Assembly (NCBI GenBank): GCA_020049775.1
Contig: JAGVLO010000006.1
Coordinates: 2,666-66,665 of the forward strand
Direction of reading: 5' to 3'
DNA: 64,000 bases
Source of the DNA: Alphaproteobacteria bacterium
Lineage (GTDB): Bacteria > Pseudomonadota > Alphaproteobacteria > Rickettsiales > SXRF01
Shown here piece after piece: positions 1-64,000 of this stretch. The notes under the pieces are model-generated. The model worked only from the letters and a program-made list of their open reading frames with translations. It was not told where the DNA came from and did not search any database. How positions within the stretch are numbered: the stretch's first letter is position 1; each line of letters begins with the position of its first letter. Both the position numbers and the translations under genes were made by a program.

Positions 1-2
1 AT

Positions 3-1715
3 ATCGCCCACGCACCGCAAATTATGTGGTTTTTGGGAGCGGGCGTGTCACGTTCTGCAGGCATGCCAACAGCTGCCGATATTACCTGGGATTTGAAGAA
101 GGCATACTATTGCCGCCAGGAAAATCAGGATATCCAGAAGCACGATATCAATAAGGATGCGATTAAAGAAAAAATCCAAAATTACATGAATGGCAAAGGA
201 TTTCCGGCATTATGGAGTCCTGAAGAGTATTCGTTTTATTTCAAGCTGACTTTTAATGAAGACTATGCCGCGCAGCAAGCTTACCTGCAGGATCAGCTTA
301 ACCCGCAAAGAATATCGCTGAGCGTTGGTCATAGAGCGCTAGCTGCACTTATCGAGGTGGGTAAGGTAAAAGTTATTTTTACCACCAACTTCGATAATGT
401 AGCGGAGACGGCTTATTCCCATGTTACGGGCAAACCGCTTAATTGCTTCCACCTAGAAGGATCGTATGCGGCGCTGCAGGCATTAAACAGCGAGCAATTT
501 CCCATCTACGCAAAACTGCATGGAGATTTCCGCTACAAAAGCCTCAAGAACCTTGAGCAAGACCTTAAGAAAAATGATGAAGAGATACAGAAATGCTTTG
601 TAAACGCATGCAGCCGTTACGGCCTTATCGTCGCAGGCTATAGTGGCCGTGACCAGAATGTTATGGAAATGCTTAACGCAGCATTGGAGAACGGTAATCC
701 GTTCCCGCATGGATTATTCTGGGCAGTACCGCCGCATGGCAACCTAACAGCCAGTGTGCAGGCGCTCATAGATAAGGCAAAGGCAAAAGGCGTTAAAGCC
801 GATATCGTCGAAATTGACACGTTCGATTCTCTACTTTCAAGGATATGGCTGCAAACGCCCAACCGTCCTGCTCAACTGAACGGAAAGGTACAAACGGCAA
901 AATCCAAAACTGTTAATATCTCGCTGGCAGCGCCTGCTAGAAATTTTCCGCTGATCAAGACTAATGCTTTTGAAGTTACCGCCTGGCCAGTGAAGTGCAA
1001 GAAAATCCAATATGCCGAGAATATTTTACTCAGGGATATCCGCCATAAAGAATACGAGGAGCAGGCCGATGCCATTATCACCAAGACCAGCGATATTCTG
1101 GCATGGGGACTAGACAGCGAAATTCAGAAGATATTAGATGCCCAAAAAATTACCGCCATTTCGGAATATGATTTAAGCACAGAAGCGGCGCAGCTGGATC
1201 GTAATACAGTCCTCCAATCTTTTTATGAGCGCGCCATGGCCACTGCCTTATGCCAAGGAAAGCCGATAAGGCTAAGGCGAAACCATTCGGATTATTTTTT
1301 GATTGTGGATCATGCACAGCTTGCTTCTCCATTATTGCAGCCTTTAAAAAATGCTTTGGCATTAAATGGCGGATCACAGCAGCTGACCGGCCAGATTCAA
1401 TGGCTTGAAAATACCTTCTGGTCTGAGGCGGTGGAAATTAAACTGGAACAGAGAGGCGGCAGGCTTTGGATGCTTTTGCGGCCTGACATATGGATTAAGC
1501 CCAACATCCAAAGAAAAAATGCTGCTGCGTTTTTAAAAAGCATGAAAGAGCGCCGCTATAATCCCAAGGCCGATGCAATCCACGACGCATGGCTGCAGCT
1601 GCTGCTTGGATCGGATGCTAGGGGTACAGAGATAGTTGTACCTATACCCGATGGTAACGCGACTCCAGAGCGTTTTGTGATTAATAACTGCCCTGCCTTT
1701 AGCGGGAGGGCTTAA
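3..1715 (+). CDS. SIR2-APAZ protein, the NADase-type partner of a short pAgo. The 5' end runs off the window.
   Basis: The frame is open from nt 3 (IAHAPQIMWFLGAGVSRSAGMPT...). SIR2_2-type FLGAGxS and TTNFDN motifs and GYSGRD sit in the N-terminal ~270 aa. A ~300-aa C-terminal extension is APAZ-sized. The stop is 3 nt before the Piwi gene. Confidence 0.8.
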   Translation: MAHAPQIMWFLGAGVSRSAGMPTAADITWDLKKAYYCRQENQDIQKHDINKDAIKEKIQNYMNGKGFPALWSPEEYSFYFKLTFNEDYAAQQAYLQDQLNPQRISLSVGHRALAALIEVGKVKVIFTTNFDNVAETAYSHVTGKPLNCFHLEGSYAALQALNSEQFPIYAKLHGDFRYKSLKNLEQDLKKNDEEIQKCFVNACSRYGLIVAGYSGRDQNVMEMLNAALENGNPFPHGLFWAVPPHGNLTASVQALIDKAKAKGVKADIVEIDTFDSLLSRIWLQTPNRPAQLNGKVQTAKSKTVNISLAAPARNFPLIKTNAFEVTAWPVKCKKIQYAENILLRDIRHKEYEEQADAIITKTSDILAWGLDSEIQKILDAQKITAISEYDLSTEAAQLDRNTVLQSFYERAMATALCQGKPIRLRRNHSDYFLIVDHAQLASPLLQPLKNALALNGGSQQLTGQIQWLENTFWSEAVEIKLEQRGGRLWMLLRPDIWIKPNIQRKNAAAFLKSMKERRYNPKADAIHDAWLQLLLGSDARGTEIVVPIPDGNATPERFVINNCPAFSGRA

Positions 1716-1718
1716 GCC

Positions 1719-3134
1719 ATGGTGAAAGCAATACATCTCTCCGCACATGGCATTATACCCGAACCGGAACTATTTTTCGGGGGCATGAAAAAGGATACTC
1801 ACCCATTGCGCGGGTTGCGCAATCATGGCCCCTATAGCATGACACATGGATATCCTGCACAGGTCAGGATGGCCTGCATAGCCCCACAAGGAAAACTCAA
1901 TAAACTGACAGGACTTATTACCGAACTAAATGGGGTACATAAGCCAAGGGAAGCAACGAATTATTATATCGATTACCCAGGGTTCCAGGTTGCATACCGT
2001 ATTCAGCTTGCCCAAGCCGGTACCGGCCTCAATATCGAATTACCGGCCAATTGCAGCCAGATTGTGCAGCGGAAGGATGGAAGCGCGCTCGTACAGCAGC
2101 TTTATCACGCCATAAGCCAGTTATCGGCATCCCGCGCCTCTTTTGACGTATTGCTGCTATATCTTCCCGCTGAATGGGAAAGCTGTTTTGAATATCCTGG
2201 GTTCAATTTGCATGACAGCATAAAGGCAAGGCTGGCTGGCCTGCGTATACCCATTCAAATTATCACCGATACCGCTTTTACACGGCAATGCCGGGCTAAC
2301 GTCATGTGGGGAATAAGCGTCGCTATCTATGCCAAGGCTGGCGGCATTCCTTGGAAATTGGCGCAACTTGACAGAGATGAGGCCTATATAGGCATTAGCT
2401 ACGCGATTAAACAGGATGCAACTGGTGTGCAGTATAGCACCTGCTGCAGCCAGGTTTTTGATCCCGACGGCACAGGGTTTGAGTTTGTCGCTTATGACAC
2501 ACGCGACTACATCACCGAAAAAGGAAATCCGTATTTAAGCTACCAGGAAATGCAATCCGTCCTCTCCCGCAGCCTGATGATATATCAAAATGGACATGAT
2601 GGCAGGAAGCCAAAGAAAATCACCATTCACAAAACATCAGACTTTAAGGAGGATGAAATCCAAGGCGCATTTGACGCCTTCTCCGAAGACACAGAAATTG
2701 AGCTTGTACAAATTGTCCGGGGCACTTCATGGCATGGGATAAAAATTGACCCAGCAAGAATACTTGGCGGTAAAGCCAAGCCAGCAGGGTATCCCTTAGA
2801 TAGAGGGTGTTACCTGCCAGTGAGCGCCAATGAAGCGCTGTTATGGACACAGGGAAGCGTAAACGGTGTTAATCCGCAAAAGAATCAGCCAGTTTTCAAA
2901 GAAGCCGCGCTAAAACCAATGCCATCGCCCATCCTGATCCGCAGATTCTCCGGCAGTGGCGGCTGGTATGATACCTGCTCCAGCATATTGGGGCTAACGA
3001 AAGTGGATTGGAATAATAACACGCTGTACAAAACGCTCCCCGTAACGCTTGTTTATTCGCAGCGCTTCGCCAGCGTGGTCAAAAATTCTCCGGATATCGT
3101 AAACGATATCTATAACTACCGCTTCTTCATGTAA
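1719..3134 (+). CDS. Short prokaryotic Argonaute (MID-PIWI only, predicted catalytically inactive).
   Basis: 471 aa, too short for N/PAZ domains. PIWI signature ...[12 protein letters not shown]...[18 protein letters not shown]... is present. The strand that carries the first catalytic Asp in active Agos reads YIGISYA (Ser, not Asp). Tightly coupled to the upstream SIR2-APAZ gene. Confidence 0.8.
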
Positions 3135-3258
3135 AATGGCCAAACCGAAACGAAATGCCCTATTGCGTTTGTGGCTAGAATTGCGCCGGGCCTTCGCCGC
3201 CCGCATAGCGTGAGCGGGGGAAGAACCTAAAAATGGCTGGATATGGCCATTACTAGCA

Positions 3259-3272
3259 CTGACAAAACTGAC
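3259..3272. repeat. Copy 1 of the 14-mer CTGACAAAACTGAC, immediately downstream of the primase stop.
   Basis: Exact match to 4869..4882 and the exact reverse complement of 4897..4910. A nearby TGTCAGT (about 3294-3300) forms a further inverted pair with ACTGACA. Confidence 0.8.
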
Positions 3273-3276
3273 AGAG

Positions 3277-5805
3277 CTACGTTTTGGCAGTATTGTCAGT
3301 GCCGGGCTGGCGGGTGTTGGCCTTTTCATGTGCCTGGCCCTTTAGTTTTGGATTGATGAGATAGGTAGTGGTATTCCTGCCGCCTTTTGTTGCGGCGTGC
3401 CGTTGACGCTCTGCAAGCCAGCCTAAGCGTACCAACTCGTCGCAGGCAGCTTCGGCAAGTTCCTGTTCGTTTAGGCCCTGCCAGCCTTTTCGGTATAGCG
3501 CCCGGATGGTAAAATTATCCTCCAACTCGCCTTTGCCGATCTTTTGCGCTAGCGCGGCAGCGGCTTGGTGCGTCATGTCGGTGGCCATATGATAGATGCG
3601 CTTGGCGTGTTGCTCCAGGTAATCGCACCAGGCGATGGCAAGCGCGGTGGCTTCGCTGGATACAGGCCCGCTGCCTGTATCGTCGGCAATGCGGATGATA
3701 TGGAAGATTAGCGCCAGCGCGGGCATCAGTTTACGGTACTTGGTAAGATGCTCCAGCAATAGACCGTCCTCCGCACCGCGCAGCTTTTCGATTTCTAGGC
3801 GGATCAGCCATTCGTAGAATAATTCCTGGGCGTCGTCGGCGAAACGGTAGAAAGGCGGGCGCTTATCGTCGGCAACGGTTGCGCCATGCTCAAGGAAATT
3901 AAGGGCGGCCAGCGCATTAAAAATAGCATCGACGCGATCCTTGGCGAACATATTACCTTTTCTATCCACCAGCTGCCAGTGCTTGCGTTCGTCTGGCATA
4001 ACCAATAATTGGAAGCGCTGGATCAGCCCGTCATTGCCGATTTCTTTCATTCCCTGATGCAGATAGGTGCTGAGCCTGCCGGGTTGCGTGCTGCCCAGGA
4101 TGGAGAGGCAAACATTCTCGGTAAAGATGGTGCCGCGCCCGATGCGGTCGGTGATATGGCTGCCAAAGCCATTCCATGATTCCAGGAAGAATGCGCGGTC
4201 ACCGGCATGGCCTTCTTTCTCCCAGGCTTTGAGCAAGCCAATCAGCTCGTCGCGGAATACCAGCATGCCGTGCGGGTTGACGGACAGCAGGTCGCTTAAC
4301 TTTTCCACCGTTGCGTCATTAGTATGGTAGCGCTTCCATTTCGGCTCTTTGGGAAATTCCAGACTGCTGTATTCCCTCTGCAATTCCTCTAGGGATTTTG
4401 CACCGTTCTTCCCCTTGGCATGATCGGCGATTTCCTTGAGGACTTGCTCCTCCTTTGCCTTGGCGACATGTGCTTCCAGCTTAAATTCCTGCTGCGCTTT
4501 CTCGTAAGCTTCCTTGCTTTCCATTTCCAGCTTGCGGATAGGGCGTAGCGTTTCGGAAAGCACTGGCGATTTTAAGGTGCTGGGCCTGCCGATAATTGCA
4601 CCCCACAGGTTGGGAACGATAAACCAGTTATTGTCCTGGCGCTTTGGGCGGATAGAGCAGCGCGCGCCGATCAGCCCGCCGATGGTGACGATGCTGCTGG
4701 CCACCACGTAATCGATGGGGCATTGCATGCGCTCGGATACATCCACTGCCCATGCGCGCAGTGGCTCCGGTATCATTGCCGGGTCGAGTGGCGGTACTGG
4801 CAGTAATTCCTGTTTCACCGGCTGCGGATCAGGCCAGGCATTTTTATCGGATAGGCCCGGTTCACCAACTGACAAAACTGACGAAACCATAGTTGTGTCA
4901 GTTTTGTCAGTGCGTGGATTGGCCTTGCCTGAGTTTATGCCACTATCAATCGTTCGCTTCGTTTCGTTTTGATCCAGCCCCAGCGCGAAGGCGACCGCCT
5001 CCAGCTTGCTGCGCACTTCCTGCTCATCCAACCCCTGGGCGACCAGCTGGCCGAGGGCAAAGGCCGATTTATTCAGCTGGTCATTGCGTGAGCCGTTGGC
5101 AGCTTGCATCAGCGTAGCAAGTTCGTCTTGCAGCGCCGCACGCAGGTACGCTTCGCCTTTTCCTTGTGATGCAGCATCGCCAAAATCCAGCGCAGCTGGC
5201 TTAGGCTTACTGACCAGAGCAAGAAGCCAGGACGGTGCATCAGCAATTACCTGATCCCATGGCGATAGCTGCCAGGCATACGCATGATGCGGCGGATCGG
5301 GATGGATAGAAGGTGGCACGACCACGTAGCCGCCATTACCGCGCACATCGATGTCCGGCATTGGCGTGCCATCCACTGCTTTCTTGCTGAGATTGCGTAT
5401 CTCGGCATCGGCAGGATAACGGAAATAGAGATGCCTGCCCTTGGTCGTTTGCACGCATACGGTTTCAGGCAGTGGCCCATATTGCAATTCGTATTCCTGT
5501 AGAAAAGCCTCTCCAGCTGGTCCATCAATATCCAGCACGAAAATGCCGGATATGGTGCCGGTGACAATGCCGACATTATAATTACCCGCATCCCACACTG
5601 TACGGTCTTCCTCAGAGGGGCGCTTCCCCTGATATTCTAACCAACTTGCCAGCGCGGGATGTTTGCTTTGCGGTCTCAATGGTATCGGGCACCAGCCCAG
5701 CGCATGGTAGGCGGTGAACTTACCATGCGTTAGTGCCTCCGGGGTGCTATATGACCATGATGGCAGGCACGCCTGCACAGATTGCAAGTCGCTCATGCGC
5801 TCCAC
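3277..5805 (-). CDS. Bifunctional primase/polymerase (Prim-Pol N-terminal domain) fused to a DUF3987/D5-like helicase-type C-terminal domain. Island replication protein.
   Basis: N-terminus GWCPIPLRPQSKHP...NVGIVTGTISGIFVLDIDGP...GRHLYFRY...DVRGNGGYVVVPPS is typical of Prim-Pol. A long C-terminal half has a P-loop-like GRPSTLKS. GTG start. Confidence 0.75.
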   Translation of the reverse strand: MERMSDLQSVQACLPSWSYSTPEALTHGKFTAYHALGWCPIPLRPQSKHPALASWLEYQGKRPSEEDRTVWDAGNYNVGIVTGTISGIFVLDIDGPAGEAFLQEYELQYGPLPETVCVQTTKGRHLYFRYPADAEIRNLSKKAVDGTPMPDIDVRGNGGYVVVPPSIHPDPPHHAYAWQLSPWDQVIADAPSWLLALVSKPKPAALDFGDAASQGKGEAYLRAALQDELATLMQAANGSRNDQLNKSAFALGQLVAQGLDEQEVRSKLEAVAFALGLDQNETKRTIDSGINSGKANPRTDKTDTTMVSSVLSVGEPGLSDKNAWPDPQPVKQELLPVPPLDPAMIPEPLRAWAVDVSERMQCPIDYVVASSIVTIGGLIGARCSIRPKRQDNNWFIVPNLWGAIIGRPSTLKSPVLSETLRPIRKLEMESKEAYEKAQQEFKLEAHVAKAKEEQVLKEIADHAKGKNGAKSLEELQREYSSLEFPKEPKWKRYHTNDATVEKLSDLLSVNPHGMLVFRDELIGLLKAWEKEGHAGDRAFFLESWNGFGSHITDRIGRGTIFTENVCLSILGSTQPGRLSTYLHQGMKEIGNDGLIQRFQLLVMPDERKHWQLVDRKGNMFAKDRVDAIFNALAALNFLEHGATVADDKRPPFYRFADDAQELFYEWLIRLEIEKLRGAEDGLLLEHLTKYRKLMPALALIFHIIRIADDTGSGPVSSEATALAIAWCDYLEQHAKRIYHMATDMTHQAAAALAQKIGKGELEDNFTIRALYRKGWQGLNEQELAEAACDELVRLGWLAERQRHAATKGGRNTTTYLINPKLKGQAHEKANTRQPGTDNTAKT
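4869..4910. repeat. Perfect 14-bp inverted repeat CTGACAAAACTGAC-N14-GTCAGTTTTGTCAG inside the primase ORF, in the linker between the Prim-Pol and helicase-like parts.
   Basis: Read directly: arms at 4869..4882 and 4897..4910, 14-nt spacer. Same 14-mer as 3259..3272. Confidence 0.85.
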
Positions 5806-6110
5806 CTCATGGTTTCAATAATACGGAGAGCTGCTTTTTGCTGGGATAGGTCAAATAAATAAGAACATAAGCTGACCATATTTTCCCCCGCATCTTCTGT
5901 GTCGATATCGTGCCAGCGGCCTGTGTTTAGATTCACACAAAGGGAAGGATACGGGGATTTAATCGGTTTTTTGGGATTAAAGGCGCTATAGGTTCCTGAG
6001 GATACGCTTCCATCTGGCAGCCATGCCGCCACTAAAAGATGTACAGTCGGTGGCTCACAAATATAACGATTGAGTATTTCATGACGAATAAAATGCAAGT
6101 TGCTATCCAT
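5793..6110 (-). CDS. Hypothetical protein (island backbone).
   Basis: ORF with ATG at 6110 preceded by GGAGG. Its start overlaps the upstream gene's stop, and its stop overlaps the primase start by 13 nt (translational coupling). No family recognised. Confidence 0.45.
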   Translation of the reverse strand: MDSNLHFIRHEILNRYICEPPTVHLLVAAWLPDGSVSSGTYSAFNPKKPIKSPYPSLCVNLNTGRWHDIDTEDAGENMVSLCSYLFDLSQQKAALRIIETMRWSA

Positions 6111-6312
6111 TTTGCGCCTCCATCCAAGCAAAGAAGGCAGCTTCATCAATCAGCACGCGGCGGCCACAGCGGCGGATGACTTTCTTAAAGCCGTTCTTTT
6201 CGGCATGAAATATGAGATGACGCAGTCCGCCAATCGGCGGCCATTGATGATACTCGTTCCATTGGGTTACGGGAATCAGCCGTGTCTTGGGATGCTCGGT
6301 ATTGGGTTCCAT
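6103..6312 (-). CDS. Excisionase/AlpA-like helix-turn-helix DNA-binding protein.
   Basis: ~69 aa. ...IPVTQWNEYHQWPPIGGLRHLIFHAEKNGFKKVIRRCGRRVLIDEAAFFAWMEAQ resembles excisionase-family HTH proteins. AGGAG lies 7 nt before the ATG at 6312. Located between int and the primase. Confidence 0.55.
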   Translation of the reverse strand: MEPNTEHPKTRLIPVTQWNEYHQWPPIGGLRHLIFHAEKNGFKKVIRRCGRRVLIDEAAFFAWMEAQNG

Positions 6313-6409
6313 AGGTAGCTCCTGTTGTATAATGCGCAGCAATATCGCTGCGTACCGAGCAACCTATGGATGGATGGCGATGAAAAATATGCGCTACACG
6401 CAGCGCATG

Positions 6410-6832
6410 TCAGGAGTGCAAATTATTATTCTTATCTTTAATCCGCTTAGATGGTCTGCCGCGCTTATTTTCTTTTGGACGCGGATCGACTTCGGCAATC
6501 CAATCATAAACCGTGCGTTCCCCGCCATAACGGTTAGCACCGGTAATATCCTGATCACAAATATCAGGATGCGCACAAAGTTCCGTAATGGTGTAGCTAG
6601 GATTCTGTTTCCATAACAGCTTTGCAATTGCCTGGCATTTCGCTTTGGTAAATTGCTCTGCGCGCGGTGTATGTTCCTTCTTTTGCGAAGTGGACGTAGA
6701 TTGCTCTAAGGCCTTTTCGATCTTCGATATGCGGCTGGTAATCTCCAGATACTGCATATATTCCGGGTCATTTTTCGGATCGAGAGCTTTAAATGTTTTC
6801 CTGAGTATCTTTTGGAGCCTTGGGTCTGTCAT
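6410..6832 (-). CDS. Hypothetical protein (island backbone), basic C-terminus.
   Basis: ORF immediately downstream of int (int stop 6837, ATG 6832). No family recognised. Confidence 0.4.
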   Translation of the reverse strand: MTDPRLQKILRKTFKALDPKNDPEYMQYLEITSRISKIEKALEQSTSTSQKKEHTPRAEQFTKAKCQAIAKLLWKQNPSYTITELCAHPDICDQDITGANRYGGERTVYDWIAEVDPRPKENKRGRPSKRIKDKNNNLHS

Positions 6833-6836
6833 AGCC

Positions 6837-7898
6837 CTACCCAAATATCTTCTGGTTCATGCTTTCCACCACCTTTGCCGTGTGTGCTTCGGAGAGATGG
6901 CTATAGCGCTTCACCATGGCCAGGGTTTTGTGGCCAAGCACTTCGGCAATCTCGGCCAACGATGCGCCGTTCATAGCCAGGTAGCTGGCAGCGCTGTGGC
7001 GTAGATCATGGAAACGGAAATCCTCGATCTTTGCTTTCTTCAATGCATCCAGCCACGTTGCGCGGCTTGACCATATCTCGCGCGGGTTGCGCGATGCGGG
7101 GAATACCAGATCGGTCGCAGTGTCACGCGCTTTATGCCATGCCTGGATTAATTCCAGCGCATGGTGCGCCAGCGGCAGCACGCGGCGTTCCTTGTTCTTG
7201 GTATCATGCAGCACGATGACTTTGCGCTTAAAATCGACATTGGGCCAGCGCAGGCTGATAAGCTCGCCGTGGCGCGCGCCGGTGGAAAGCGCCAGCACCA
7301 CCAGCAGGTAGAGTTTTTTGTCATCCATTGTCTGGCAAGCCTCCAGTAACCGCTTGCGCTCATCATCGTCCAGAAAGCGCACCCGCCCGCGCGGCTCCGG
7401 CAGCTTGGAGATTTTCTTCATGGGATGATCCTGCAGCCATTCCCATTCATTGATGGCGATGGTGAAAGCATGGCTGAGCGCGTTCATATAGCGGTTGATA
7501 GTGGCAGGCGCGCGCTTTTCCACGTTGCGGCCTTCGCTATTCAACAGCTTGTCGCGATGCTCGACAATCATTGCCTTGGTGACTTCGGATAGCAGATACG
7601 GGCCGATTTGCTCCTTCCACCAGCCCAAATACTGCTCCAACCAAATATGCCGCTTGGGATTGCGTCGCTTCACATATTCCAGGTAGCGCTCGATCAGTTC
7701 CTTGACCGTGTGCTTCTTAGCCTCTGCTGATCTAAAATATTTGCCTTCCTTGATGGCGATTTCGGTTTGCTTGCCCCATTCCTTGGCGTCGGTCTTGCGC
7801 TCGAAGGTGGCGGATTGCGTGGGGAAACCCTTGATGCGCACCTTGACGCGGTAAGTAACGCTGCCATTTTCCGTGATGCGCGTCTCGATAGTCGCCAT
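6837..7898 (-). CDS. int: Tyrosine recombinase / phage-type integrase.
   Basis: C-terminal catalytic region ...TGARHGELISLRW...HDLRHSAASYLAMNGASLAEIAEVLGHKTLAMVKRYSHL (R..HxxR..Y). ATG at 7898 with GGAGGA SD; the longer 7958 start has none. Adjacent to tRNA-Ser. Confidence 0.9.
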   Translation of the reverse strand: MATIETRITENGSVTYRVKVRIKGFPTQSATFERKTDAKEWGKQTEIAIKEGKYFRSAEAKKHTVKELIERYLEYVKRRNPKRHIWLEQYLGWWKEQIGPYLLSEVTKAMIVEHRDKLLNSEGRNVEKRAPATINRYMNALSHAFTIAINEWEWLQDHPMKKISKLPEPRGRVRFLDDDERKRLLEACQTMDDKKLYLLVVLALSTGARHGELISLRWPNVDFKRKVIVLHDTKNKERRVLPLAHHALELIQAWHKARDTATDLVFPASRNPREIWSSRATWLDALKKAKIEDFRFHDLRHSAASYLAMNGASLAEIAEVLGHKTLAMVKRYSHLSEAHTAKVVESMNQKIFG

Positions 7899-8013
7899 GC
7901 TACAGTCCTCCCCAAAAGCCCAAAACACGCTACTCCTCGACACCGCAAATGACAACATTAGTGTAACAAACTTGCGACATTATCAGTTAAGCGATTGATT
8001 TTATAATGATCCA

Positions 8014-8147
8014 CAGTGTCCCACAGAAATTTTGGGACAGTTCAGGGACAATCCCTTCGTAATCGAGCGTAGCAGCGCGTAGTAGAGCGTGCCGCAGCGT
8101 AGAAGAAGGTCAGTTTTTTATTCCAACTGTCCCGCCAGTGTCCCACG
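8014..8147. promoter_or_regulatory. Repeat-rich att-proximal region between int and tRNA-Ser; candidate recombinase/accessory-protein binding sites.
   Basis: CAGTGTCCCAC occurs twice (8014..8024, 8136..8146). The TGTCCC/GGGACA unit occurs 5 times, including the inverted pair TGTCCCA-N9-TGGGACA (8018..8040). Four 10-bp-phased blocks each ending in GCGT lie at 8061..8100. Confidence 0.5.
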
Positions 8148-8171
8148 GAGCTGTTCTTAACCTTCAAAGTT

Positions 8172-8261
8172 TGGCGGAGGGGGTGGGATTTGAACCCACG
8201 AGAACCTTGCGATTCTGCCGGTTTTCAAGACCGGTTCCTTAAACCACTCGGACACCCCTCC
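8172..8261 (-). tRNA. tRNA-Ser (anticodon UGA), CCA encoded.
   Basis: RC reads GGAGGGGTGTCCGAGTGGTTTAAGGAACCGGTCTTGAAAACCGGCAGAATCGCAAGGTTCTCGTGGGTTCAAATCCCACCCCCTCCGCCA. It has a 7-bp acceptor stem, anticodon loop CUUGAAA, a long variable arm and a GGTTCAAATCC T-loop. Confidence 0.9.
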
Positions 8262-8279
8262 ATAGACGTTTCACTAGCT

Positions 8280-8317
8280 TTCAAGACTGCTGCCTTAAAC
8301 CACTCGGCCACACTTCC
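8280..8317 (-). pseudogene. Relic of the 5' half of a tRNA-Ser(UGA)-like gene (acceptor 5' strand, D-arm, anticodon loop; no 3' half).
   Basis: 32 of 38 nt are identical to the corresponding part of the intact tRNA-Ser 19 nt away (ttcaagac..ccttaaaccactcgg.cac..tcc). No T-arm or acceptor 3' strand follows. Confidence 0.6.
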
Positions 8318-8441
8318 ACACTACGTCCACCGCATCACTGCGAGTGGTTTATTCATTCTGCCTGTCCTTGCGGGCAGCCTACACTCGGCCATTTGAACAA
8401 TAATTTGGTGGGTAACATAGCGAGTTTAACAGATTTCTCAA

Positions 8442-8792
8442 CTACCAATCTTTAAAAATCACATAAACCGCAAGGCAAATCAGGCCAAACCCCAGCAAAT
8501 GATTCCATTTCAGGCTTTCGCCGAGATAGAATACGGAAAATACCATGAATACCAGCAAGGTGAGTACTTCCTGAATGGTTTTTAGTTCCACGGCAGAAAA
8601 ATAGCCATGTCCATAGCGGTTGGCAGGCACTTGCAGGCAATATTCGAAAAAAGCGATTCCCCAGCTTATGAGGATTACTATAAACAAAGGCTTGTCTTTA
8701 AACTTGAGGTGTCCATACCATGCAAAAGTCATAAAAATATTTGAAAGCGTTAATAAGCCAATGGTCACAAATGATGTGAAATGCGGTAGCAT
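8442..8792 (-). CDS. Small DMT-superfamily membrane protein (DUF486-like).
   Basis: 116 aa, 4 predicted TM helices. The MLPH..IGLL..SNIFMTFAWYGHLKF start is typical of DUF486 proteins. Confidence 0.6.
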   Translation of the reverse strand: MLPHFTSFVTIGLLTLSNIFMTFAWYGHLKFKDKPLFIVILISWGIAFFEYCLQVPANRYGHGYFSAVELKTIQEVLTLLVFMVFSVFYLGESLKWNHLLGFGLICLAVYVIFKDW

Positions 8793-8992
8793 GTGCGGGT
8801 TTCCCTTGTGATATGACGTTGCGTGCGTAATAGAATCAACCTGGCTCTTGTCAGGATTCGGGCCTGATTTCCATTAAGAATAATTATAAAAATCAACTAT
8901 ATTTTAATATTACGATAACTATGTTATGGTAATAAACCATACCAAAATAAAATTAAACATCTTGAGTTGAGTTTCTGACAGGCAGGATAAAC

Positions 8993-9217
8993 ATGCAGAT
9001 ATTACCTTACCCCATAAAAATTGAAGCGGTGATATTTACTCTTGCCTTAAGTTTTTTGATGTTCATTGGAGGGGCTGCAACAGTTCATTATAAAATCCCG
9101 CTCTTTTATGATGCTTTTGCGATAGTGTTTCCAGAACAGAAAATGACTAAAGAAGAGCGAAAAGAGAATATTCTCAAACAAAAGATGGAAAAGAAAAGAA
9201 ACTCGGGACAGTTGTAG
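8993..9217 (+). pseudogene. N-terminal fragment (TM anchor + charged linker) of a third arylsulfotransferase-like paralog, or a short stand-alone derivative.
   Basis: SFLMFIGGAATVHYKIP...KEERKENILKQKMEKKRNS aligns with SFLSFLMGAATLHFENP...EEMQREKNS (10994 gene) and FFAGGTSIYYKT...EEMEKQKNS (9550 gene). It stops before the propeller part. Confidence 0.45.
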
Positions 9218-9261
9218 GCAGATATTTAACAAGGATTTTTAATAGAATTATAGGGTATAAA

Positions 9262-9501
9262 ATGCACAAACTCATGGCTCTGCTGCTTATATTGAACGTT
9301 TTTTTACACACCTCTCCAGCAATTGCTTATATTGGTCCAGGCGCCGGAATATTACTACTTGGCCCTATGTTCACTATGCTTGCAGCGGTGGGTGTAGCTA
9401 TATTGATGTTATTGTTGTGGCCATTAATGGCGATACGGCGCAAGCGTAAAACAGCCAAGAAATCCACCACAGATAAGGATGCATCAGCGCCACCAAAATA
9501 A
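9262..9501 (+). CDS. Small membrane protein with an N-terminal signal/anchor and a YIGPGAG motif.
   Basis: 79 aa, two hydrophobic segments, basic tail RRKRKTAKK. Function unknown. Confidence 0.4.
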   Translation: MHKLMALLLILNVFLHTSPAIAYIGPGAGILLLGPMFTMLAAVGVAILMLLLWPLMAIRRKRKTAKKSTTDKDASAPPK

Positions 9502-9549
9502 ACGAGATATAAAATAGGCCTAGGCTATTAAACCACCAAGTGAGTACGC

Positions 9550-10926
9550 ATGAAATTTATAAAAAATATACCGCACCTGAAAATAGCACTTTTTTATATT
9601 TTGCTTGTTTTGGCAGCTTTTTTTGCGGGTGGTACGAGCATCTACTACAAGACATTTGTTGGTCAGGCAATAAAAGATGCGCTTAACGGTGTTGAAGAAT
9701 GGCAGAAAGAGGCCGAAGTTGAGCAAGTAGAAATGGAAGAAATGGAGAAGCAGAAAAACTCCAAAGTAACGGTTGCTCTGCTGAAGTACAGGGAGGGCAC
9801 TTATCCTGGATTTACACTATTTACAACACATCATGACCAGAAAGCACGCCTCTTGGACATGAAAGGGAATATTGTGCATCAATGGGAAAAGCCATTTAAT
9901 GAAGCTTTTCCGAAGCCGGACCATGTCACTAAGCCAAGAGGCCGTATTCACTGGTCGGATGCGCGATTGTTCCCAAATGGTGACCTGATCGTCCAATACC
10001 ATGGAGCGTTAGATACGCCGTATGGTTATGGCCTGGTCAAAATGGATAAGAATTCAACATTGATATGGAATTACCGTGCCAATACCCACCATACGTTTGA
10101 TATTGGTGAAGATGGACGTATTTATGGTTTGTCACAAAAATGGTATAAAAAACCTATCAATGGCTTTCCTTTTATAAAGCCGCCCGCATTGTTAGATTCC
10201 ATTTATGTACTTAGTCCAGATGGAAAAGAACTCAGCACTGTTGATATCATAGATACCTTTCGTGATACGCCTTATAAAGACTTGCTCAGAATTACCGATC
10301 CTGTATGGCGTGCGCTGGGTGATTATTTTCATACTAATTCCATCAGTGTCTTGAGAAATGATGTAAAATATAGCATTCCAGGTGTTAAGCCTGGCATGGT
10401 GCTGGTGTCGATTCGTAATCCGGATGTGCTTTGTATAATAGATATTGAGAAGCGGCGCACTGTATGGGCGTCCAGAGGCCCGTGGAAGCAGCAGCACAGC
10501 GCATATTTTACACCTGATGGCATGATCAGCGTTTATGATAATCAGGGTTGGGGAAAGCGTCGGACCCGTGTGATGGAATTCGATCCGCTTACTCTCAAAG
10601 AGACCTGGTCGTTTCCTAAACGTAAGGAGGATTATTTTTATAGTAATATCCGTGGACGCAGCGCTCTACTACCTAACGGTAATGTGACAATCGCCAAATC
10701 AAACGATGGCCACATCATTGAGGTCAACCGCAATTCCAGGGCTTTGTGGGAAGTAAAGGTAGAGAGAGAATATCAAAATGGCGAAACCGTCCGGCAGATT
10801 GTTTCTACAGGACTGCGATACACAAAGGAAGAGTTGCCCTTTATGTCGGGTATAGATCCGCTTGGAACGACGTCACCCAGTACAGAAGAAAATAACACGT
10901 TAGATGAGGCATCAGATAAAGAATAA
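9550..10926 (+). CDS. Arylsulfotransferase (ASST)-like beta-propeller protein, membrane-anchored, paralog 1.
   Basis: N-terminal TM helix. Motifs FPNGDLIVQYHG, THHTFD, GDYFHTNSI and DNQGWG resemble the ASST family. About 70% identical by eye to the next gene over long stretches. Confidence 0.5.
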   Translation: MKFIKNIPHLKIALFYILLVLAAFFAGGTSIYYKTFVGQAIKDALNGVEEWQKEAEVEQVEMEEMEKQKNSKVTVALLKYREGTYPGFTLFTTHHDQKARLLDMKGNIVHQWEKPFNEAFPKPDHVTKPRGRIHWSDARLFPNGDLIVQYHGALDTPYGYGLVKMDKNSTLIWNYRANTHHTFDIGEDGRIYGLSQKWYKKPINGFPFIKPPALLDSIYVLSPDGKELSTVDIIDTFRDTPYKDLLRITDPVWRALGDYFHTNSISVLRNDVKYSIPGVKPGMVLVSIRNPDVLCIIDIEKRRTVWASRGPWKQQHSAYFTPDGMISVYDNQGWGKRRTRVMEFDPLTLKETWSFPKRKEDYFYSNIRGRSALLPNGNVTIAKSNDGHIIEVNRNSRALWEVKVEREYQNGETVRQIVSTGLRYTKEELPFMSGIDPLGTTSPSTEENNTLDEASDKE

Positions 10927-10993
10927 TATGTCTCTTTCTCTGATAACAACTGCGTAGTTACCAATCTGAACTTAGCCTAGGCACAAAAATTAT

Positions 10994-12322
10994 ATGAAAC
11001 CATTCAGGCGGCTGGAAGTCATATTATTTCTACTTAGTTTGACGTTTTTGTCATTTCTAATGGGCGCCGCAACCCTCCATTTTGAGAATCCGATCGGATT
11101 CAAGCTGAAGAATGCATTTGATGGTATCAGTGTATGGCGCGAGCAGGCTTTGGCAGAGCGTATTGAGTTGGAGGAAATGCAGCGAGAGAAAAATTCTGCA
11201 TTGGAAGTTAGCTTGGTCAGGCGTAGTCAAGGGGCGTATGAGGGTTATACGCTCTATACGCTTTATAATGAGCAGAAGGCGCATCTATTAAACATGGATG
11301 GTACCAAGATACATGAATGGAACAAACCGTTTGAGGATGTGTTTCCGGAGCCAAAGCATGTTACAAAACCGAAAGGGCGTATTTACTGGGCGGATGCCAA
11401 GCTTTTTCCAAATGGTGACTTATTAGTTCAGTATCATGGCGCAATCGATACACCATACGGATACGGCATGGCCAAGCTTGATAAGAATTCTAAAGTAATA
11501 TGGTCATATGCAAGCAATACACACCATGAATTTGATATTGATAAAAACGGCAATATTTATGGGCTTACACAGAAATGGTACAAAGAACCTATTCCTGATT
11601 ATTCCGATATCATAAGCCCACCGGCTTTGCTGGACAGTATTTTTGTATTGAACGCGGAGGGGAAAGAACTGCAAAAATTTGACTTGATTGATGCATTTCG
11701 TGGCACTCCTTATCAGGAGTTGTTACGCATTGACAGTATAGCCTGGAAAATACAGGGAGATTATTTTCATACAAACTCGATCAGGGTCCTTAAGGAGCAT
11801 GTGGATTACACTATTCCGGGCGTTAAGGCGGGACAGGTTCTTGTTTCCATACGCAACCCAGGCATTATATGCATAATTGATCTTGAAACCAAACGCGTTG
11901 TATGGGCAACAAAAGGACCATGGAAACAGCAGCACAGCGTACATTTCATAGATGATGGAAAAATTATGATGTTCGACAATCAGGGCTGGGGAGGCGGGCG
12001 CAGCAGGGTGATGGCCATAGACCCTGTAACACTTAAAGAAACGTGGTCTTTTCCGGTCGAAGAGAAAGACTACTTCTACTCTAAAATACGGGGTATGAGC
12101 CATTTGCTTCCTAATGGGAATGTACTAATTACCGATTCCAATAATGGCAGAATTTTTGAAGTAGGTAGTAAAGGGGATGTGTATTGGGAGGTAAAGATTG
12201 ATCGTTTATATACGGATGGCAAGAAATACGGTCAGGTCATTTGCAGCGGTTCACGCTACTCACAAAACTCACTGCCATTTGTTGCAGATATTATTATAAA
12301 TAAACGCCAAAATATACCATGA
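10994..12322 (+). CDS. Arylsulfotransferase (ASST)-like beta-propeller protein, membrane-anchored, paralog 2 (tandem duplicate).
   Basis: Same architecture and motifs as 9550..10926 (FPNGDLLVQYHG, THHEFD, GDYFHTNSI, DNQGWG). Confidence 0.5.
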   Translation: MKPFRRLEVILFLLSLTFLSFLMGAATLHFENPIGFKLKNAFDGISVWREQALAERIELEEMQREKNSALEVSLVRRSQGAYEGYTLYTLYNEQKAHLLNMDGTKIHEWNKPFEDVFPEPKHVTKPKGRIYWADAKLFPNGDLLVQYHGAIDTPYGYGMAKLDKNSKVIWSYASNTHHEFDIDKNGNIYGLTQKWYKEPIPDYSDIISPPALLDSIFVLNAEGKELQKFDLIDAFRGTPYQELLRIDSIAWKIQGDYFHTNSIRVLKEHVDYTIPGVKAGQVLVSIRNPGIICIIDLETKRVVWATKGPWKQQHSVHFIDDGKIMMFDNQGWGGGRSRVMAIDPVTLKETWSFPVEEKDYFYSKIRGMSHLLPNGNVLITDSNNGRIFEVGSKGDVYWEVKIDRLYTDGKKYGQVICSGSRYSQNSLPFVADIIINKRQNIP

Positions 12323-12334
12323 TGAATTCATTTG

Positions 12335-13456
12335 ATGAATAAACCTGTGTCCAAAAAATTTGTACAACCCCCATTTTTACGCACGCATATAGGGCATTTT
12401 TTGTACCGTAATCCTTCACTTGCGATAGCTTTAGGAAAATTCGAGTCATCGCTGCTGGCCATAGATGAGAATGACAGGCCAATAAAAAGCCCTATTTACA
12501 TCAACGGTCTTGCACGCTCCGGCAGCACCATATTGCTGGAGCTGCTTTCCTCGCATGCCGGTATTGCCACGCACCGCTACGAAGACTTCCCGTTTGCCAT
12601 CACGCCATGGTGGTGGCGGCGCGTTATATCGCTTTCTTCATCTGGCGGTAGTAAGCCGCAGGAGAGAGCGCATCAAGACGGTATTATGGTGACCCCACAC
12701 AGTCCCGAGGCAATGGAAGAGCTGGTGTGGATGGCATTTTTCCCGCAGCTGCACGACCCAAACCATAGTGCGGTACTTACGGCGGAATCATTGAATCCGG
12801 AATTTGAAATATTCTACCGGAAGCATATTATAAAAATACTTATGCTTGAAAAAGCGCAGCGCTACCTTGCCAAGGGTAATTACAACACCACGCGCATGGG
12901 CTACCTGCAGCGCCTGTTTCCCGAAGCAAAATTTATCATTCCCGTGCGTAATCCGGTAACACATATCGAATCGCTGATGCGCCAGCATAAGTTATTCTCG
13001 CAAGACGGCGGGCAGAATGAGCGTGTACGCATGCATATGCAGGCGGCTGGGCATTATGAATTTGGCCCAGACAGGAGGCCTATCAATGTAGGTAATCAGG
13101 AGGTGACAAAAGCCATCTTGCAGGCGTGGGGTAGTGGTGAGGAAGTACGTGGTCTTGCTCTTTTGTGGAATGATGTGTATGGGTTTGTTCATAAACAATT
13201 ATCGTATCAACCTGATCTAAAGCGTGCAACGATGGTTATCAGGCAGGAAGATTATCTGGCTGATACTGCGCCGGTAATAAGAAAGCTGTGGGATCATTGC
13301 CAGCTTGAAGCCGACAGCAAGCTTCTTGCGTTGTTTGGCGAGAGGACGAAAGAGAAAAAAGAATTTTCCACTTCACTTTCAACAAAAGATATAGGGATTA
13401 TCCACGAAATTACAGCTAACACTGCGGCCTTGTACGGCTATGACAAACTTACATAG
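12335..13456 (+). CDS. PAPS-dependent sulfotransferase family protein.
   Basis: 5'-PSB-like motif INGLARSGSTILLELL and 3'-PB-like IIPVRNPVTHIESL. ATG at 12335, one codon after the TTG in the ORF track. Confidence 0.65.
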   Translation: MNKPVSKKFVQPPFLRTHIGHFLYRNPSLAIALGKFESSLLAIDENDRPIKSPIYINGLARSGSTILLELLSSHAGIATHRYEDFPFAITPWWWRRVISLSSSGGSKPQERAHQDGIMVTPHSPEAMEELVWMAFFPQLHDPNHSAVLTAESLNPEFEIFYRKHIIKILMLEKAQRYLAKGNYNTTRMGYLQRLFPEAKFIIPVRNPVTHIESLMRQHKLFSQDGGQNERVRMHMQAAGHYEFGPDRRPINVGNQEVTKAILQAWGSGEEVRGLALLWNDVYGFVHKQLSYQPDLKRATMVIRQEDYLADTAPVIRKLWDHCQLEADSKLLALFGERTKEKKEFSTSLSTKDIGIIHEITANTAALYGYDKLT

Positions 13457-13464
13457 GAAATGAT

Positions 13465-14196
13465 ATGATCGAAGCCCTTTTCACTACCGAAGCAATGATA
13501 ACGCTGGTGACACTTACATTGCTGGAAATTGTTCTGGGGATAGATAATCTCATTTTCATTACCTTAACGGCAAATGGCCTGCCACCGCACCAGCGCCAGA
13601 AAGCACGCCTGATCGGTCTTGGTCTTGCGTTGATTATCCGTGTGGCCATGTTGTTTAGCATCGCTTGGATTATGGGTCTTACGCAACCACTGCTGACTAT
13701 TATGGAAAACGAGCTGTCGTTCCGTGATTTGCTGCTGATTGCCGGAGGTGTGTTTCTCATCTATAAAACCACGCAGGAAATGCATTATGATTTGGCCGGA
13801 AAGCAGGCCGTGCAGCAGGTATATGTCCAGCGTGCGTTCGGAGCTGCTGTATTCCAAATCATTATGGTGGATCTGGTATTTTCTTTTGATTCGATTATCA
13901 CTGCCGTTGGGCTTACGGAGAATATACCGGTTATCGTGATAGCTGTGGTGATATCCATGGTTGTGATGATTATGCTCAGCGAAACCATCAGTCATTTCCT
14001 GGAGCGCTATCCTACTTTCAAGATGCTCGCACTATCGTTCATACTTATGATTGGTACATTCCTCATCGCGCAGGGGCTGGATTTTGATGTACCCAAAGGA
14101 TACATCTATTTTGCTTTTGGCTTCTCCATTTTTGTCGAGGCGCTAAATACAGTTGCCATGGAACGCAGGGCAAAGCGTAACCAGAAGCAGGACTAA
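13465..14196 (+). CDS. TerC-family integral membrane protein.
   Basis: LLEIVLGIDNLIFI and DLVFSFDSIITAVG motifs, multiple TM helices. Confidence 0.8.
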   Translation: MIEALFTTEAMITLVTLTLLEIVLGIDNLIFITLTANGLPPHQRQKARLIGLGLALIIRVAMLFSIAWIMGLTQPLLTIMENELSFRDLLLIAGGVFLIYKTTQEMHYDLAGKQAVQQVYVQRAFGAAVFQIIMVDLVFSFDSIITAVGLTENIPVIVIAVVISMVVMIMLSETISHFLERYPTFKMLALSFILMIGTFLIAQGLDFDVPKGYIYFAFGFSIFVEALNTVAMERRAKRNQKQD

Positions 14197-14265
14197 CCAA
14201 GCTTATGCTATCAGCGGGCTATGTAACGTGATATAGCTGTGTCTCATAATGTTTAGGGAGGTTTT

Positions 14266-14655
14266 ATGCAGGTTCCGCAGCAGCAGTTAAAACCAATATC
14301 TGGTGTTGAGCTTACAGCCGATGAAAAGGTTATTCTCAAATGGCTCCGCGCCGCTAAATGGGATGCCCAGACAGATGCGCGGGATCCGATTCCGTTCAAG
14401 ACAAAAGTTCCAGAGTTTTTCAATGGCGTCCGGCTTTATAAAGTGCAGGGCGGTGCTACGACCGGGGCAGGGGCTATGGGCGCGCTTGACCTGTTTATCA
14501 AAAAGATCGAGTTTCATGGTGTAATATCTAAGCAGGAACTTTATCCTGTTTCAACGCAAGGTGCTGCACGTTATCTTATGCTTAAAAAGAAAGACCTTGA
14601 AAACCTGTCGGTTGGTTCCGCTGCCGAAGATGATGACGAAGACAGTGGGGACTGA
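14266..14655 (+). CDS. Hypothetical protein with an acidic C-terminal tail.
   Basis: ORF with GGGAGG SD upstream. No family recognised. Confidence 0.4.
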   Translation: MQVPQQQLKPISGVELTADEKVILKWLRAAKWDAQTDARDPIPFKTKVPEFFNGVRLYKVQGGATTGAGAMGALDLFIKKIEFHGVISKQELYPVSTQGAARYLMLKKKDLENLSVGSAAEDDDEDSGD

Positions 14656-14868
14656 TTACCAGTTGAAGATGCCGTAGCCGACCTTGAATTGTTTGATGCG
14701 CCTTTCGGCATCGCTTTTAAATATGCCATATCTCTTTTTCAGAACATCGTAAAAAGCCTCCGGCTTTTCCTGATAAAGTGCAACTTCTTCGTCGCTCAGC
14801 TTGGTCCAGTTTTTCTTGATGGCACAGTTAAGTCTTTTCAGCCGTTTTATGGTGCGTGCGTGATTCAT
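14656..14868 (-). CDS. CsbD-like small stress-response protein (tentative).
   Basis: KKNWTKLSDEEV....KKRYGIFKSDAERRIKQF resembles the CsbD pattern W.KL(T/S)D(D/E)..........YG..K..AE. Overlaps the upstream gene's stop by ATGA. Confidence 0.4.
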   Translation of the reverse strand: MNHARTIKRLKRLNCAIKKNWTKLSDEEVALYQEKPEAFYDVLKKRYGIFKSDAERRIKQFKVGYGIFNW

Positions 14869-15080
14869 GCTATTCCTGCCAGCGTTGGTATAAGCCCGAT
14901 GATGATAAAGGCGATGGTGGTTATAAGTCCGAAAATGATGGTGGATACTATAAGTTCCCCTTTGGACACTTTAGGAAACGCTGCATGTAATTTATCCAGC
15001 CACTGCCGGATGTCTGTGACCTGCACAAACATTCTGTGTGCTTTGGTGGTTAAAAGCACCATGGCTGCCTTGTTTATCAT
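14865..15080 (-). CDS. Small tail-anchored membrane protein, hypothetical.
   Basis: ATG at 15080 with GGAG 8 nt upstream. C-terminal TM helix IIFGLITTIAFIIIGLIPTLAGI. Coupled to the CsbD-like gene. Confidence 0.35.
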   Translation of the reverse strand: MINKAAMVLLTTKAHRMFVQVTDIRQWLDKLHAAFPKVSKGELIVSTIIFGLITTIAFIIIGLIPTLAGIA

Positions 15081-15363
15081 GCATAAGCTCCGTAAGGGGC
15101 TGCGAGCATAAAACGCTATTGCTTCGTGTGGCAACCTGTACACCAAGCCTATACTTCGCCCGCCAAAAAGATAGCGTTATCATCAATAATTCATTGAAAT
15201 ATCATTAATTAATATATTGACTTTCAGTGTTGCGGCGCGTGTACCGATTATATTGCCCTGATTCTACTTGAACTTATCATTGCGCCGGGCATTATGTGAG
15301 TAATTAATAATAATTAACAATAATGACTGCGACATAAGTTGCACAGCATCAGGGAGACACAAA

Positions 15364-17454
15364 ATGGTAGGCTACGATCCGCTTCTTCAGGCTAACGCCA
15401 ATCCACTACTGCAACCTTATACCGTTCCGCCTATGGATATGGTTAAGGCAGAACATTTTGAACCTGCTATTGATGTTGCTCTGGAAGAGGCGGGCAAAAA
15501 ACTGGCGGCACTGAAAGCCGATAGCAGCACACCCGATTTCGAAAATACTGTGGTTGCGCTCGACCAGCTGTTAAATAATGTCAATCGCGTACAATATGTA
15601 CTCGGCACACTGATAACTTCAAAATATGACGATGAACTGATAGCGCTTGAAGAAGTCATTAACAAAAAAGTCGCTGAATTTACAAAAACCGTATATCAGG
15701 ACAAGGCACTCGCCGATCGCTTTCAAGCGGTCGCAAAGCCTACGGCTGGAGAGGACCAGACGTTATATAAAGATATTTCTGATACATTTGAAAGCGAAGG
15801 AGCTTTCCTTGCAGTCGAAGGCCAGCAGCGCATCAAGGAGATTGATGACCGGCTGATTACGCTTGCCAGCAAATTCATGGATAATTTGAACAAGGGCACG
15901 CAACAGCAGGCCGTGCTTTTTACAGATAAGGAAGATATCGCAGGCCTGCCGGAATCCGTGGTTTCCGCGCTGCGTGAGAGCGCGCAGGAAGCGGGCCATA
16001 ACGAGGGCTGGCTGGTAGTGCCGGAACGCCTGCAGGTAGATATGCTGCTTGACCTTGGTGCAAGCCGCAATTTCCGTCAGAAGGTCTATGAAGCGCTGGG
16101 CTGCGTAGGGACGCAGGAGCCGCATGACAATGAACCTATTATCAAGGAAATACTGGGACTGCGACAGGAGAGGGCGAAGATGCTAGGTTACCCTGATCAC
16201 GCAAGTTACGCGTTGTCTAGCACCATGGCCGGAAGCATTAACCGCGCCAATGAATTTATGGATGCGGTGACGGATAAGGCATTGCCGAAGTTTGAGGAAA
16301 CCGTGCGTCTGGTGCAGGCGTTTGCAGCTGCCAATGACGGCCCGCGCAAACTGGAGGCTTGGGACTTGCCGTACTGGGCTGCACAATACAAAGAAAAGAA
16401 CTACGGCTTCGATGCGGCGAAATACTCCGAATATTTGCCGTTGGATAATGTAATTGACGGATTCTTCAAAACTGCCGAGCGCGTGTTTGACGTGCAGTTC
16501 AAGGAAAACACCACCTACCCGAAATATCACGACGATGTACGCACCTATGATGTGACCAGTAATAAAACCGGCGAACATCTGGGGATTATTTACGCCGATT
16601 TCTTTGCCCGTGATAACAAGCAGGGCGGTGCGTGGATGTCCGAATTGCAGACAAAGTCCGAAGGCCACCCCAATATCGTAACAATGAACCTGAACCTGAT
16701 GAAACCAGAAGCAGGAAAAACCACGTTGCTCAGCATAGATGACATGAATACGCTGTTTCATGAAGGCGGGCATGCCATGCACGGACTGATCGGTACCAAC
16801 ACACGCCATGCGTCACTGCGCGGTGTAAATGGTTCGTCGGATTATATCGAATTTTTCTCAACCGTGATGGAAAGCTGGATGACCGAGAAGGATGCACTTG
16901 ATACTTACGCACGGCATTACAAGACCGGTGAGAAATTGCCAGACGAATTGTTTGAAGCGATGAAGCGCTCAGATACTTTCCTTGCCGAAAGCAAAGCACT
17001 CAAGGTAGCCCAGAATGCCAGACGCGATTTTGCTTTCCACACCGCCGACCCTGCAAAATATACCACCAGCAAGGCGCTGGAAGATGCAGCGGACTTCAAG
17101 CATCCGCTATCGGCGCATATACGCTCCTACCCGCTTAACCGCTGGAGCCATTTATTCTCAGATGGTCTTTCTGATTATGCCTCGTGCTATTACGGTTATT
17201 TGTGGTCGGAAGGTCTGGCATCACTTGGTTTCAAGCCATTCCAGCAAAAAGGCACTTATGACAGGCAGTCCAGCGACCGTTTGGCAAGGATGTATAGTTA
17301 TGGCGTCAGCCGTGATATGAATCAGGCGTTTGAAGAATTGCACGGTGGTAAATTTACCACCGGTGATATGGCCGATGCGCTTCTGCAAAAGCTTGGCGCG
17401 GACAGGAATCCAAGGGTCAGCACATTCGCTTCTAGTGGCAAAATAATGGCCTGA
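15364..17454 (+). CDS. M3-family zinc metallopeptidase (peptidyl-dipeptidase Dcp / oligopeptidase A-like).
   Basis: 696 aa. HEXXH motif FHEGGHAMH plus a downstream E, with typical M3 length and layout. Confidence 0.8.
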   Translation: MVGYDPLLQANANPLLQPYTVPPMDMVKAEHFEPAIDVALEEAGKKLAALKADSSTPDFENTVVALDQLLNNVNRVQYVLGTLITSKYDDELIALEEVINKKVAEFTKTVYQDKALADRFQAVAKPTAGEDQTLYKDISDTFESEGAFLAVEGQQRIKEIDDRLITLASKFMDNLNKGTQQQAVLFTDKEDIAGLPESVVSALRESAQEAGHNEGWLVVPERLQVDMLLDLGASRNFRQKVYEALGCVGTQEPHDNEPIIKEILGLRQERAKMLGYPDHASYALSSTMAGSINRANEFMDAVTDKALPKFEETVRLVQAFAAANDGPRKLEAWDLPYWAAQYKEKNYGFDAAKYSEYLPLDNVIDGFFKTAERVFDVQFKENTTYPKYHDDVRTYDVTSNKTGEHLGIIYADFFARDNKQGGAWMSELQTKSEGHPNIVTMNLNLMKPEAGKTTLLSIDDMNTLFHEGGHAMHGLIGTNTRHASLRGVNGSSDYIEFFSTVMESWMTEKDALDTYARHYKTGEKLPDELFEAMKRSDTFLAESKALKVAQNARRDFAFHTADPAKYTTSKALEDAADFKHPLSAHIRSYPLNRWSHLFSDGLSDYASCYYGYLWSEGLASLGFKPFQQKGTYDRQSSDRLARMYSYGVSRDMNQAFEELHGGKFTTGDMADALLQKLGADRNPRVSTFASSGKIMA

Positions 17455-17627
17455 AAACATTCCCTTGAGAGGGGATGTGGGTGGGATTTATTGCAACCGG
17501 CCTCCGACACACCCTGTTTTTATTGTTATAAATAAACAGCTTGCTAATATATGTGCGTTTCTGTGCGGCCACAGAATTAATAAAACCGTAACATGCTATT
17601 TGTTGTATGGGCGCTAAACTATATTCG

Positions 17628-17662
17628 TTAAATTATTTACCTTTTTGGCCTATAATCAAACG
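17628..17662 (+). promoter_or_regulatory. Candidate promoter with TATAAT placed 6 nt before the ATG (possible leaderless transcript).
   Basis: TATAAT at 17651..17656 followed by caaacg then ATG 17663. Weak -35 (TTAAAT) at 17-nt spacing. No SD before either candidate start. Confidence 0.3.
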
Positions 17663-19024
17663 ATGTGCGCTGCATTTACTACCAAACCAAATATTTATGT
17701 GCCGGGCTTGCCAGACTTAAGCTCGGACGATTTTGACTTGTATAAAAAAATACACGAAACGCGTATCGATCTCACACAGCAGGTGGTTGACGCGGGAATG
17801 CGATTGTCCAGTATTGACCGCACTGATTCATGGCTGAAGAATATGCTCCATAATGCCGCAAGTGCAGATGCGTTCTTATTTCCGCCGCTGACATCGATGC
17901 CGGAAAAGCATCCGCATTTTAAAGCGGAGGCGGCGCAGCGGTGGTTTGAATTTTTTTCTATCACAACAGGCGTGCATATAGGCACCCACGAAAAATATGG
18001 CAAAGACGGTTTTTCCAAGCCATGCGTAATGATGGATCCTGACGGGCAGTGGGCTTCGACCGTTGATCTTCTCAGGGATCTGCATGCCAAAGGCATGTTT
18101 ACGTCAGATGTTGAAGACATCGTGCAGCTTGTTCCGGACGCGGACAAGCTCACTTATCACGAAATGAATCAAAAGGCTGTTGAAATGCTTGGCCGCGCTA
18201 TTGCTGACGAGAAAGCCGGCAAAGCCAGAAAAACTGTGCCAAAAAAATATCCTGAAGACCGTGTCTTTGAGCCGTTTAGGAAAGATGACCCCAATGATAA
18301 AACCCGCCTGCGGCATCCGTTCGGCATTGCCTTTTTTGGTTCTGCCAGCACAACGGAAGAGTCCTATATAAAGGCCTCATCTGATTTGGCAAGGATGGCA
18401 GGGGAACGCGGCTGGCGTATGAGCAGCGGCGCAGGCAACGAAGGTGTTATGGGTGCGGCTGACCGTGGATACAGGGAAGGCGCAGCGGAATTCAACCGGC
18501 GCTATCCGCGTGCTACTTACAAACCGGGGCATATCGGTGTCAGCACGCAGGACATTTTGCGTATTGAAGGGCCTCCTGAGAATTTGGATCAACTGATTAT
18601 TACCGATGATATTTATGACCGCATCAAGGTTATGATCAAGGGGCAGCTCTCGGAAGATCCCAGATCCCGTACCCGTGATACCAGTAAAGTTATTTTTGTT
18701 GCGCCCGGTGGCGTTGGCACGGTGCAGGAATTTGCCACGCTTATGGATCTGGCTTTTAACGGCAGCATGATGGAAGGAAGAAAAGTGGTGCTGCTGGATG
18801 TTCCAAGCCACCTCAATTCCAAGGAGGGTTTTTGGGATCCGCTCATAAAAATTGCGGAGAAACTAAATTTCCGCAATCATTTCGAGGTCGCCAATTCTCC
18901 GGAAGAAGCCATACAAATTGCAGATAACCATTATCTCGAATGGCAGAAAACGCATCCTGAATTCAGGAACCTTCCGCACCCTGTCCTCAACCGGAATCCG
19001 GCAGCGGTCACGCGGGCGAGTTAG
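17663..19024 (+). CDS. LOG-family (TIGR00730-like, 'lysine decarboxylase-like') protein with a ~230-aa N-terminal extension of unknown function.
   Basis: C-terminal half: FGSASTTEES..., SSGAGNEGVMGAADRG and PGGVGTVQE (the PGGxGTxxE LOG motif). Start could be TTG 17645 or ATG 17663. Confidence 0.65.
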   Translation: MCAAFTTKPNIYVPGLPDLSSDDFDLYKKIHETRIDLTQQVVDAGMRLSSIDRTDSWLKNMLHNAASADAFLFPPLTSMPEKHPHFKAEAAQRWFEFFSITTGVHIGTHEKYGKDGFSKPCVMMDPDGQWASTVDLLRDLHAKGMFTSDVEDIVQLVPDADKLTYHEMNQKAVEMLGRAIADEKAGKARKTVPKKYPEDRVFEPFRKDDPNDKTRLRHPFGIAFFGSASTTEESYIKASSDLARMAGERGWRMSSGAGNEGVMGAADRGYREGAAEFNRRYPRATYKPGHIGVSTQDILRIEGPPENLDQLIITDDIYDRIKVMIKGQLSEDPRSRTRDTSKVIFVAPGGVGTVQEFATLMDLAFNGSMMEGRKVVLLDVPSHLNSKEGFWDPLIKIAEKLNFRNHFEVANSPEEAIQIADNHYLEWQKTHPEFRNLPHPVLNRNPAAVTRAS

Positions 19025-19029
19025 AAAAA

Positions 19030-20547
19030 CTAGCCACGGCCTTTTTTTTCATCCGGTTCATCGTGTTTTATTTTTACTGTCCATTCATCAGCGGGAATGT
19101 TTGCAGCAAAATTCTGCCTGACAGTTTCATTAGGAAGGCCTGATTTAGGCGCATCGTTTTGCGCTGTGCGCAGGCTTGGTTGGCCGGGCATGCTCTTCCA
19201 GAATTCCGGATCGTGGCGTCCGTTTGACAAGCGCCTCCGTTCTAAATCTGTGCGGTAATGCGCTTCGCCGTAAGTTTTAGGTGCATCTTTACCACCATCG
19301 GCCATATCTGACAGCATCTTGACCAGCAGGCTTTGATATTCGTGGCTGAGTGTCGAAAATTCTTCCTTAGTGTGTACGAATACGGCAACCCTGCCTTCCG
19401 GTGCATCAGGCGCGTCTTTAAAATCCCGCATCATGGCGATTAGCCCACCACCTTCACAACCCGTTGCATCAATCGCGAATCTACAGTCGCTATATTTGAG
19501 CAATATTTTCTTGAGATCATCTGTCTTGAGCCAGGCATCGTCATAGCCAAGCAGCCCTTTCTTGGCATCACCATGCGTCAGGAAATTGAGGTAAAAATCC
19601 CGTACGCCTTGCCGGTGTAGCGCCGCAATCTGTTTTTCAACCAGCTGATCATTGTTTTCAAAAGGGGTTGCCGCAAACGCTGCGATGCCGTCTAAGCCAG
19701 GATTTGCAACAAGGCTTGCCACAGCACGCGGGGAAGGCAGCGCTTGCAGCTCGCTGATACGGTTTTTATCATCAGCGCACACCATGTCATAGCCGCAGCG
19801 TTTCAACAACTCAGGCAACGCCCGGGAATATTCGTAATACTGCGTGCGTGATGTTTTATCGCTCTCATCAAACCCGTTAAAGCACAGATAACCGATTGGC
19901 CGTTCTTTTGTAAGATCGAATTTCTTTTGGCTGGCCGGGTCATTTTTCTGGCTGGTGGCCCTGCTACGGGCTTCGTCCAGATGATGTTGAAGATCCTTTG
20001 CGCTGAGCTTGGAATTGCCCTCATGTACCGCTATTATTTGCGGGTCGTCTTTGTTGACGAACGTAAGCCCCCACGATGCCGCAAACCCAAAAAACCCAAA
20101 ACCTGATGGGCCGATATGCTTTATGTACCAGACATCTTCCTTATTATCTTCTCCCTTAATAACCAAAGCGTGATGGTAACCGTTTTCATCCACGGGTTTT
20201 AAAGATGCGCCGGGCATGTCCTTGGCAATCGCAGTCAGCCATTCGATATTCTTCTGGTTCAGATTTACACCCCCTTTTGTGGTGGGAGTTTTAATGAAGG
20301 CATCGCCCTGATCCGCTAGCCGTTTGATTGTTTCCGTGCCTTCTTTCGTCGGCTGGATACGCGTAAGTGTTTTTACTGGTTCTGCTTTTTCTGCTCGTGG
20401 CTCTGCTGGTTCTGCAGCAAGTTTTTTGCTGTACGGCGTAGCTGGCGGAGCAACGGACTCTCTCGGAGGCTGCGCTCCATCAGCACCGATACCCCCAAGC
20501 AAAAATCCGGCTGCGACATTTGTGATTAGTTTTCTCATAACCACCAT
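19030..20547 (-). CDS. Secreted hypothetical protein with a legumain (C13)/caspase-fold-like His-Cys dyad (tentative).
   Basis: Signal-like N-terminus MRKLITNVAAGFLLGGIGA. FLTHGDAKKG ... (about 40 aa) ... IDATGCEGGGL resembles the legumain ..GHGG.. / EACESG spacing. The likely true start is the ATG at 20538. Confidence 0.35.
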   Translation of the reverse strand: MVVMRKLITNVAAGFLLGGIGADGAQPPRESVAPPATPYSKKLAAEPAEPRAEKAEPVKTLTRIQPTKEGTETIKRLADQGDAFIKTPTTKGGVNLNQKNIEWLTAIAKDMPGASLKPVDENGYHHALVIKGEDNKEDVWYIKHIGPSGFGFFGFAASWGLTFVNKDDPQIIAVHEGNSKLSAKDLQHHLDEARSRATSQKNDPASQKKFDLTKERPIGYLCFNGFDESDKTSRTQYYEYSRALPELLKRCGYDMVCADDKNRISELQALPSPRAVASLVANPGLDGIAAFAATPFENNDQLVEKQIAALHRQGVRDFYLNFLTHGDAKKGLLGYDDAWLKTDDLKKILLKYSDCRFAIDATGCEGGGLIAMMRDFKDAPDAPEGRVAVFVHTKEEFSTLSHEYQSLLVKMLSDMADGGKDAPKTYGEAHYRTDLERRRLSNGRHDPEFWKSMPGQPSLRTAQNDAPKSGLPNETVRQNFAANIPADEWTVKIKHDEPDEKKGRG

Positions 20548-20695
20548 CCATCATTAAAGTGATGCTATAACATCAGTATAAGCACTTTCATTCAGATTGT
20601 GGATAAAATTTGATAGTCATACATGTCTCACTTCCGGCGGCGCCTGCGCGATTCAACGGGTGTAGGATTAAGCGCCTGCTAAGAAAGGTAAATAA

Positions 20696-20771
20696 TGGTG
20701 GGGGGTGAGGGACTTGAACCCACGACCAAGGCGTTATGAGCGCCCTGCTCTAACCGCTGAGCTAACCCCCC
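20696..20771 (-). tRNA. tRNA with CAU anticodon (elongator tRNA-Met or tRNA-Ile2/lysidine; not initiator-like).
   Basis: RC reads GGGGGGTTAGCTCAGCGGTTAGAGCAGGGCGCTCATAACGCCTTGGTCGTGGGTTCAAGTCCCTCACCCCCCACCA. G1-C72 is paired, the anticodon loop is CTCATAA, and there is no three-GC initiator anticodon stem. Confidence 0.85.
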
Positions 20772-21017
20772 GCGGCCTCTTTTTGGCACTAAAGAGGGGC
20801 CAAAGAGGTTAAGGAGACTGGTTATAATCGCAGTGGGCAGGCAGCACAAGTGAAGAAATAGCCTTTTAAAACATACCATTACAAAAAATAGCCCTTGGAT
20901 GGTGGCCTGCTCTCGTTTCCCCATTGATTTTAAGCGCGATTTACACTATTAAAAGCACCCTTGAATGAACAGGCCGGAAAGCGTGCGCTTATTTGGCCGG
21001 AAAAGCGGAGTAGAGTT

Positions 21018-21296
21018 ATGAAAGAAGGCATCCATCCCGATTACCATAAAATCACCGTTGTGATGACTGATGGCACGAAATATGAAACGCGCTCGACCTG
21101 GGGTAAGGAAGGCGATGTGCTGCAGCTAGACGTAGATCCGAAAACCCACCCGGCTTGGGTAGGCGGTGTCAACCTGCGTAAAACCGGCCAGCTTGAAAAA
21201 TTTGAGAACAAGTTCAAGAATTTCGGCACTGCGGCTGTTGGCGGCAAAAAGGCAGAAGGCTCTGCTGCTCCCAAGAAAAAAGAAGACAAGAAATAA
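21018..21296 (+). CDS. rpmE: 50S ribosomal protein L31 with a Lys-rich C-terminal tail.
   Basis: [50 protein letters not shown] is canonical L31. GGAG lies 7 nt upstream of ATG 21018. The TTG at 20961 in the ORF track is an unlikely start. Confidence 0.9.
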
Positions 21297-21318
21297 GATT
21301 TTCTTCAATACGGAAATT

Positions 21319-21348
21319 AAAAAAGGCGGGCGCTGCTCGCCTTTTTTA
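21319..21348. terminator. Bidirectional intrinsic terminator shared by the convergent rpmE and 607-aa genes.
   Basis: aaaaaa-GGCGGGC-gct-GCTCGCC-tttttt: a 7-bp stem (one G-U pair) flanked by an A-run and a T-run. Confidence 0.7.
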
Positions 21349-21359
21349 TTGTCATTATA

Positions 21360-23183
21360 TCAGCGTGTTCTTGTTGTTTCGGGCTTTTTACTATTGCCCT
21401 GTTCACTGAACTGAATGAGTAATGCCTCTCCGGTTTTGCGGCACTCCTCGTCATCTAATACAGCGCCTATGCCAAGGGCTTTGGCGAATGCACCGGCAGC
21501 AGGCTGCAGCTGGTTGAACCTACCGCTGGCTACCCAGTCGGTAATAATCCAGTGTGGAACACCTGAGCTTGCCGCCAGTTCGTGACCATCCATGCCCGAA
21601 AGTTTTACCAGTGTTTTGCGTGTCTCTTTTTTATTTATGCCTGCGCCTTGTGCAGCAAGCACTTCGGCAGGGTTGTAGGTCGAAAGTGTTCCATGTACGG
21701 CTCGTACGGTGAATTCACGCGCCTCATCACCGGATAGTCCGCAAAACTCCGCCAATTTGCGTGCATAGTGATGTTTCTTAAGCCCGGCGCCTTGTTGCAG
21801 GAAGGGGCCAAGCCGCGTGTATCCAGTTGCTTTTTCGGTGTCGGTAATGGAGCAGCCCTTTCTATCCATGACTTTTCGTATCATGTCGGTGAGCGTCATC
21901 TGCCCGCTGCGTACCTGTGCGAATAAGTTTTGCGGCGGTTCGATGCCGGTAAGCATACTGGTGGCATTTTCACGCAAAGTGGGGTCAACGCATTTCAGCT
22001 TGTTGAGGATGCATGTTGCATGCTCCTCGAAAAGCGGCAGCTGGCCAGCCTTCATTTTATATAGCATGTCGCGGCTGACATCTAGCAACTGCATTTGCTG
22101 CGCTTCTGACAGGTCGATGATGCCATGGCGGCCAAGCAAAAGATTGATAAGTTTTACCGATGGCTTTTCATCTTTTGACGCTTCTTCAAGCAATTGGTCC
22201 AGCCCTTTATCGAGCGGGCGGTTGGTCATCAGCGCCAGCATCTTTTCCACATTTTCGCTGTAGCGTTTACTTTCATCCTCGTTGCGGATGAGGTCTTTGT
22301 GGTAATTGATTTTGATAAAATCTTCCGCTGTTTTTGAGGAATCCGGTGTCATGCCATGTTTGTGCCAACCATGGATGGTGGGGTGAGGAATGCCGGTGAA
22401 ACGTGTAATCGCACTTTCCGAAATGCCTGAATATTGAAGCAGTGCATCTACCAGCTTTGATTTGTCATTGCTGCTTTGCGCGTCGGCTAGTGCTTTCTCT
22501 ATATTGATATCGCTACCGCGCGACATTTTATGCAGCATGAGTTCGGTGGCCTGTGTAAAGGCGTAGGCGTGCGCCAACATGTCAATGACGGTGGCGCGTG
22601 GCTGCGATTCGTCCGGATGTGTTGCCATATGCCGCAGATACCCGCCGGAAATATTATCTTTGCTGCTGTAATCTTTTTTGTCCTCAAGCCTGCTTTCAAG
22701 CATTTCCGCTAAGTCTTCGGCTGAGCATTGCTCCAGCTCCAGCAGGCCCGCAACGACATGGCCGAATTTCTTGCCGTCGCGGTAGCAATCCGTTACCAGT
22801 TTTGTGTAGCGCTCCTGATGCTGTGCTTCCATTTCCGCCAGCGCCGGCTCATAGGATTTGACTTCACGATGAGGAATAACGGGAAAACCAGATTCAACAG
22901 CCTGTTCATGCGCTTGCTGGCATAATGACAGGAAGCCTGCTCTATCAGCAGGGCTTATTTGCAGGAAGTGCTTGCACATCGCATTGCCAATATCACGGGT
23001 GATGGCGAGCTTTCCGTCGATGATATCGCGTAGGTACAAATCTCCGAAGGCATCCACATCGACGCCAGTCATTTCAAGCTCCATCAGGAATTCATCCATT
23101 TTTTCTGGAGGTATGCGTACATTCACCTTCTCCACTATATGGGCGGCCACGCGTATTACAGACTCGGGTGCTTGAATATCCAT
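21360..23183 (-). CDS. Hypothetical protein built from several HTH (Cro/C1-like) looking modules.
   Basis: Repeated segments of the type LSGMDGHELAASSGVPHWIITDWVASG, YSGISESAITRFTGIPHPTIHGWHKHG, KGCSITDTEKATGYTRLGPFLQQG and LLGRHGIIDLSEAQQMQLLDVSRDMLYKMKAG. No enzymatic motif seen. Confidence 0.45.
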   Translation of the reverse strand: MDIQAPESVIRVAAHIVEKVNVRIPPEKMDEFLMELEMTGVDVDAFGDLYLRDIIDGKLAITRDIGNAMCKHFLQISPADRAGFLSLCQQAHEQAVESGFPVIPHREVKSYEPALAEMEAQHQERYTKLVTDCYRDGKKFGHVVAGLLELEQCSAEDLAEMLESRLEDKKDYSSKDNISGGYLRHMATHPDESQPRATVIDMLAHAYAFTQATELMLHKMSRGSDINIEKALADAQSSNDKSKLVDALLQYSGISESAITRFTGIPHPTIHGWHKHGMTPDSSKTAEDFIKINYHKDLIRNEDESKRYSENVEKMLALMTNRPLDKGLDQLLEEASKDEKPSVKLINLLLGRHGIIDLSEAQQMQLLDVSRDMLYKMKAGQLPLFEEHATCILNKLKCVDPTLRENATSMLTGIEPPQNLFAQVRSGQMTLTDMIRKVMDRKGCSITDTEKATGYTRLGPFLQQGAGLKKHHYARKLAEFCGLSGDEAREFTVRAVHGTLSTYNPAEVLAAQGAGINKKETRKTLVKLSGMDGHELAASSGVPHWIITDWVASGRFNQLQPAAGAFAKALGIGAVLDDEECRKTGEALLIQFSEQGNSKKPETTRTR

Positions 23184-23668
23184 TACGCAACTTTATTTAC
23201 AGTAGGGTTGTATGTCATAATAATATAAAGACTTAGCATACAGAAAAGATTAAGTTTGGCAATAAACAGCCCAAATTAAAATTAATAAAAATTAATTCTG
23301 TGGGCGAAACGATACTGCGACAAGCATTAAAAAAGACGGATGCTAAAAAACAAAAAAATCCTGTGTCTAAAACATATAAGTTTTTTGCAGAGCAGCAAAA
23401 ATATCTGTTTGGTAAATAGTATTTATTCACGAAATAATTATTCCTTAACTGGAATCGTTTCTTTCCCGAATTAACTAAAATTCCTTATTTGACAAATATT
23501 AATCAGTGGACGAGTCATTCATCCTATGTTAGCAAACGAAAATCCTACTTTAATTTCCGCACATCACTTAATACGCGCATCAGACGCGTACGGTGTGCCG
23601 AGTACTCAAGACCAATTTTAGAACTATAACAGTAATAAAAACACAGAATTAAAACACTGGGGGGATTT

Positions 23669-26600
23669 ATGGCGAACAACATGGTACGCTGGTATCAGGT
23701 CATGGCATTGCTGACCGTGGGCTCGGCAGTTACAGCAGCAATAGGCAGCGACATTCCATCAAAAACTGATCGCGATAAAGCTGACAGTGAATTGCGCAGC
23801 AAGGAGCAGGATTTCAAACACAGGTCCACGGCCATTGACGATAGTGTAAAGCTACGTGCTAATCTGACCAAGAGTATCGAAGCGCTTGAAAAAACCTACG
23901 GTCCACTCGCTAAGGAAGCGGATGAAATGACTGCGCAGGCGAAGAAGCGCGTCGAGGATGCAAAAGCCTCGAGTAATCCCGATGCCATTAAATCCGCAGA
24001 GAAATTTAAGGAGCAGGCAGATGCCATGCAAATTGAACTGCAGAAAATGCAGGTGGCGCTTGAGTCACTGCAGAAGCTCAAAAAGCAAGCTGATGCACAG
24101 CATGACATGGATCAGAAGACTGTCAATCGCCTGAAGCTTGATTTGCAGAAGGCATTGCAAACCTATTTCCGCACGGCAGATCCGGCAATGATAGCGCAGC
24201 GCTACGGTGTGCCGCTGGACATCAATTTTTCATTCAATGCTACCGAGTTCATGAAGGTCACTAATGGTGGTGATCCGCAAACATGGCTGTCACGCTATGG
24301 TCTGGTTGCCGAACACACATGGGACGAACGTTTCACCTATGTGGGCAAGGATGGCCGAAAGACACTCACGCTCAAAGGCATTTCGCAGCATGAGCAGGTC
24401 ACGACACGTGATATGTATGATATGGCAACGAAGCTGATTCAGGCCAAAGTGCCTGGCATGAAAGCGCCTGTTGGCCGCTTCGGATTGACACGCAACTGGG
24501 GTCATTTCAAAAATGACCATGACCCGTATGAAGGCATATTTGGGCATCCGGTGGACGCGTTTCGTCCATCGGTGCTAAGCAATTCCACCGGTGCGTGGAG
24601 TCCGCTCAATGAGTGGGATTCGTTCCGCGAGCTAATTGACCACCACACCAAAGGTGAAGGTGCTACTACCTACAATGCGGCCAACGGCATCATCACTTAT
24701 GGTCTGCCGCCTATGGGCCGTCCGATATTGGTCAATGCCTCGGGTAACAGTGGGTATGGATTTGTGCCTGATACCACGAATATTCAGAACTTCTTCCCCA
24801 ACCATGTAAATATTGGCACGGTGACGATTCCGTTGAACACAGCAACAGGAAAACGTGATGAAAAAGCTCCGCGTGAAGTGGAAAGCTACAGCACTTCCAA
24901 TGCAGGTGTACACGGCGTAATCATGCGCCCCCGTTATGAAAAGGACGGCACGGAGATTAGTTTCCAGTATCTGAATCCAAATTTCGAACGCACGCTGGAA
25001 GAGAATTTGTGGAAACTGGCAGGCAAGACAGGTATTCCGACACCGGAACAATTAGCGGATGAAAAAGAGTATCCGCCGGAACTGGTGAAAGCAATTGCTG
25101 AAGACAAGGCAGCATTCATTCAGGTTATTTTGCGTAATGAAGGCGTGGATACCAAGGGACAAACCAAAAACCTGCGCGGCACTTCCTTTGCGTGTCCGAC
25201 AGCCGCCGGTGTTCTGATGGCTGCCCGTCTGCATTATCCGAACGCAAGTGAAGCGGAAATCACCGATGCATTCTGTTCATCCTGCGTTCCTATCGTAAAC
25301 CGCAGGGATGTGGATGCGTTTGGCCGCGATGCTGACCTGAAAGACGATGTGCCTTATATCGTTGATGCCAAGAAAGGCTATGCATACAGCCCGACCGTAG
25401 GCTTTGGTGAATTCGTGATGGATCCGGTTAACCCGACTCCGGAAAATTCTCCGAGCTGGTTTAAAATGCTTGCCCGTCTGGAAGCTATGCAGAAAGCGCG
25501 TGAAAAAATGTCCAATGCGCCTGTTACAGTTGGCCATGGCAATGATAAGCGCACTGTTAGTCTCAATGGCCAGCCCGCGCTGGTGTCACTGGAGATGAAC
25601 AAGTTTACCGAGATGGTAACCGAGGAAGACAAAAAACGTCTTTCATCTCTGGAAAAATCCATCACCGACGCATTCGAGAATGTAGATAAACTCCATAACG
25701 GTCAGGTGATGAAAGATGGGGAAATAGCCAGACAAATTAAGTCTGGCCAGTACAACAAGGCATTAGACCTGCTAAAAGAAAAGGCGTCTAAATCCATTGC
25801 TCCGTTAGATTTGCTGCCGCCTGCCGGTTTGGGTACAGCACTTGCTGTGCCGCTGGGCCAGATTGCCAAAACTGATCTCATGAGCAAGGCAGAGGCAACA
25901 GTAGCGCAGGCTGAAAAAATGAAGCAGCATACCTACCAGTTCACCGTCCTGGAAGGACAGGATTTGTGTACCACGATGTCGGCGCTTCGCCTTAAGTTCA
26001 AGGATAATAACAAGACCGACAGTTTTGTGGTTCTTGAAAGCCCTGACGGCACGCGTATTCCGATTATTATGGGTAGCTCTGCCGACTGGCGCGGTATGCC
26101 GACCGGTGTCGCTGTGGCGTCCACCCCGGGCTTCATGCGCAAATCTGCAGCGGGCAACTGGAAGCTCTATACACGCGAGGAACTTGATCCCAACGGCACG
26201 GAATTATTCTTGTATGGTACCGAGCGCAACACCAAGCTGGGTATTGTGGACGTGCGTGAAACCGTACTTAATCAGATCGAGCTGGCTGATGCCAAACAGC
26301 GTACCAATGTGCCTGCGAAGAACCTGTTGGCTATTCCAGATCCCCACAAGCATCTGCGAACAGTGAATGGCTTGGAAGGTGGCCCAAGCATGAAGCGTGA
26401 GAAAGCGACAGAAATCACGCCAAGCTCACGCCAGAAGTTCCAGGAATATTTCGAAGAGCTTATCAATACGTCGCGTACAATCGAAACCCTGAAAGAAAAA
26501 GGTATCGAAGCACCTGCCACCAATGGGCATATCGAGAAAGTTTCGCTCAATGAAGCAGGCCAGACCGACCACGCGATGGGTGTGGCTATTGCCAGTATGG

Positions 26601-26875
26601 CTTCACAGCTCAGCAACCTGCTTGCTGATGCCAGCAGGCCATCAGTGATGGATTCGCCACTGCGTGACGCATGGGGTTATCTTGCTTCGGCGGTTGCGGG
26701 TGCAGGTGAAGCAACCCCCGCGCATTCGCGCAGCAAAAAAATTCCTGAAGGGGTTGGGTATATGTCGCTGCTGAAGAACCATAAGGACGAAGTGCCGCCA
26801 TGGTGGCATGACAACCAGGTAGCACAGGTAGAAGCCTCTCGCCGTGCGATGCGCGGTGGAGGGAGAAAGGCATAA
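23669..26875 (+). CDS. Large membrane-anchored coiled-coil protein with a subtilisin-like (S8) region and a proprotein-convertase P-domain-like segment.
   Basis: N-terminal TM helix, then ~150 aa of heptad-like K/E/A/Q-rich sequence. NASGNSGYG (oxyanion-Asn-like) and GTSFACPTAAGV (the S8 Ser motif GTSxAxPxxxG) are present. Downstream FVVLESPDGTRIPII resembles the P-domain L.SP.GT motif. Asp and His motifs were not confidently located. Confidence 0.5.
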   Translation: MANNMVRWYQVMALLTVGSAVTAAIGSDIPSKTDRDKADSELRSKEQDFKHRSTAIDDSVKLRANLTKSIEALEKTYGPLAKEADEMTAQAKKRVEDAKASSNPDAIKSAEKFKEQADAMQIELQKMQVALESLQKLKKQADAQHDMDQKTVNRLKLDLQKALQTYFRTADPAMIAQRYGVPLDINFSFNATEFMKVTNGGDPQTWLSRYGLVAEHTWDERFTYVGKDGRKTLTLKGISQHEQVTTRDMYDMATKLIQAKVPGMKAPVGRFGLTRNWGHFKNDHDPYEGIFGHPVDAFRPSVLSNSTGAWSPLNEWDSFRELIDHHTKGEGATTYNAANGIITYGLPPMGRPILVNASGNSGYGFVPDTTNIQNFFPNHVNIGTVTIPLNTATGKRDEKAPREVESYSTSNAGVHGVIMRPRYEKDGTEISFQYLNPNFERTLEENLWKLAGKTGIPTPEQLADEKEYPPELVKAIAEDKAAFIQVILRNEGVDTKGQTKNLRGTSFACPTAAGVLMAARLHYPNASEAEITDAFCSSCVPIVNRRDVDAFGRDADLKDDVPYIVDAKKGYAYSPTVGFGEFVMDPVNPTPENSPSWFKMLARLEAMQKAREKMSNAPVTVGHGNDKRTVSLNGQPALVSLEMNKFTEMVTEEDKKRLSSLEKSITDAFENVDKLHNGQVMKDGEIARQIKSGQYNKALDLLKEKASKSIAPLDLLPPAGLGTALAVPLGQIAKTDLMSKAEATVAQAEKMKQHTYQFTVLEGQDLCTTMSALRLKFKDNNKTDSFVVLESPDGTRIPIIMGSSADWRGMPTGVAVASTPGFMRKSAAGNWKLYTREELDPNGTELFLYGTERNTKLGIVDVRETVLNQIELADAKQRTNVPAKNLLAIPDPHKHLRTVNGLEGGPSMKREKATEITPSSRQKFQEYFEELINTSRTIETLKEKGIEAPATNGHIEKVSLNEAGQTDHAMGVAIASMASQLSNLLADASRPSVMDSPLRDAWGYLASAVAGAGEATPAHSRSKKIPEGVGYMSLLKNHKDEVPPWWHDNQVAQVEASRRAMRGGGRKA

Positions 26876-27111
26876 CAAGGCCTATGATCCGGTGGGCGCG
26901 TACGCCTACCGGGTAGGCTTTGGCCGTCATTAAGGAATCTGCATTTCATACTGATTTTACATGCTTCTGGAAACAGCTAACTGTTCCAGATAGGGAAAAT
27001 GCTTTCGCGGTGTTTTTATCAGTTGCAATTCAGTGAAAAATGTGGATACCAGTACGGGAATTACAGCATAAGTAATCAAGTTAAATATAACAGCGGGAAC
27101 AGAGAATCATC

Positions 27112-27828
27112 ATGGTAATTTCAAAGAGAACGGCAGCAGGTTTTGTTGTCGCAACTGCAGCCGCCCTTGCACCCACCGGATTAATGGCACAACTGCCGCC
27201 ACCAACACCGCCGAGCATTAATTGCCGTAGCGAAAAAGACAGAATTCCTACGCTGATGTTGAAGTTGTATGACATTCACCGTGAGCAATATAGCAAGTTG
27301 CTTGGAATGGATGATGTGAAGCCTATTGAGGTGATGAACACCGACAAGACGGAAATCGACGCGGAAATTACCAAAGCGCCTGAAGTGCAGCAAACCTGTA
27401 AGGATTTTGGCGTTGAAGAAAAGAAAGTGAAGAAAATTACGGTTAAGGGTGACCGTGTGGTCAACACTTACTACTTCCTCGATGAAAGCAGCGGGGTTGT
27501 CGCCAGCGCTACCACCACGCGTTACGCACACACCGATCCTGAAAAAAACAAGGACTCAAAGCTTTCACGCCAGTTCTGGACGCTGCATGTGCCGAGCGAA
27601 CAAAAGGTAGTATTTGGCTACAGGGAAACCAAGCCTGCTGAAAAACCGCAGAAGTCCAATGCCATTACGGTGGAGTACCAGCCGGCGAAGAATGTGTTTT
27701 CCACCAAGCATGTGGACATCAAGGCGGCTGTTACCAAAGATCTGGCTATGCATCCTGTTTCAGTGGTGGAACAACAAACGGCAGTTGCCCTGCCTCCTGC
27801 AAAGGTCATGGCGCCAGGTAAGAACTAG
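27112..27828 (+). CDS. Secreted hypothetical protein.
   Basis: Signal-peptide-like MVISKRTAAGFVVATAAALAPTGLMAQ. No family recognised. Confidence 0.4.
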   Translation: MVISKRTAAGFVVATAAALAPTGLMAQLPPPTPPSINCRSEKDRIPTLMLKLYDIHREQYSKLLGMDDVKPIEVMNTDKTEIDAEITKAPEVQQTCKDFGVEEKKVKKITVKGDRVVNTYYFLDESSGVVASATTTRYAHTDPEKNKDSKLSRQFWTLHVPSEQKVVFGYRETKPAEKPQKSNAITVEYQPAKNVFSTKHVDIKAAVTKDLAMHPVSVVEQQTAVALPPAKVMAPGKN

Positions 27829-27856
27829 ATTACTTGGTATTGGGTGTGCTGGACGG

Positions 27857-28189
27857 CTAACGTCCGGCGGATAGGCCTAAGTCGTTATAGACAGCGCCGG
27901 TCATGGCGGGGATGATTTTTTTCAGGTCTTCAATCCAGCGGTATGTTTCATTGGTTGCGCAAGGCACGCTTAGATAAAGCCAGTTATCATTTTCTACCTG
28001 CACGATACTTCCTTTTGGCAGCTTGTCGCCTGCGGCACTGAATAGTTTGCTTCCTACGCGTTCCAGCTCTGACTCCCCTTCGGCTGTACCCCGCCAGTCG
28101 CCATTTGTGTGCAGTTCCACACGAAGCAATTGACGCCCATCACGCTTAGAGATGGAAAATGGGCCAAAAATTACCTTGGGATAACTCAT
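27857..28189 (-). CDS. Hypothetical protein.
   Basis: 110-aa ORF in an otherwise empty interval. No family recognised. Confidence 0.35.
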   Translation of the reverse strand: MSYPKVIFGPFSISKRDGRQLLRVELHTNGDWRGTAEGESELERVGSKLFSAAGDKLPKGSIVQVENDNWLYLSVPCATNETYRWIEDLKKIIPAMTGAVYNDLGLSAGR

Positions 28190-28369
28190 AGTGCATCCTT
28201 GGGCGGGTGATGTGTTTCAAGGCTAAAGAGCTTTGCCGCCAAGGTAAAGTTATTTTAACATGTAAACGACAGCTTCATAAGGCATTTTCTACAGATTGTC
28301 TTTAGCCGCCAGTTTGTTATAACTAACACAAAATAATACCAAAAAATAAATCATCGCAGGGAGAATACC

Positions 28370-28741
28370 ATGGACATACCATCGCAGACGGTAGTGTTGC
28401 ATCCTGGCAGTAAAATGGAGGTAGCACTAAATATTCATATAACGGATTCTAACACGATTGTTGTATCAGCTGATGTAAGCAGAGAAGCAGCTGTGCAGGC
28501 ACAAAGTAAGGTTGACCGTGAAAAGTACCGCGTGTTCAGCAACGTAGTACATGCCGCTGTTTATGCAGCGCCAAAAAGCGCCATCCGCATGAAACCGTCC
28601 TATAATCTTTCCACTCAGGAAGATACGGGACAAGTAAGTTGCAGCATTCCCGTGGCAACACTTCAGGAGAGTGCGGCCATCATCGACTATCTGGTAAGGG
28701 CCGCCAGTCCGGCCCGCTCGGACACCCTCCAGCACGCCTGA
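28370..28741 (+). CDS. Hypothetical protein.
   Basis: 123-aa ORF with GGGAGAA SD 6 nt upstream. No family recognised. Confidence 0.4.
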   Translation: MDIPSQTVVLHPGSKMEVALNIHITDSNTIVVSADVSREAAVQAQSKVDREKYRVFSNVVHAAVYAAPKSAIRMKPSYNLSTQEDTGQVSCSIPVATLQESAAIIDYLVRAASPARSDTLQHA

Positions 28742-28875
28742 GGCACAGCTAAACCCATGAATATCAGCCGGTTAGCGTTATTCGCCGTAGTGTTATTACT
28801 CGGCGCTGCTCATAATTTATTTATAAATCATACCGTATAATGGCTTAATAACTTGTAATATAAACTTAAAGCCGA

Positions 28876-29472
28876 ATGTCCCAAACTCCTCGCATTGCCC
28901 TAACCAAGAATCGTACTCGCCAGAGTAAACTGGCGAAGGTGCATATTCTTGTGATTACGGCCAGTCAGGAAATCAATACATTGTTGTTTGATATTCTTTC
29001 TGCGCTGGGCTTCAAGCGCATCCATTGCGAACTGGATGCTAACAATGCTCTCAGCCTTATGAAAAGAATCCGCTTTCATTTTGTTATCAGCGATCTGGAC
29101 ATTGAAGCCAAGACGATGGGGCCTGACGGGTTTCCCAAGCTGATGAACGGCTATGGGTTTGTGAAACATATACGCGGTCTGGACAGTGCGCATAATCCTT
29201 TTGTTCCGATTGTTATGATTACCCATGACATGCGGCGCGACGACGCGTTAAAAGCGCGTGACTGCGGCGTAAACAGTATCATTCTAAAGCCTTTTGAGGC
29301 CAAGCAGCTTTGTGATGCCATGAGGGAAATTCTAGAGCATCCGAGAATATTTATCACTGCAGATAGCTATAAAGGCCCATGCCGGCGCATAGAAAAGAGA
29401 CCATTGCCGGAAGGCCTTATCGAAGACCGGCGAGTGTATGAAGTATGTATTGTAAAATTTCCAGGGAGTTAG
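28876..29472 (+). CDS. Single-domain response regulator (CheY-like receiver) with a short C-terminal extension.
   Basis: HILVITASQE...FHFVISDLDI (phospho-acceptor Asp context)...PIVMITHDM...NSIILKPF (conserved Lys). No output domain and no histidine kinase in the window. Confidence 0.7.
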   Translation: MSQTPRIALTKNRTRQSKLAKVHILVITASQEINTLLFDILSALGFKRIHCELDANNALSLMKRIRFHFVISDLDIEAKTMGPDGFPKLMNGYGFVKHIRGLDSAHNPFVPIVMITHDMRRDDALKARDCGVNSIILKPFEAKQLCDAMREILEHPRIFITADSYKGPCRRIEKRPLPEGLIEDRRVYEVCIVKFPGS

Positions 29473-29475
29473 CCT

Positions 29476-30018
29476 ATGTCAGTTGATAACAATAAGCCAT
29501 CAGGCCGTAAACCCTATGCTACGGAGCCGGACCCTACACTGAAAAATATGACGGGCGGTACGCTTGGGATGGGTGATATATTTTCTCCTGAGAATGTCAA
29601 AAATTGTCAGGCGATTATCGACACGGCGCGTGACCAGTTTTTTGATACCGCACTTCCCACGCTGGAAAAAATCCGTGCCATCGTGAAGAATGCGGAGGGG
29701 CAGCTTACCAAGGACGAACTGGAAGATGTTTTTCAGAGTGTGCGTTCTATGAAAATGCACGCTGCTACACTGAAGTATCCTTTCATTGTCGGCATATGCG
29801 AACATCTGGAGTATATCTGCACGTCACCACAGCAAGTGAGCAAAGCCAAGGCAGATTATTCACAGCTGGTACACAGCCTTGTGGAAACGCTGCACTTATC
29901 GTTCCAGCAGAAAATTGTGGATGAAGGCGGTGAAATCGGGCGTGGAATCATTGAAAGCCTGAATATGCTTTCTAAAAAGATAGCCGCTATTAAGGCGCAG
30001 CAAGCACCTGGGTCATAA
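29476..30018 (+). CDS. Hypothetical helical protein translationally coupled to the response regulator (possible Hpt-like or phosphatase-like partner; weak).
   Basis: Starts 4 nt after the receiver gene's stop. Helical-looking, with a His in ...SMKMHAATLKYP..., but it does not match the HxxKG Hpt motif cleanly. Confidence 0.3.
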   Translation: MSVDNNKPSGRKPYATEPDPTLKNMTGGTLGMGDIFSPENVKNCQAIIDTARDQFFDTALPTLEKIRAIVKNAEGQLTKDELEDVFQSVRSMKMHAATLKYPFIVGICEHLEYICTSPQQVSKAKADYSQLVHSLVETLHLSFQQKIVDEGGEIGRGIIESLNMLSKKIAAIKAQQAPGS

Positions 30019-30037
30019 ATTGTCAGCGATGTGCTGC

Positions 30038-31852
30038 TTACAGGTAGCGCATGCGGTCATGTTCAGGTTTGATGCCGTAGGTGCGGCGCATCGCCTTTTC
30101 CGCTTCGTCAAGGCTGGCTAGAGCCAGCTGTGCAACACCATCATTGGTTTTTTGTTTCTGGGTAATGGCAACCAGCGCTTCGCGCAGGGCAGGCATATGT
30201 TTCAGTGCGGCACGCGCCTGAACTTCATTCAGCTGTTCGTTCAGAACATCTTCCGGCAGGCCCGGCAACGGCGGCACTATCTTGCGGGGCGACATTTCAC
30301 GCAGGATAGTCATAGCGGCATCTGCAACGCGCAGCACTTCCGGATTTTCAGAAATCTCACCTTTGACGTCAAGTGTCATGGTCGCGATGCCGTCAAAAAG
30401 CTGCCGTAATTTACTGGTAGCAACAGATTTGTAGAACGGGCGCGGATAATTGCCTTCAAGTGTATCGTCCATAGTTTGTATTTGCGGTGTGTTCCAAATA
30501 TAGTCCGGCTCAATGCTCAGTGGCACACCACGCCTGCCGCTTTCGTTTAGACAGAATTGCGTAACGGCATTTGCGATGCCGCGTGCGTTGTCAACCACAT
30601 TGGCTGTAAGCAGTTGGCGCAGGCTTTGCTCGGCACCGGCATCAAGCCGTGGCGCACGGTGTGCCAGCATGGCGCGTGCGTCGGGGCGCGGACTGTCACT
30701 GATGAGGTGTTCAAGCGTATGCTTTGGGTTGAGTATTTCACTGGTCATGGACAGCAGGTAATGGTTCTTGAAAAACTGCTGTCCTAATTCCGTTCCAAGC
30801 TTTGTTTTAAAAAAAGCACGTCCGCGGATTTTTGCCGTATCGTCTTTGTGCGGGTGAGAAGGAGCATCATCCGGCCGTTCTGGCTTTTCTACAATTTCTG
30901 GCACTTCGCCGTCTGATGCCACAACACGATTTTTATCTTTATCCCTGTCTTTCTTTTTTTCTTTTTCAACTTCCCTTTCCTTTATAAGGGTGGCGCGCTC
31001 TTCTTCCATTTTTTCCTGAAGTTCAATATAGAATTTCTTGGGGCTACGGCGGGCGTTATGCAATTCTTCGTAAAGCTTGGTTGGCGGCAGGTGGATTTTG
31101 TAAGAACGCTCACCCACAGCGCTTGTATCCCATAAATTGCCTACGCCAAACGGGCTGACGATGGTGGGCGGGTCCACAAACACGGAATAAACGCCACGAT
31201 ACAGGTCGCGTATGGCGGCCTGTTTGCTGATGCCGTAAATAGATTCGATGTCGGAAACCAAATCGTCAATCACCAGTCCGGGCGCAGTTGGTTCTAGCAG
31301 CGCAACATTATTTACCTTGCAGTGTTTTTCCTCTTGCAGATATAGTTTTGCCCACAGCGCACTCTGCGTGCCGAGGCAGTGGCCGGATATATCAAATTCC
31401 ATGTTATCGGCAACACGGGGCATCACTTTGGTTTCTAGCCATTCCTTAGTGTTATGTACCTGGCTGCCGATGCGTTTCAGCCAGAAAGTGTCAAAAGCGT
31501 TGAGATCAGAAAACTGGTTGCGCATGGCGGTGCCGGGGAACAGCAACTTTACGCAGTGGTGCTGTGTGCCATCTGAATCTGTGAGGTGTTTTTCGAAGGC
31601 TGCCGCCTGAAAACCTGTGGTGGTGCTGAAAGCGCCGTGGATAAGTTTGTAATCGGCCTTGCTGCCGTCGGGAAAATTGTATGAGAAACTAAGGTTGCCT
31701 TCTTCCAGTGAACCGCCTGTTTTATAGCGCATGCTGCGCTTGGTCAGCTTGGCAAGTGTAGTGTCGTTGCCTGCCAGCGCACCGGCAAGCATAGTGGCTT
31801 CCAATATATCATTGGCAACGCATTGATAGGCTGATGTGGTGGCAACCGCCAT
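30038..31852 (-). CDS. Lipase class-3-like alpha/beta-hydrolase domain protein with Cys at the nucleophile position, plus a long C-terminal region with a K/E/D-rich linker.
   Basis: GFQAAAFEKH...VKLLFPGT...DISGHCLGTQSALWA mirrors the class-3 lipase pattern Gf.a.v...v.aFRGT...D..GHSLGG.lA, with Cys159 (codon 31376..31378) replacing Ser. Confidence 0.45.
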   Translation of the reverse strand: MAVATTSAYQCVANDILEATMLAGALAGNDTTLAKLTKRSMRYKTGGSLEEGNLSFSYNFPDGSKADYKLIHGAFSTTTGFQAAAFEKHLTDSDGTQHHCVKLLFPGTAMRNQFSDLNAFDTFWLKRIGSQVHNTKEWLETKVMPRVADNMEFDISGHCLGTQSALWAKLYLQEEKHCKVNNVALLEPTAPGLVIDDLVSDIESIYGISKQAAIRDLYRGVYSVFVDPPTIVSPFGVGNLWDTSAVGERSYKIHLPPTKLYEELHNARRSPKKFYIELQEKMEEERATLIKEREVEKEKKKDRDKDKNRVVASDGEVPEIVEKPERPDDAPSHPHKDDTAKIRGRAFFKTKLGTELGQQFFKNHYLLSMTSEILNPKHTLEHLISDSPRPDARAMLAHRAPRLDAGAEQSLRQLLTANVVDNARGIANAVTQFCLNESGRRGVPLSIEPDYIWNTPQIQTMDDTLEGNYPRPFYKSVATSKLRQLFDGIATMTLDVKGEISENPEVLRVADAAMTILREMSPRKIVPPLPGLPEDVLNEQLNEVQARAALKHMPALREALVAITQKQKTNDGVAQLALASLDEAEKAMRRTYGIKPEHDRMRYL

Positions 31853-32008
31853 AAATTCACTTATCCTGCAACCTGTTATATTTTTATGTATTATTGTTTT
31901 TCAGTAACATAAGCATTTGGAAGGGGGGGCTGGCAAGTGATTTCTTTACCTTGGGGTAAATTTTTATTAATAATATAGTACAAAAAACGGGGTACACTAT
32001 TACTCAAT

Positions 32009-32033
32009 CCAATGAATTACCCCAATGAATTAC
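32009..32033. repeat. Tandem direct repeat CCAATGAATTAC x2 (13-nt period) just upstream of the SD of the NagB-fusion gene; candidate operator.
   Basis: Read directly: 32009..32020 and 32022..32033. AAGGAG SD follows at about 32035-32040. Confidence 0.6.
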
Positions 32034-32046
32034 TAAGGAGTTTCCA

Positions 32047-34038
32047 TTGAGTAGCCAACCTATGTACACCGGCGAGCCTAATCTTAATCTCACCGTACTC
32101 GAAGACCATAAGGCGATTGCAAGGACGGCTGCGGATAAAATCGCGACAGCGCTGCGCAAGAAGCCGGATCTGGTGCTGGGGCTGGCTACCGGTGCAACAA
32201 TGGAACCTGTCTATACCGAACTCGTACGCATGCATAAGGAAGAGGGGCTGGATTTTTCCAAGGCACGTTTTTTCAATCTCGATTCCTACAAGGGCATTCC
32301 TTCCACCGACCGCAATTCCTATGATTTCCAGCTCAGGAAATTATTGCTGAACAAAGTTAATGCCAATCCCGACAATATCAACCTCGTGCAGGGTATCAAT
32401 TTTGATCCGGCGGAATATGAGGCAAAAATCAGGGCGGTGGGCGGCATTGATATACAGTTGCTGGGCTTGGGTGGCGAAGGGCATATTGGGTTTAACGAGG
32501 TGGGATCGACGCTTGATTCCCGCACGCGTGAGGTGCATTTGCATCCGCGTACGCTGGAAGACAACGCTATGTATTTCAACAAGCCGGGCGAAAAAGTGCC
32601 GCTCTCAGCTTATACCATGGGCATCGGCACTATTCTGGAAGCCAAGGAAATCATTGCACTTGCAAACAACCCCAACAAAGCGTGGGCAGTGCGTAATGTA
32701 ATGGAATCAACCGGTACGGCTTCGCAAGATCTGACATCACTGGAACTGTACCAGATGAATAAACTGAATAACGGCGCTGACATGGCGCAGGTAGAAGCGT
32801 TTTTTGCAGCGCAGGCGACGGGTGCGCGCAAGGAGGCGAAACCGGTGGAAGAACTGCCAGCACGTGCGCTGCACGCGCATCCGAAGGTGACATTCCTTGT
32901 CGATGAGGAAGCGGCTTCTATGACGCGCCTGACCACGCTGCTCCAGCGCAGCAACCTCACCTATGACAAGGTACAGGCGTTGGCTGACCGCTTTAGCCCA
33001 AAGGAATTGACTATTGAAGTAAATGGCGAGCAGAAAAAACTGCTGCTGCCTTCCGGCTTTGATTTCTATGACCCGAAGGTGATGGATATTGACGAGAAAT
33101 TTAATTCGTCAAATACAGTGCATGTGAAAGCGTTGCAGGAGGCACTTGCACGCACGACCGATATAGGCGTTGGTGCGCATCAGGATGATATTGAAATCAT
33201 GGCAGGCCCCATGTTGCTGGATGCGGCTGCCAGTAAGGACAAACACTGGCTGACCGTGATTGCAACTGACGGCGCGGCATCTAAGAGTATCCTCAACGAC
33301 ATGGCTGCCGAGCTTACGCCCAAGCAACTTACTGACATGCGCCAGCGCGAACAGCGCGAAGCAGCGCGTGAGGCGGGGACTCCGGCGATTCAGTTGAAAT
33401 ATCCCAGTGCTGCTGTTAACGGCCATATGGGTGAAGGCAAACGTCAGGAAGCAGCGCTTGCGCTTGGCTCGCTCTTTGCTGCCATGCCGGAAACGCAGCG
33501 CGTATTTGGCCATAACCCGATTGATAAACACGCCACACATCTTGCCGTATTCGCCGTGCAGACGGCGGCATTGCGCGCCGCAAAAAATCCCAAGCTTGAA
33601 GAAGTGCATGCCATGGAGGTGTGGGGCGGGCTGACCGGCGTGCCGGAATCGCAGCTCTCGCTGTTTGTAGTGGAGAACAGGGACAAGCTCAAAGACATCG
33701 GCATATTGATTGATAAATACCAGTCGCAGATTTTAGGGCAGGGGCGCGACTATTCACGCGGCACACTCGCACGTATGGAAGGCCATGGCGCTTATGTGTC
33801 CAGCCCGCACCTGAACAACCCGCCCGCCGGTATGGTAATTGGGCTAGATGTCACCGGTTTTACCAAAAGTACATCGACTGACATGAGTGAATTGGCACGC
33901 CAGCTTCTGGAAAAAACCACCGAGATTAAAGCGCGCCTTGCCGCCAAACATCCCATTCCAAAAACACCGGATATCGCGGGCGGTTTTACCGAAAGCTTGC
34001 TTGCGCGGAAAAGCGAACCGGACGAACGAAAATTATAA
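32047..34038 (+). CDS. Fusion protein: N-terminal glucosamine-6-phosphate deaminase/isomerase (NagB-like) domain plus a C-terminal PIG-L/LmbE-like deacetylase domain.
   Basis: N-terminus: LVLGLATGATMEPVY and DIQLLGLGGEGHIGFNE (NagB/6-phosphogluconolactonase fold). C-terminus: GVGAHQDDIEIMAG (the PIG-L AHPDDE-type motif). TTG start lies 6 nt after AAGGAG. Confidence 0.65.
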   Translation: MSSQPMYTGEPNLNLTVLEDHKAIARTAADKIATALRKKPDLVLGLATGATMEPVYTELVRMHKEEGLDFSKARFFNLDSYKGIPSTDRNSYDFQLRKLLLNKVNANPDNINLVQGINFDPAEYEAKIRAVGGIDIQLLGLGGEGHIGFNEVGSTLDSRTREVHLHPRTLEDNAMYFNKPGEKVPLSAYTMGIGTILEAKEIIALANNPNKAWAVRNVMESTGTASQDLTSLELYQMNKLNNGADMAQVEAFFAAQATGARKEAKPVEELPARALHAHPKVTFLVDEEAASMTRLTTLLQRSNLTYDKVQALADRFSPKELTIEVNGEQKKLLLPSGFDFYDPKVMDIDEKFNSSNTVHVKALQEALARTTDIGVGAHQDDIEIMAGPMLLDAAASKDKHWLTVIATDGAASKSILNDMAAELTPKQLTDMRQREQREAAREAGTPAIQLKYPSAAVNGHMGEGKRQEAALALGSLFAAMPETQRVFGHNPIDKHATHLAVFAVQTAALRAAKNPKLEEVHAMEVWGGLTGVPESQLSLFVVENRDKLKDIGILIDKYQSQILGQGRDYSRGTLARMEGHGAYVSSPHLNNPPAGMVIGLDVTGFTKSTSTDMSELARQLLEKTTEIKARLAAKHPIPKTPDIAGGFTESLLARKSEPDERKL

Positions 34039-34058
34039 AAACCATATCAGGGGGATTT

Positions 34059-34418
34059 ATGACAGAGGGTTTTGATACAGAAGATGGTGACCATGCTAAA
34101 AAAGTGGGAAAAGGCAACAGCACATCGCGCATTGATTACAAGGAATTTGGCCGCAGGTTCAACAATTGGCTGAATGATAAAGCAACATCATCCGATCGTA
34201 TCGCGGGCAATCTGGATATGGGTATGCGCCTGCATGAGCGCATTAAGACGCTGGAATCCATGGCGAGTGGATACCAGACCTCGCCGGAAGCCGTGCGTGA
34301 AGTGGCGGAATATTGCGGGCTTGAAGTGCCGTTGACCGACAAGGCAAAAGAAAAGAAATCGCCCTTTGGCCGTGGACGTGCCGCCGCTGGCGGTGATAAA
34401 AAAGCAGCAACGGACTAA
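34059..34418 (+). CDS. Hypothetical protein (possibly HTH-containing).
   Basis: 119-aa ORF with GGGGGA SD-like sequence upstream. No family recognised. Confidence 0.35.
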   Translation: MTEGFDTEDGDHAKKVGKGNSTSRIDYKEFGRRFNNWLNDKATSSDRIAGNLDMGMRLHERIKTLESMASGYQTSPEAVREVAEYCGLEVPLTDKAKEKKSPFGRGRAAAGGDKKAATD

Positions 34419-34514
34419 TCCACTCTTCTGCACCAAGTCAAAACAAGGCGTTTACAGATTTCAGTTTTGTACGCTAGGTTGCCATAGTCTCTTTCAACAG
34501 AAAGGAATTAGATC

Positions 34515-35717
34515 ATGGCATCCATCGGCACGCCGCTTTCACCTTCGGCCACTAAAATATTATTCTGCGGATCAGGGGAGCTGGGCAAAGAAGTGGTTAT
34601 GGCCCTGCAATGCCTTGGCGTAGAAGTGATTGCGCTCGACCGTTACGCAAATGCTCCCGCCATGCAGGTAGCGCACCGTTCCTATGTGCTTTCCATGCTA
34701 GACGGCAAAGAGCTTCGCCGCATTATCGAAAAAGAAAAACCGGATTTGATTGTGCCGGAAATCGAGGCTATCGCTACCGACACGCTGCTGGAGCTGGAGA
34801 AGGAAGGGTTCAAAGTCATTCCCAACGCACGGGCGGCGAAACTCACCATGAACCGTGAAGGCATACGCCGACTTGCCGCCGAAGAACTGGGGCTTGTAAC
34901 CTCGCCCTATAAATTCGCTAACAACAAAGCGGAGTTTGATGCGGCGGTAAAAGCTGTTGGCATCCCGTGTGTCGTAAAACCCATCATGAGTTCGTCCGGC
35001 AAGGGACAGAGCGTTATTCGCAGCGATGCTGACATTGATAAATCATGGAAGACGGCCTGCGAGGAATCGCGTACGGGCGGTATGTCGGTGATTGTAGAAG
35101 GCTTCATTGCTTTTGATTATGAAATTACGTTGCTTACCGTGCGGCACCGTGATGGCACGAGTTTCTGCGAACCTATTGGACATCGTCAGGTGGATGGCGA
35201 TTACCATGAATCATGGCAGCCGCACCCCATGTCGCCCGAGGCGCTGAAAGATGCGCAGCATATGGCGCAGAAAATCACCGATGCGCTTGGTGGCGCCGGT
35301 ATTTTTGGTGTGGAAATGTTTGTGCGCGGTGACGAGGTAATTTTCAGCGAGGTGTCGCCGCGCCCGCATGACACTGGGCTGGTAACGCTGATATCGCAAG
35401 ACTTGTCGGAATTTGCGCTGCATGCGCGCGCGATTCTCGGGCTTCCCATTCCCAACATACGCCAGCATGGTTCTTGTGCGTCAAGCGTGATTCTGGTGTC
35501 GGGCAACTCGGGCAGCGTTGTGTACTCGGGACTGGAAAAGGCCCTAGAGCAACCCGACACGCAACTGCGCCTGTTTGGTAAACCGGAAGTGAAGGGCAAG
35601 CGGCGTATGGGTGTGGCATTGGCGAGGGGTGAATCAATAGAGGATGCCCGCCGGAAAGCTCGCGCTGCTTCGGAGGCGGTGCAGGTAGAGTTGCAGCAGG
35701 TTAAGGCAAGTGCCTGA
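34515..35717 (+). CDS. purT: Formate-dependent phosphoribosylglycinamide formyltransferase (GAR transformylase 2).
   Basis: [23 protein letters not shown]...[22 protein letters not shown]...ATP-grasp core...RRMGVALA. Full-length match to the PurT pattern as I know it. Confidence 0.9.
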
Positions 35718-35885
35718 TTCGGCAACAACAACACGGAAACCCAGAAAAATGGCGGGTTTTAGTGCGTTTGGCTTGCAACCTGTACGTTAGTATGCTATAA
35801 CCGCCCCATCCAGACGTTAACCATTTGTTAATCATTAACGGTTGGTAACAGTTTAGTTTTTGAAATTAAACAATAAGGATTACCC

Positions 35886-35966
35886 ATGCGCCACGTTATC
35901 GCCATTGCCATTTTGCTTACCCTTGCTGCCTGCGCTCCTGACGTTCCACAATGGTTCCGTCCGTAA
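35886..35966 (+). CDS. Candidate 26-aa mini-lipoprotein (below the ORF-track cutoff).
   Basis: MRHVIAIAILLTLAACAPDVPQWFRP has a lipobox (LAAC). AAGGA lies 8 nt upstream, and a strong terminator follows ~30 nt downstream. Confidence 0.45.
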   Translation: MRHVIAIAILLTLAACAPDVPQWFRP

Positions 35967-35997
35967 TTTAGCAGCGCCTGCGCCAAAAGAATATCAA

Positions 35998-36036
35998 AGC
36001 GCCCCTGCATTATTGCAGCGGGCGCTTTTTGTTTGC
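35998..36036 (+). terminator. Intrinsic terminator after the mini-lipoprotein/purT unit.
   Basis: AGCGCCCCTGC-attatt-GCAGCGGGCGCT followed by TTTTTG. Confidence 0.65.
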
Positions 36037-36057
36037 CTCCAGAGTAGTTTTTTGGGG

Positions 36058-36399
36058 TTATTTCGATGATTGCAGCGCAGATAAGCCGGAATCTTTATCT
36101 TCTGGGCAGTCTGGCAGGCATAAAAGATGATCTGGCCGCTCCCTGTCCAGCGCGGTGGTAAGAAATTGTTGCTTGTTGCGCGTAATGGCAATTACCGGGA
36201 TTTCACTTTTATTCTTCCTAATGAAAAAAGAGATTCCCTTTTGTAAGCTCAGGATTGCCTGTTCTTCAGACAGCTTCCAGGGCTTACCATCAGGACGTTT
36301 GCCCCCAATAAATGCGATGCATTTATCCGGGTAGCTGCCCTCGGCCTTGGTGACGTAGCTGATTTCGATGTTGCGGGTGGCTTTGCTTTTATACTGCAT
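36058..36399 (-). CDS. DUF3892-like small protein.
   Basis: 113 aa. ...CIAFIGGKRPDGKPWKLSEEQAILSLQKGISFFI...LLCLPDCP matches my recollection of the DUF3892 pattern (W.ls..eai..i..G..F.v ... L..LP.C). Confidence 0.5.
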   Translation of the reverse strand: MQYKSKATRNIEISYVTKAEGSYPDKCIAFIGGKRPDGKPWKLSEEQAILSLQKGISFFIRKNKSEIPVIAITRNKQQFLTTALDRERPDHLLCLPDCPEDKDSGLSALQSSK

Positions 36400-36581
36400 A
36401 GATTTCTATCATACCCAGCAGCATCATTCCTGACAACAGAAATATTTAATATTATTATATAATTCAATAGATTGTATATAAAATTCATCTGAATTTTTAG
36501 GCAAATTGGCGGATTACGGCTAGTGTCTTGAAAACACCGGTATAATGGCATTGGCCTGTCATATAAACTTCATACGGGCAA

Positions 36582-36617
36582 CATCGACTTTTGCAGCCCT
36601 TTGTTTATAATAGCCGA
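36582..36617 (+). promoter_or_regulatory. Candidate promoter with TATAAT 6 nt before the ATG (possible leaderless transcript).
   Basis: TATAAT at 36606..36611, agccga, then ATG 36618. TCGACT -35-like element at 16-17 nt spacing. Confidence 0.3.
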
Positions 36618-37919
36618 ATGCCTGAAATGATTCCGGAACCCTCTGAAACAGATAGAATCAAGCCAGATTTATCACTGGTGCATGACATTTCGTTCGCCGA
36701 TAAGAATACTTTCACTCACCCCTATCTGTCGCATTACACAAAGGATAATAAACATCTTTATTATCTTGGCGTAAAACATGGCAAAGATTTTGAAACACGC
36801 AGCCATGACATGATACTGCAGGCGGTTTCAAAGCATAAACCCCAGCTTATTGTGATTGAGGGATTGGCAACAGAAGCGGGAATCTCGCCTTCATTCGGCC
36901 TCGACCCCCAAAAACCCGGATCGGTGTCGCGGTTTTTAAATCATGAAGAAAACATCCATACCGCAGAACTCGCCCGCTCAAAAAAGATACCGTTTATAGG
37001 TGGTGAGCCTTCGTCCAAGGCAGTCTTTGAGGCGCTCGATAGGCAAGGCTATTCTAATAAAGAAACAATGGCAGCTTATTTATTACGCAATATTTCCGTA
37101 TGGAAACGCAAAGGAGGGCTTAACAAGGACATCCTTCACCAGCAAGCGGATGTATTTCTCTCAAAGGACCCTATCTTCAAACATATTCCAGAGGAAGACA
37201 GGCTTACATTTGATGAGTTTAAATCATGGTATGATTCTCATAAACACGAGCTGGGCAACAAGGATATGCTGGACGTCGTTGCGGCAGATACCAATTACAA
37301 CGGCAGACCTGATGCTAATTATTTCCAGCGTCTAACTAAAATAATGGACAGGGTTCGCGACGATCACCTGATCAATGTAATTGCCGATTCTGCCTCCGAG
37401 TATGATAAGGTCATGGTTGTGTATGGGAACGCACATCAGTTTGTATCTGCACCTGTTTTTGAAAAAATGTTTGGTGGCGAGGCGCAGAAGGAAATGCTCA
37501 CCCTGAACGAGGTGACAGCGCCTGATCCCAAAGCAGCGCCAGCAGCTTCCGTTCAAAATGCTGAAGATGTATCACAGCCGGAAAAAGCTTATACTCTGCC
37601 AAAATGGCTCAAATATGGGAGCATCGCATTGCTGGGCGCGGGCATCACGACATTGACATTAGGTGCTGCGCCCCTGGTAACGGCTGCATTGCTGGTTGGT
37701 AGCGGCATAGCATTTACTGGCAGTAAAGTGACCGAAGCTAAACCACAGCCTATGACAGCAGTGCCGGAGGTGGCTAATAACTCATCAGATTCTTCTGCAG
37801 AAAAAGATGCTGTATTGCCGAAAGCGGTTGAGCCAAATCCAAGCCGCAAGGATGGGAAATCATGGGTGGCCAGTTCAAGCCCGCCGCCTGCTGAACAGCA
37901 ACTTCCCAGATCATTATAA
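36618..37919 (+). CDS. Hypothetical protein, C-terminally membrane-anchored; possible TraB/GumN/Tiki-superfamily domain (weak).
   Basis: YYLGVKHG (GxxH-like), LIVIEG, two C-terminal hydrophobic helices. Start ATG 36618 or TTG 36591. Confidence 0.35.
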   Translation: MPEMIPEPSETDRIKPDLSLVHDISFADKNTFTHPYLSHYTKDNKHLYYLGVKHGKDFETRSHDMILQAVSKHKPQLIVIEGLATEAGISPSFGLDPQKPGSVSRFLNHEENIHTAELARSKKIPFIGGEPSSKAVFEALDRQGYSNKETMAAYLLRNISVWKRKGGLNKDILHQQADVFLSKDPIFKHIPEEDRLTFDEFKSWYDSHKHELGNKDMLDVVAADTNYNGRPDANYFQRLTKIMDRVRDDHLINVIADSASEYDKVMVVYGNAHQFVSAPVFEKMFGGEAQKEMLTLNEVTAPDPKAAPAASVQNAEDVSQPEKAYTLPKWLKYGSIALLGAGITTLTLGAAPLVTAALLVGSGIAFTGSKVTEAKPQPMTAVPEVANNSSDSSAEKDAVLPKAVEPNPSRKDGKSWVASSSPPPAEQQLPRSL

Positions 37920-37936
37920 CATTTCATATAAGCAGC

Positions 37937-37947
37937 CCATAAAACAG
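37937..37947. repeat. Left copy of the 11-nt direct repeat CCATAAAACAG bracketing GC-rich cassette 1.
   Basis: Exact match to 38448..38458. Confidence 0.8.
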
Positions 37948-37975
37948 AAACCCCACAACCCTTGCGGGTGTGGGG
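37941..37975 (-). terminator. Intrinsic terminator of GC-rich orphan gene 1.
   Basis: On the minus strand: CCCCACACCC-gcaa-GGGTTGTGGGG (10-bp GC-rich stem, one bulge) followed by TTTCTGTTTT. It begins 30 nt after the stop. Confidence 0.7.
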
Positions 37976-38004
37976 TTCTGCTGCTCATTGCTGAGCAAGT
38001 TCGA

Positions 38005-38334
38005 TCACTTGTTGCCGATCTCCAAGTAGAAGACGGCGCAGGGCACGTCGCCGTGCTTGTCCGTGATGTCGGTCAGGCCGTCCTTGTAGACGACCATGTT
38101 GACGACGTGCGGCATGAACAGCTTGTACATGCTGGGCATGAGGTTCGTGGCGAACGCCAACTCCTCGCGGGTGGGCGTGTTCCACGACATGGCCACCCAG
38201 CACTGGTAGCCGCTGTGGCGCACCACGGCCATCACCTTCTTCTCGCCCGCCTCGTCCAGCGCCTTCTTGACGGCGTTGAACGTGGTGAACTCCGGGATCG
38301 GCAGCGCGTCGAACTCTTTCGTCTCGGTGCTCAT
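38005..38334 (-). CDS. Orphan 109-aa protein of unknown function; compositionally foreign (GC3-saturated).
   Basis: ATG with AGAGGA 8 nt upstream and a TGA stop. By manual reading all codons but one (AAA) end in G/C. Local GC is clearly >60% against a mid-40s background. No family recognised. Confidence 0.7.
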   Translation of the reverse strand: MSTETKEFDALPIPEFTTFNAVKKALDEAGEKKVMAVVRHSGYQCWVAMSWNTPTREELAFATNLMPSMYKLFMPHVVNMVVYKDGLTDITDKHGDVPCAVFYLEIGNK

Positions 38335-38348
38335 GGCATCGATCCTCT

Positions 38349-38382
38349 ACCACATTTTAGTGTGGTGTTTAGGACAGTGTCC
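38349..38382 (-). promoter_or_regulatory. Two short palindromes in the leader/promoter region of orphan gene 1 (candidate operators).
   Basis: ACCACA-ttttag-TGTGGT (38349..38366) and GGACA-G-TGTCC (38372..38382), 15-50 nt upstream of the ATG. Confidence 0.35.
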
Positions 38383-38447
38383 GCAAGTTGTTTTCCTCCC
38401 TGACAAGAGAGGATAGTAAAGAAACAACTCGGAACATCCCCAATTTA

Positions 38448-38458
38448 CCATAAAACAG
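38448..38458. repeat. Right copy of the 11-nt direct repeat CCATAAAACAG bracketing GC-rich cassette 1.
   Basis: Exact match to 37937..37947. The two copies are 511 nt apart. Confidence 0.8.
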
Positions 38459-38562
38459 GGCCGCCCAATGTTACGACTTGGTTAAAATACATGAGCAAAA
38501 TCAATTGGCTGAGCCAACATGAAAAAGCCAAAATATTGATTTTTCAGGAAACTGGGAGGAAA

Positions 38563-38637
38563 TGGTGCCGCTTAAGTGATTCGAACACTTGACCTACCGC
38601 TTACAAGGCGGTTGCTCTACCCCTGAGCTAAAGCGGC
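38563..38637 (-). tRNA. tRNA-Thr (anticodon UGU), CCA encoded.
   Basis: RC reads GCCGCTTTAGCTCAGGGGTAGAGCAACCGCCTTGTAAGCGGTAGGTCAAGTGTTCGAATCACTTAAGCGGCACCA. Clean cloverleaf with anticodon loop CTTGTAA. Confidence 0.9.
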
Positions 38638-38726
38638 ACATGGAGGCTTAAAACAGAGTAGCAATTAAGCGAAATGGGGGAAATAATCAATCGTTTGTTT
38701 CTGGCGTTTGTTATCAGAAAAAGGAA

Positions 38727-39296
38727 TCAGCGTGAAATGGATGATGTTTTGTCTTTTTCCTTGTCCTTTTGGGTATCAAGCCCAACCGATTCGCGGAAAC
38801 GGTCCATGTGGTCAGACATGGTTAACATGGCGCCAAGGGCAATACCGCTGACGGTGATGGCCAACCCGATGGCCTCGATTTTCTGGTTGCGATGCAGCCC
38901 TTTCCAGTAATCGGTAATACCGCGCATACCCCATGATTCAAAGCGGCTTTTTACACTCTGCCTGTATGTTTCGTTGATGCCGTGGATTGCGGTAGAAAGA
39001 TTAACTGCTGGGTTGTGCTTTGCTTCATCCATGACGGCCTTGATGGCAGTGTCCTGAATCGTTTGCAGATCAACGAAATGCTTCCTTTTGGCAAAGTTGG
39101 TGTAGATGCTGCGGCGGATGGACGCATCGCCCACATAATAGCCAACAGCCGCCGAAATAGGATAGGCGACGATATTGAGCATGCGCTCCCACATCGGCAA
39201 TTTTTCTTTTGCCGGTGGCTGGGTTGTATCCTGCGTTTTGGTGGTATTCGTATCGGCCATTTTACGTCCTTGGGTCGCGATTATGCAGGGTAGCAT
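38727..39296 (-). CDS. Hypothetical membrane protein.
   Basis: 189-aa ORF (alternative ATG at 39260, MADTNTTK...) with two hydrophobic helices. No family recognised. Confidence 0.45.
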   Translation of the reverse strand: MLPCIIATQGRKMADTNTTKTQDTTQPPAKEKLPMWERMLNIVAYPISAAVGYYVGDASIRRSIYTNFAKRKHFVDLQTIQDTAIKAVMDEAKHNPAVNLSTAIHGINETYRQSVKSRFESWGMRGITDYWKGLHRNQKIEAIGLAITVSGIALGAMLTMSDHMDRFRESVGLDTQKDKEKDKTSSISR

Positions 39297-39380
39297 TACA
39301 GGGCAGGGTGGTCAATTCCTTAACAACTAACAACGCAGGCGGGAAAATAATTGAAAAAAATATAAATAACAGCCTGTTAT

Positions 39381-40769
39381 TTATTCGCTTCGGTACTCAC
39401 CTTCGCTTAGCCAGGTGCGGTGGTTAGCAGGCTTGCCGAAATAATAGCCCTGCATGAAATCTACGCCCATATCCATCAGGATTTTGGTGATTTCACCGTT
39501 TTCTACGAACTCGGCGACAGTTTGCAGCCCAAATCCTTGCGCAAAATCGAGCAGGGTTTTGACGAAGAACTGGTTGTCGGCGCTGTGGGCAAGGTCTTTG
39601 ATGAATACGCCGTCGATTTTCACCATATCCACCGACAATGCCTTCAGTTGTCGGAAAGAAGTATAGCCGGATCCGAAATCGTCGAGCGCAATCTGCACAC
39701 CCATGGCCTGCAGGGACGCGACGAAGAAAGCGGTACGCCGCAAGTCGCGATGCACAGCGGTTTCGGTGATTTCCACAATCAGCCGCTGGGCGACATCGGG
39801 CGAATCCTTGAGCAGGCTGGATATCGTATCAAGCCACACGGGGTTTTCCGTGGTCATGTTCGATACGTTGAACGCCAGTATCACCTTGGGGTCGTGGCGC
39901 AGTTCCTGAATCACCATTTCCATTACCATGGTGTCGATGAGATCGATAAGGCCCATTTTTTCCGCGATCGGAATCAGTGCGCCGGCAGAGCTGATCTTAC
40001 CGGTCTGGTTGACCAGTCGTAAGAGCGCTTCGTAATGCGCAGTTTCACCGGTGGTGCTTTTAATGATTGGTTGGTAAGCGAGGCGCAGGCGCTTTTCCTT
40101 GAATGCTTTGAACAGGTAATTGGCTAACCCCATCTGCTGGCGACATTGGCCGGCTTCCAGGCGAGTCATTTCATAAGTGCGGTAGGGGCTGCTCTGGGTG
40201 CTGTTGACGGCGACATAGGCTTTGTCGAGCGCGTCATTGGCGCTGGTGGTTTCCAGCGGGAAGCTGACGATGCCGATGGTGCCGATGATGTATAATGCGG
40301 CAGTGGCAAAGCTGTCGCGGCCAAAATTCTGGATGGTGTTGTGGATGCGGCGTGCAATAAGCGCGGCGTCTTCGGGATAGCTGTTGGTGAGGATAATGCC
40401 AAGCTGGTCGCGCTGCAGGCGGTGTACGGTTTCGCCTGGCGACAGCATGGATTCAATCATCTTGGTCAAGTCGTGGATAACGATTTCCGACGTGTCATGG
40501 CCGTAGGCGTTGATAATCATCGACAGGTTGCTGATGGATACAATCAGCATAGAACCCGAGGTATGCGATGCAATAACGTCTTGTATGGTTTTTTCCAGCA
40601 GACCTACGAATTCGGGGGGATAAAAATTGCTGCCGGGCATGTTCGAGGGCTGGCGCGACATGTCATCCACGATGTCTGAAAGCGGGGTAGATGCCACAGG
40701 CTCATTACCCGTGGTCAGCGACGTGGTGGTATCGGTGATTGAACTATGCGAACTTTCCCTAAACAGCAT
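39381..40769 (-). CDS. c-di-GMP signalling protein: degenerate GGDEF domain + EAL phosphodiesterase domain.
   Basis: EAL-domain motifs YQPIIK...HYEALLRL, EITE, DDFGSGYTSFRQLKALSVDMVKIDG and QGYYFGKP. The preceding ~170 aa are GGDEF-like but lack a clean GG(D/E)EF. Confidence 0.8.
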   Translation of the reverse strand: MLFRESSHSSITDTTTSLTTGNEPVASTPLSDIVDDMSRQPSNMPGSNFYPPEFVGLLEKTIQDVIASHTSGSMLIVSISNLSMIINAYGHDTSEIVIHDLTKMIESMLSPGETVHRLQRDQLGIILTNSYPEDAALIARRIHNTIQNFGRDSFATAALYIIGTIGIVSFPLETTSANDALDKAYVAVNSTQSSPYRTYEMTRLEAGQCRQQMGLANYLFKAFKEKRLRLAYQPIIKSTTGETAHYEALLRLVNQTGKISSAGALIPIAEKMGLIDLIDTMVMEMVIQELRHDPKVILAFNVSNMTTENPVWLDTISSLLKDSPDVAQRLIVEITETAVHRDLRRTAFFVASLQAMGVQIALDDFGSGYTSFRQLKALSVDMVKIDGVFIKDLAHSADNQFFVKTLLDFAQGFGLQTVAEFVENGEITKILMDMGVDFMQGYYFGKPANHRTWLSEGEYRSE

Positions 40770-41088
40770 CCCAACCCTTTGGCCGAAGCCTCAGCCTTAA
40801 TTTTTTATGGGGTTTTGCCCCTTTAAAATCCCAGTCTTTATTCCCGTTGCATACAAAAGCTTGATAGGGCTTGTGTCTGCTGCATTAACCATCTTCCCAG
40901 AAAGTAGTTAACGTTTATTGAAGGCAGTGCCGGAAAATGGCCCCAAAAATCAATGTTTTCACGATGATGCCACGGTCCAAAACCCAGCATTCAGGATAAC
41001 AATAAATGGTAAAGGGTTGGTTTATGGAGTTTTATTTAATTATTATAGATGGTTGCATACGGAAAATAGCTGTATCTATATGATACGG

Positions 41089-41946
41089 CTAAAAGAAAAC
41101 GCTTAAAAAAGCGGCAAAAACCAACCAACCTAATTTTGTATTCGAAACAAAAATGCGCCTGCAGGATGCTGGATCGTCGAGATTGACATGGCATAGTTGC
41201 CAGCCTAGCTGCAACATTACGCCGATGAGCAAAATGAAGAACCATATAGCGCTGCCAACCAGCCACGCCGCCGCCATCCAGCCGGACAGTGCCAGCAGGT
41301 AAAACAGGCCCACGGCTTTTTTGGTATATTCGCCCAGTCGCAGGGCAGTGGATTTTACTCCGATCCGCGCATCGTCCTTTTTGTCTTGATGGGCGTAGAT
41401 AGTGTCATAGCCCAGCGTCCAGAAGACGCAGCCCACATATAAGGCGATCGCGGGTGCATCCACTGTGCCGCGTACGGCCGCCCAGCCCATGAGCGCTCCC
41501 CAGTTAAATGTCAGGCCAAGGAAGAGCTGCGGCCACCAGCTTATGCGCTTCATAAACGGGTAGGAGACCACGGGCAGCAGCGAAAGCGCAGCCCACAGCG
41601 TCACGACTTCACCCAAATGCAACGCAATGGCGGCAGAAGCTAGCAGCAGCAGCGCCAGCAATGCCAGCGCTTGCTTTACGGACAGTTCGCCGCTAGCCAG
41701 CGGGCGGGTGCGCGTGCGCTCCACCTGCTTGTCGAATTCGCGGTCGGCAATATCGTTGATAATGCAGCCGGCGCTTCGCATCAGCACTGCGCCAAGCGCA
41801 AACAGCGCGAGCAGTGGCAGCGAAGGATTTCCCCCTGACGCCAGCGCGATTGACCACCAGCACGGCCATAACAAAAGCCATATGCCTACTGGCTGGTGCA
41901 GGCGCATCAAGCGAAAATAAGGGGAAATGATGGCAGACAGAGACAA
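41089..41946 (-). CDS. ubiA: 4-hydroxybenzoate polyprenyltransferase (UbiA family).
   Basis: RLMRLHQPVGIWLLLWPCWWSIAL...NDIADREFDKQVERTRTRPLASGELS. The likely TTG start at 41946 has GGAAGGA upstream, with an alternative ATG at 41907. The 481-aa ORF in the track is an artefactual upstream extension. Confidence 0.85.
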   Translation of the reverse strand: MSLSAIISPYFRLMRLHQPVGIWLLLWPCWWSIALASGGNPSLPLLALFALGAVLMRSAGCIINDIADREFDKQVERTRTRPLASGELSVKQALALLALLLLASAAIALHLGEVVTLWAALSLLPVVSYPFMKRISWWPQLFLGLTFNWGALMGWAAVRGTVDAPAIALYVGCVFWTLGYDTIYAHQDKKDDARIGVKSTALRLGEYTKKAVGLFYLLALSGWMAAAWLVGSAIWFFILLIGVMLQLGWQLCHVNLDDPASCRRIFVSNTKLGWLVFAAFLSVFF

Positions 41947-41985
41947 CTTTACATTATTCCTTCCGGCGTTTAGCGTGTGCGCAGT

Positions 41986-42747
41986 ATGCACGTCACAAAA
42001 CCTAAAATACGCCTGTTTGTCAACGAACCGTTCCGCGCGGGGGCGCTGCTTGCGCTTGGATCTGGGCAATCGCACTACTTGTCGCATGTCATGCGCTGCC
42101 GTGCGGGTGATGCTGTGGCCGTGTTTAACGGCAGCGACGGGCAGTGGCGTGCGGAAGTGCAAGATATGGGTAAGAAGTCGGTGACGCTGTTGCTGCGCGA
42201 CCAGATGGAGAAACAGAAATCCAGCCCCGATATATGGCTGGCCTTCGCACCCATCAAAAACAAAACAGAGCTGGTGGTGGAAAAAGCTACCGAGCTGGGG
42301 GCAAGCGCATTGCTTACAGTATTCACGCGCCATGCCGTGGTGCGCAGCGTGAACATGGATAAATTGCAGGCGCACGCCATAGAGGCAGCGGAACAATGCG
42401 AACGCCATGATGTACCGCGCATCGAACAATACAAGGACCTTGGTGCGTTGCTTTCCGCATGGCCGCAAGGACGCATATTGCTTTATGCTGATGAAAGCGG
42501 CGCCGGCGAGGACTTGAAAACAATGCTTCCGCAACTACCTAAAAGCAGCTATGCCATACTTATCGGGCCAGAAGGTGGCTTCGCTGCCGAAGAACAACAT
42601 ATACTGCGGCAGGCAGCCTTTGTCCGTCCGTTCTGCATGGGGCCGCGTATATTGCGTGCTGATACGGCAGCGGTAGCAGCGCTTGCCTGCGTGCAGGCAT
42701 GGTTGGGTGACTGGCAGGAAAAACCACATTTTGAGGCGGCAGGCTAA
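41986..42747 (+). CDS. rsmE: 16S rRNA (uracil1498-N3)-methyltransferase.
   Basis: RLFVNEP...GDAVAVFNGSDGQWRAEV...IWLAFAPIKNKTELVVEKATELGA...ILIGPEGGFAAEE...LGPRILRADTAAVAALA is canonical RsmE. Confidence 0.85.
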   Translation: MHVTKPKIRLFVNEPFRAGALLALGSGQSHYLSHVMRCRAGDAVAVFNGSDGQWRAEVQDMGKKSVTLLLRDQMEKQKSSPDIWLAFAPIKNKTELVVEKATELGASALLTVFTRHAVVRSVNMDKLQAHAIEAAEQCERHDVPRIEQYKDLGALLSAWPQGRILLYADESGAGEDLKTMLPQLPKSSYAILIGPEGGFAAEEQHILRQAAFVRPFCMGPRILRADTAAVAALACVQAWLGDWQEKPHFEAAG

Positions 42748-42750
42748 ACA

Positions 42751-44013
42751 ATGGCAGCAATACTGGAACAATTAAAGGCGTTGAACGAAGCGCGTGGTGA
42801 AGATATCGAACGCTGGTTTGCGATCAAGCGTGCGCAGGCTGTACCATTTCTCTATACGTCGGTGGATTTACGCCATTCCGGACTGCGCCTTGTGCCGGTG
42901 GATACCAATTTATATCCGGCGGGTTTTAACAATCTGTCACCGCGTGCGCGTATGCGTGCTTCGCGCTTTTTTGTACGTTTTCTTACCGATCGCTTTCCGA
43001 ATGCAAAGCGTGTATTGATTGTACCGGAAAACCACACGCGCAATCTTGGTTATCTCGAAAATCTTGCCGTATTGCAGGACATCCTCACTGAATCAGGCAT
43101 GGAAGTGCGTATCGGCAGCCTTATCGCCGAAGCCGGAAAGCCCATTGAGCTACAGTCGGTATCCGGCCGCAAGCTGCTGGAACAGCCTATGAAGCGCGAT
43201 GGCAACGCGTTGCAGCTGGGAGACGGGTTTACGCCCGATATCGTGGTGATGAACAATGACATGACGGCGGGCGTGCCGCCGCTTTTGGAAGGTGTGTCGC
43301 AGCCCGTATTGCCACCGGTGAGTATGGGCTGGTGGCGCCGCCGCAAGAGCGTACATTTTTCTGCATACCGCACGCTGGTGGAAGAATTCGGCGCGGCATT
43401 TAACCTCGACCCATGGCTGCTATGCGCCGAGTTCCATGCCTGCGGGCGCGTGGATTTCAAGGAAAGCACGGGGCTGGACTGTGTGGCCAAGGGCATCGAA
43501 AAAGTACTGTCTTGCGTGCGTGAAAAATACAAGCGCTACGGCATTACCGAAGATCCGTATGTGTTTATCAAGGCCGACAGCGGCACGTACGGCATGGGCA
43601 TTATGACGGTGCGCTCACCGGAAGAAATTCTCGAACTCAACAAGAAAAACCGCAACAAGATGCAGGTGATAAAAGAAGGTGCGCGCGTCAGCGAGGTGAT
43701 TATTCAGGAAGGCATTCCAACGGCTGATATCGTTGCCGGAAAACCTGCCGAGCCGATGGTGTATATGATAGACGGCGTGCCTATTGGCGGCATGTTCCGC
43801 GTCAATGGCGAGCGCGACGCGTTTGGAAATCTCAATGCGTCAGGCATGGAATTTACCGGCATGTGCGACGAGGTGGAACAGGATGTTTGCGGCGAATGGA
43901 AATCGGTGCAGGATTGCCATTTTCGCTCCTACGGCATTGTGGCAGCGATTGCAGCGTTGGCCGCTGCACGTGAGGATTACAGCCAGTCCTTAAGCCTGAA
44001 GGCGTGCAGCTAG
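42751..44013 (+). CDS. Glutamate-cysteine ligase of the small proteobacterial 'GshA, T. ferrooxidans-type' family.
   Basis: FLYTSVDLRHSGLRLVPVDTNLYPAGFNNL and a ~420-aa length match my recollection of that family. Needs an HMM check. Confidence 0.55.
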   Translation: MAAILEQLKALNEARGEDIERWFAIKRAQAVPFLYTSVDLRHSGLRLVPVDTNLYPAGFNNLSPRARMRASRFFVRFLTDRFPNAKRVLIVPENHTRNLGYLENLAVLQDILTESGMEVRIGSLIAEAGKPIELQSVSGRKLLEQPMKRDGNALQLGDGFTPDIVVMNNDMTAGVPPLLEGVSQPVLPPVSMGWWRRRKSVHFSAYRTLVEEFGAAFNLDPWLLCAEFHACGRVDFKESTGLDCVAKGIEKVLSCVREKYKRYGITEDPYVFIKADSGTYGMGIMTVRSPEEILELNKKNRNKMQVIKEGARVSEVIIQEGIPTADIVAGKPAEPMVYMIDGVPIGGMFRVNGERDAFGNLNASGMEFTGMCDEVEQDVCGEWKSVQDCHFRSYGIVAAIAALAAAREDYSQSLSLKACS

Positions 44014-45246
44014 CGTATTGTACGGCAATATATGTGACACGTCGCCCAGCGCGGTGACGGTGAGTTTTCCCTTGGTGATTTTTGCCCCGAGTTTCTGGAT
44101 ATCGCTTTTGCCGACGGCGTCGATGCGCGCGGAAATGTCCTTGGCGGTTCGGTATTCGCCGAACATCATCAAATGCCTGCCAATCCATCCGGCTACTGTC
44201 TGCGGGTTTTCACGCGCCATCAGCAGTTCCGCTTTTTGCTGGTTCTTGGCGCGTTGCAATTCGGTATCGCTTACCTCATGTGCCATGGCTGCAACCTGAT
44301 CGCACAATACAGAAGACAGCTCTTCCGCACGTTCCGGCGCCGTTCCCGCATAGATGCTTAAGATGCCGCAATCCTCGTATGATGAACCCATGGAATATAC
44401 CGTGTAGGCCAGCCCGCGCTTTTCACGCACTTCTTGAAACAGGCGCGATGACATGCCGCCGCCCAAGATATTGGAATAAAGCTGCAGCGTGTAATATTCC
44501 GGCTCGTGCATGGCTACGGCGGGAAGTCCCATCAGCAGATGCAGCTGTTCCAGCTCGCGCTGGGTGCGTTTGTCGCCGCCCTTGTAGGTGGCCTTGGTGA
44601 AATCCGGCCCAGCTGTCTCTTTCGGCAGGTTGAAATATTCTTTTACCAGTGCCACGAACGCGTCATGGTCGATATTGCCTGCGGCGGAGATGACCAGACG
44701 CGGCGGTTTGTAATGTGTGGCCATATAAGCTATGAGGTCGTCGCGCGTGTAAGAAGCTACGCGTTCTTCGGTGCCTAATATAGACCGACCGAGTGGCTGG
44801 CCGGGGAAGGCGGTGTCGTCGAAATGATCAACAATCAGGTCGTCCGGCGTGTCGTGGTGCATACCGATTTCCTGAATGATAACGTCTTTTTCGCGCTCAA
44901 GTTCGTCCTTGTCGAACACGGAATTCTGCATGATGTCAGCGAGAATATCCACGGCAAGGCGCGTGTTTTCTTTAAGCACCTTGGCGTAATACACGGTCAT
45001 TTCCATCGAGGTATAGGCGTTGAGCTGGCCGCCGATATTGTCGAAAGCTTCGGCGATGTCGCGGGCGCTGCGCGTTTTCGTGCCTTTGAACGCCATATGT
45101 TCCAGCACGTGCGAAATGCCGTTATTCTTATCATTTTCGTAGCGCGCGCCGACACCGGTGGTAACGGTGACTGCCACGCTTTCCACACCGGGAAGCAATT
45201 CGCTGGCCACGCGCAGGCCGTTATCAAGGGTGGTGAGTCTGTACAT
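43990..45246 (-). CDS. M16-family (pitrilysin/insulinase-like) zinc peptidase.
   Basis: Inverted zinc motif GISHVLEHMAFKGT (HxxEH) near the N-terminus. ~420 aa. Confidence 0.85.
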   Translation of the reverse strand: MYRLTTLDNGLRVASELLPGVESVAVTVTTGVGARYENDKNNGISHVLEHMAFKGTKTRSARDIAEAFDNIGGQLNAYTSMEMTVYYAKVLKENTRLAVDILADIMQNSVFDKDELEREKDVIIQEIGMHHDTPDDLIVDHFDDTAFPGQPLGRSILGTEERVASYTRDDLIAYMATHYKPPRLVISAAGNIDHDAFVALVKEYFNLPKETAGPDFTKATYKGGDKRTQRELEQLHLLMGLPAVAMHEPEYYTLQLYSNILGGGMSSRLFQEVREKRGLAYTVYSMGSSYEDCGILSIYAGTAPERAEELSSVLCDQVAAMAHEVSDTELQRAKNQQKAELLMARENPQTVAGWIGRHLMMFGEYRTAKDISARIDAVGKSDIQKLGAKITKGKLTVTALGDVSHILPYNTLAARLQA

Positions 45247-45248
45247 GG

Positions 45249-45770
45249 TTACCGCGCTTTCAGCTGGCGTGAGAATACAAAATCGACAAAGCGGAAATCA
45301 CCCATCTGCACTTCCTGACGGCCGCTTTCGACAAACCCGATATGGCGGTAAAAATCCATGGCGGGGAAGTTCTTCGGGTTGACGAGCAGGCGCATCTCCG
45401 AGGCGGGAGTGAAGGCTTTTTCAAGCACAGCGACGAGTGCCTTGCCAACGCCTTGCCCTTTGCAGGCGGGATCGACATAGATTTTTTTCAGCCACAGCAC
45501 GTCGTCCTCGCGGTAGCCGGACATGAACGCAACCGGACGCTCATCAATGCTGGCCAGCCAGAAACGGTGGCCGTTGGTCATCTGTTTTTTCAGGTCGTCA
45601 TGGCTGTACATGCGCTCGAGCATGTTGCTGATATGTTCGGGGAGCAATATGCCGTTATAGGCGACGGGCCAGATAGCGTGGGCAAGCTGCGAGATAACAG
45701 GGATATCCCGCTCGTCCGCCGGACGTATCGACAATCCGGCATCTATGGATTTGGCGTGCCGGCTCATCAC
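45249..45770 (-). CDS. GNAT-family N-acetyltransferase.
   Basis: Acetyl-CoA-binding motif ...IYVDPACKGQGVGKALV.... 173 aa. Confidence 0.7.
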   Translation of the reverse strand: MMSRHAKSIDAGLSIRPADERDIPVISQLAHAIWPVAYNGILLPEHISNMLERMYSHDDLKKQMTNGHRFWLASIDERPVAFMSGYREDDVLWLKKIYVDPACKGQGVGKALVAVLEKAFTPASEMRLLVNPKNFPAMDFYRHIGFVESGRQEVQMGDFRFVDFVFSRQLKAR

Positions 45771-47161
45771 ACGCGCTCCGTGATGAAGCGTTTGATGTCA
45801 TCCATGTTGTTGGGCGTGATTTCAAAACGCTCCTTGAGTTTGAACAAATTTTTCAGGTGTTCGGGCAGGGCGGGTGTAATGCCGCTGGCATCTTTCACTG
45901 CTTCGGGGAATTTTGCGGGGTGCGCGGTGGCAAGTACCACCATGGGTGCTGACGTGTCGCGGCGGCAGCGCTGTCCGGCGGCAAGTCCCACGGCGGTGTG
46001 AGGGTCGAGCAACTCACCGGTGGCTTCAAATGTTTCGGCGATGGTTTTCTTGGTGTCGTCGTCATTTACGCTGCTGGCGGCGAATTCACCCTTGAGCGCT
46101 ACCCACACGTCTGGCGCGAGTGTTAGTTTTTTGTCTTTGCGGAAATTGGTCATCATGCTGGCAATGGCTTTGCCGTCGCGTCCGTACAGGTCAAACAGCA
46201 GGCGTTCGAAATTGCTGGAAATCTGTATATCCATGCTCGGGCTGATGGTGGGTACAACGCCTTCCATGCCGTATGTTCCGGTGGCAAGGCATCGTGAGAG
46301 AATGTCATTGCGGTTGGTGGCGATGATTAAATCTTCAATAGGCAGGCCCATGCGCTTGGCGATATATCCGGCGAAGATGTCGCCGAAATTGCCTGTGGGT
46401 ACGGAGAAGCTGACGCTTTTTGCCGGAGCGCCGAGCGTAAGCGCTGCATAGAAATAATACACTACCTGCGCCAGAATCCGCGCCCAGTTGATGGAGTTGA
46501 CAGCAGTCAGCTTGTATTCGTCGCGGAATTTGGCGTCGGCAAATAAATTCTTTACCATGTCCTGGCAGTCATCGAACGTGCCTTCGAGCGCGATGTTATG
46601 TACGTTGGGTTGCGCAACCGTGGTCATCTGCCTGCGCTGCACTTCCGACACGCGGCCATGCGGGTGCATAATAAAAATATCCATGTTCTCGCGGCCAAGG
46701 CAACCTGCGATGGCAGCAGATCCGGTATCACCGGAAGTGGCGCCGACGATGACTGCTTTTTGCCCGCGTTTGGCAAGGATATGGTCGAGCAGGCGGCCAA
46801 GGAACTGCAAAGCAAAATCCTTGAATGCCAGTGTCGGGCCGTGAAACAGTTCCAGCAGGAAGGTGTGCGCGTCGAGCTGCTTGAGTGGCGCAATTGCAGC
46901 GTGGCGGAAATTGGCATAGGAATTGGCAATCATGCTTTCCAGCGATTCAGGAGCGATGCTCTCGCCGGTGAAACGGGAAATGATGGTGTAGGCCAGCTCG
47001 GGATATGACATGGCCTGCATGCCCGCAATTTCGGCCATGGAAAATGTAGGAAGCGTTTCAGGCACATAGAGTCCGCCGTCAGAGGCAAGACCGGCCAGAA
47101 CCACATCTTCAAATGAAAGCGCGGGCGCTGTGCCGCGCGTTGATACATAACGCAGTGTCAC
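45767..47161 (-). CDS. thrC: Threonine synthase.
   Basis: LRYVSTRG...FEDVVLAGLASDGGLYVPE...GPTLAFKDFALQ (PLP Lys)...ATSGDTGSAA. Confidence 0.9.
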   Translation of the reverse strand: MTLRYVSTRGTAPALSFEDVVLAGLASDGGLYVPETLPTFSMAEIAGMQAMSYPELAYTIISRFTGESIAPESLESMIANSYANFRHAAIAPLKQLDAHTFLLELFHGPTLAFKDFALQFLGRLLDHILAKRGQKAVIVGATSGDTGSAAIAGCLGRENMDIFIMHPHGRVSEVQRRQMTTVAQPNVHNIALEGTFDDCQDMVKNLFADAKFRDEYKLTAVNSINWARILAQVVYYFYAALTLGAPAKSVSFSVPTGNFGDIFAGYIAKRMGLPIEDLIIATNRNDILSRCLATGTYGMEGVVPTISPSMDIQISSNFERLLFDLYGRDGKAIASMMTNFRKDKKLTLAPDVWVALKGEFAASSVNDDDTKKTIAETFEATGELLDPHTAVGLAAGQRCRRDTSAPMVVLATAHPAKFPEAVKDASGITPALPEHLKNLFKLKERFEITPNNMDDIKRFITERV

Positions 47162-47175
47162 GGGTACTTCAGACT

Positions 47176-48669
47176 TCAGACTAAGTAACGTTTTTCAAGG
47201 TGGCTCTTGTATATCGCTACATCCAGCGTTTGGCCAGTGGCTTGTTTAAGCAGTTCCGCCGAGGAAAGTTTAGAGCCTTGGGAATGGACATTTTTCTTAA
47301 GCCATTCAAATAAATGGGTAAAATTACCAATGCGCATTTGTTCGCCCATCTCTGGGTTGGTTTTTTTTGCCGCGGCGAAGAGCTGGGCGGCGGTCATAGC
47401 ACCCAGCGTGTAGGTGGGGAAATAGCCAAATGCGCCGTCCGGCCAGTGTATGTCCTGCATACAGCCATTGGCATCCGTATCAGGCTTGACGCGCAACAAC
47501 GCATGCATGGCGGTACCCCATGCTTCCGGCAGGTCTTTGACCGCCAGCTTGCCGGAGATCATTTCTTTTTCCAGCATATAGCGGATAATGACATGTGCAG
47601 GATAGGTGGCTTCGTCAGCGTCAACGCGAATCAGCGACGGTTTGACGCGGGTGACAAGGCGGTAAATATTTTCTGCTTCCCACGCGGGGCCGGACACATC
47701 AAATGTTTCACGCATCAGCGGTGCTGCAAAAATCAGGAAATCCTTGCTGATTGTAAGCTGCATTTCCACTAGCAGCGACTGGCTTTCGTGGAAGGCCATG
47801 CCGCGCGCTTCGCCTACGGGCTGGTTGCGCCATTGCGCTGGCAGGCCCATTTCATACAGCGCATGGCCGGTTTCGTGCATGATGCCAAAAAAGCCGGACA
47901 GAAAATCGGTTTCGTTATAACGCGTGGTCAGGCGCACGTCGCCTGCGACACCGCCGCAGAAAGGATGCGTGCTTTCATCCAGCCTGCCGCGCGTAAAATC
48001 GAATCCCATGCGCTCCATGAATTTGCGGCCGAGCGCTTTTTGCTTGTTTGCCGGAAAGAATCCTGAAATCTCGATAGGCGGCGTGGGTTCTTTGCTCTGG
48101 CGGTCCATCACTTTGGTGATGAAGCCGGGCAAAAACGAGGCGAGGTTATCAAAAATTTTATCTATCTCGGCAGATTTTGCGCCCGGCTCATACTGGTCGA
48201 GCAGTGCATCATACGGCGTGAGCTTCATGGCGTCGGCTTTTGCCTGCGCCGATTCGCGCACAAGTTTCAGGACTTTTTCCTGATAGGGAATGAAGTCGGC
48301 AAAGTTATTGTCTTTGCGTGCCTTGCGCCAGAACAGCTCTGATTCGTGGCAGGCCTTGGTCAGTTCCGACACCAGCTTGGCAGGCACCGAGGTTTCGTGT
48401 TTCCACAGGCGTTTCATCTCGCGCAGGTTGGACTGCTTCCATTCATCAAGCGATGCTTTTTCCGTGTCGGCCATGTCGAACAAATCGGCGAGGCGCGGAT
48501 GCGTAATCATTTCATGCGTGGCTTCGGCAATAGCTGCCAGTTGCTCGCCGCGCACGTCGCCTGCGTTTGCAGGCATCATGGTGGCGTTGTCCCAGTGCAG
48601 GATACTTCCAGCGCCTTTGAGCGCGTAATAGCGGCGGAAGATTGCTTCTAAATCGGTATAGGCGGTCAT
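47176..48669 (-). CDS. M32-family carboxypeptidase (Taq-like thermostable carboxypeptidase 1 family).
   Basis: HETGHALYE (HExxH), HESQS, DRxxYP-like IRVDADEATYPAHV and GxxQDxHW-like GCMQDIHWPDGAFGYFPTY. Confidence 0.85.
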   Translation of the reverse strand: MTAYTDLEAIFRRYYALKGAGSILHWDNATMMPANAGDVRGEQLAAIAEATHEMITHPRLADLFDMADTEKASLDEWKQSNLREMKRLWKHETSVPAKLVSELTKACHESELFWRKARKDNNFADFIPYQEKVLKLVRESAQAKADAMKLTPYDALLDQYEPGAKSAEIDKIFDNLASFLPGFITKVMDRQSKEPTPPIEISGFFPANKQKALGRKFMERMGFDFTRGRLDESTHPFCGGVAGDVRLTTRYNETDFLSGFFGIMHETGHALYEMGLPAQWRNQPVGEARGMAFHESQSLLVEMQLTISKDFLIFAAPLMRETFDVSGPAWEAENIYRLVTRVKPSLIRVDADEATYPAHVIIRYMLEKEMISGKLAVKDLPEAWGTAMHALLRVKPDTDANGCMQDIHWPDGAFGYFPTYTLGAMTAAQLFAAAKKTNPEMGEQMRIGNFTHLFEWLKKNVHSQGSKLSSAELLKQATGQTLDVAIYKSHLEKRYLV

Positions 48670-49385
48670 GGTTTTGCCTGTGATGCTGTTTTTGTGTTTG
48701 GTTCACGGTGGTAGATGATGAACATGATAATGCCGATGATCGCCAGCGAGAACCAGGTGATTGCGTATTGCAGATGGTCGTTGCGCATCTGTACTTTTCC
48801 GGTGTGCGCAATCGGATAGACACCTTTCTGGTAAGGGCCGACAACTTCTACAATCACTGGCGTCAGCTGGATGCCAAGCGCCAGCGACATAGCGGGAATG
48901 TCTTCATAGAACCACACATTTTTTTCCGGATGATTTTCCGGTGAGAAATAACGCTTCACACGCGATGGGCGAATCACGCCGCTTATCACCTGCGCGCCTT
49001 CCGGTTTTGCTTCCTTACCTACCGGGCTGAAGCCCCGGTTGACCAGAATCGTGCGTCCGTCATCATCAAGTACGAACGGCGTGACGATGAAAAACCCGTT
49101 TTCGCTACCGGCGTTTTTCGAGCGCCCTACAAGGTGCAGGCTTTTGTCGTGCAGGAATTTGCCGGTCAGCGTGACATTGCGGAATGCCATGGCGTCAATC
49201 GCCTGCTGGTCTGGCAGGTCCGGTAGGTCGCCCAGTGCAGGAAGAGCCTGTGCTTCGGCGGTGCGTGCTACAATCGCATTTTTCCACTCCATGCGTTGCA
49301 ACTGCCATATGCCAAGGCCAATCAGCAACACCGTCGAAGACAGTATGAACAGGGCAGGAATGAACTGAATACGGCGAAAACGCAT
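48666..49385 (-). CDS. SURF1-family cytochrome oxidase biogenesis protein.
   Basis: N-terminal TM helix + GIWQLQRMEWK...VNRGF...NDHLQYAITWFSLA, then a C-terminal TM helix. Confidence 0.8.
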   Translation of the reverse strand: MRFRRIQFIPALFILSSTVLLIGLGIWQLQRMEWKNAIVARTAEAQALPALGDLPDLPDQQAIDAMAFRNVTLTGKFLHDKSLHLVGRSKNAGSENGFFIVTPFVLDDDGRTILVNRGFSPVGKEAKPEGAQVISGVIRPSRVKRYFSPENHPEKNVWFYEDIPAMSLALGIQLTPVIVEVVGPYQKGVYPIAHTGKVQMRNDHLQYAITWFSLAIIGIIMFIIYHREPNTKTASQAKP

Positions 49386-49522
49386 GAAAAACCTTATAAA
49401 ATACGCTAAAAACGGATAAGAATACTTGAACCTTATAATTTAACGTCTATATTCTCAAGAACTACCTGACAGGGCTATGTAAATACTGGTTACAGAATTT
49501 AACTAATTAACGGAGAAATAGA

Positions 49523-50161
49523 ATGAGCGTTCTGGTTGGCAAATTTGCCCCGAATTTTACGGCTAAAGCAATTATGCCGGATAACAGCATCGAAGATAAC
49601 TTTAACCTTCTCAACTACCTCGGTATCAAGAAAGACCCGACCGGCAAGGTAATAAAGGAAGGTAAAGTCGGTGTGCTGTTCTTTTACCCGCTGGACTTCA
49701 CCTTTGTGTGTCCTTCGGAAATAATCGCATTCAACAACCGCATCAAAGAATTCAAGCTGCGCAAGGCGGAAATCATCGGCGTGTCGGTTGACTCGCATTT
49801 CACCCACCTCGCGTGGAAGCAGACACCGGTTGAAAAAGGCGGCATCGGCAACATCCAGTTCCCACTGGTCGCTGACCTTACCAAGTCGATTGCACGCGAC
49901 TATGACGTGCTGGTCGGCGGTGCGGTTGCGTTTCGCGGAACCTTCCTCATCGATGGTAAGGGCGTTGTGCGCCACCAGATCGTCAACGACCTGCCGCTTG
50001 GCCGCAATGTTGATGAAGCTATCCGCATGGTTGATGCGCTCCAGTTCCACGAACAGCATGGCGAAGTGTGTCCGGCTGGCTGGGAACGTGGCGACGGCGG
50101 CATGAAGCCGACGGCTGACGGTGTTGCCAAATATCTCAAGGCAAACGCCAAGAAGCTTTAA
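49523..50161 (+). CDS. Typical 2-Cys peroxiredoxin (AhpC/Prx1 subfamily).
   Basis: [15 protein letters not shown] (peroxidatic Cys) and GEVCPAGW (resolving Cys). Confidence 0.9.
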
Positions 50162-50213
50162 TTTTTTATTGTAAACTTTTTCAGTGCCAAACTTTTATAG
50201 TGGAGGAATGACT

Positions 50214-50885
50214 ATGCGTACATGGGCTTTGGTTTTTACAGTCGGGCTGGTTGCCTCATCCGTGTGGACGGCAAACCTGCTTGCAAACCAGAGTGCTGCG
50301 CATCATTCCTCCGCTGTAAAAACTACGTCTTCTAAAAAACAGCCATCCACTGCTGAATACAAGACGGCCATGGACAGGATGCATAAACAGATGCACGTTA
50401 CCTATACATGCGACCCTGACCTTGATTTTATTGCTGGCATGATTCCGCATCATCAGGGTGCGGTGGACATGACAGTAACCCAGCTCAAATACGGCAAAGA
50501 CCCAGAAATGATTGAGTTGGCGAAGCTCATTCAGAAATGGCAGAAAGTGGAAATCGGGCAGATGAGTCACCTGCTGAATTTGTGGCGCAAGAATACCAAG
50601 GCTGAAGGCAACAAAGATTGCCCCGCCAAGGCGGAATACGAAAAAGCCATGGAAGTCATGCACCGTGACATGAACATCAAATACACCGGAAATTCGGACA
50701 TTGATTTTGCCCGTGGTATGATTCCGCACCATCAGGGTGCTATCGACATGGCGGCAACGCTGACGCGCTATGGCGCACGTCCGGAATTACGCGCGCTTGC
50801 AGAAGATATTTTCCGCTCGCAGAAACAGGAAATCAAATTGATGCAAGAATGGCTGGACAAAAACGATACCAAGGCTAAAAAATAG
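50214..50885 (+). CDS. Secreted DUF305-family protein (two DUF305 repeats).
   Basis: F(I/A)xGMIPHHQGA(V/I)DM occurs twice. Signal peptide present. ATG 50214 lies 7 nt after GGAGGA. Confidence 0.75.
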   Translation: MRTWALVFTVGLVASSVWTANLLANQSAAHHSSAVKTTSSKKQPSTAEYKTAMDRMHKQMHVTYTCDPDLDFIAGMIPHHQGAVDMTVTQLKYGKDPEMIELAKLIQKWQKVEIGQMSHLLNLWRKNTKAEGNKDCPAKAEYEKAMEVMHRDMNIKYTGNSDIDFARGMIPHHQGAIDMAATLTRYGARPELRALAEDIFRSQKQEIKLMQEWLDKNDTKAKK

Positions 50886-50922
50886 CCCTCCACCAACTTC
50901 TTTCATTCTTAAGAGACCTACC

Positions 50923-51864
50923 GTGACCGAACATCAAACCAAAGTTCTTATCATCGGCTCTGGCGCCGCTGGTTGCACCGCCGCTATTTACGCTGCCCGC
51001 GCATCGCTTAATCCCATCATGGTTCACGGTTTGCAGCCCGGCGGACAGCTGACCATTACGACTGACGTAGAAAATTTCCCCGGTTTTGAACATGCCGTTC
51101 AGGGGCCGTGGCTGATGGAGCAAATGGAAAAGCAGGCGGCACATGTTGGCACAAAAATCATGCACGACACCATCATGAAAGTGGATTTATCCAAGCGTCC
51201 GTTTACGGCCGTAGGTGAGTCCGGCGACAGCTATGTAGCGGAAACATTGGTGATTGCTACCGGCGCTACGGCACGCTGGCTGGGCATGCCCACGGAAAAG
51301 AAATTTGCCGGTTTTGGCATTTCCGCCTGCGCCACCTGCGACGGGTTTTTCTTCAAGGGTAAGGAAGTGTTGGTTATCGGCGGCGGTAACAGCGCGGTGG
51401 AAGAGGCGCTTTACCTCACCAATCATGCAACTAAAGTGACGTTGATTCACCGCCGCGATAGTTTGCGTGCGGAAAAAATCGGCCAGCAGCGTTTATTCGC
51501 GCATCCCAAGATTTCAGTGATATGGGACAGCGTAGTGGAAGAATTCGTTGGTACGGAGAATCCTAATTCTCTCACTGGTGCGCGCCTGAAAAACATCAAG
51601 ACGGGAGCTGTCAGCGATATCAAGGCGGACGGCGCATTTATCGCTATCGGTCACACGCCGAATACGGAATTGTTCAAGGGGGTCGTGACCATGGATGCAG
51701 ACGGATACATCGTGACTACGCCCGGCAGCACCAAGACCAATATTGCCGGTGTATTTGCCGCAGGTGACGTGCAGGATAAAATCTTCCGTCAGGCGGTCAC
51801 GGCGGCGGGTACGGGCTGCATGGCAGCTTTGGAAGCCGAACGTTTTCTGGCGGGCGGGCATTAA
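50923..51864 (+). CDS. trxB: Thioredoxin-disulfide reductase.
   Basis: GSGAAGCTAAIYAAR, redox-active CATCDG, GGGNSAVEEALYL. GTG start. Confidence 0.9.
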   Translation: MTEHQTKVLIIGSGAAGCTAAIYAARASLNPIMVHGLQPGGQLTITTDVENFPGFEHAVQGPWLMEQMEKQAAHVGTKIMHDTIMKVDLSKRPFTAVGESGDSYVAETLVIATGATARWLGMPTEKKFAGFGISACATCDGFFFKGKEVLVIGGGNSAVEEALYLTNHATKVTLIHRRDSLRAEKIGQQRLFAHPKISVIWDSVVEEFVGTENPNSLTGARLKNIKTGAVSDIKADGAFIAIGHTPNTELFKGVVTMDADGYIVTTPGSTKTNIAGVFAAGDVQDKIFRQAVTAAGTGCMAALEAERFLAGGH

Positions 51865-51870
51865 GCCCGC

Positions 51871-52677
51871 CTAGCGCTCAGCTACTGCTGTGCCTACTTC
51901 CTTTTTGGCTTTCATAACATCGCCACGCAATGTACCGTCTTTTTCACGCTTTTCGACTTCTTCAAGTATGTTGCCGGTAAATTTGCCGATGGTCGCTGCC
52001 ATAAACAGGTCCAGGCGATCGGTGGAAACATCTTTTATGCCTACCAATTTGAGGCCTCTGTTTATAACTTCTTTAATAAGAAATTCCTGTGCGCCCTGTG
52101 CGGCGACGGCCATTTCTGCCAGCGGCTTGGCGGCGATATTGGCAGCGATGGTTGCCATTTTTGGGCCGATGACCTCACTCAGCTTTGCCTGTATAGCCAG
52201 TGATATAATCGGTGTTACGATGGCCAGCTTTAATTGTTTGCCTACGCGGTTATAGGCCTCCAGTGCCGCTTCTTCCTGTTCGGGTGTAATTTTACGGTCT
52301 TCTTTTGGAACGTCATTCAGTTTGGCATATTCGCTTAAGGTTTTCAGGTCGTCTTTAAATTGTTGATTCAGCACGTTTGGCAGCGCAGCAAGAATTGCAA
52401 TGCCTATTTGTTTGCTATCAAGCCCAACCCTCGTATCTTTTGCTATTTCGTCAGCAGTTGGTGCGTCGGACTCTGAAATTTCTAACGGCGACGCGCGATT
52501 CAATAGCGCGATGCGGTTGCTTCCTCCCATATGGTTATGCGGCAGTGAATTTCCACGGTTTTGCATCATCAGGAGTCTAAGGTCGTCATCGTCAGATGTA
52601 ATGGACTGAGTGCTATTCATGGCTCTTTGGACTAAAGACAAGGCCGCCTGTTCTTTGGATTTGGCGAAGGCAATCAT
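51871..52677 (-). CDS. Hypothetical protein.
   Basis: 268-aa ORF, helical-looking. No family recognised. Confidence 0.4.
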   Translation of the reverse strand: MIAFAKSKEQAALSLVQRAMNSTQSITSDDDDLRLLMMQNRGNSLPHNHMGGSNRIALLNRASPLEISESDAPTADEIAKDTRVGLDSKQIGIAILAALPNVLNQQFKDDLKTLSEYAKLNDVPKEDRKITPEQEEAALEAYNRVGKQLKLAIVTPIISLAIQAKLSEVIGPKMATIAANIAAKPLAEMAVAAQGAQEFLIKEVINRGLKLVGIKDVSTDRLDLFMAATIGKFTGNILEEVEKREKDGTLRGDVMKAKKEVGTAVAER

Positions 52678-52940
52678 GGAGGGTTCTCCCGTTCGAGTGG
52701 TTTTTATCAGCTATATTACCCTCAAATATGGTAAATAAATATTAATGAAATGTGGAATTATTGGGCGTTTCCAAGGGGCCACTGGAATAAAAAACCTATA
52801 ATATACAGAATTATAATAATATTTTTATAAATGCTTTAGGAGATGAGTGCCTTTTCTTTAGAACGGAGCTGCTTATTTTTATTGCATCGCAGCATAATCT
52901 GGTATAGATAGTCGCCAATCCAAAGAGAGTAACTAAGCTT

Positions 52941-53849
52941 ATGATGGATTGGGATAAATTACGCATATTTCACACGGTTGCCACAGCGCAGAGCTTTACG
53001 CGCGCCGGTGAAATCATGAATCTGAGCCAGTCGGCCATCAGCCGCCAGATAAGTACGCTTGAAGAATCATTGCAGGTGTCGTTGTTCCATCGCCATGCGC
53101 GCGGCTTGATGCTGACCGAGCAGGGGGAAATATTATTCCGTGCCGTCAGCGATATACTCACACGCCTTGCCGCTGTTGAAAACGCATTGCTTGAAAGCCG
53201 CGAGCGCCCACGCGGGCCGTTGCGCATTACGGCTCCGGTTGCCATCGGCACGACATGGCTTACGCCGCATATGCGCGAGTTCTGCGAGCTGTATCCTGAA
53301 ATCAGCGTTAGCCTGCTGGTGGATGACCGCGAGCTGGACCTGACTATGCGCGAAGCCGATGTTGCTATACGCCTATTTCCTGCCAAACACCCTGACCTGA
53401 TTCAGAAACAGCTTATTCGCCTGCAAAATTCTGCCTATGCGTCGAACGATTACCTGCGCGCCTACGGCACGCCCACCAAGCCGCAGGATTTGCAGAACCA
53501 TAAATTGATCGCGTTTGGTGAAGATACGCGCATGCCTTTTGCCGGAGTAAACTGGCTGGTGAAGGCCTGTGAAGAGGCAGGACACGCCGAGGGTCGCAGC
53601 ATGTTCCGTATCAACAGTATGTTTGGCATGCTCAACGCCGTGACCAGCGGGATAGGTATTGCCGGCCTGCCGGATTATATGGTACAGGGCCTGTCCAATG
53701 TGACCCGCGTACTGCCTGATATGAAGGGACCGGTGATTGATGTGTACCTTGTCTATTCCGTTGACCTAAGAAACTCAAAAAGAATTAATGTATTCAAGGA
53801 CTTTTTGGTTCGCAAGCTCTCGGAAAGTGGGCTTACTCGCGCCGCCTAG
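52941..53849 (+). CDS. LysR-family transcriptional regulator.
   Basis: N-terminal wHTH FHTVATAQSFTRAGEIMNLSQSAISRQISTLEESLQVSLFHR plus a substrate-binding domain of ~200 aa. Confidence 0.9.
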   Translation: MMDWDKLRIFHTVATAQSFTRAGEIMNLSQSAISRQISTLEESLQVSLFHRHARGLMLTEQGEILFRAVSDILTRLAAVENALLESRERPRGPLRITAPVAIGTTWLTPHMREFCELYPEISVSLLVDDRELDLTMREADVAIRLFPAKHPDLIQKQLIRLQNSAYASNDYLRAYGTPTKPQDLQNHKLIAFGEDTRMPFAGVNWLVKACEEAGHAEGRSMFRINSMFGMLNAVTSGIGIAGLPDYMVQGLSNVTRVLPDMKGPVIDVYLVYSVDLRNSKRINVFKDFLVRKLSESGLTRAA

Positions 53850-53992
53850 CCATGCGCTTTACGCATGACTCGCATGTAATAATATTAATAGTTAGTTTAT
53901 TTGGCATAGCTATAGTGACGGCATGTAAGTGAGTGCTTTTGTACCACTTCTTTGTTGGGTGCAATGCCCGATAATCCTCCCTGTTATAGCTT

Positions 53993-54021
53993 GCCGAGCC
54001 TTCGTGGCTCGGCTTTTTTTT
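53993..54021 (+). terminator. Intrinsic terminator downstream of the LysR-type gene (A-run on the other side; could act bidirectionally).
   Basis: GCCGAGCC-ttcg-(T)GGCTCGGC followed by TTTTTTTT. Confidence 0.7.
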
Positions 54022-54036
54022 ATCCAGATTTTGGGC

Positions 54037-54063
54037 AAAAAAAACCCCACCTTGCGGCAGGGA
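54037..54063 (-). terminator. Intrinsic terminator of GC-rich orphan gene 2.
   Basis: On the minus strand: CCCTGCC-gcaa-GGTGGGG (7 bp with two G-U pairs) followed by TTTTTTTT. It begins ~28 nt after the stop. It shares the CCCCAC...CTTGCGG core with the cassette-1 terminator. Confidence 0.6.
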
Positions 54064-54090
54064 AAAACCGGAGTTTTTTTTGATGTCACA

Positions 54091-54456
54091 TCACACCGTC
54101 TGCGGGACGTAGTCCGAGTAGAACGCCATCAGCTTGTCGCCGACGGAGAGGTACTCGACCTTGTTGTCGTCGCTGCGGTACACGAGGTGGCCGCTGTTGA
54201 CCATCTCGCCGAGCGCCTGAATGACGCCGCGGACGAAGGGACCGCTGACCATCTGGTAGTAGATGGGGTGCGCGTTCTGCGGGCAGGCCTCCTTCATGTA
54301 CTTGAGGAAGTCCTGCGCCTTGAACTCGCCGAACACGTCGTTGTTGCGCTCCGCGAGGAAACGCACGACGTACGCGGCGACGCACTCCTTCTCACCCTTC
54401 TGGAACGACGAGTTGTTGAACACGCAGCGGACCTGGCTCGGGATGAACGTCGACAT
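54091..54456 (-). CDS. Orphan 121-aa protein of unknown function; compositionally foreign (GC3-saturated).
   Basis: ATG at 54456 with GGGAG 8 nt upstream and a TGA stop. By manual reading all codons but about four end in G/C. The in-frame upstream extension to 54567 has host-like composition and overlaps the putative -10. No family recognised. Confidence 0.7.
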   Translation of the reverse strand: MSTFIPSQVRCVFNNSSFQKGEKECVAAYVVRFLAERNNDVFGEFKAQDFLKYMKEACPQNAHPIYYQMVSGPFVRGVIQALGEMVNSGHLVYRSDDNKVEYLSVGDKLMAFYSDYVPQTV

Positions 54457-54565
54457 CTGCAACACTCCCATGAATGGGGGGTGGTAGCGGTGTGTGAAAA
54501 CACCGCAGGAAACAAACGCTGGATGCACACGCAACCAACGGAAACCCAAAGGGTTTAACATGCTC

Positions 54566-54594
54566 ATTATAGATTAATAATGGTTAACAAACAA
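54566..54594 (-). promoter_or_regulatory. Near-consensus sigma70-type promoter reading toward orphan gene 2.
   Basis: Minus strand: TTGTTT-17 nt-TATAAT (-35 at 54594..54589, -10 at 54571..54566). It gives a ~100-nt leader containing hairpins AAACCC-ttt-GGGTTT (54542..54556) and GCGGTGT-N6-ACACCGC (54487..54506). Confidence 0.4.
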
Positions 54595-54653
54595 CGTCCT
54601 GCATGTGAACATTACATGACAGATTCGGAATTATATAATTATATTACAATATA

Positions 54654-55865
<1,212 letters not shown>

Positions 55866-55909
55866 TTAAATCTGGTAAAAATATACGGCAATACTGCCAG
55901 TACCGCTAT

Positions 55910-64000: not shown

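Follow-up and report, generated by a model that had tools for sequence, protein, structure and literature searches.

How a gene that ends nearly all of its codons in G or C comes to lie in DNA of intermediate composition is the question raised by the ORF at 38005..38334 (minus strand) of the 64,000-nt stretch of alphaproteobacterial DNA analysed here (the window). When a gene in a mid-GC genome has extreme GC3, this is usually taken as the mark of recent horizontal transfer, and a preliminary description of the locus read the gene as a compositionally alien cassette that had entered at a tRNA hotspot.

The composition itself was described correctly. We found 108/109 sense codons to be G/C-ended, the lone exception being the AAA at codon 6, while the stop codon is TGA. 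The comparison with other genes that the description proposed places the ORF 5.7 standard deviations above the 39 background genes of the window (GC3 0.563±0.075, maximum 0.705). Whole-ORF GC is 0.618 against local flanks of 0.43-0.47, in line with the reported contrast of >60% GC to the mid-40s, but the window as a whole is at ~0.50. With GC1 at 0.51, GC2 at 0.36, 22/109 GARP residues and 34/109 FYMINK residues in the product, the GC excess is synonymous, almost purely so, as had been claimed. Third positions are balanced between the two bases (C3 58 vs G3 50). Highly expressed genes (ribosomal protein L25, acpP) favour GAA, GCT and GTT, the opposite codons, and translational optimisation was therefore dropped as an explanation.

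The gene was also thought to be a self-contained expression unit, and this is supported by a conserved putative extended -10 element, a Shine-Dalgarno sequence and an intrinsic terminator (Table 1). The -10 element was recognised from conservation only (TGGTAAATT also in the relatives L001 and L082, TGCTATAAT in the distant orthologue L084), the consensus promoter scan having made no call at this site. The AGAGGA motif and the distance to tRNA-Thr(UGU), given earlier as about 230 nt, agree with the preliminary description, as does the terminator past the stop, a GC-rich hairpin plus T-run at 37941..37977 that is bidirectional and common to the convergent 442-aa gene. The 3´ UTR and terminator show 82-88% conservation in L001 and L082. 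Both of the palindromes noted in the leader are present (GGACACTGTCC at 38372..38382 and the CACCACA/TGTGGTA hairpin). In the predicted leader fold, GUUCC.AGUUGUU pairs with AACAACU..GGAC (P1), P2 is an inner hairpin, a GUCCU/AGGAU pairing (P3) sequesters the Shine-Dalgarno sequence and CACCACA/UGUGGUA forms a further hairpin (P4); six pairs of the consensus fold carry compensatory changes among four orthologues. The consensus fold also places GAACU, directly past the stop, in a predicted pairing with the AGUUC found in codons 15-16. Rfam covariance models gave no match to the leader besides tRNA, at the gathering threshold or at E<=10, and a single leader-motif match, in L176 (25 nt), was set aside as chance.

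Table 1. Positions of the features of the tRNA-Thr locus and of the second module in the window
Feature	Position	Strand	Details
11-bp repeat, downstream copy	37937..37947	+	CCATAAAACAG; exact; terminator T-tail read on the opposite strand
3´ UTR	37941..37997	-	small hairpin GCUCAGCAAUGAGC, then intrinsic terminator AACCCCACACCCGCAAGGGUUGUGGGGUUUCUGUUUU
GC3-saturated ORF	38005..38334	-	109 aa
Structured 5´ leader	38335..38436	-	~100 nt; predicted fold MFE -39 kcal/mol, z -3.2
Shine-Dalgarno AGAGGA	38343..38348	-	8 nt ahead of ATG
Probable extended -10 promoter element	38442..38450	-	TGGTAAATT; conserved alignment block
11-bp repeat, partner copy	38448..38458		overlaps promoter (CTGTTTTATGGTAAATT)
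Terminator-like hairpin after tRNA-Thr(UGU)	38504..38518		terminator scan
tRNA-Thr(UGU)	38563..38637	-	ARAGORN; Rfam tRNA 73.5 bits; same-strand upstream neighbour, 229 nt away
Second module, similar build	54045..54655	-	AspAT/LysR site
Second-module terminator	54045..54062	-	
Second-module ORF	54091..54456	-	121 aa, GC3 0.97
Second-module leader		-	~110 nt
Second-module promoter	TTGTTT 54589..54594; TATAAT 54566..54571		17-nt spacer with GTTAA-N6-TTAA

The reading as an insertion does not hold. The GC3-saturated gene occurs at the tRNA-Thr locus in two other congeneric species as well, with 107/108 codons G/C-ended in L001 (0.99) and 107/107 in L082 (1.00), among neighbouring genes whose GC3 in these relatives is 0.44-0.66. 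The order UbiA, GGDEF-EAL, 177/189-aa gene, tRNA-Thr, GC3-saturated gene, 413-442-aa gene, 113-aa gene, purT is kept in L001 and in L082/L083, the last two being identical in gene order at the locus, and no empty site was found, the gene being at the equivalent place in L001, L082 and L083. The preliminary description had itself named conservation of the gene and of its codon usage at this locus in relatives as grounds for abandoning insertion, and this is the situation observed. The 11-nt direct repeat that was said to bracket the unit does exist as exact copies at 37937 and 38448; it is not a target-site bracket, since 53 identical 11-mer pairs no more than 1 kb apart occur in the window and the repeat is not retained in L001 or L082, and we judge it a chance match. 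No second copy of the 3´ 24-mer of tRNA-Thr was found in the window with up to 5 mismatches allowed, and the ORFs between purT and UbiA hold no recombinase domain, in keeping with the earlier remark that neither recombinase nor transposase is present. The sole integrase of the window, at 6837..7958, lies beside tRNA-Ser in a genuine tRNA island with a PrimPol gene. An assembly chimera was rejected, the junctions being identical across four independent assemblies. The gene is thus not a recent insertion.

Comparison of the same species indicates that the composition is held in place. Synonymous sites have reached saturation in the neighbouring genes (dS 0.84-2.4), and the species compared share 94-97% identity in their housekeeping proteins. 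In the background, 331 of the 1104 G/C-ended window codons for conserved amino acids are A/T-ended in L082 (30%); in the GC3-saturated gene none of 58 is (P=1e-9). The absence of A/T gains next to saturated neighbours means that the G/C third positions are actively maintained, and the near-total exclusion of A/T from them is non-neutral. The third-position differences that do occur are almost entirely exchanges between C and G, which make up 24-26 of 25-27 differences in the two pairs with L082 and 8/10 between the window and L001, and at 4-fold sites C<->G differences reach up to 38% vs 14.6% in the background (p=0.003).

The encoded protein (109 aa, MSTETKEFDALPIPEF...) is real, given that its AlphaFold2 model, an alpha/beta protein, reaches pLDDT 81.9 (pTM 0.75) and that dN among orthologues, 0.11-0.36, is far under the neutral rate of the locus. 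The orthologous proteins evolve fast (58-82% identity), with C45, H94, D96 and C99 invariant. The preliminary description could place the product in no familiar family, and searches bear this out: Pfam gave sub-threshold matches only (E 0.06 and 0.18), PHROGs, PADLOC and PDB sequence profiles gave no match, and Foldseek of the confident model against PDB and BFVD returned nothing better than E=0.09. Among 1.84 billion representatives there are three homologue clusters, every one from this clade; no homologue was found there in any high-GC organism or virus, nor any relative among viral contigs, including IMG/VR. Two scans of genome contigs gave no close relative (none for the 442-aa neighbour, 72% at best for purT), and a search of metagenome contigs with AspAT gave a best match of 72%. 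The product therefore belongs to a clade-restricted, rapidly diversifying family of ~108-aa proteins with no known fold or family matched.

What the maintained third positions could serve is suggested by the mRNA, whose folding is treated here entirely by prediction, with shuffles that keep the same codons. The ORF has an MFE of -147.9 kcal/mol, compared with -131±5.5 for recodings that allow only G or C as third base and -92±6 for recodings with host usage. A predicted helix of the coding region joins 38233..38242 with 38030..38039. Codon-shuffle z is -3.7, -2.6, -3.4 and -6.0 in four orthologues and -0.57±0.93 in 47 background segments (p=7e-5 for cassettes vs background), an excess that is moderate for the ORF by itself (z about -3), one background segment reaching the minimum of -2.9. 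For whole transcripts z falls to -7.3, -6.4 and -6.5 (background -0.38±1.03), partly by virtue of the leader hairpins and two terminator hairpins. Compensatory changes were seen at 11/97 consensus pairs vs 4.0±1.5 in shuffles, in a test with four sequences, effectively three lineages, which had also supplied the structure under test. Per nt, the MFE is -0.448 for the window gene (GC3 0.99), -0.448 for L082 (1.00) and -0.447 for L084 (0.76), and -0.394 for L001 at GC3 0.99. GC3 falls as GC12 rises among nine cassettes, which are non-independent (r=-0.80), and rises with it in the background. Two cassettes of the type found at the second module (c2-type) do not fold clearly more stably than their shuffles (z -0.3 and -1.5). 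A stability requirement alone would not forbid every A/U third base.

We favour, with a probability of roughly one half, the reading that this is a resident gene whose GC3 saturation reflects, at synonymous sites, selection for a highly stable mRNA in which the ribosome-binding site is sequestered. The gene would have been inherited vertically in an uncultured alphaproteobacterial genus, with occasional recombination with other alleles, and would be transcribed independently from the extended -10 promoter to the bidirectional intrinsic terminator. The leader would sequester the Shine-Dalgarno sequence, the coding region would fold on itself, long-range 5´-3´ helices included, and third positions would have been recruited to G·C pairing, yielding an exceptionally stable mRNA. 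As codon positions 1 and 2 are AT-rich, all third positions would have to be G/C for the message to reach ~-0.45 kcal/mol per nt; the distant orthologue attains equal predicted folding stability at a GC3 of only 0.76. The likely outcome would be a long-lived message locked against translation, with an opening event needed for expression. Both the role of RNA stability as the selected trait and the purpose of that stability are what we infer from these predictions.

The leader and the ORF have conflicting genealogies. Leader identity is 0.93 for L001 vs L082 and 0.59-0.63 for either vs the window, while ORF identity is 0.89 for the window vs L001 and 0.71-0.72 for either vs L082. This mosaic evolution implies that recombination-linked processes also act at the locus, and it speaks for a different cause that we regard as possible, if improbable: GC-biased gene conversion, in which frequent recombination between divergent alleles under diversifying selection, with heteroduplex mismatch repair favouring G/C, would drive free third positions to G/C. 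The fast divergence of the protein and the restriction of the GC excess to the divergent part of the unit point the same way, and raised GC3 has precedent in recombining bacterial genes (PMC4450053). However, such conversion predicts neither the arrangement-specific excess of folding over same-codon shuffles nor the equal MFE per nt at differing GC3. Despite fast amino-acid turnover, GC1 and GC2 (0.51/0.36) are below the genome mean and below those of an unsaturated homologue (0.62/0.40), and polarised nonsynonymous changes (8 W>S vs 4 S>W) are not significantly biased. Effects of GC-biased gene conversion reported in bacteria amount to a few percent, far from saturation.

Avoidance of AT at the DNA level, by which the ORF would be held at ~0.6 GC to escape MucR-type nucleoid silencers or other readers of AT tracts, appears unlikely. 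Total GC is 0.59-0.63 in 8/9 cassette ORFs whatever their GC1+GC2 (background 0.51), the ORF at the tRNA-Thr locus is without any A/T run of at least 4 where recodings with host usage would hold ~27 such 4-mers, and MucR is known to silence AT-rich genes in alphaproteobacteria (PMC8857273). These observations fit such avoidance, but it leaves the excess folding over same-composition shuffles unexplained, ordinary genes of 0.50 GC are evidently expressed, and A/T third bases are shunned even between two G/C bases.

A foreign origin, whether by a recent tRNA-Thr insertion from a high-GC donor or by repeated import of alleles from a high-GC reservoir, is already largely refuted, and we give it little credence. 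It would account for a choice among G/C-ending codons that resembles high-GC bacteria, for the adjoining tRNA gene, for the 34-nt duplicate of the tRNA-Thr 3´ end in L082 and for a related c2-type module that is a true indel between congeners. Against this, all three congeners have the gene in syntenic position, neither integrase nor att copy was found, the direct repeat is a chance match and none of the three homologue clusters is high-GC or viral. A Lys:Arg ratio of 9:2 and a GC2 of 0.36 are atypical for a high-GC proteome (as, for a high-GC donor, is GC1 of 0.51), and a signature carried over passively from a donor should have faded (P=1e-9). With usage actively maintained, no high-GC homologue among the 1.84 billion representatives and no decaying donor signature, the alien origin put forward in the preliminary description does not stand.

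No more credible is a decoding constraint, in which codons would be limited to NNC and NNG, which G34 and C34 tRNAs could read whenever hypomodification, depletion or cleavage affects the wobble-U tRNAs; the rule is indeed specific to codon position, and with one exception Lys, Glu and Gln are encoded by AAG, GAG and CAG (25:1, 23:0 and 3:0, summed over three orthologues), but NNU, which shares G34 tRNAs with NNC, is absent too, and 4-fold boxes mix C and G endings about equally with no tRNA favoured. A product in another frame, for which G/C thirds would keep the codon-aligned antisense and +2 frames stop-free, is extremely improbable, for although ORFs of 198 aa (plus strand, antisense) and 122 aa (minus strand, +2) cover the gene (the only two phantom ORFs to reach 50 aa, where three had been reported) and dN/dS is lower in antisense (0.49) than in sense (0.98), the way the gene is built leaves these ORFs open in any case, strong conservation extends to antisense third positions too (dS 0.18 vs ~1.2 in neighbouring genes), the confident fold, the Shine-Dalgarno sequence and the ATG belong to the sense protein, and cassettes at GC3 0.75-0.93 do not hold such frames open.

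A second module of similar build lies at 54.1 kb in the window. It is a clean ~620-bp indel relative to L170, and L171 has four tandem paralogous modules at this site, which thus holds 0, 1 or 4 copies among relatives. These c2-type arrays consist of small divergent ORFs with conserved ~240-nt spacers, each unit having its own promoter, leader and terminator; the gene at the tRNA-Thr locus is, in contrast, single-copy and stable. The nhmmer models of the c1 and c2 leaders do not find each other, and the idea that these leaders are homologous was dropped. A CtrA box in the c2-type promoters was considered and dropped, the motif being TTAA-N6-TTAA(C), not N7.

The mRNA reading has a counterpart in type I toxin systems. 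Messages of hok-type toxins are heavily folded, with a sequestered Shine-Dalgarno sequence and long-range 5´-3´ pairing, and are stable but inert for translation. The transcript described here is compact and autonomous like those of hok/sok; a heavy fold (z -7.3), an anti-Shine-Dalgarno helix and the AGUUC/GAACU pairing are predicted for it and, by analogy, would suggest a stable message that is inert for translation. Type I toxins are small hydrophobic peptides, whereas the product here is a predicted soluble alpha/beta protein of 109 aa without homology to them in sequence, and no antisense RNA gene was identified, the terminator and promoter scan having found no antisense promoter or terminator pair.

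Mobile or modular elements of several kinds also share features with the gene or with the c2-type modules. Phage morons are autonomous promoter-ORF-terminator units of atypical composition, and the gene resembles them in having its own promoter and terminator, unrelated neighbours, deviant composition and an orphan product. It differs in that its flanks are purT, GGDEF-EAL and UbiA with no prophage, in having no PHROG, IMG/VR or BFVD relative, in its single chromosomal locus across species and in a composition that is upheld where the gene lies and does not stem from a donor. The c2-type modules are like integron cassettes and orphan immunity gene arrays in being tandem, small and divergent ORFs with ~240-nt spacers and copy numbers of 0, 1 or 4, but they have no integrase, attI or attC, carry a promoter, leader and terminator per unit and match no immunity or defence family (PADLOC). 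Nor is the gene at the tRNA-Thr locus an integron cassette, its 3´ element being an intrinsic terminator, its promoter and leader being its own and no integrase lying nearby. With tRNA-linked islands it has in common an orphan product and a tRNA gene 229 nt upstream of it; it differs from them in that an integrase and a tRNA-derived direct repeat are missing and relatives show no empty site. A diversity-generating retroelement (DGR) target was rejected, as no second copy of the ORF occurs in the window and differences between orthologues are not A-specific, and a link to gene transfer agents was dropped because their genes show raised GC1 and GC2, not GC3 (PMC7360931).

Third positions can tune mRNA folding energy (PMC2515297, PMC1242210), and the gene is akin both to such synonymous-site selection for stability and to the GC3-rich recombining genes (PMC2515297, PMC1242210, PMC4450053). 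It is unlike these cases in that GC3 is 99-100% in a genome of ~50% GC, confined to a single ORF and kept by species whose other synonymous sites are saturated. Ordinary bacterial genes have a start relieved of structure (PMC3964316); the start of this gene is not relieved of predicted structure.

Tentatively, and with considerable doubt, both module types may represent an undescribed class of thermodynamically locked whole messages, in which synonymous sites would all be spent on G·C pairing and the diversifying protein might be a toxin or abortive-infection effector or confer immunity. If true, such proteins would need to be kept silent yet stored ready for use, and the class would parallel type I toxin mRNAs with a product of protein size, and no stronger synonymous-site selection would be known in bacteria. 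The inference of recent horizontal transfer from GC3 is demonstrably wrong at this locus, where the signature is kept by selection or a selection-like bias. Should RNA stability be behind it, this gene would be a natural experiment on how far synonymous sites can serve mRNA structure, and would point to a set of small, fast-evolving and tightly locked genes in uncultured alphaproteobacteria.

Third positions are G or C in 108 of the 109 sense codons of the minus-strand ORF near tRNA-Thr(UGU), the sole exception being AAA at codon 6. GC3 is thereby 5.7 sd outside the background of 39 window genes (0.563±0.075, maximum 0.705), with GC1 of 0.51, GC2 of 0.36 and an overall GC of 0.618. Since FYMINK residues (34) outnumber GARP residues (22) and Lys:Arg is 9:2, the GC excess is synonymous, as proposed in the preliminary description, and the observation as a whole proved stronger than stated there. 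The expression signals listed in that description were also found: an AGAGGA Shine-Dalgarno sequence 8 nt 5´ of the ATG, two palindromes in the leader, a GC-rich hairpin followed by a T-run 3´ of the stop codon, and the tRNA gene 229 nt upstream. Overlapping phantom ORFs do exist, though there are two (≥50 aa) and not ORFs in three other frames. The antisense frame aligned to the codons is open only by construction, and conservation extends to its "synonymous" sites as well.

Coordinates of genes in the window referred to in the text
Feature	Position	Strand	Remark
PrimPol/DUF3987 replication protein	3277..5805	-	in tRNA-Ser element
Tyrosine integrase	6837..7958	-	in tRNA-Ser element
tRNA-Ser(UGA)	8172..8261		
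Arylsulfotransferase-like paralogues (two)	9550..10926 and 10994..12322		in low-GC block
Sulfotransferase	12332..13456		in low-GC block
113-aa protein gene	36058..36399	-	weak DUF3892 match
442-aa protein gene	36591..37919	+	hydrophobic C-terminal segment
ORF under study	38005..38334	-	109 aa
189-aa protein gene	38727..39296	-	no match
Second GC3-rich ORF	54091..54456	-	121 aa, GC3 0.97; module 54045..54655

The gene had been interpreted as an alien cassette inserted beside tRNA-Thr. A search of 5.8 billion proteins returned one homologue, P0002 (82% identity), and the only further ones, from profile searching of 1.84 billion representatives, were P0003 and P0004. P0002 is encoded on L001, a congeneric contig from a Logan run, and P0003 on L082 and L083, congeneric contigs from two JGI metagenomes; no close relative was found among GTDB species representatives. 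The names carried by close homologues of the AspAT gene, which lies elsewhere in the window, put the organism with uncultured Alphaproteobacteria (MAGs labelled "Rickettsiales bacterium"). All three contigs share the order tRNA-Thr, homologous leader, gene, same terminator and convergent 413-442-aa gene, and synteny of L082 with the window spans 17 kb, from UbiA to past purT. The orthologues have G/C at 107/108 (L001) and 107/107 (L082) third positions, with neighbour genes there at a GC3 of 0.44-0.66. The same gene, with the same codon usage, thus occupies the same locus in relatives, an outcome that the preliminary description had itself named as refuting its proposal; it is not a recent insertion, and we reject the inserted-cassette reading. 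The 11-bp direct repeat CCATAAAACAG said to bracket the unit is exact at both sites but is not conserved (CTATTTTATGG vs CTGTTTTTTGA in L001). One copy overlaps the promoter, the other is the T-tail of the terminator, and 53 identical 11-mer pairs ≤1 kb apart occur in the window. No second copy of the tRNA-Thr 3´ end was found in the window, nor any recombinase near the gene among the ORFs or by domain search.

L082 carries a second copy of the final ~34 nt of tRNA-Thr 107 nt further downstream (6571..6604 and 6677..6710; 32/34 identical), which looks like a scar of integration or excision at this tRNA; the duplicated interval does not include the gene under study. A genuine integrative element, instructive by comparison with the tRNA-Thr locus, is found beside tRNA-Ser(UGA) (3277..8261; GC3 0.62-0.70). 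The low-GC block (0.38-0.44) directly beyond it, at 8500..13456, is probably acquired cargo. GC also dips sharply, to 0.358, at 23001..23500, between a 607-aa orphan gene (21360..23183) and a 1068-aa gene starting at 23669.

Housekeeping proteins of the three species (window, L001 and L082) are 94-97% identical, while the synonymous divergence of neighbour genes is 0.84 to 2.4, with 44-58% of 4-fold sites differing. At conserved-residue codons ending in G/C in the window, seven background genes carry A/T in L082 in 331/1104 cases, compared with 0/58 comparable codons in the gene under study (P=1e-9). The GC3 composition is maintained, not inherited. The third positions of this gene are nevertheless not frozen: C<->G changes account for 24-26 of the 25-27 third-position differences in the two pairs with L082 and for 8/10 between the window and L001, and 38% of 4-fold sites that are G/C in both species differ, versus 14.6% in the background (p=0.003). 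Together with the balance of C3 and G3, these frequent exchanges indicate that the rule is "G or C" and does not favor any one codon. It also runs opposite to codon choice in highly expressed genes (L25 and acpP use GAA, GCT and GTT).

The 109-aa protein is 82, 58 and 60% identical in the pairwise comparisons, and dN is 0.11-0.36 versus 0.02-0.03 for housekeeping genes. This is far under the neutral rate, long blocks of the protein are invariant, and the apparent dN/dS of ~1 reflects depressed dS. An AlphaFold2 model from four sequences predicts an alpha/beta domain (pLDDT 81.9, pTM 0.75), with C45, H94, D96 and C99 invariant. No matches were found for the protein in Pfam, PHROGs, PADLOC or PDB sequences, or for the model in PDB or BFVD with Foldseek. 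The genes flanking the cassette are also lineage-specific orphans (75-79% identity among congeners). Leader identity is 93% between L001 and L082 but only 59-63% between either of them and the window, whereas ORF comparison groups the window with L001; given this disagreement, the locus is a mosaic, the breakpoint being close to the ATG. What is left is a real orphan gene that evolves fast and whose synonymous sites show an unusual saturation maintained by selection.

The second GC3-rich ORF, located between AspAT and LysR genes, belongs to an autonomous module of similar build, with a sigma-70-like promoter, a ~110-nt leader and a strong terminator. A word-index search gave no homologue of its protein, and an nhmmer model of either leader type did not detect the other type. 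The AspAT|LysR site is empty in L170, a contig of the closest species (11200..11430), making the module a clean ~620-bp indel, and in L174 and L177, of which L174 retains a terminator-module remnant. Other, unrelated genes occupy the site in L173 and L178. L171/L172 (NCBI GCA_974479005.1) carry four tandem modules (L171 11200..13640; GC3 0.93, 0.83, 0.75 and 0.84) with conserved promoters, leaders and terminators and highly divergent ORFs, three of them paralogues of the second GC3-rich ORF of the window (20-28% identical). Given this variation in site content, the second module type is gained and lost, while the gene under study is stable. Every module of this type has its -35/-10 spacer filled by a 16-bp palindrome, GTTAA-N6-TTAA(C) (window 54572..54588, minus strand, and four L171 promoters). 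It looks like an operator and is similar to a CtrA box, but with a spacing of N6, not N7. We also noted, at 53950..54013 (plus strand), a conserved stretch 3´ of lysR, GCCCGATAATCCTCCCTGTTATAGCT, which has a CCUCCC anti-SD-like motif and is followed by a strong intrinsic terminator (53993..54013). Nearly invariant in L170, conserved with variation in L171, L173, L174 and L178, and without an Rfam match, it resembles a 3´UTR-derived small RNA.

The distant orthologue P0004, from another genus (contigs L084-L089; locus thiC|nadD), has a GC3 of only 0.76, with GC1 (0.62) and GC2 (0.40) both above those of the gene under study. Across nine cassettes, GC3 drops with rising GC1+GC2 (r=-0.80), a relation that is positive among background genes, and total GC is 0.59-0.63 in 8/9. 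This trade-off at steady total GC pointed to a property of the whole nucleic acid, and folding was therefore tested. The predicted MFE of the ORF is -147.9 kcal/mol, versus -131±5.5 for synonymous recodings with G/C third positions and -92±6 for host-usage recodings. When synonymous codons were swapped among identical residues, preserving protein and codon counts, z was -3.7, -2.6 and -3.4 for the three orthologues with saturated GC3 and -6.0 in L084, compared with -0.57±0.93 (minimum -2.9) for 47 background segments; the difference between cassettes and background has p=7e-5. Per nucleotide, the MFE of the gene is -0.448 (window), -0.448 (L082) and -0.447 (L084) although GC3 is 0.99, 1.00 and 0.76, respectively, and -0.394 in L001 (GC3 0.99), against a background of -0.294±0.038. 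Whole predicted transcripts gave z of -7.3, -6.4 and -6.5 relative to dinucleotide shuffles, part of which is supplied by the leader and terminator hairpins; the corresponding value for 31 background segments was -0.38±1.03. In the leader, a conserved predicted helix set, where the Shine-Dalgarno sequence is paired to GUCCU, has six pairs with compensatory change. A consensus fold of four transcripts contains a long-range helix inside the ORF and pairs AGUUC (codons 15-16) with GAACU directly 3´ of the stop codon. Compensatory change in 11/97 of its pairs, versus 4.0±1.5 when shuffled and 0-6 with partners slid, is only suggestive of covariation, the structure being derived from the same four sequences. 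While ordinary bacterial genes relax structure at the start (PMC3964316), even the first codons here are G/C-ended.

As a cause of the saturation, GC-biased gene conversion draws support from the mosaic pattern at the locus and from PMC4450053, but leaves both the arrangement-specific folding and the low GC1 and GC2 unexplained. Avoidance of AT-dependent silencers (PMC8857273) does not account for the excess folding, nor does decoding-based selection account for the absence of NNU codons. A foreign origin of the gene is largely refuted. The cause that makes most coherent sense of the data is an mRNA predicted to be hyper-stable. In this best-supported reading, synonymous sites would be spent on G·C pairing that makes the message very stable and sequesters its ribosome-binding site. 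With codon positions 1 and 2 of this gene AT-rich, the stability target would be reachable only with every third position G/C, and the frequent C<->G exchanges fit flips of G·C pairs. Such stability may serve a message that lives long while its translation is locked, a logic that would resemble that of type I toxin mRNAs.

Follow-up and report, generated by a model that had tools for sequence, protein, structure and literature searches.

The window, the whole stretch of 64,000 nucleotides analyzed here, carries two small genes on the minus strand, c1 and c2, which appear to be separate transcription units, each with its own promoter and strong terminator. The c1 unit has a tRNA-Thr(UGU) gene as its upstream neighbor (38563..38637, minus strand; ARAGORN and Rfam), and the position of this tRNA is kept in the c1 orthologues L001 and L082, L001 starting inside the same tRNA. 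An extended -10 element, TGgTAAATT, is predicted from sequence and alignments at 38442..38450 (minus strand), and the promoter block TTTT(A/G)TGGTAAATT was found unchanged across three lineages. For the 5' leader (38335..38436, minus strand), RNAalifold with three lineages predicted 37 pairs. These form a long 5'-terminal stem (GUUCC.AGUUGUUU / AAACAACU.G.GGAC) around a variable inner hairpin, and a second stem, formed between GUCCU (38375-38371) and the Shine-Dalgarno site AGGAU (38346-38342). Across the three lineages the inner hairpin persists, with one compensatory change and several one-sided ones, and the leader fold recurs in the predicted minimum-free-energy structure of the whole transcript. 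The Shine-Dalgarno site GAGGA is located 8 nt upstream of the ATG. The coding sequence (MSTETK... to TGA; 38005..38334, minus strand) encodes an orphan alpha/beta protein of 109 aa. In the 3'UTR (37941..38004, minus strand) a small GCAA-loop hairpin (hairpin 1, 37997-37982) is followed by an intrinsic terminator, CCCCACACCC-GCAA-GGGTTGTGGGG, with its stem at 37975-37951 and a U tail at 37950-37941. The 3'UTR is 95% identical in three lineages, which exceeds the conservation of the coding sequence, and hairpin 1 shows a compensatory change from T-A to C-G between the window and L001.

For c2, a sigma-70 promoter (TTGTTT, 17 nt spacer, TATAAT; 54566..54594, minus strand) can be read from the sequence, and its -10 block and the region upstream are conserved in the c2 orthologues L090 and L091. 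The 5' leader (54457..54560, minus strand; RNAalifold, three lineages) has 31 predicted pairs, eight of which show compensatory changes. It is predicted to contain an invariant 5'-terminal hairpin, AAACCC-nnn-GGGUUU (54556-54542), and two covarying hairpins, and its last stem would pair the Shine-Dalgarno site GGGAG (54469-54465), 8 nt upstream of the ATG. The coding sequence (MSTFIP... to TGA; 54091..54456, minus strand) encodes 121 aa. Proteins of the c2 family are 90-145 aa long, with an N-terminal motif F.PSQV..F.NS.FQKGEKE and a C-terminal end EFY..Y, and the C-terminal half of c2 may be a winged-helix domain. The intrinsic terminator is CCCUGCC-GCAA-GGUGGGG followed by U8 (54037..54062, minus strand). 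The convergent LysR gene has its own terminator (53993-54013, plus strand), back to back with that of c2. The c1 and c2 proteins are unrelated to each other.

A first-pass annotation had described the two genes as sharing a regime of G/C-ending codons in which only synonymous sites are skewed, with Shine-Dalgarno sites at the same spacing, and all of this held. GC1, GC2 and GC3 are.51,.36 and.98 for c1 and.56,.33 and.96 for c2, compared to a mean host GC3 of.56 (sd.08, maximum.71, 31 host ORFs). Since GC1 and GC2 of both genes are at or below host values, the skew is confined to synonymous sites. Such a regime is unique to these two genes in the window, and outside c1 and c2 no 60-codon stretch in any frame of the 64-kb window was found to reach a GC3 of.88. 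Codons ending in C are about as frequent as those ending in G. Glutamate is encoded by GAG at 8/8 positions in c1 and 7/7 in c2, whereas the native genes for L25 (1/13), AcpP (1/10), AhpC (1/10) and phasin (0/12) hardly use this codon. The bias is thus not translational optimization, because native highly expressed genes prefer GAA over GAG, and the suggested check for a match to that class came out negative.

Other shared traits in that annotation fared less well. Both genes begin with MST and end with TGA, but members of the c2 family start with MVT, MHT and others and stop with TAG or TAA. A terminator core common to both genes is present in the letters, but not above chance: the 8-mer CCGCAAGG amounts to the GCAA tetraloop with its closing pairs and has six occurrences in the window where 2.9 are expected, a count reached in 5 of 100 shuffles. 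L090 and L091 keep the position of the c2 terminator, with other loops in place of GCAA. These likenesses in start, stop and terminator core are coincidences.

Third positions could be constrained by overlapping antisense genes, and plus-strand ORFs at 37807..38403 (198 aa) and 53929..54558 (209 aa) do exceed the sense genes in length. However, a sense position 3 free of A/T automatically abolishes the antisense stops TTA, CTA and TCA. The ORF boundaries are not conserved, the ORF in L001 having 130 aa and starting within c1. On the sense strand, conservation of the proteins extends to homologues of 31-42% identity, and indels come in multiples of three. The ribosome-binding site, the start codon and the terminator likewise point to the minus strand, and we regard antisense coding as an extremely unlikely cause.

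Orthologues of c1 were found between the tRNA-Thr and a 442-aa gene in L001 (82% aa identity) and in L082 and L083 (58-60%), and orthologues of c2 between the aspartate aminotransferase and LysR genes in L090 and L091 (41%). The diverged orthologues come from Logan SRR11567527 and ERR12040027 and from JGI 3300072121, 3300072958 and 3300075147. A near-100% GC3 with mixed C and G looks like naive codon optimization, and the first-pass annotation had raised engineered DNA as well as contamination or chimerism. Both are refuted by the diverged natural orthologues that independent metagenomes carry, with the same regime, at the same loci, and compensatory changes in the leaders also speak against engineering; we attach practically no weight to an engineered or chimeric origin.

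Between the window and L082, housekeeping proteins share 92-97% identity, and about 50% of the four-fold sites in their genes differ. The corresponding figure for c1 is 46%, all of these changes being between C and G, while none of 26 two-fold sites has changed compared to about 30% in neighboring genes. With four-fold sites turned over and no two-fold site gone to A/T, the G/C ending is thus being maintained in place; the c1 of L082 has a GC3 of 1.00 and that of L001 one of 0.98. Lineages carrying c1 or c2 at the same locus are separated by a dS of about 1. The proteins themselves evolve 4-17 times faster than those of their neighbors, with a dN of.11-.36 for c1 (.02-.055 in housekeeping neighbors) and.52-.58 for c2 (.11-.13 in neighbors). 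That GC1 and GC2 are not raised despite this fast protein change fits selection on the free sites; an explanation based on decoding predicts the same.

The L001 c1 locus is a mosaic, with a leader like that of L082 (.96-.98) and a coding sequence like that of the window (.90). By this evidence c1 alleles have been swapped between lineages by homologous recombination. The flanks are host-like in composition and homologous between lineages, and therefore any exchange of c1 took place within the clade.

This recombination, together with the raised dN and a dN/dS of about 1, is what would be expected if GC-biased gene conversion, or an AT-to-GC mutation bias local to a recombination hot spot, drove third positions to G/C and sped up protein evolution; high GC3, fast protein evolution and recombination are likewise combined in recombining bacterial genes and mouse Fxy. 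Unlike in those cases, the effect in c1 and c2 is limited to synonymous ORF positions: the start and stop codons mark the exact limits of the skew, leader and 3'UTR have an ordinary GC content, and GC1 and GC2 stay at or below host means despite replacement of 40% of the residues. Neither would conversion predict mRNA structure beyond that of permuted codons, and we find it improbable.

A historical foreign origin was the other source proposed, with a donor of very high GC3 (a protist or amoeba, an alga, a giant virus) and a relic bias refreshed by repeated allele exchange. The atypical composition, the tRNA gene next to c1 and the exchange of c1 alleles would fit, as would the rare and patchy distribution of both families over Gammaproteobacteria and alphaproteobacterial-looking contigs. 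The two families, whose members c1 and c2 the first-pass annotation had put forward as possible partners in a two-gene system, are both represented in this genome and the ENA GROS21-1 metagenome series, with one sample in common. On the other hand, the same loci are occupied across a dS of about 1, and the c1 alleles of the window and L082 differ at four-fold sites as much as host genes do, yet both are free of A/T-ending two-fold codons. Neither an integrase nor a repeated tRNA 3' end was found, and searches of eukaryotic, viral, phage and plasmid sequences gave no relatives. Every homologue examined has the top GC3 among the called genes on its own contig, but the level, from.49 to 1.0, follows that of the host instead of being fixed (family/host.79/.52,.86/.59,.89/.70,.78/.40,.76/.62 and.49/.42, the excess being small for the last two pairs). 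Such a donor is unnecessary as well as an improbable cause.

We compared the predicted folding of coding sequences with that of permutations in which protein and codon usage were unchanged. All ten family coding sequences folded more stably than their permutations (z -1.4 to -5.25; three c2 homologues are individually weak, z -1.4 to -2.0), compared to a mean z of -0.38 (sd.89) for 24 host controls (Mann-Whitney P = 1e-5). Predicted whole-transcript folding gave z of -7.3 and -3.6. Folding energy was predicted to be about -0.45 kcal/mol per nucleotide in three c1 members, whether GC3 was.76 or 1.0, and -0.39 in the fourth, L001. Runs of A/U were rarer than codon usage gives in c2 members with partial GC3 (P =.009,.05 and.07); no such avoidance was seen in the c1 of L084. 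Predicted accessibility of the Shine-Dalgarno site was below that of the host (0.30 vs 0.45, P =.004, 55 host genes). Only 6 of 111 predicted pairs are common to the window and L082. Orthologues thus do not keep one particular fold, which counts against selection for folding unless its target is stability as such.

Alternatively, the codons could serve control of decoding. A gene with only G/C-ending codons is readable by Watson-Crick wobble pairing with G34, C34 and I34 tRNAs, and its translation would be favored in the absence of U34/Q34 modifications or on loss or cleavage of particular tRNAs, resembling modification-tunable transcripts or a reversed bldA-type codon gate. The signal is strictly reading-frame-specific, A-ending codons are the most depleted class (.00-.08 vs.14-.27 in hosts), the intensity of the bias in c1 and c2 varies in parallel from lineage to lineage, as would be expected from a trans-acting factor, and c1 adjoins a tRNA-Thr(UGU). 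Decoding control does not predict avoidance of A/U runs or folding beyond that of permuted codons, and such excess folding is seen even in the homologue L106, whose GC3 is ordinary. The tRNAs covered are the three in the window. We consider decoding control unlikely.

The explanation we favor, with moderate confidence, is that c1 and c2 are native orphan genes whose G/C-ending codons represent a selected mRNA property giving an exceptionally stable fold. Within a clade of uncultured Gammaproteobacteria both genes would be passed on at constant places in the chromosome, each encoding a small, fast-evolving cytoplasmic protein, and their codons would not be a mark of origin. Synonymous sites, as the sole free sites in the coding sequence, would be held at G/C and so arranged that the coding region folds exceptionally stably without A/U-rich single-stranded runs. 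The predicted 5'-end hairpin, the leader stem covering the ribosome-binding site and the strong 3' hairpins are consistent with a stable message. Such a message might survive without ribosomes, resist Rho loading as well as RNase E-type endonucleases cutting A/U-rich sites, and stay translationally silent until the leader opens. RNase E cleaves unpaired A/U-rich sites, and in E. coli coding-sequence structure correlates with mRNA abundance (PMC4619774). In c1 108 of the 109 third positions are G or C, which argues against folding selection in that it needs a per-site selection stronger than is usual for mRNA folding.

In the Lawrence-Ochman framework alien genes are spotted by an atypical GC3 and drift gradually to host composition. 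Like these, c1 and c2 are GC3 outliers and orphans, and c1 adjoins a tRNA gene; unlike them, they show no drift over a dS of about 1 and are syntenic in relatives, with host-like flanks and without mobility genes. Type I toxin-antitoxin systems of the hok/sok type have translationally inert, highly structured, long-lived mRNAs. The stand-alone small units of c1 and c2, with a predicted compact message and sequestered ribosome-binding site, are similar, but the hok/sok-type products are hydrophobic peptides under 60 aa, whereas those of c1 and c2 are soluble and 109-121 aa long; in c1 and c2 an antisense RNA was not identified and a 5'-3' fold-back not detected. Pairing of the Shine-Dalgarno site in a conserved leader stem, predicted for both genes, resembles RNA thermometers and occluding leaders. 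The leaders match no Rfam family and are longer and predicted to be more stable than ROSE or fourU elements. With stabilized messages that have a 5'-terminal stem-loop, such as ompA, the c1 and c2 messages share predicted 5'-terminal and 3' hairpins. Synonymous-site selection for mRNA structure is known in bacterial coding regions as a weak, genome-wide effect. The codon choice of c1 and c2 likewise gives more predicted folding than permuted codons do, and unpaired A/U-rich sites such as RNase E cleaves are avoided. Here, in contrast, the effect is limited to two orphan genes with 96-100% G/C at third positions, and the bias is kept across speciation and is opposite to the native codon preference.

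The genes c1 (38005-38334, minus strand, 109 aa) and c2 (54091-54456, minus strand, 121 aa) are built almost exclusively from codons ending in G or C. The G+C fractions at the first, second and third codon positions (GC1/GC2/GC3) are.51/.36/.98 for c1 and.56/.33/.96 for c2, while the 31 host ORFs of the window average.56 ±.08 in GC3 and reach.71 at most. No other stretch of 60 codons with a GC3 of at least.88 was found in any frame of the window. Codons ending in C and in G occur in a near-even mix in both genes (in c1, GCC 5 and GCG 4 for Ala, GTC 6 and GTG 5 for Val). As the first-pass annotation had stated, both genes have a Shine-Dalgarno site at 8-nt spacing, begin with MST and stop with TGA, and the terminator strings that it gave are present. 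The annotation had also considered that the codon bias might be that of a native class of highly expressed genes. This was not found, as GC3 is.46-.58 in the L25, AcpP, AhpC and phasin genes, which prefer GAA. GAG accounts for 1 of 13 Glu codons in L25, 1 of 10 in AcpP, 1 of 10 in AhpC and none of 12 in phasin, compared to 8 of 8 in c1 and 7 of 7 in c2. Native translational optimisation was therefore rejected as the cause of the codon choice.

Both genes encode proteins with relatives. A word-indexed search returned a single homologue, P0002, which is 82% identical to c1; c2 had none. Exhaustive HMMER searching of 1.84 billion representative proteins, with the c1 and c2 proteins joined end to end as query, added the c1-like proteins P0004 (60%) and P0007 (42%) and 17 c2-like proteins of 90-145 aa with 31-45% identity. 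Conservation is seen at the protein level, with the motifs KDGLxDIxDKHGDxPCAVFYL in the c1 family and F.PSQV..F.NS.FQKGEKE...EFY..Y in the c2 family, and the indels in both alignments are multiples of three. Judged from these alignments, c1 and c2 are real protein genes. The two families were found to be unrelated to each other (no BLASTP match; hhalign probability 1%). Neither protein had a significant match in Pfam, PHROGs, PADLOC or NCBIfam, or in phage, plasmid and viral collections, and none matched known anti-phage defence or phage proteins. No c1 relative was found in GTDB species genomes, scans of JGI metagenome contigs and viral contigs returned nothing, and literature searched by sample accession and by phenomenon held no description of the genes. 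Neither the window nor the homologue loci retrieved contained further paralogues, and neither of the two small orphan genes in the neighbourhood of the c1-like gene on contig L084 was found to be c2-like.

Profile searches placed recurrent winged-helix matches in the C-terminal half of c2, all of them below threshold. These included the DDRGK1 winged helix, AspA and MarR (E.02-.9), and further DUF6293_C, MCM5_C, SarA/Rot, DnaD_N, F-93 and ArsR. The single-sequence AlphaFold2 model of c2 was too poor for use (pLDDT 46). For c1 no informative profile or fold match was obtained. Its AlphaFold2 model, made before homologues were known, was poor (pLDDT 57), and a Foldseek search with it gave only generic alpha/beta matches (E > 0.1, TM ~0.3), which were non-significant and disregarded.

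The chromosomal position of both genes is conserved. In the window, in L001 (Logan SRR11567527) and in L082/L083 (two JGI metagenomes), c1 is flanked by the same pair of genes, tRNA-Thr and a 442-aa gene, with fully collinear surroundings from purT to gshA. c2 is located between the same aspartate aminotransferase gene and LysR gene in the window and in metagenome contigs L090 and L091. DNA identity between the window and the genomes carrying these orthologues is 73-80%. An engineered or codon-optimised origin, or an assembly chimera, as suggested in the first-pass annotation, does not hold up against natural orthologues diverged to 41-82% identity in five independent samples with conserved flanks. 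A recent genomic islet at the tRNA gene was likewise rejected, as c1 and c2 occupy the same junctions in related genomes. No integrase or other mobility gene lies between tRNA-Thr and c1, and no direct repeat of the tRNA 3′ end surrounds c1. The sole bracketing repeat is an exact 11-mer, CTGTTTTATGG (37937-37947 and 38448-38458, minus strand, spacing 511 nt), which is not tRNA sequence. One copy overlaps the c1 promoter and the other the U tail of the terminator. Neither L001 nor L082 keeps the repeat, ~0.14 such repeats would be expected by chance in 1.1 kb, and it is probably fortuitous.

More distant family members reside in other contexts, namely a thiC/nadD interval and a ppx/ppk interval, on contigs that look alphaproteobacterial. 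In the latter the c2-like gene is always found between ppx and an unannotated gene of 212-250 aa, followed by ppk (L092, L094 and L096-L105). By gene order, the c2-like gene and the polyphosphate locus are a conserved link in these contigs. The window itself had no match in E. coli genomes, and 185,579 GTDB species genomes contained no close relative of the host: none has a purT more than 72% identical to that of the window, which indicates a poorly sampled gammaproteobacterial lineage. An exact look-up of the window AhpC protein gave no match.

The G/C endings have been maintained while the genes diverged. Set against L082, the window shows protein identities of 94% for purT, 97% for GGDEF-EAL and 92% for gshA, genes in which 48-50% of four-fold sites have changed, and of only 58% for c1. 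In c1, 46% of four-fold sites differ and all changes are between C and G, while none of 26 two-fold sites is changed compared to 27-40% in the neighbours. The c1 orthologues have a GC3 of 1.00 in L082 and.98 in L001. The composition drift towards the host that is a trait of recent islets was therefore not seen, with GC3 at.98-1.00 in three lineages. Each homologue examined exceeds all other called genes of its own contig in GC3. The family and host values are.79/.52,.86/.59,.89/.70,.78/.40,.76/.62 and.49/.42; the excess is small in the last two, of which the latter comes from a genome of 43% GC. Since a relic of transfer would have decayed, the G/C-ending trait is taken to be selected. The synonymous sites toggle between C and G, and never to A or T, over a dS of ~1. 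On the evidence of position and divergence, c1 and c2 are native genes, neither foreign nor synthetic. Horizontal transfer or contamination is the routine reading of a gene with extreme GC3 in a genome of intermediate GC, whereas in c1 and c2 the extreme GC3 is a maintained native trait.

We then compared predicted folding energies of the coding sequences with those of permutations in which synonymous codons were shuffled within the gene, keeping protein and codon usage constant. All 10 family coding sequences were predicted to fold more stably than their own permutations, with z of -3.8, -2.1, -3.8 and -5.25 in the c1 family and -2.3, -1.4, -1.6, -2.0, -2.5 and -3.45 in the c2 family. In-frame host segments (n = 24) gave -0.38 ±.89 (family vs. 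host, Mann-Whitney P = 1e-5). Three of four c1 members lie at about -0.45 kcal/mol per nucleotide whether their GC3 is.76 or 1.0 (L001, -0.39), and the c2 homologue with an ordinary GC3 (L106) still has the z of -3.45. In these predictions the trait in question thus appears to be folding stability, with G/C endings as one route to it. Whole transcripts were also predicted to fold more stably than dinucleotide shuffles (z -7.3 for c1 and -3.6 for c2). In c2 members with partial GC3, the positions of the leftover A/T-ending codons avoid A/T runs of at least three (P =.009,.05 and.07). The particular predicted fold is not conserved between orthologues.

The untranslated parts of the transcripts are predicted to be structured as well. 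From sequence, promoter-like elements were placed at 38450-38442 (TGgTAAATT, minus strand) for c1 and at 54594-54566 (TTGTTT, 17 nt, TATAAT, minus strand) for c2, with a hairpin at the predicted 5′ end of each transcript. Both leaders are ~100 nt long and their last predicted stem pairs the Shine-Dalgarno site. RNAalifold across three lineages found one compensatory pair in the c1 leader and eight in that of c2. Predicted accessibility of the Shine-Dalgarno site is.30 in ten family genes compared to.45 in 55 host genes (P =.004). Both genes end in an intrinsic (Rho-independent) terminator, a G+C-rich hairpin and U tract after the stop codon. The terminator core common to both genes had been read as related, but consists of a GCAA tetraloop closed by C-G pairs and is not a homologous module. 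Its 8-mer was counted 6 times in the window, with 2.9 expected and no significant enrichment, and c2 orthologue terminators carry other loops and do not keep the 8-mer core. Back-to-back terminators of the convergent LysR gene and c2 (53993-54062), together with A and T runs, form a bidirectional terminator region. The c1 3′UTR (37941-38004, minus strand) contains two hairpins with GCAA loops and is 95% identical in three lineages, compared to 74-90% for the coding sequence and 53-82% for the flanks. Such conservation could reflect a 3′UTR-derived small RNA or a protein-binding module. Its pairing to either leader was no better than that of shuffled sequences.

At the protein level the genes evolve fast. 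The dN of c1 is.11-.36, compared to.02-.055 in housekeeping neighbours and.15 in an orphan neighbour, and the nominal dN/dS of ~1 arises because dS is suppressed. For c2 the dN is.52-.58 compared to.11-.13 in neighbours. Across 36560-38590 the window, L001 and L082 form a recombination mosaic. L001 resembles L082 in its promoter and leader (.89-.98) and the window from the start codon on (.90 vs..74), and one breakpoint lies at the c1 start codon. The c1 leader, the c1 coding sequence and the individual thirds of the adjacent 442-aa gene have conflicting phylogenies. The mosaic indicates that c1 coding alleles are exchanged by homologous recombination within the clade. The two genes represent fast-evolving small-protein families that have not been characterised.

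Other features of the window and of the homologue contigs were recorded. A partial tRNA-Ser-like copy, gtggccgagtggtttaaggcagcagtcttgaaagct, at 8262-8330 (minus strand) lies directly upstream of the intact tRNA-Ser(UGA) at 8172-8261 and may be a duplication or an integration remnant. Five ORFs of 238-1068 aa between 19030 and 31852 (19030-20547, 21360-23183, 23669-26875, 27112-27828 and 30038-31852) had no match in Pfam, and this region is rich in orphan genes. The 442-aa gene next to c1 (36591-37919) and the 189-aa ORF at 38727-39296 also had no match. On L084 a Mrr-type restriction gene (6561-7739), two genes from the c1-like gene, has a GC3 of.34 compared to.62 for its genome; this low-GC outlier is probably truly foreign.

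The first-pass annotation had raised the possibility of a two-gene system. The codon choice is shared and varies in parallel, with a GC3 of.98 (c1) and.96 (c2) in the window,.78-.79 in c2 orthologues elsewhere, and.76 and.86 in the ENA metagenome series GROS21-1. Both rare families are present in the window genome, and c1-like P0007 and c2-like P0025 are both found in GROS21-1, including sample ERZ19397860. Tetranucleotide similarity would allow a single source organism, without being able to tell one from several. The co-occurrence seen covers the window and GROS21-1; elsewhere the contigs stop short of the second slot. Joint action of the two proteins is a tentative proposal, which we regard as possible but doubtful.

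An untranslated message is open to Rho unless it is structured. RNase E cleaves unpaired A/U-rich sites, and in E. coli structure in coding sequences goes with mRNA abundance (PMC4619774). Selection for a compact, self-protecting message is the best joint explanation of the frame-specific signal, the C/G interchange, the surplus of folding, the scarcity of A/U runs and the putatively protective structures at the 5′ and 3′ ends. The rivals weighed against this selection were control by decoding, descent from a foreign donor long ago, biased gene conversion and ORFs on the antisense strand, and each fails at least one test. We infer that a message kept silent by occlusion of its Shine-Dalgarno site, until a trigger opens it, would require such structural armour. 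In its full form, which we consider improbable, the proposal is that c1 and c2 are "armoured" messages, with the coding sequence acting as structural RNA, and encode one system of a winged-helix and an alpha/beta protein engaged in conflict. The G/C third positions would then be arranged to make the message, while untranslated, immune to both Rho and A/U-directed RNases, and to let it be stored silent. A lineage-variable trans factor would tune the system, and the conflict could be e.g., immunity, anti-defence or interaction with a host, with both proteins diversifying fast. If selection for a self-protecting message holds, the genes would offer a natural experiment in strong synonymous-site selection for mRNA architecture, and would call for caution in composition-based detection of horizontal transfer or contamination.

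With respect to known systems, the toxin of type I toxin-antitoxin systems is a hydrophobic peptide of less than ~60 aa, whereas the products of c1 and c2 are soluble and of 109 and 121 aa; this identity was therefore rejected. A promoter scan of the window identified no antisense RNA. The leaders had no match in Rfam at the gathering threshold or at E ≤ 10, except for terminator-like noise. By their predicted structures, they fit the type of translational control in which the Shine-Dalgarno site is occluded, as in thermometer- or riboswitch-like leaders.

Follow-up and report, generated by a model that had tools for sequence, protein, structure and literature searches.

A small gene with G/C-ending codons, a conserved leader and a predicted winged-helix product in an uncultured alphaproteobacterial clade

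In E. coli, tuf and the ribosomal-protein genes are among the top-expressed genes, and they combine extreme codon bias with slow synonymous evolution. At the level of the message, the 5' stem-loop of the ompA 5' UTR acts as an mRNA stabilizer, and the specificity of RNase E is AU-directed. Genes that are compositional outliers are routinely taken as foreign DNA. Here we describe an extreme GC3 outlier that appears to be ancestral at its locus. It lies within a 64,000-nucleotide stretch from an Alphaproteobacteria bacterium (GCA_020049775.1, JAGVLO010000006.1:2666-66665; hereafter the window), and an initial annotation had read it as a foreign orphan cassette, cassette 2. That reading is only partly right: the composition anomaly and the transcription unit stand, and the orphan and private status fall. 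With a confidence slightly better than even, we lean toward cassette 2 being a native, lineage-restricted monocistronic gene of an uncultured alphaproteobacterial clade, whose G/C wobble bases would be kept by selection, possibly for mRNA stability.

The ORF of cassette 2 occupies 54091..54456 on the minus strand, as first annotated, and encodes a protein of 121 aa that starts with MSTFIPSQV. Its GC1/GC2/GC3 values are 0.56/0.33/0.96. Among its sense codons, just four have A or T in the third position (GGT twice, CGT and ATT; the stop is TGA), in agreement with an earlier estimate of about four. The 42 long ORFs of the window have a GC3 of 0.566 +/- 0.075 with a maximum of 0.71, and the computed statistic thus places the ORF ~5 sd above their mean, confirming it as a codon outlier. 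By composition the gene is atypical for its host, as expected of a foreign gene or island (GC3 0.96 vs 0.57 +/- 0.07). The source genome is ~50% GC; locally, GC is 0.63 in the ORF vs 0.385-0.46 in the flanks, which matches the description of a GC-rich ORF embedded in AT-richer DNA. The boundaries are sharp: the enrichment spans the ORF from start to stop codon and does not extend into the flanks.

A phase-specific scan of the whole window returned a single other high-GC3 gene, the 109-aa ORF of cassette 1 (38005..38334, minus strand), which has a GC3 of 0.98 and uses the same codon dialect. The claim that both cassettes share one anomaly therefore holds, and within the window they share it with no other gene. 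A third "GC-phase" segment, at 58726-58957, proved to be a false positive caused by the first codon position, not by GC3, in the Ala/Glu-rich tail of ribosomal protein L25. The three phantom ORFs listed around cassette 2 were all found (53929..54558 on the plus strand, 54086..54385 and 54294..54530 on the minus strand), and they exist because A-ending codons are absent. Likewise, an overlapping antisense gene is ruled out: an antisense frame free of stops is automatic in a gene without TTA, CTA and TCA codons, and the plus-strand ORF traverses two terminators.

We examined the genes around the cassette and their arrangement in relatives. The neighbors in the window encode thioredoxin reductase, a LysR regulator, aspartate aminotransferase (AAT), an FKBP-type protein and YchF. 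Uncultured alphaproteobacterial MAGs that carry the label Rickettsiales or Alphaproteobacteria have genes 72-89% identical to these, in the conserved order trxB-lysR-AAT-fkbp-ychF. The initial annotation had implied an insertion private to this lineage. That is not what we found, as members of the same protein family occupy the same gap, between the 3' ends of AAT and lysR, in three other assemblies: L085 (Logan; P0002), L098 (JGI; P0003), which shows 20 kb of perfect synteny with the window, and L100 (ENA), where P0005 and P0008 follow one another in tandem. The picture expected of a foreign gene or island, a site empty in relatives and a matching donor, is thus not seen. An assembly chimera or contamination is barely conceivable. 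The composition jump, and nothing further, would speak for it; against it, the host genes on both sides of the cassette, which lie within ~800 bp of each other, are syntenic, and independent assemblies from Logan, JGI and ENA repeat this gene order together with the homologous ORF, leader and terminator.

The gene carries its own expression signals, and these align well among the AAT-lysR copies from promoter and leader to Shine-Dalgarno sequence (SD) and terminator. The promoter previously described as TTGTTT-17-TATAAT is present, with the -35 box at 54589..54594 and the -10 box at 54566..54571 (minus strand, 17-nt spacer), and it is conserved in relatives: TTG is kept in four of five homologous upstream regions, and the -10 box of the homologs reads TATAAT, TATACT or TATCAT. 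The -35 box matches the consensus at only three of six positions, and a promoter scan does not list it. A GGGAG SD was located at 54465..54469 (minus strand), 8 nt before the ATG as annotated; the homologs have GGAG at the same place. Downstream, the intrinsic terminator (54037..54062, minus strand) consists of the stem CCCUGCC-GCAA-GGUGGGG followed by U8. Its hairpin runs from 54062 to 54045 and its T8 from 54044 to 54037, 28 nt past the stop, again in line with the first description, and its shape is kept in L085, L098 and L100. Together these signals support cassette 2 as an autonomous transcription unit between host genes.

Between promoter and start codon lies a structured 5' leader of ~105 nt (54457..54565, minus strand; leader type 1), defined by a consensus fold and by minimum free energy (MFE). 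Hairpin P1 (54542-54556), a few nt from the predicted 5' end, is followed by helix P2 (54517-54540), hairpin P3 (54487-54506) and a weak P4, in which the C-run 54475-54483 pairs with the SD (all on the minus strand). P1 and P3 are the two leader hairpins noted from the start, and both analyses support them: the MFE fold of the window leader (-38.7 kcal/mol, z = -2.6) reproduces them, and the consensus fold of five homologous leaders contains 32 pairs, of which 14 show compensatory changes. Elements shared among relatives include the 5'-proximal hairpin AAACCC-n3-GGGTTT and the hairpin GCGGTG...CACCGC. A covariance model of the leader, R1, scores 105 bits on the window copy, and its matches in 412 kb of related sequence are exactly the five syntenic copies; R1 and a second model, R2, returned no additional leader copies in 414 kb of sequence. 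A metagenome scan with the leader hairpin AAACCCNTTGGGTTTCCGT gave 11 loci; none has a family ORF or a syntenic gene, and all are random matches. Rfam, searched with leaders of both types, gave no match at the gathering threshold or at E <= 5, and known cis-regulatory RNAs (ROSE and cspA thermometers, riboswitches and others) likewise stay below the gathering threshold. By pairing with the SD, the weak P4 helix suggests that translation might be controlled, a notion poorly supported in the window leader, as SD occlusion is weak there.

The protein had been called an orphan, and a word-indexed protein search indeed returned the query alone. An exhaustive phmmer (HMMER) search of 1.8 billion representatives recovered 21 further homologous clusters of 90-145 aa, with identities of 31-45% and E-values down to 7e-20. 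The family shares an N-terminal motif, F-x-PSQV-x3-F-x-NS-x-FQKGEKEA-x-AA, and a C-terminal F-Y-x2-Y. The N-terminal ~40 residues are conserved and the middle of the protein is poorly so; conservation is lowest at residues 51-80 and 91-100, and hypervariability marks the wing and the helix 2-3 region. Given the family alignment, AlphaFold2 predicts a winged-helix topology at pLDDT 95.3 and pTM 0.89, with helices at 21-37, 47-56, 64-71 and 75-87, strands at 91-95 and 101-105 and a last helix at 107-114; prediction from the single sequence was uninformative (pLDDT 46). The remote-homology and structure searches that the first reading had called for thus yielded 21 clusters and a confident model, and the orphan status is not borne out.

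In the AlphaFold2 model a helical core is followed by a beta-hairpin wing, as in winged-helix proteins. Foldseek searches of PDB and BFVD gave best matches that are all winged-helix (AdcR/MarR, MukE/F, ORC, PadR and phage HTH proteins), and these structural matches are weak (E >= 0.008, TM 0.4-0.55). Searches against Pfam, NCBIfam, PHROG, PADLOC and PDB sequences gave nothing significant, and nothing came near the thresholds that would place the protein in a curated winged-helix family such as MarR or PadR in Pfam, NCBIfam or the PDB. We therefore treat the product as a putative new winged-helix family. The basic recognition helix or wing and the conserved contact surface of DNA-binding winged-helix regulators are not seen. 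All 21 family members are acidic (pI 4.6-6.9), and for that reason a protein partner may be somewhat likelier than a role as a classical DNA-binding repressor.

The distribution of the family was then compared with that of the locus. In 20-odd GTDB representative genomes of the clade (L001-L024), the family gene is absent from the AAT-lysR site, and the lysR-AAT gap measures 9 to 2140 bp and holds other accessory ORFs. Because these representatives lack the gene at the site, gain, loss or exchange has occurred there. JANYES01, which has no family gene between lysR and AAT, carries a member between ppx and ppk instead, and further members lie near clpS, rpoH, htpG and gshB; one is directly upstream of a gene for a TraG/TrwB coupling protein. 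Pfam matched neither the proteins adjoining the members at these other sites nor the 268-aa and 442-aa ORFs of the window. By this distribution the family is patchy and mobile over evolutionary time, and the window copy is not a private insertion.

The pattern might suggest a recent acquisition from a GC-rich donor whose codon usage has not yet ameliorated, an explanation that would account for a GC3 of 0.96 in a 50%-GC genome, the sharp composition boundaries, the representatives without the gene, the variable gap and the member beside a TraG/TrwB-type gene. We consider it very improbable. The syntenic homologs in the three other assemblies come with an AT-richer, host-like promoter, leader and terminator, and GC1/GC2 of the window ORF are host-like too. 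Every contig that bears a homolog is 44-56% GC (0.445-0.56), and none is GC-rich. No homolog was found by tblastn among PLSDB plasmids and GenBank phages. Around 53.85-54.66 kb, re-examination revealed no integrase or transposase, no tRNA target and no flanking direct repeats, just as the initial annotation had reported for repeats and mobility genes.

We next consider codon usage across the family. GC3 exceeds that of the neighbors by at least 0.15 in eight of 11 family genes examined. Family gene and neighbor mean are 0.96/0.57 in the window, 0.77/0.38 in L085, 0.79/0.52 in L098, 0.78 and 0.92/0.63 for the tandem pair of L100, 0.83/0.55 in L099, 0.88/0.69 in L103 and 0.78/0.60 in L083; the excess of the AAT-lysR homologs is 0.15-0.39. 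More distant members (L081, L084, L086, L101) show little or no excess. Syntenic orthologs with native codon usage had been expected if the gene was not foreign; syntenic homologs do exist, but their usage is non-native and GC3-elevated, an outcome that favors a maintained property over a recent import. Moreover, dS of the neighbors between these genomes is above 1 and saturated, so a GC3 excess left by one old transfer should have decayed. AAG, GAG, TAC, TTC, AAC, CAC, ATC, CTC and GTC are enriched 2-4 fold in the family. Gly and Arg codons remain host-like, contrary to what a GC-rich donor would leave behind. The log-likelihood of the window ORF is -73.7 under family usage elsewhere, -91.3 under that of the GC-richest relatives and -122.4 under that of its own genome, and cassette 1 likewise fits family usage elsewhere best.

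Substitution rates were estimated for both cassettes. Proteins at the AAT-lysR site share 31-43% identity in a star-like pattern, vs 80-88% for AAT and LysR, and Nei-Gojobori dN is 0.52-0.58 for the cassette 2 homologs vs 0.11-0.14 for neighbors; the protein evolves 4-5x faster than its neighbors. dS of cassette 2 against its syntenic homologs is saturated, about 1.0-1.6. Cassette 1 has an ortholog of 82% identity at the same position in L106, convergent with the ortholog of the 442-aa gene of the window, and GC3 is 0.98 in both copies, with 0.46 in the L106 neighbor. Between window and L106, dS and dN are 0.11 and 0.11 for cassette 1, vs 1.24 and 0.16 for the adjacent gene, an 11-fold lower dS; at conserved degenerate codons, third bases differ at 5/81 in cassette 1 and at 118/292 in the neighbor. 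That the pair keeps its GC3 while the adjacent gene has reached such a dS is further evidence against a GC-rich donor. The non-coding flanks of cassette 1 are visibly diverged, which excludes a recent transfer of the whole unit, and the cassette, although only 230 bp from a tRNA-Thr gene, is syntenic in L106. These substitution counts indicate that the wobble bases of cassette 1 are constrained. From the shared codon dialect, we infer that the synonymous constraint extends to cassette 2.

The two proteins are themselves unrelated (hhalign probability 0.5%), and the link between the cassettes lies in their codon dialect and in the leaders. Cassette 1 has a type-2 leader (38369-38441) and a terminator hairpin (37949-37977), both on the minus strand. 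Its leader adopts a branched structure, TCCnAGTTGTT...AACAACTTGGGGACAC-GTCC, and the same branched leader precedes winged-helix family genes at ppx-ppk in L099 and L103-L105. Through this shared leader, both protein families are joined in a single class of expression unit.

For cassette 2, the allele may have been replaced from relatives. In its full form this explanation invokes recurrent replacement of alleles or paralogs within the clade, with the flanks as recombination arms and with, for example, GC-richer sisters or a tandem array with differential loss as the source; GC-biased gene conversion could raise GC3 further. Such a process would fit the star-like divergence at one site, the tandem pair in L100, the presence of the family at several sites (ppx-ppk, clpS, rpoH, htpG, gshB), non-coding flanks that are better conserved than the ORF, and a clade genomic GC that spans 0.40 to 0.58. 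It nonetheless seems unlikely: the GC-richest relatives use AAA at 53%, GAA at 62% and TAT at 50%, unlike the cassette dialect, the enrichment is confined between start and stop and does not reach the recombining flanks, and in cassette 1 divergence is greater in the flanks than at synonymous positions of the ORF.

Alternatively, the gene could be a very highly expressed one under ordinary translational optimization, the G/C-ending codons being the optimal codons of the lineage. The near-consensus -10 box, the good SD and the strong terminator are compatible with this, as is the 11-fold reduced dS of cassette 1, which is as seen in top-expressed genes. We used AhpC and L25, two genes per genome, as a proxy for high expression. 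When a CAI is built from family codons, no native gene scores above AhpC, and AhpC and L25 of the window are enriched for Phe, Asn and Ile codons that end in C; the agreement of C-ending pyrimidine codons with the proxies is partial and limited to the window genome. For Glu, the codon direction of this small proxy is not that of the cassettes: AhpC and L25 use GAA at 22/23 codons in the window and 29/31 in L098, whereas the two window cassettes use GAG at 15/15. Furthermore, AAG, TAC and GTC are not favored in AhpC and L25 of L098, and the adaptation scores leave a large gap (0.90 vs 0.55 or less). A literature search on optimal codons in alphaproteobacteria returned nothing specific. We regard this explanation as improbable, and selection on the wobble bases is probably not translational.

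Returning to the reading of a native gene held by selection, the elements described above would combine as follows. A sigma-70-type promoter would drive a transcript whose conserved, structured leader of ~105 nt opens with a 5'-end hairpin and closes with a weak helix over the SD, and which would end at the strong intrinsic terminator. The predicted product is a small, acidic, fast-evolving winged-helix protein. The G/C-ending codons would be a property of the gene class, held at synonymous sites, rather than a relic of a GC-rich donor, and this selection would oppose the genomic mutation balance and, in part, also the native translational preference. It may act on the mRNA itself. In the window cassettes no stretch of A/T reaches 4 nt, while native genes have ~6.8 runs of at least 5 nt per 366 nt. 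A coding body with no A/U run above 3 nt, flanked by one hairpin at the 5' end and another in the 3' terminator, would give an AU-directed endonuclease such as RNase E few places to start, and the outcome could be a long-lived and strongly expressed message; "highly expressed" and "stable mRNA" are in this sense predictions read from sequence signals alone. The avoidance of A/T runs could alternatively be aimed at AT-directed silencing proteins. Avoidance of MazF-type ACA sites was rejected, as ACA is not depleted.

A broader and more tentative possibility, which we hold to be less probable than not, is that the cassettes belong to a distinct class of "privileged" small genes. Such genes would encode unrelated proteins and share conserved, structured leaders, strong terminators and a private dialect, with G/C at nearly all wobble positions, under strong synonymous selection that is independent of, and partly against, native preference. 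Their design would lie at the mRNA level, for example in evading AU-directed RNases or AT-directed silencing, and they might form a co-regulated, rapidly evolving set, perhaps one that interacts with hosts or mobile elements. The anomaly of cassette 2 appears to be held by synonymous-site selection that does not follow the preferred codons of the genome. Should this be confirmed, the locus would offer a clear-cut natural example of selection on codon choice that acts at the mRNA level and not through translation. The gene comes with a conserved leader RNA that has so far not been described, and its predicted product belongs to a fast-evolving winged-helix family that lacks annotation. It also advises caution in composition-based calls of horizontal gene transfer in uncultured lineages.

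How, then, does the locus compare with known systems? The winged-helix domains of MarR/AdcR/PadR, MukE/MukF and ORC have a topology in common with the cassette 2 model. The family differs from them in having no significant sequence or profile match and in the acidity of all its members; variation within the family peaks where the recognition helix and wing would lie, and it has a conserved N-terminal extension that is not seen in MarR-type proteins. The likeness to the ompA 5' UTR lies in a conserved hairpin a few nt from the 5' end, which is predicted only, and in a long structured leader before the SD. The two show no sequence relationship, and in cassette 2 the coding body, too, is free of A/U runs. 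Genes of the tuf and ribosomal-protein type resemble the cassettes in their strong expression signals and in using nearly a single codon per amino acid, and cassette 1 resembles them also in a dS 11-fold below that of its neighbor. In contrast to such genes, the cassettes do not use the codons of the native proxies (GAG vs GAA), and their bias amounts to "no A/T at wobble" rather than to a match with the tRNA pool. With horizontally acquired genomic islets, finally, cassette 2 shares an atypical composition, sharp boundaries and a variable intergenic spot. Unlike an islet, it has no donor, integrase, tRNA target or direct repeats, it is syntenic and framed by conserved regulatory flanks, and the anomaly of the cassettes persists across deep divergence.

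A conserved branched 5' leader (38369-38441, minus strand) precedes genes of two unrelated small proteins. Copies of the leader were found at three related loci, L106 (157-236), L099 (241-319) and L103 (2912-2985). In each, two hairpins are held inside an outer stem, TCCnAGTTGTT/AACAACTTGGGGA, which is followed by GGACAC-GTCC. This leader may be an undescribed cis-regulatory RNA; it has no match in Rfam.

Within the window the leader belongs to the cassette 1 unit (37949-38441), whose minus-strand ORF at 38005-38334 has a GC3 of 0.98 and encodes 109 aa unrelated to the cassette 2 protein. The syntenic orthologue unit in L106 (135-670) encodes a protein 82% identical, with a GC3 likewise of 0.98. 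Comparison of the window with L106 gives a dS of 0.11 for cassette 1 and 1.24 for the adjacent gene. The dN/dS of cassette 1 is ~1, and amino-acid changes concentrate at residues ~55-77. A tRNA-Thr lies 230 bp from the cassette. Convergent with cassette 1 is a 442-aa ORF (36591-37919, plus strand) that shares 74% identity with its L106 counterpart and has no Pfam match. Its product has a Pro/Ala-rich C-terminus and a hydrophobic segment.

The winged-helix family of cassette 2 has further members in relatives. Downstream of the aspartate aminotransferase gene (AAT), L100 carries a tandem pair (3129-3488 and 3737-3928, the contig terminating within the second gene), P0005 and P0008, with GC3 values of 0.78 and 0.92, respectively; each gene has a separate terminator and is preceded by a separate type-1 leader, of the kind found upstream of cassette 2. 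Another member, P0023, sits 54 bp 5' of a gene for a TraG/TrwB-type type IV coupling protein, in the same direction (L081 699-2533; L082 1844-3678), and its GC3 of 0.62 is near that of its neighbours. A transposase-like ORF is also present on the contig of P0023. At the ppx-ppk and clpS sites, winged-helix genes are adjoined by an unannotated family of ~210-250 aa (L099 802-1554; L103 435-1145 and 3493-4131; L101 8179-8883). These proteins share the motif PRIASVEDP...RGY..Y...W and a lysine-rich C-terminus; they have no Pfam match and no homologue within the window.

The lysR-AAT gap is a variable spot clade-wide, ranging from 9 to 2140 bp in the GTDB representative genomes L001-L022. Its accessory ORFs differ by genome, and include ~150-aa proteins, a 343-aa repeat protein, a Crp/Fnr-like regulator and a 546-aa protein. 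On the other side of lysR, between it and trxB, a 268-aa ORF without a Pfam match (51871-52677, minus strand) looks like a lineage-specific insertion, because trxB and lysR are only ~90-125 bp apart in L001 and the related locus L098. Its flanking DNA is 31-36% GC, with an AT-rich stretch at 52700-52900. The strong three-base GC periodicity at 58726-58957 was rejected as a GC3 anomaly, the signal coming from first codon positions in the gene for ribosomal protein L25 (58739-59491, minus strand), whose C-terminal tail is rich in Ala, Glu and Lys and is encoded here.

Directly downstream of lysR we found a conserved sRNA-like element (~53905-54021, plus strand), present in at least 13 lineages, some of them without cassette 2. 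It has a -10-like TATAGT, a 5' hairpin that varies in sequence with covariation, and an invariant ATAATCCTCCCTGTTATAGCT with an anti-SD-like loop, CCUCCC, and it ends in an intrinsic terminator (53993-54013) followed by a T-run. SorX is the Rfam family that matches it best; the 32.5 bits scored fall short of the gathering score, 46.6.
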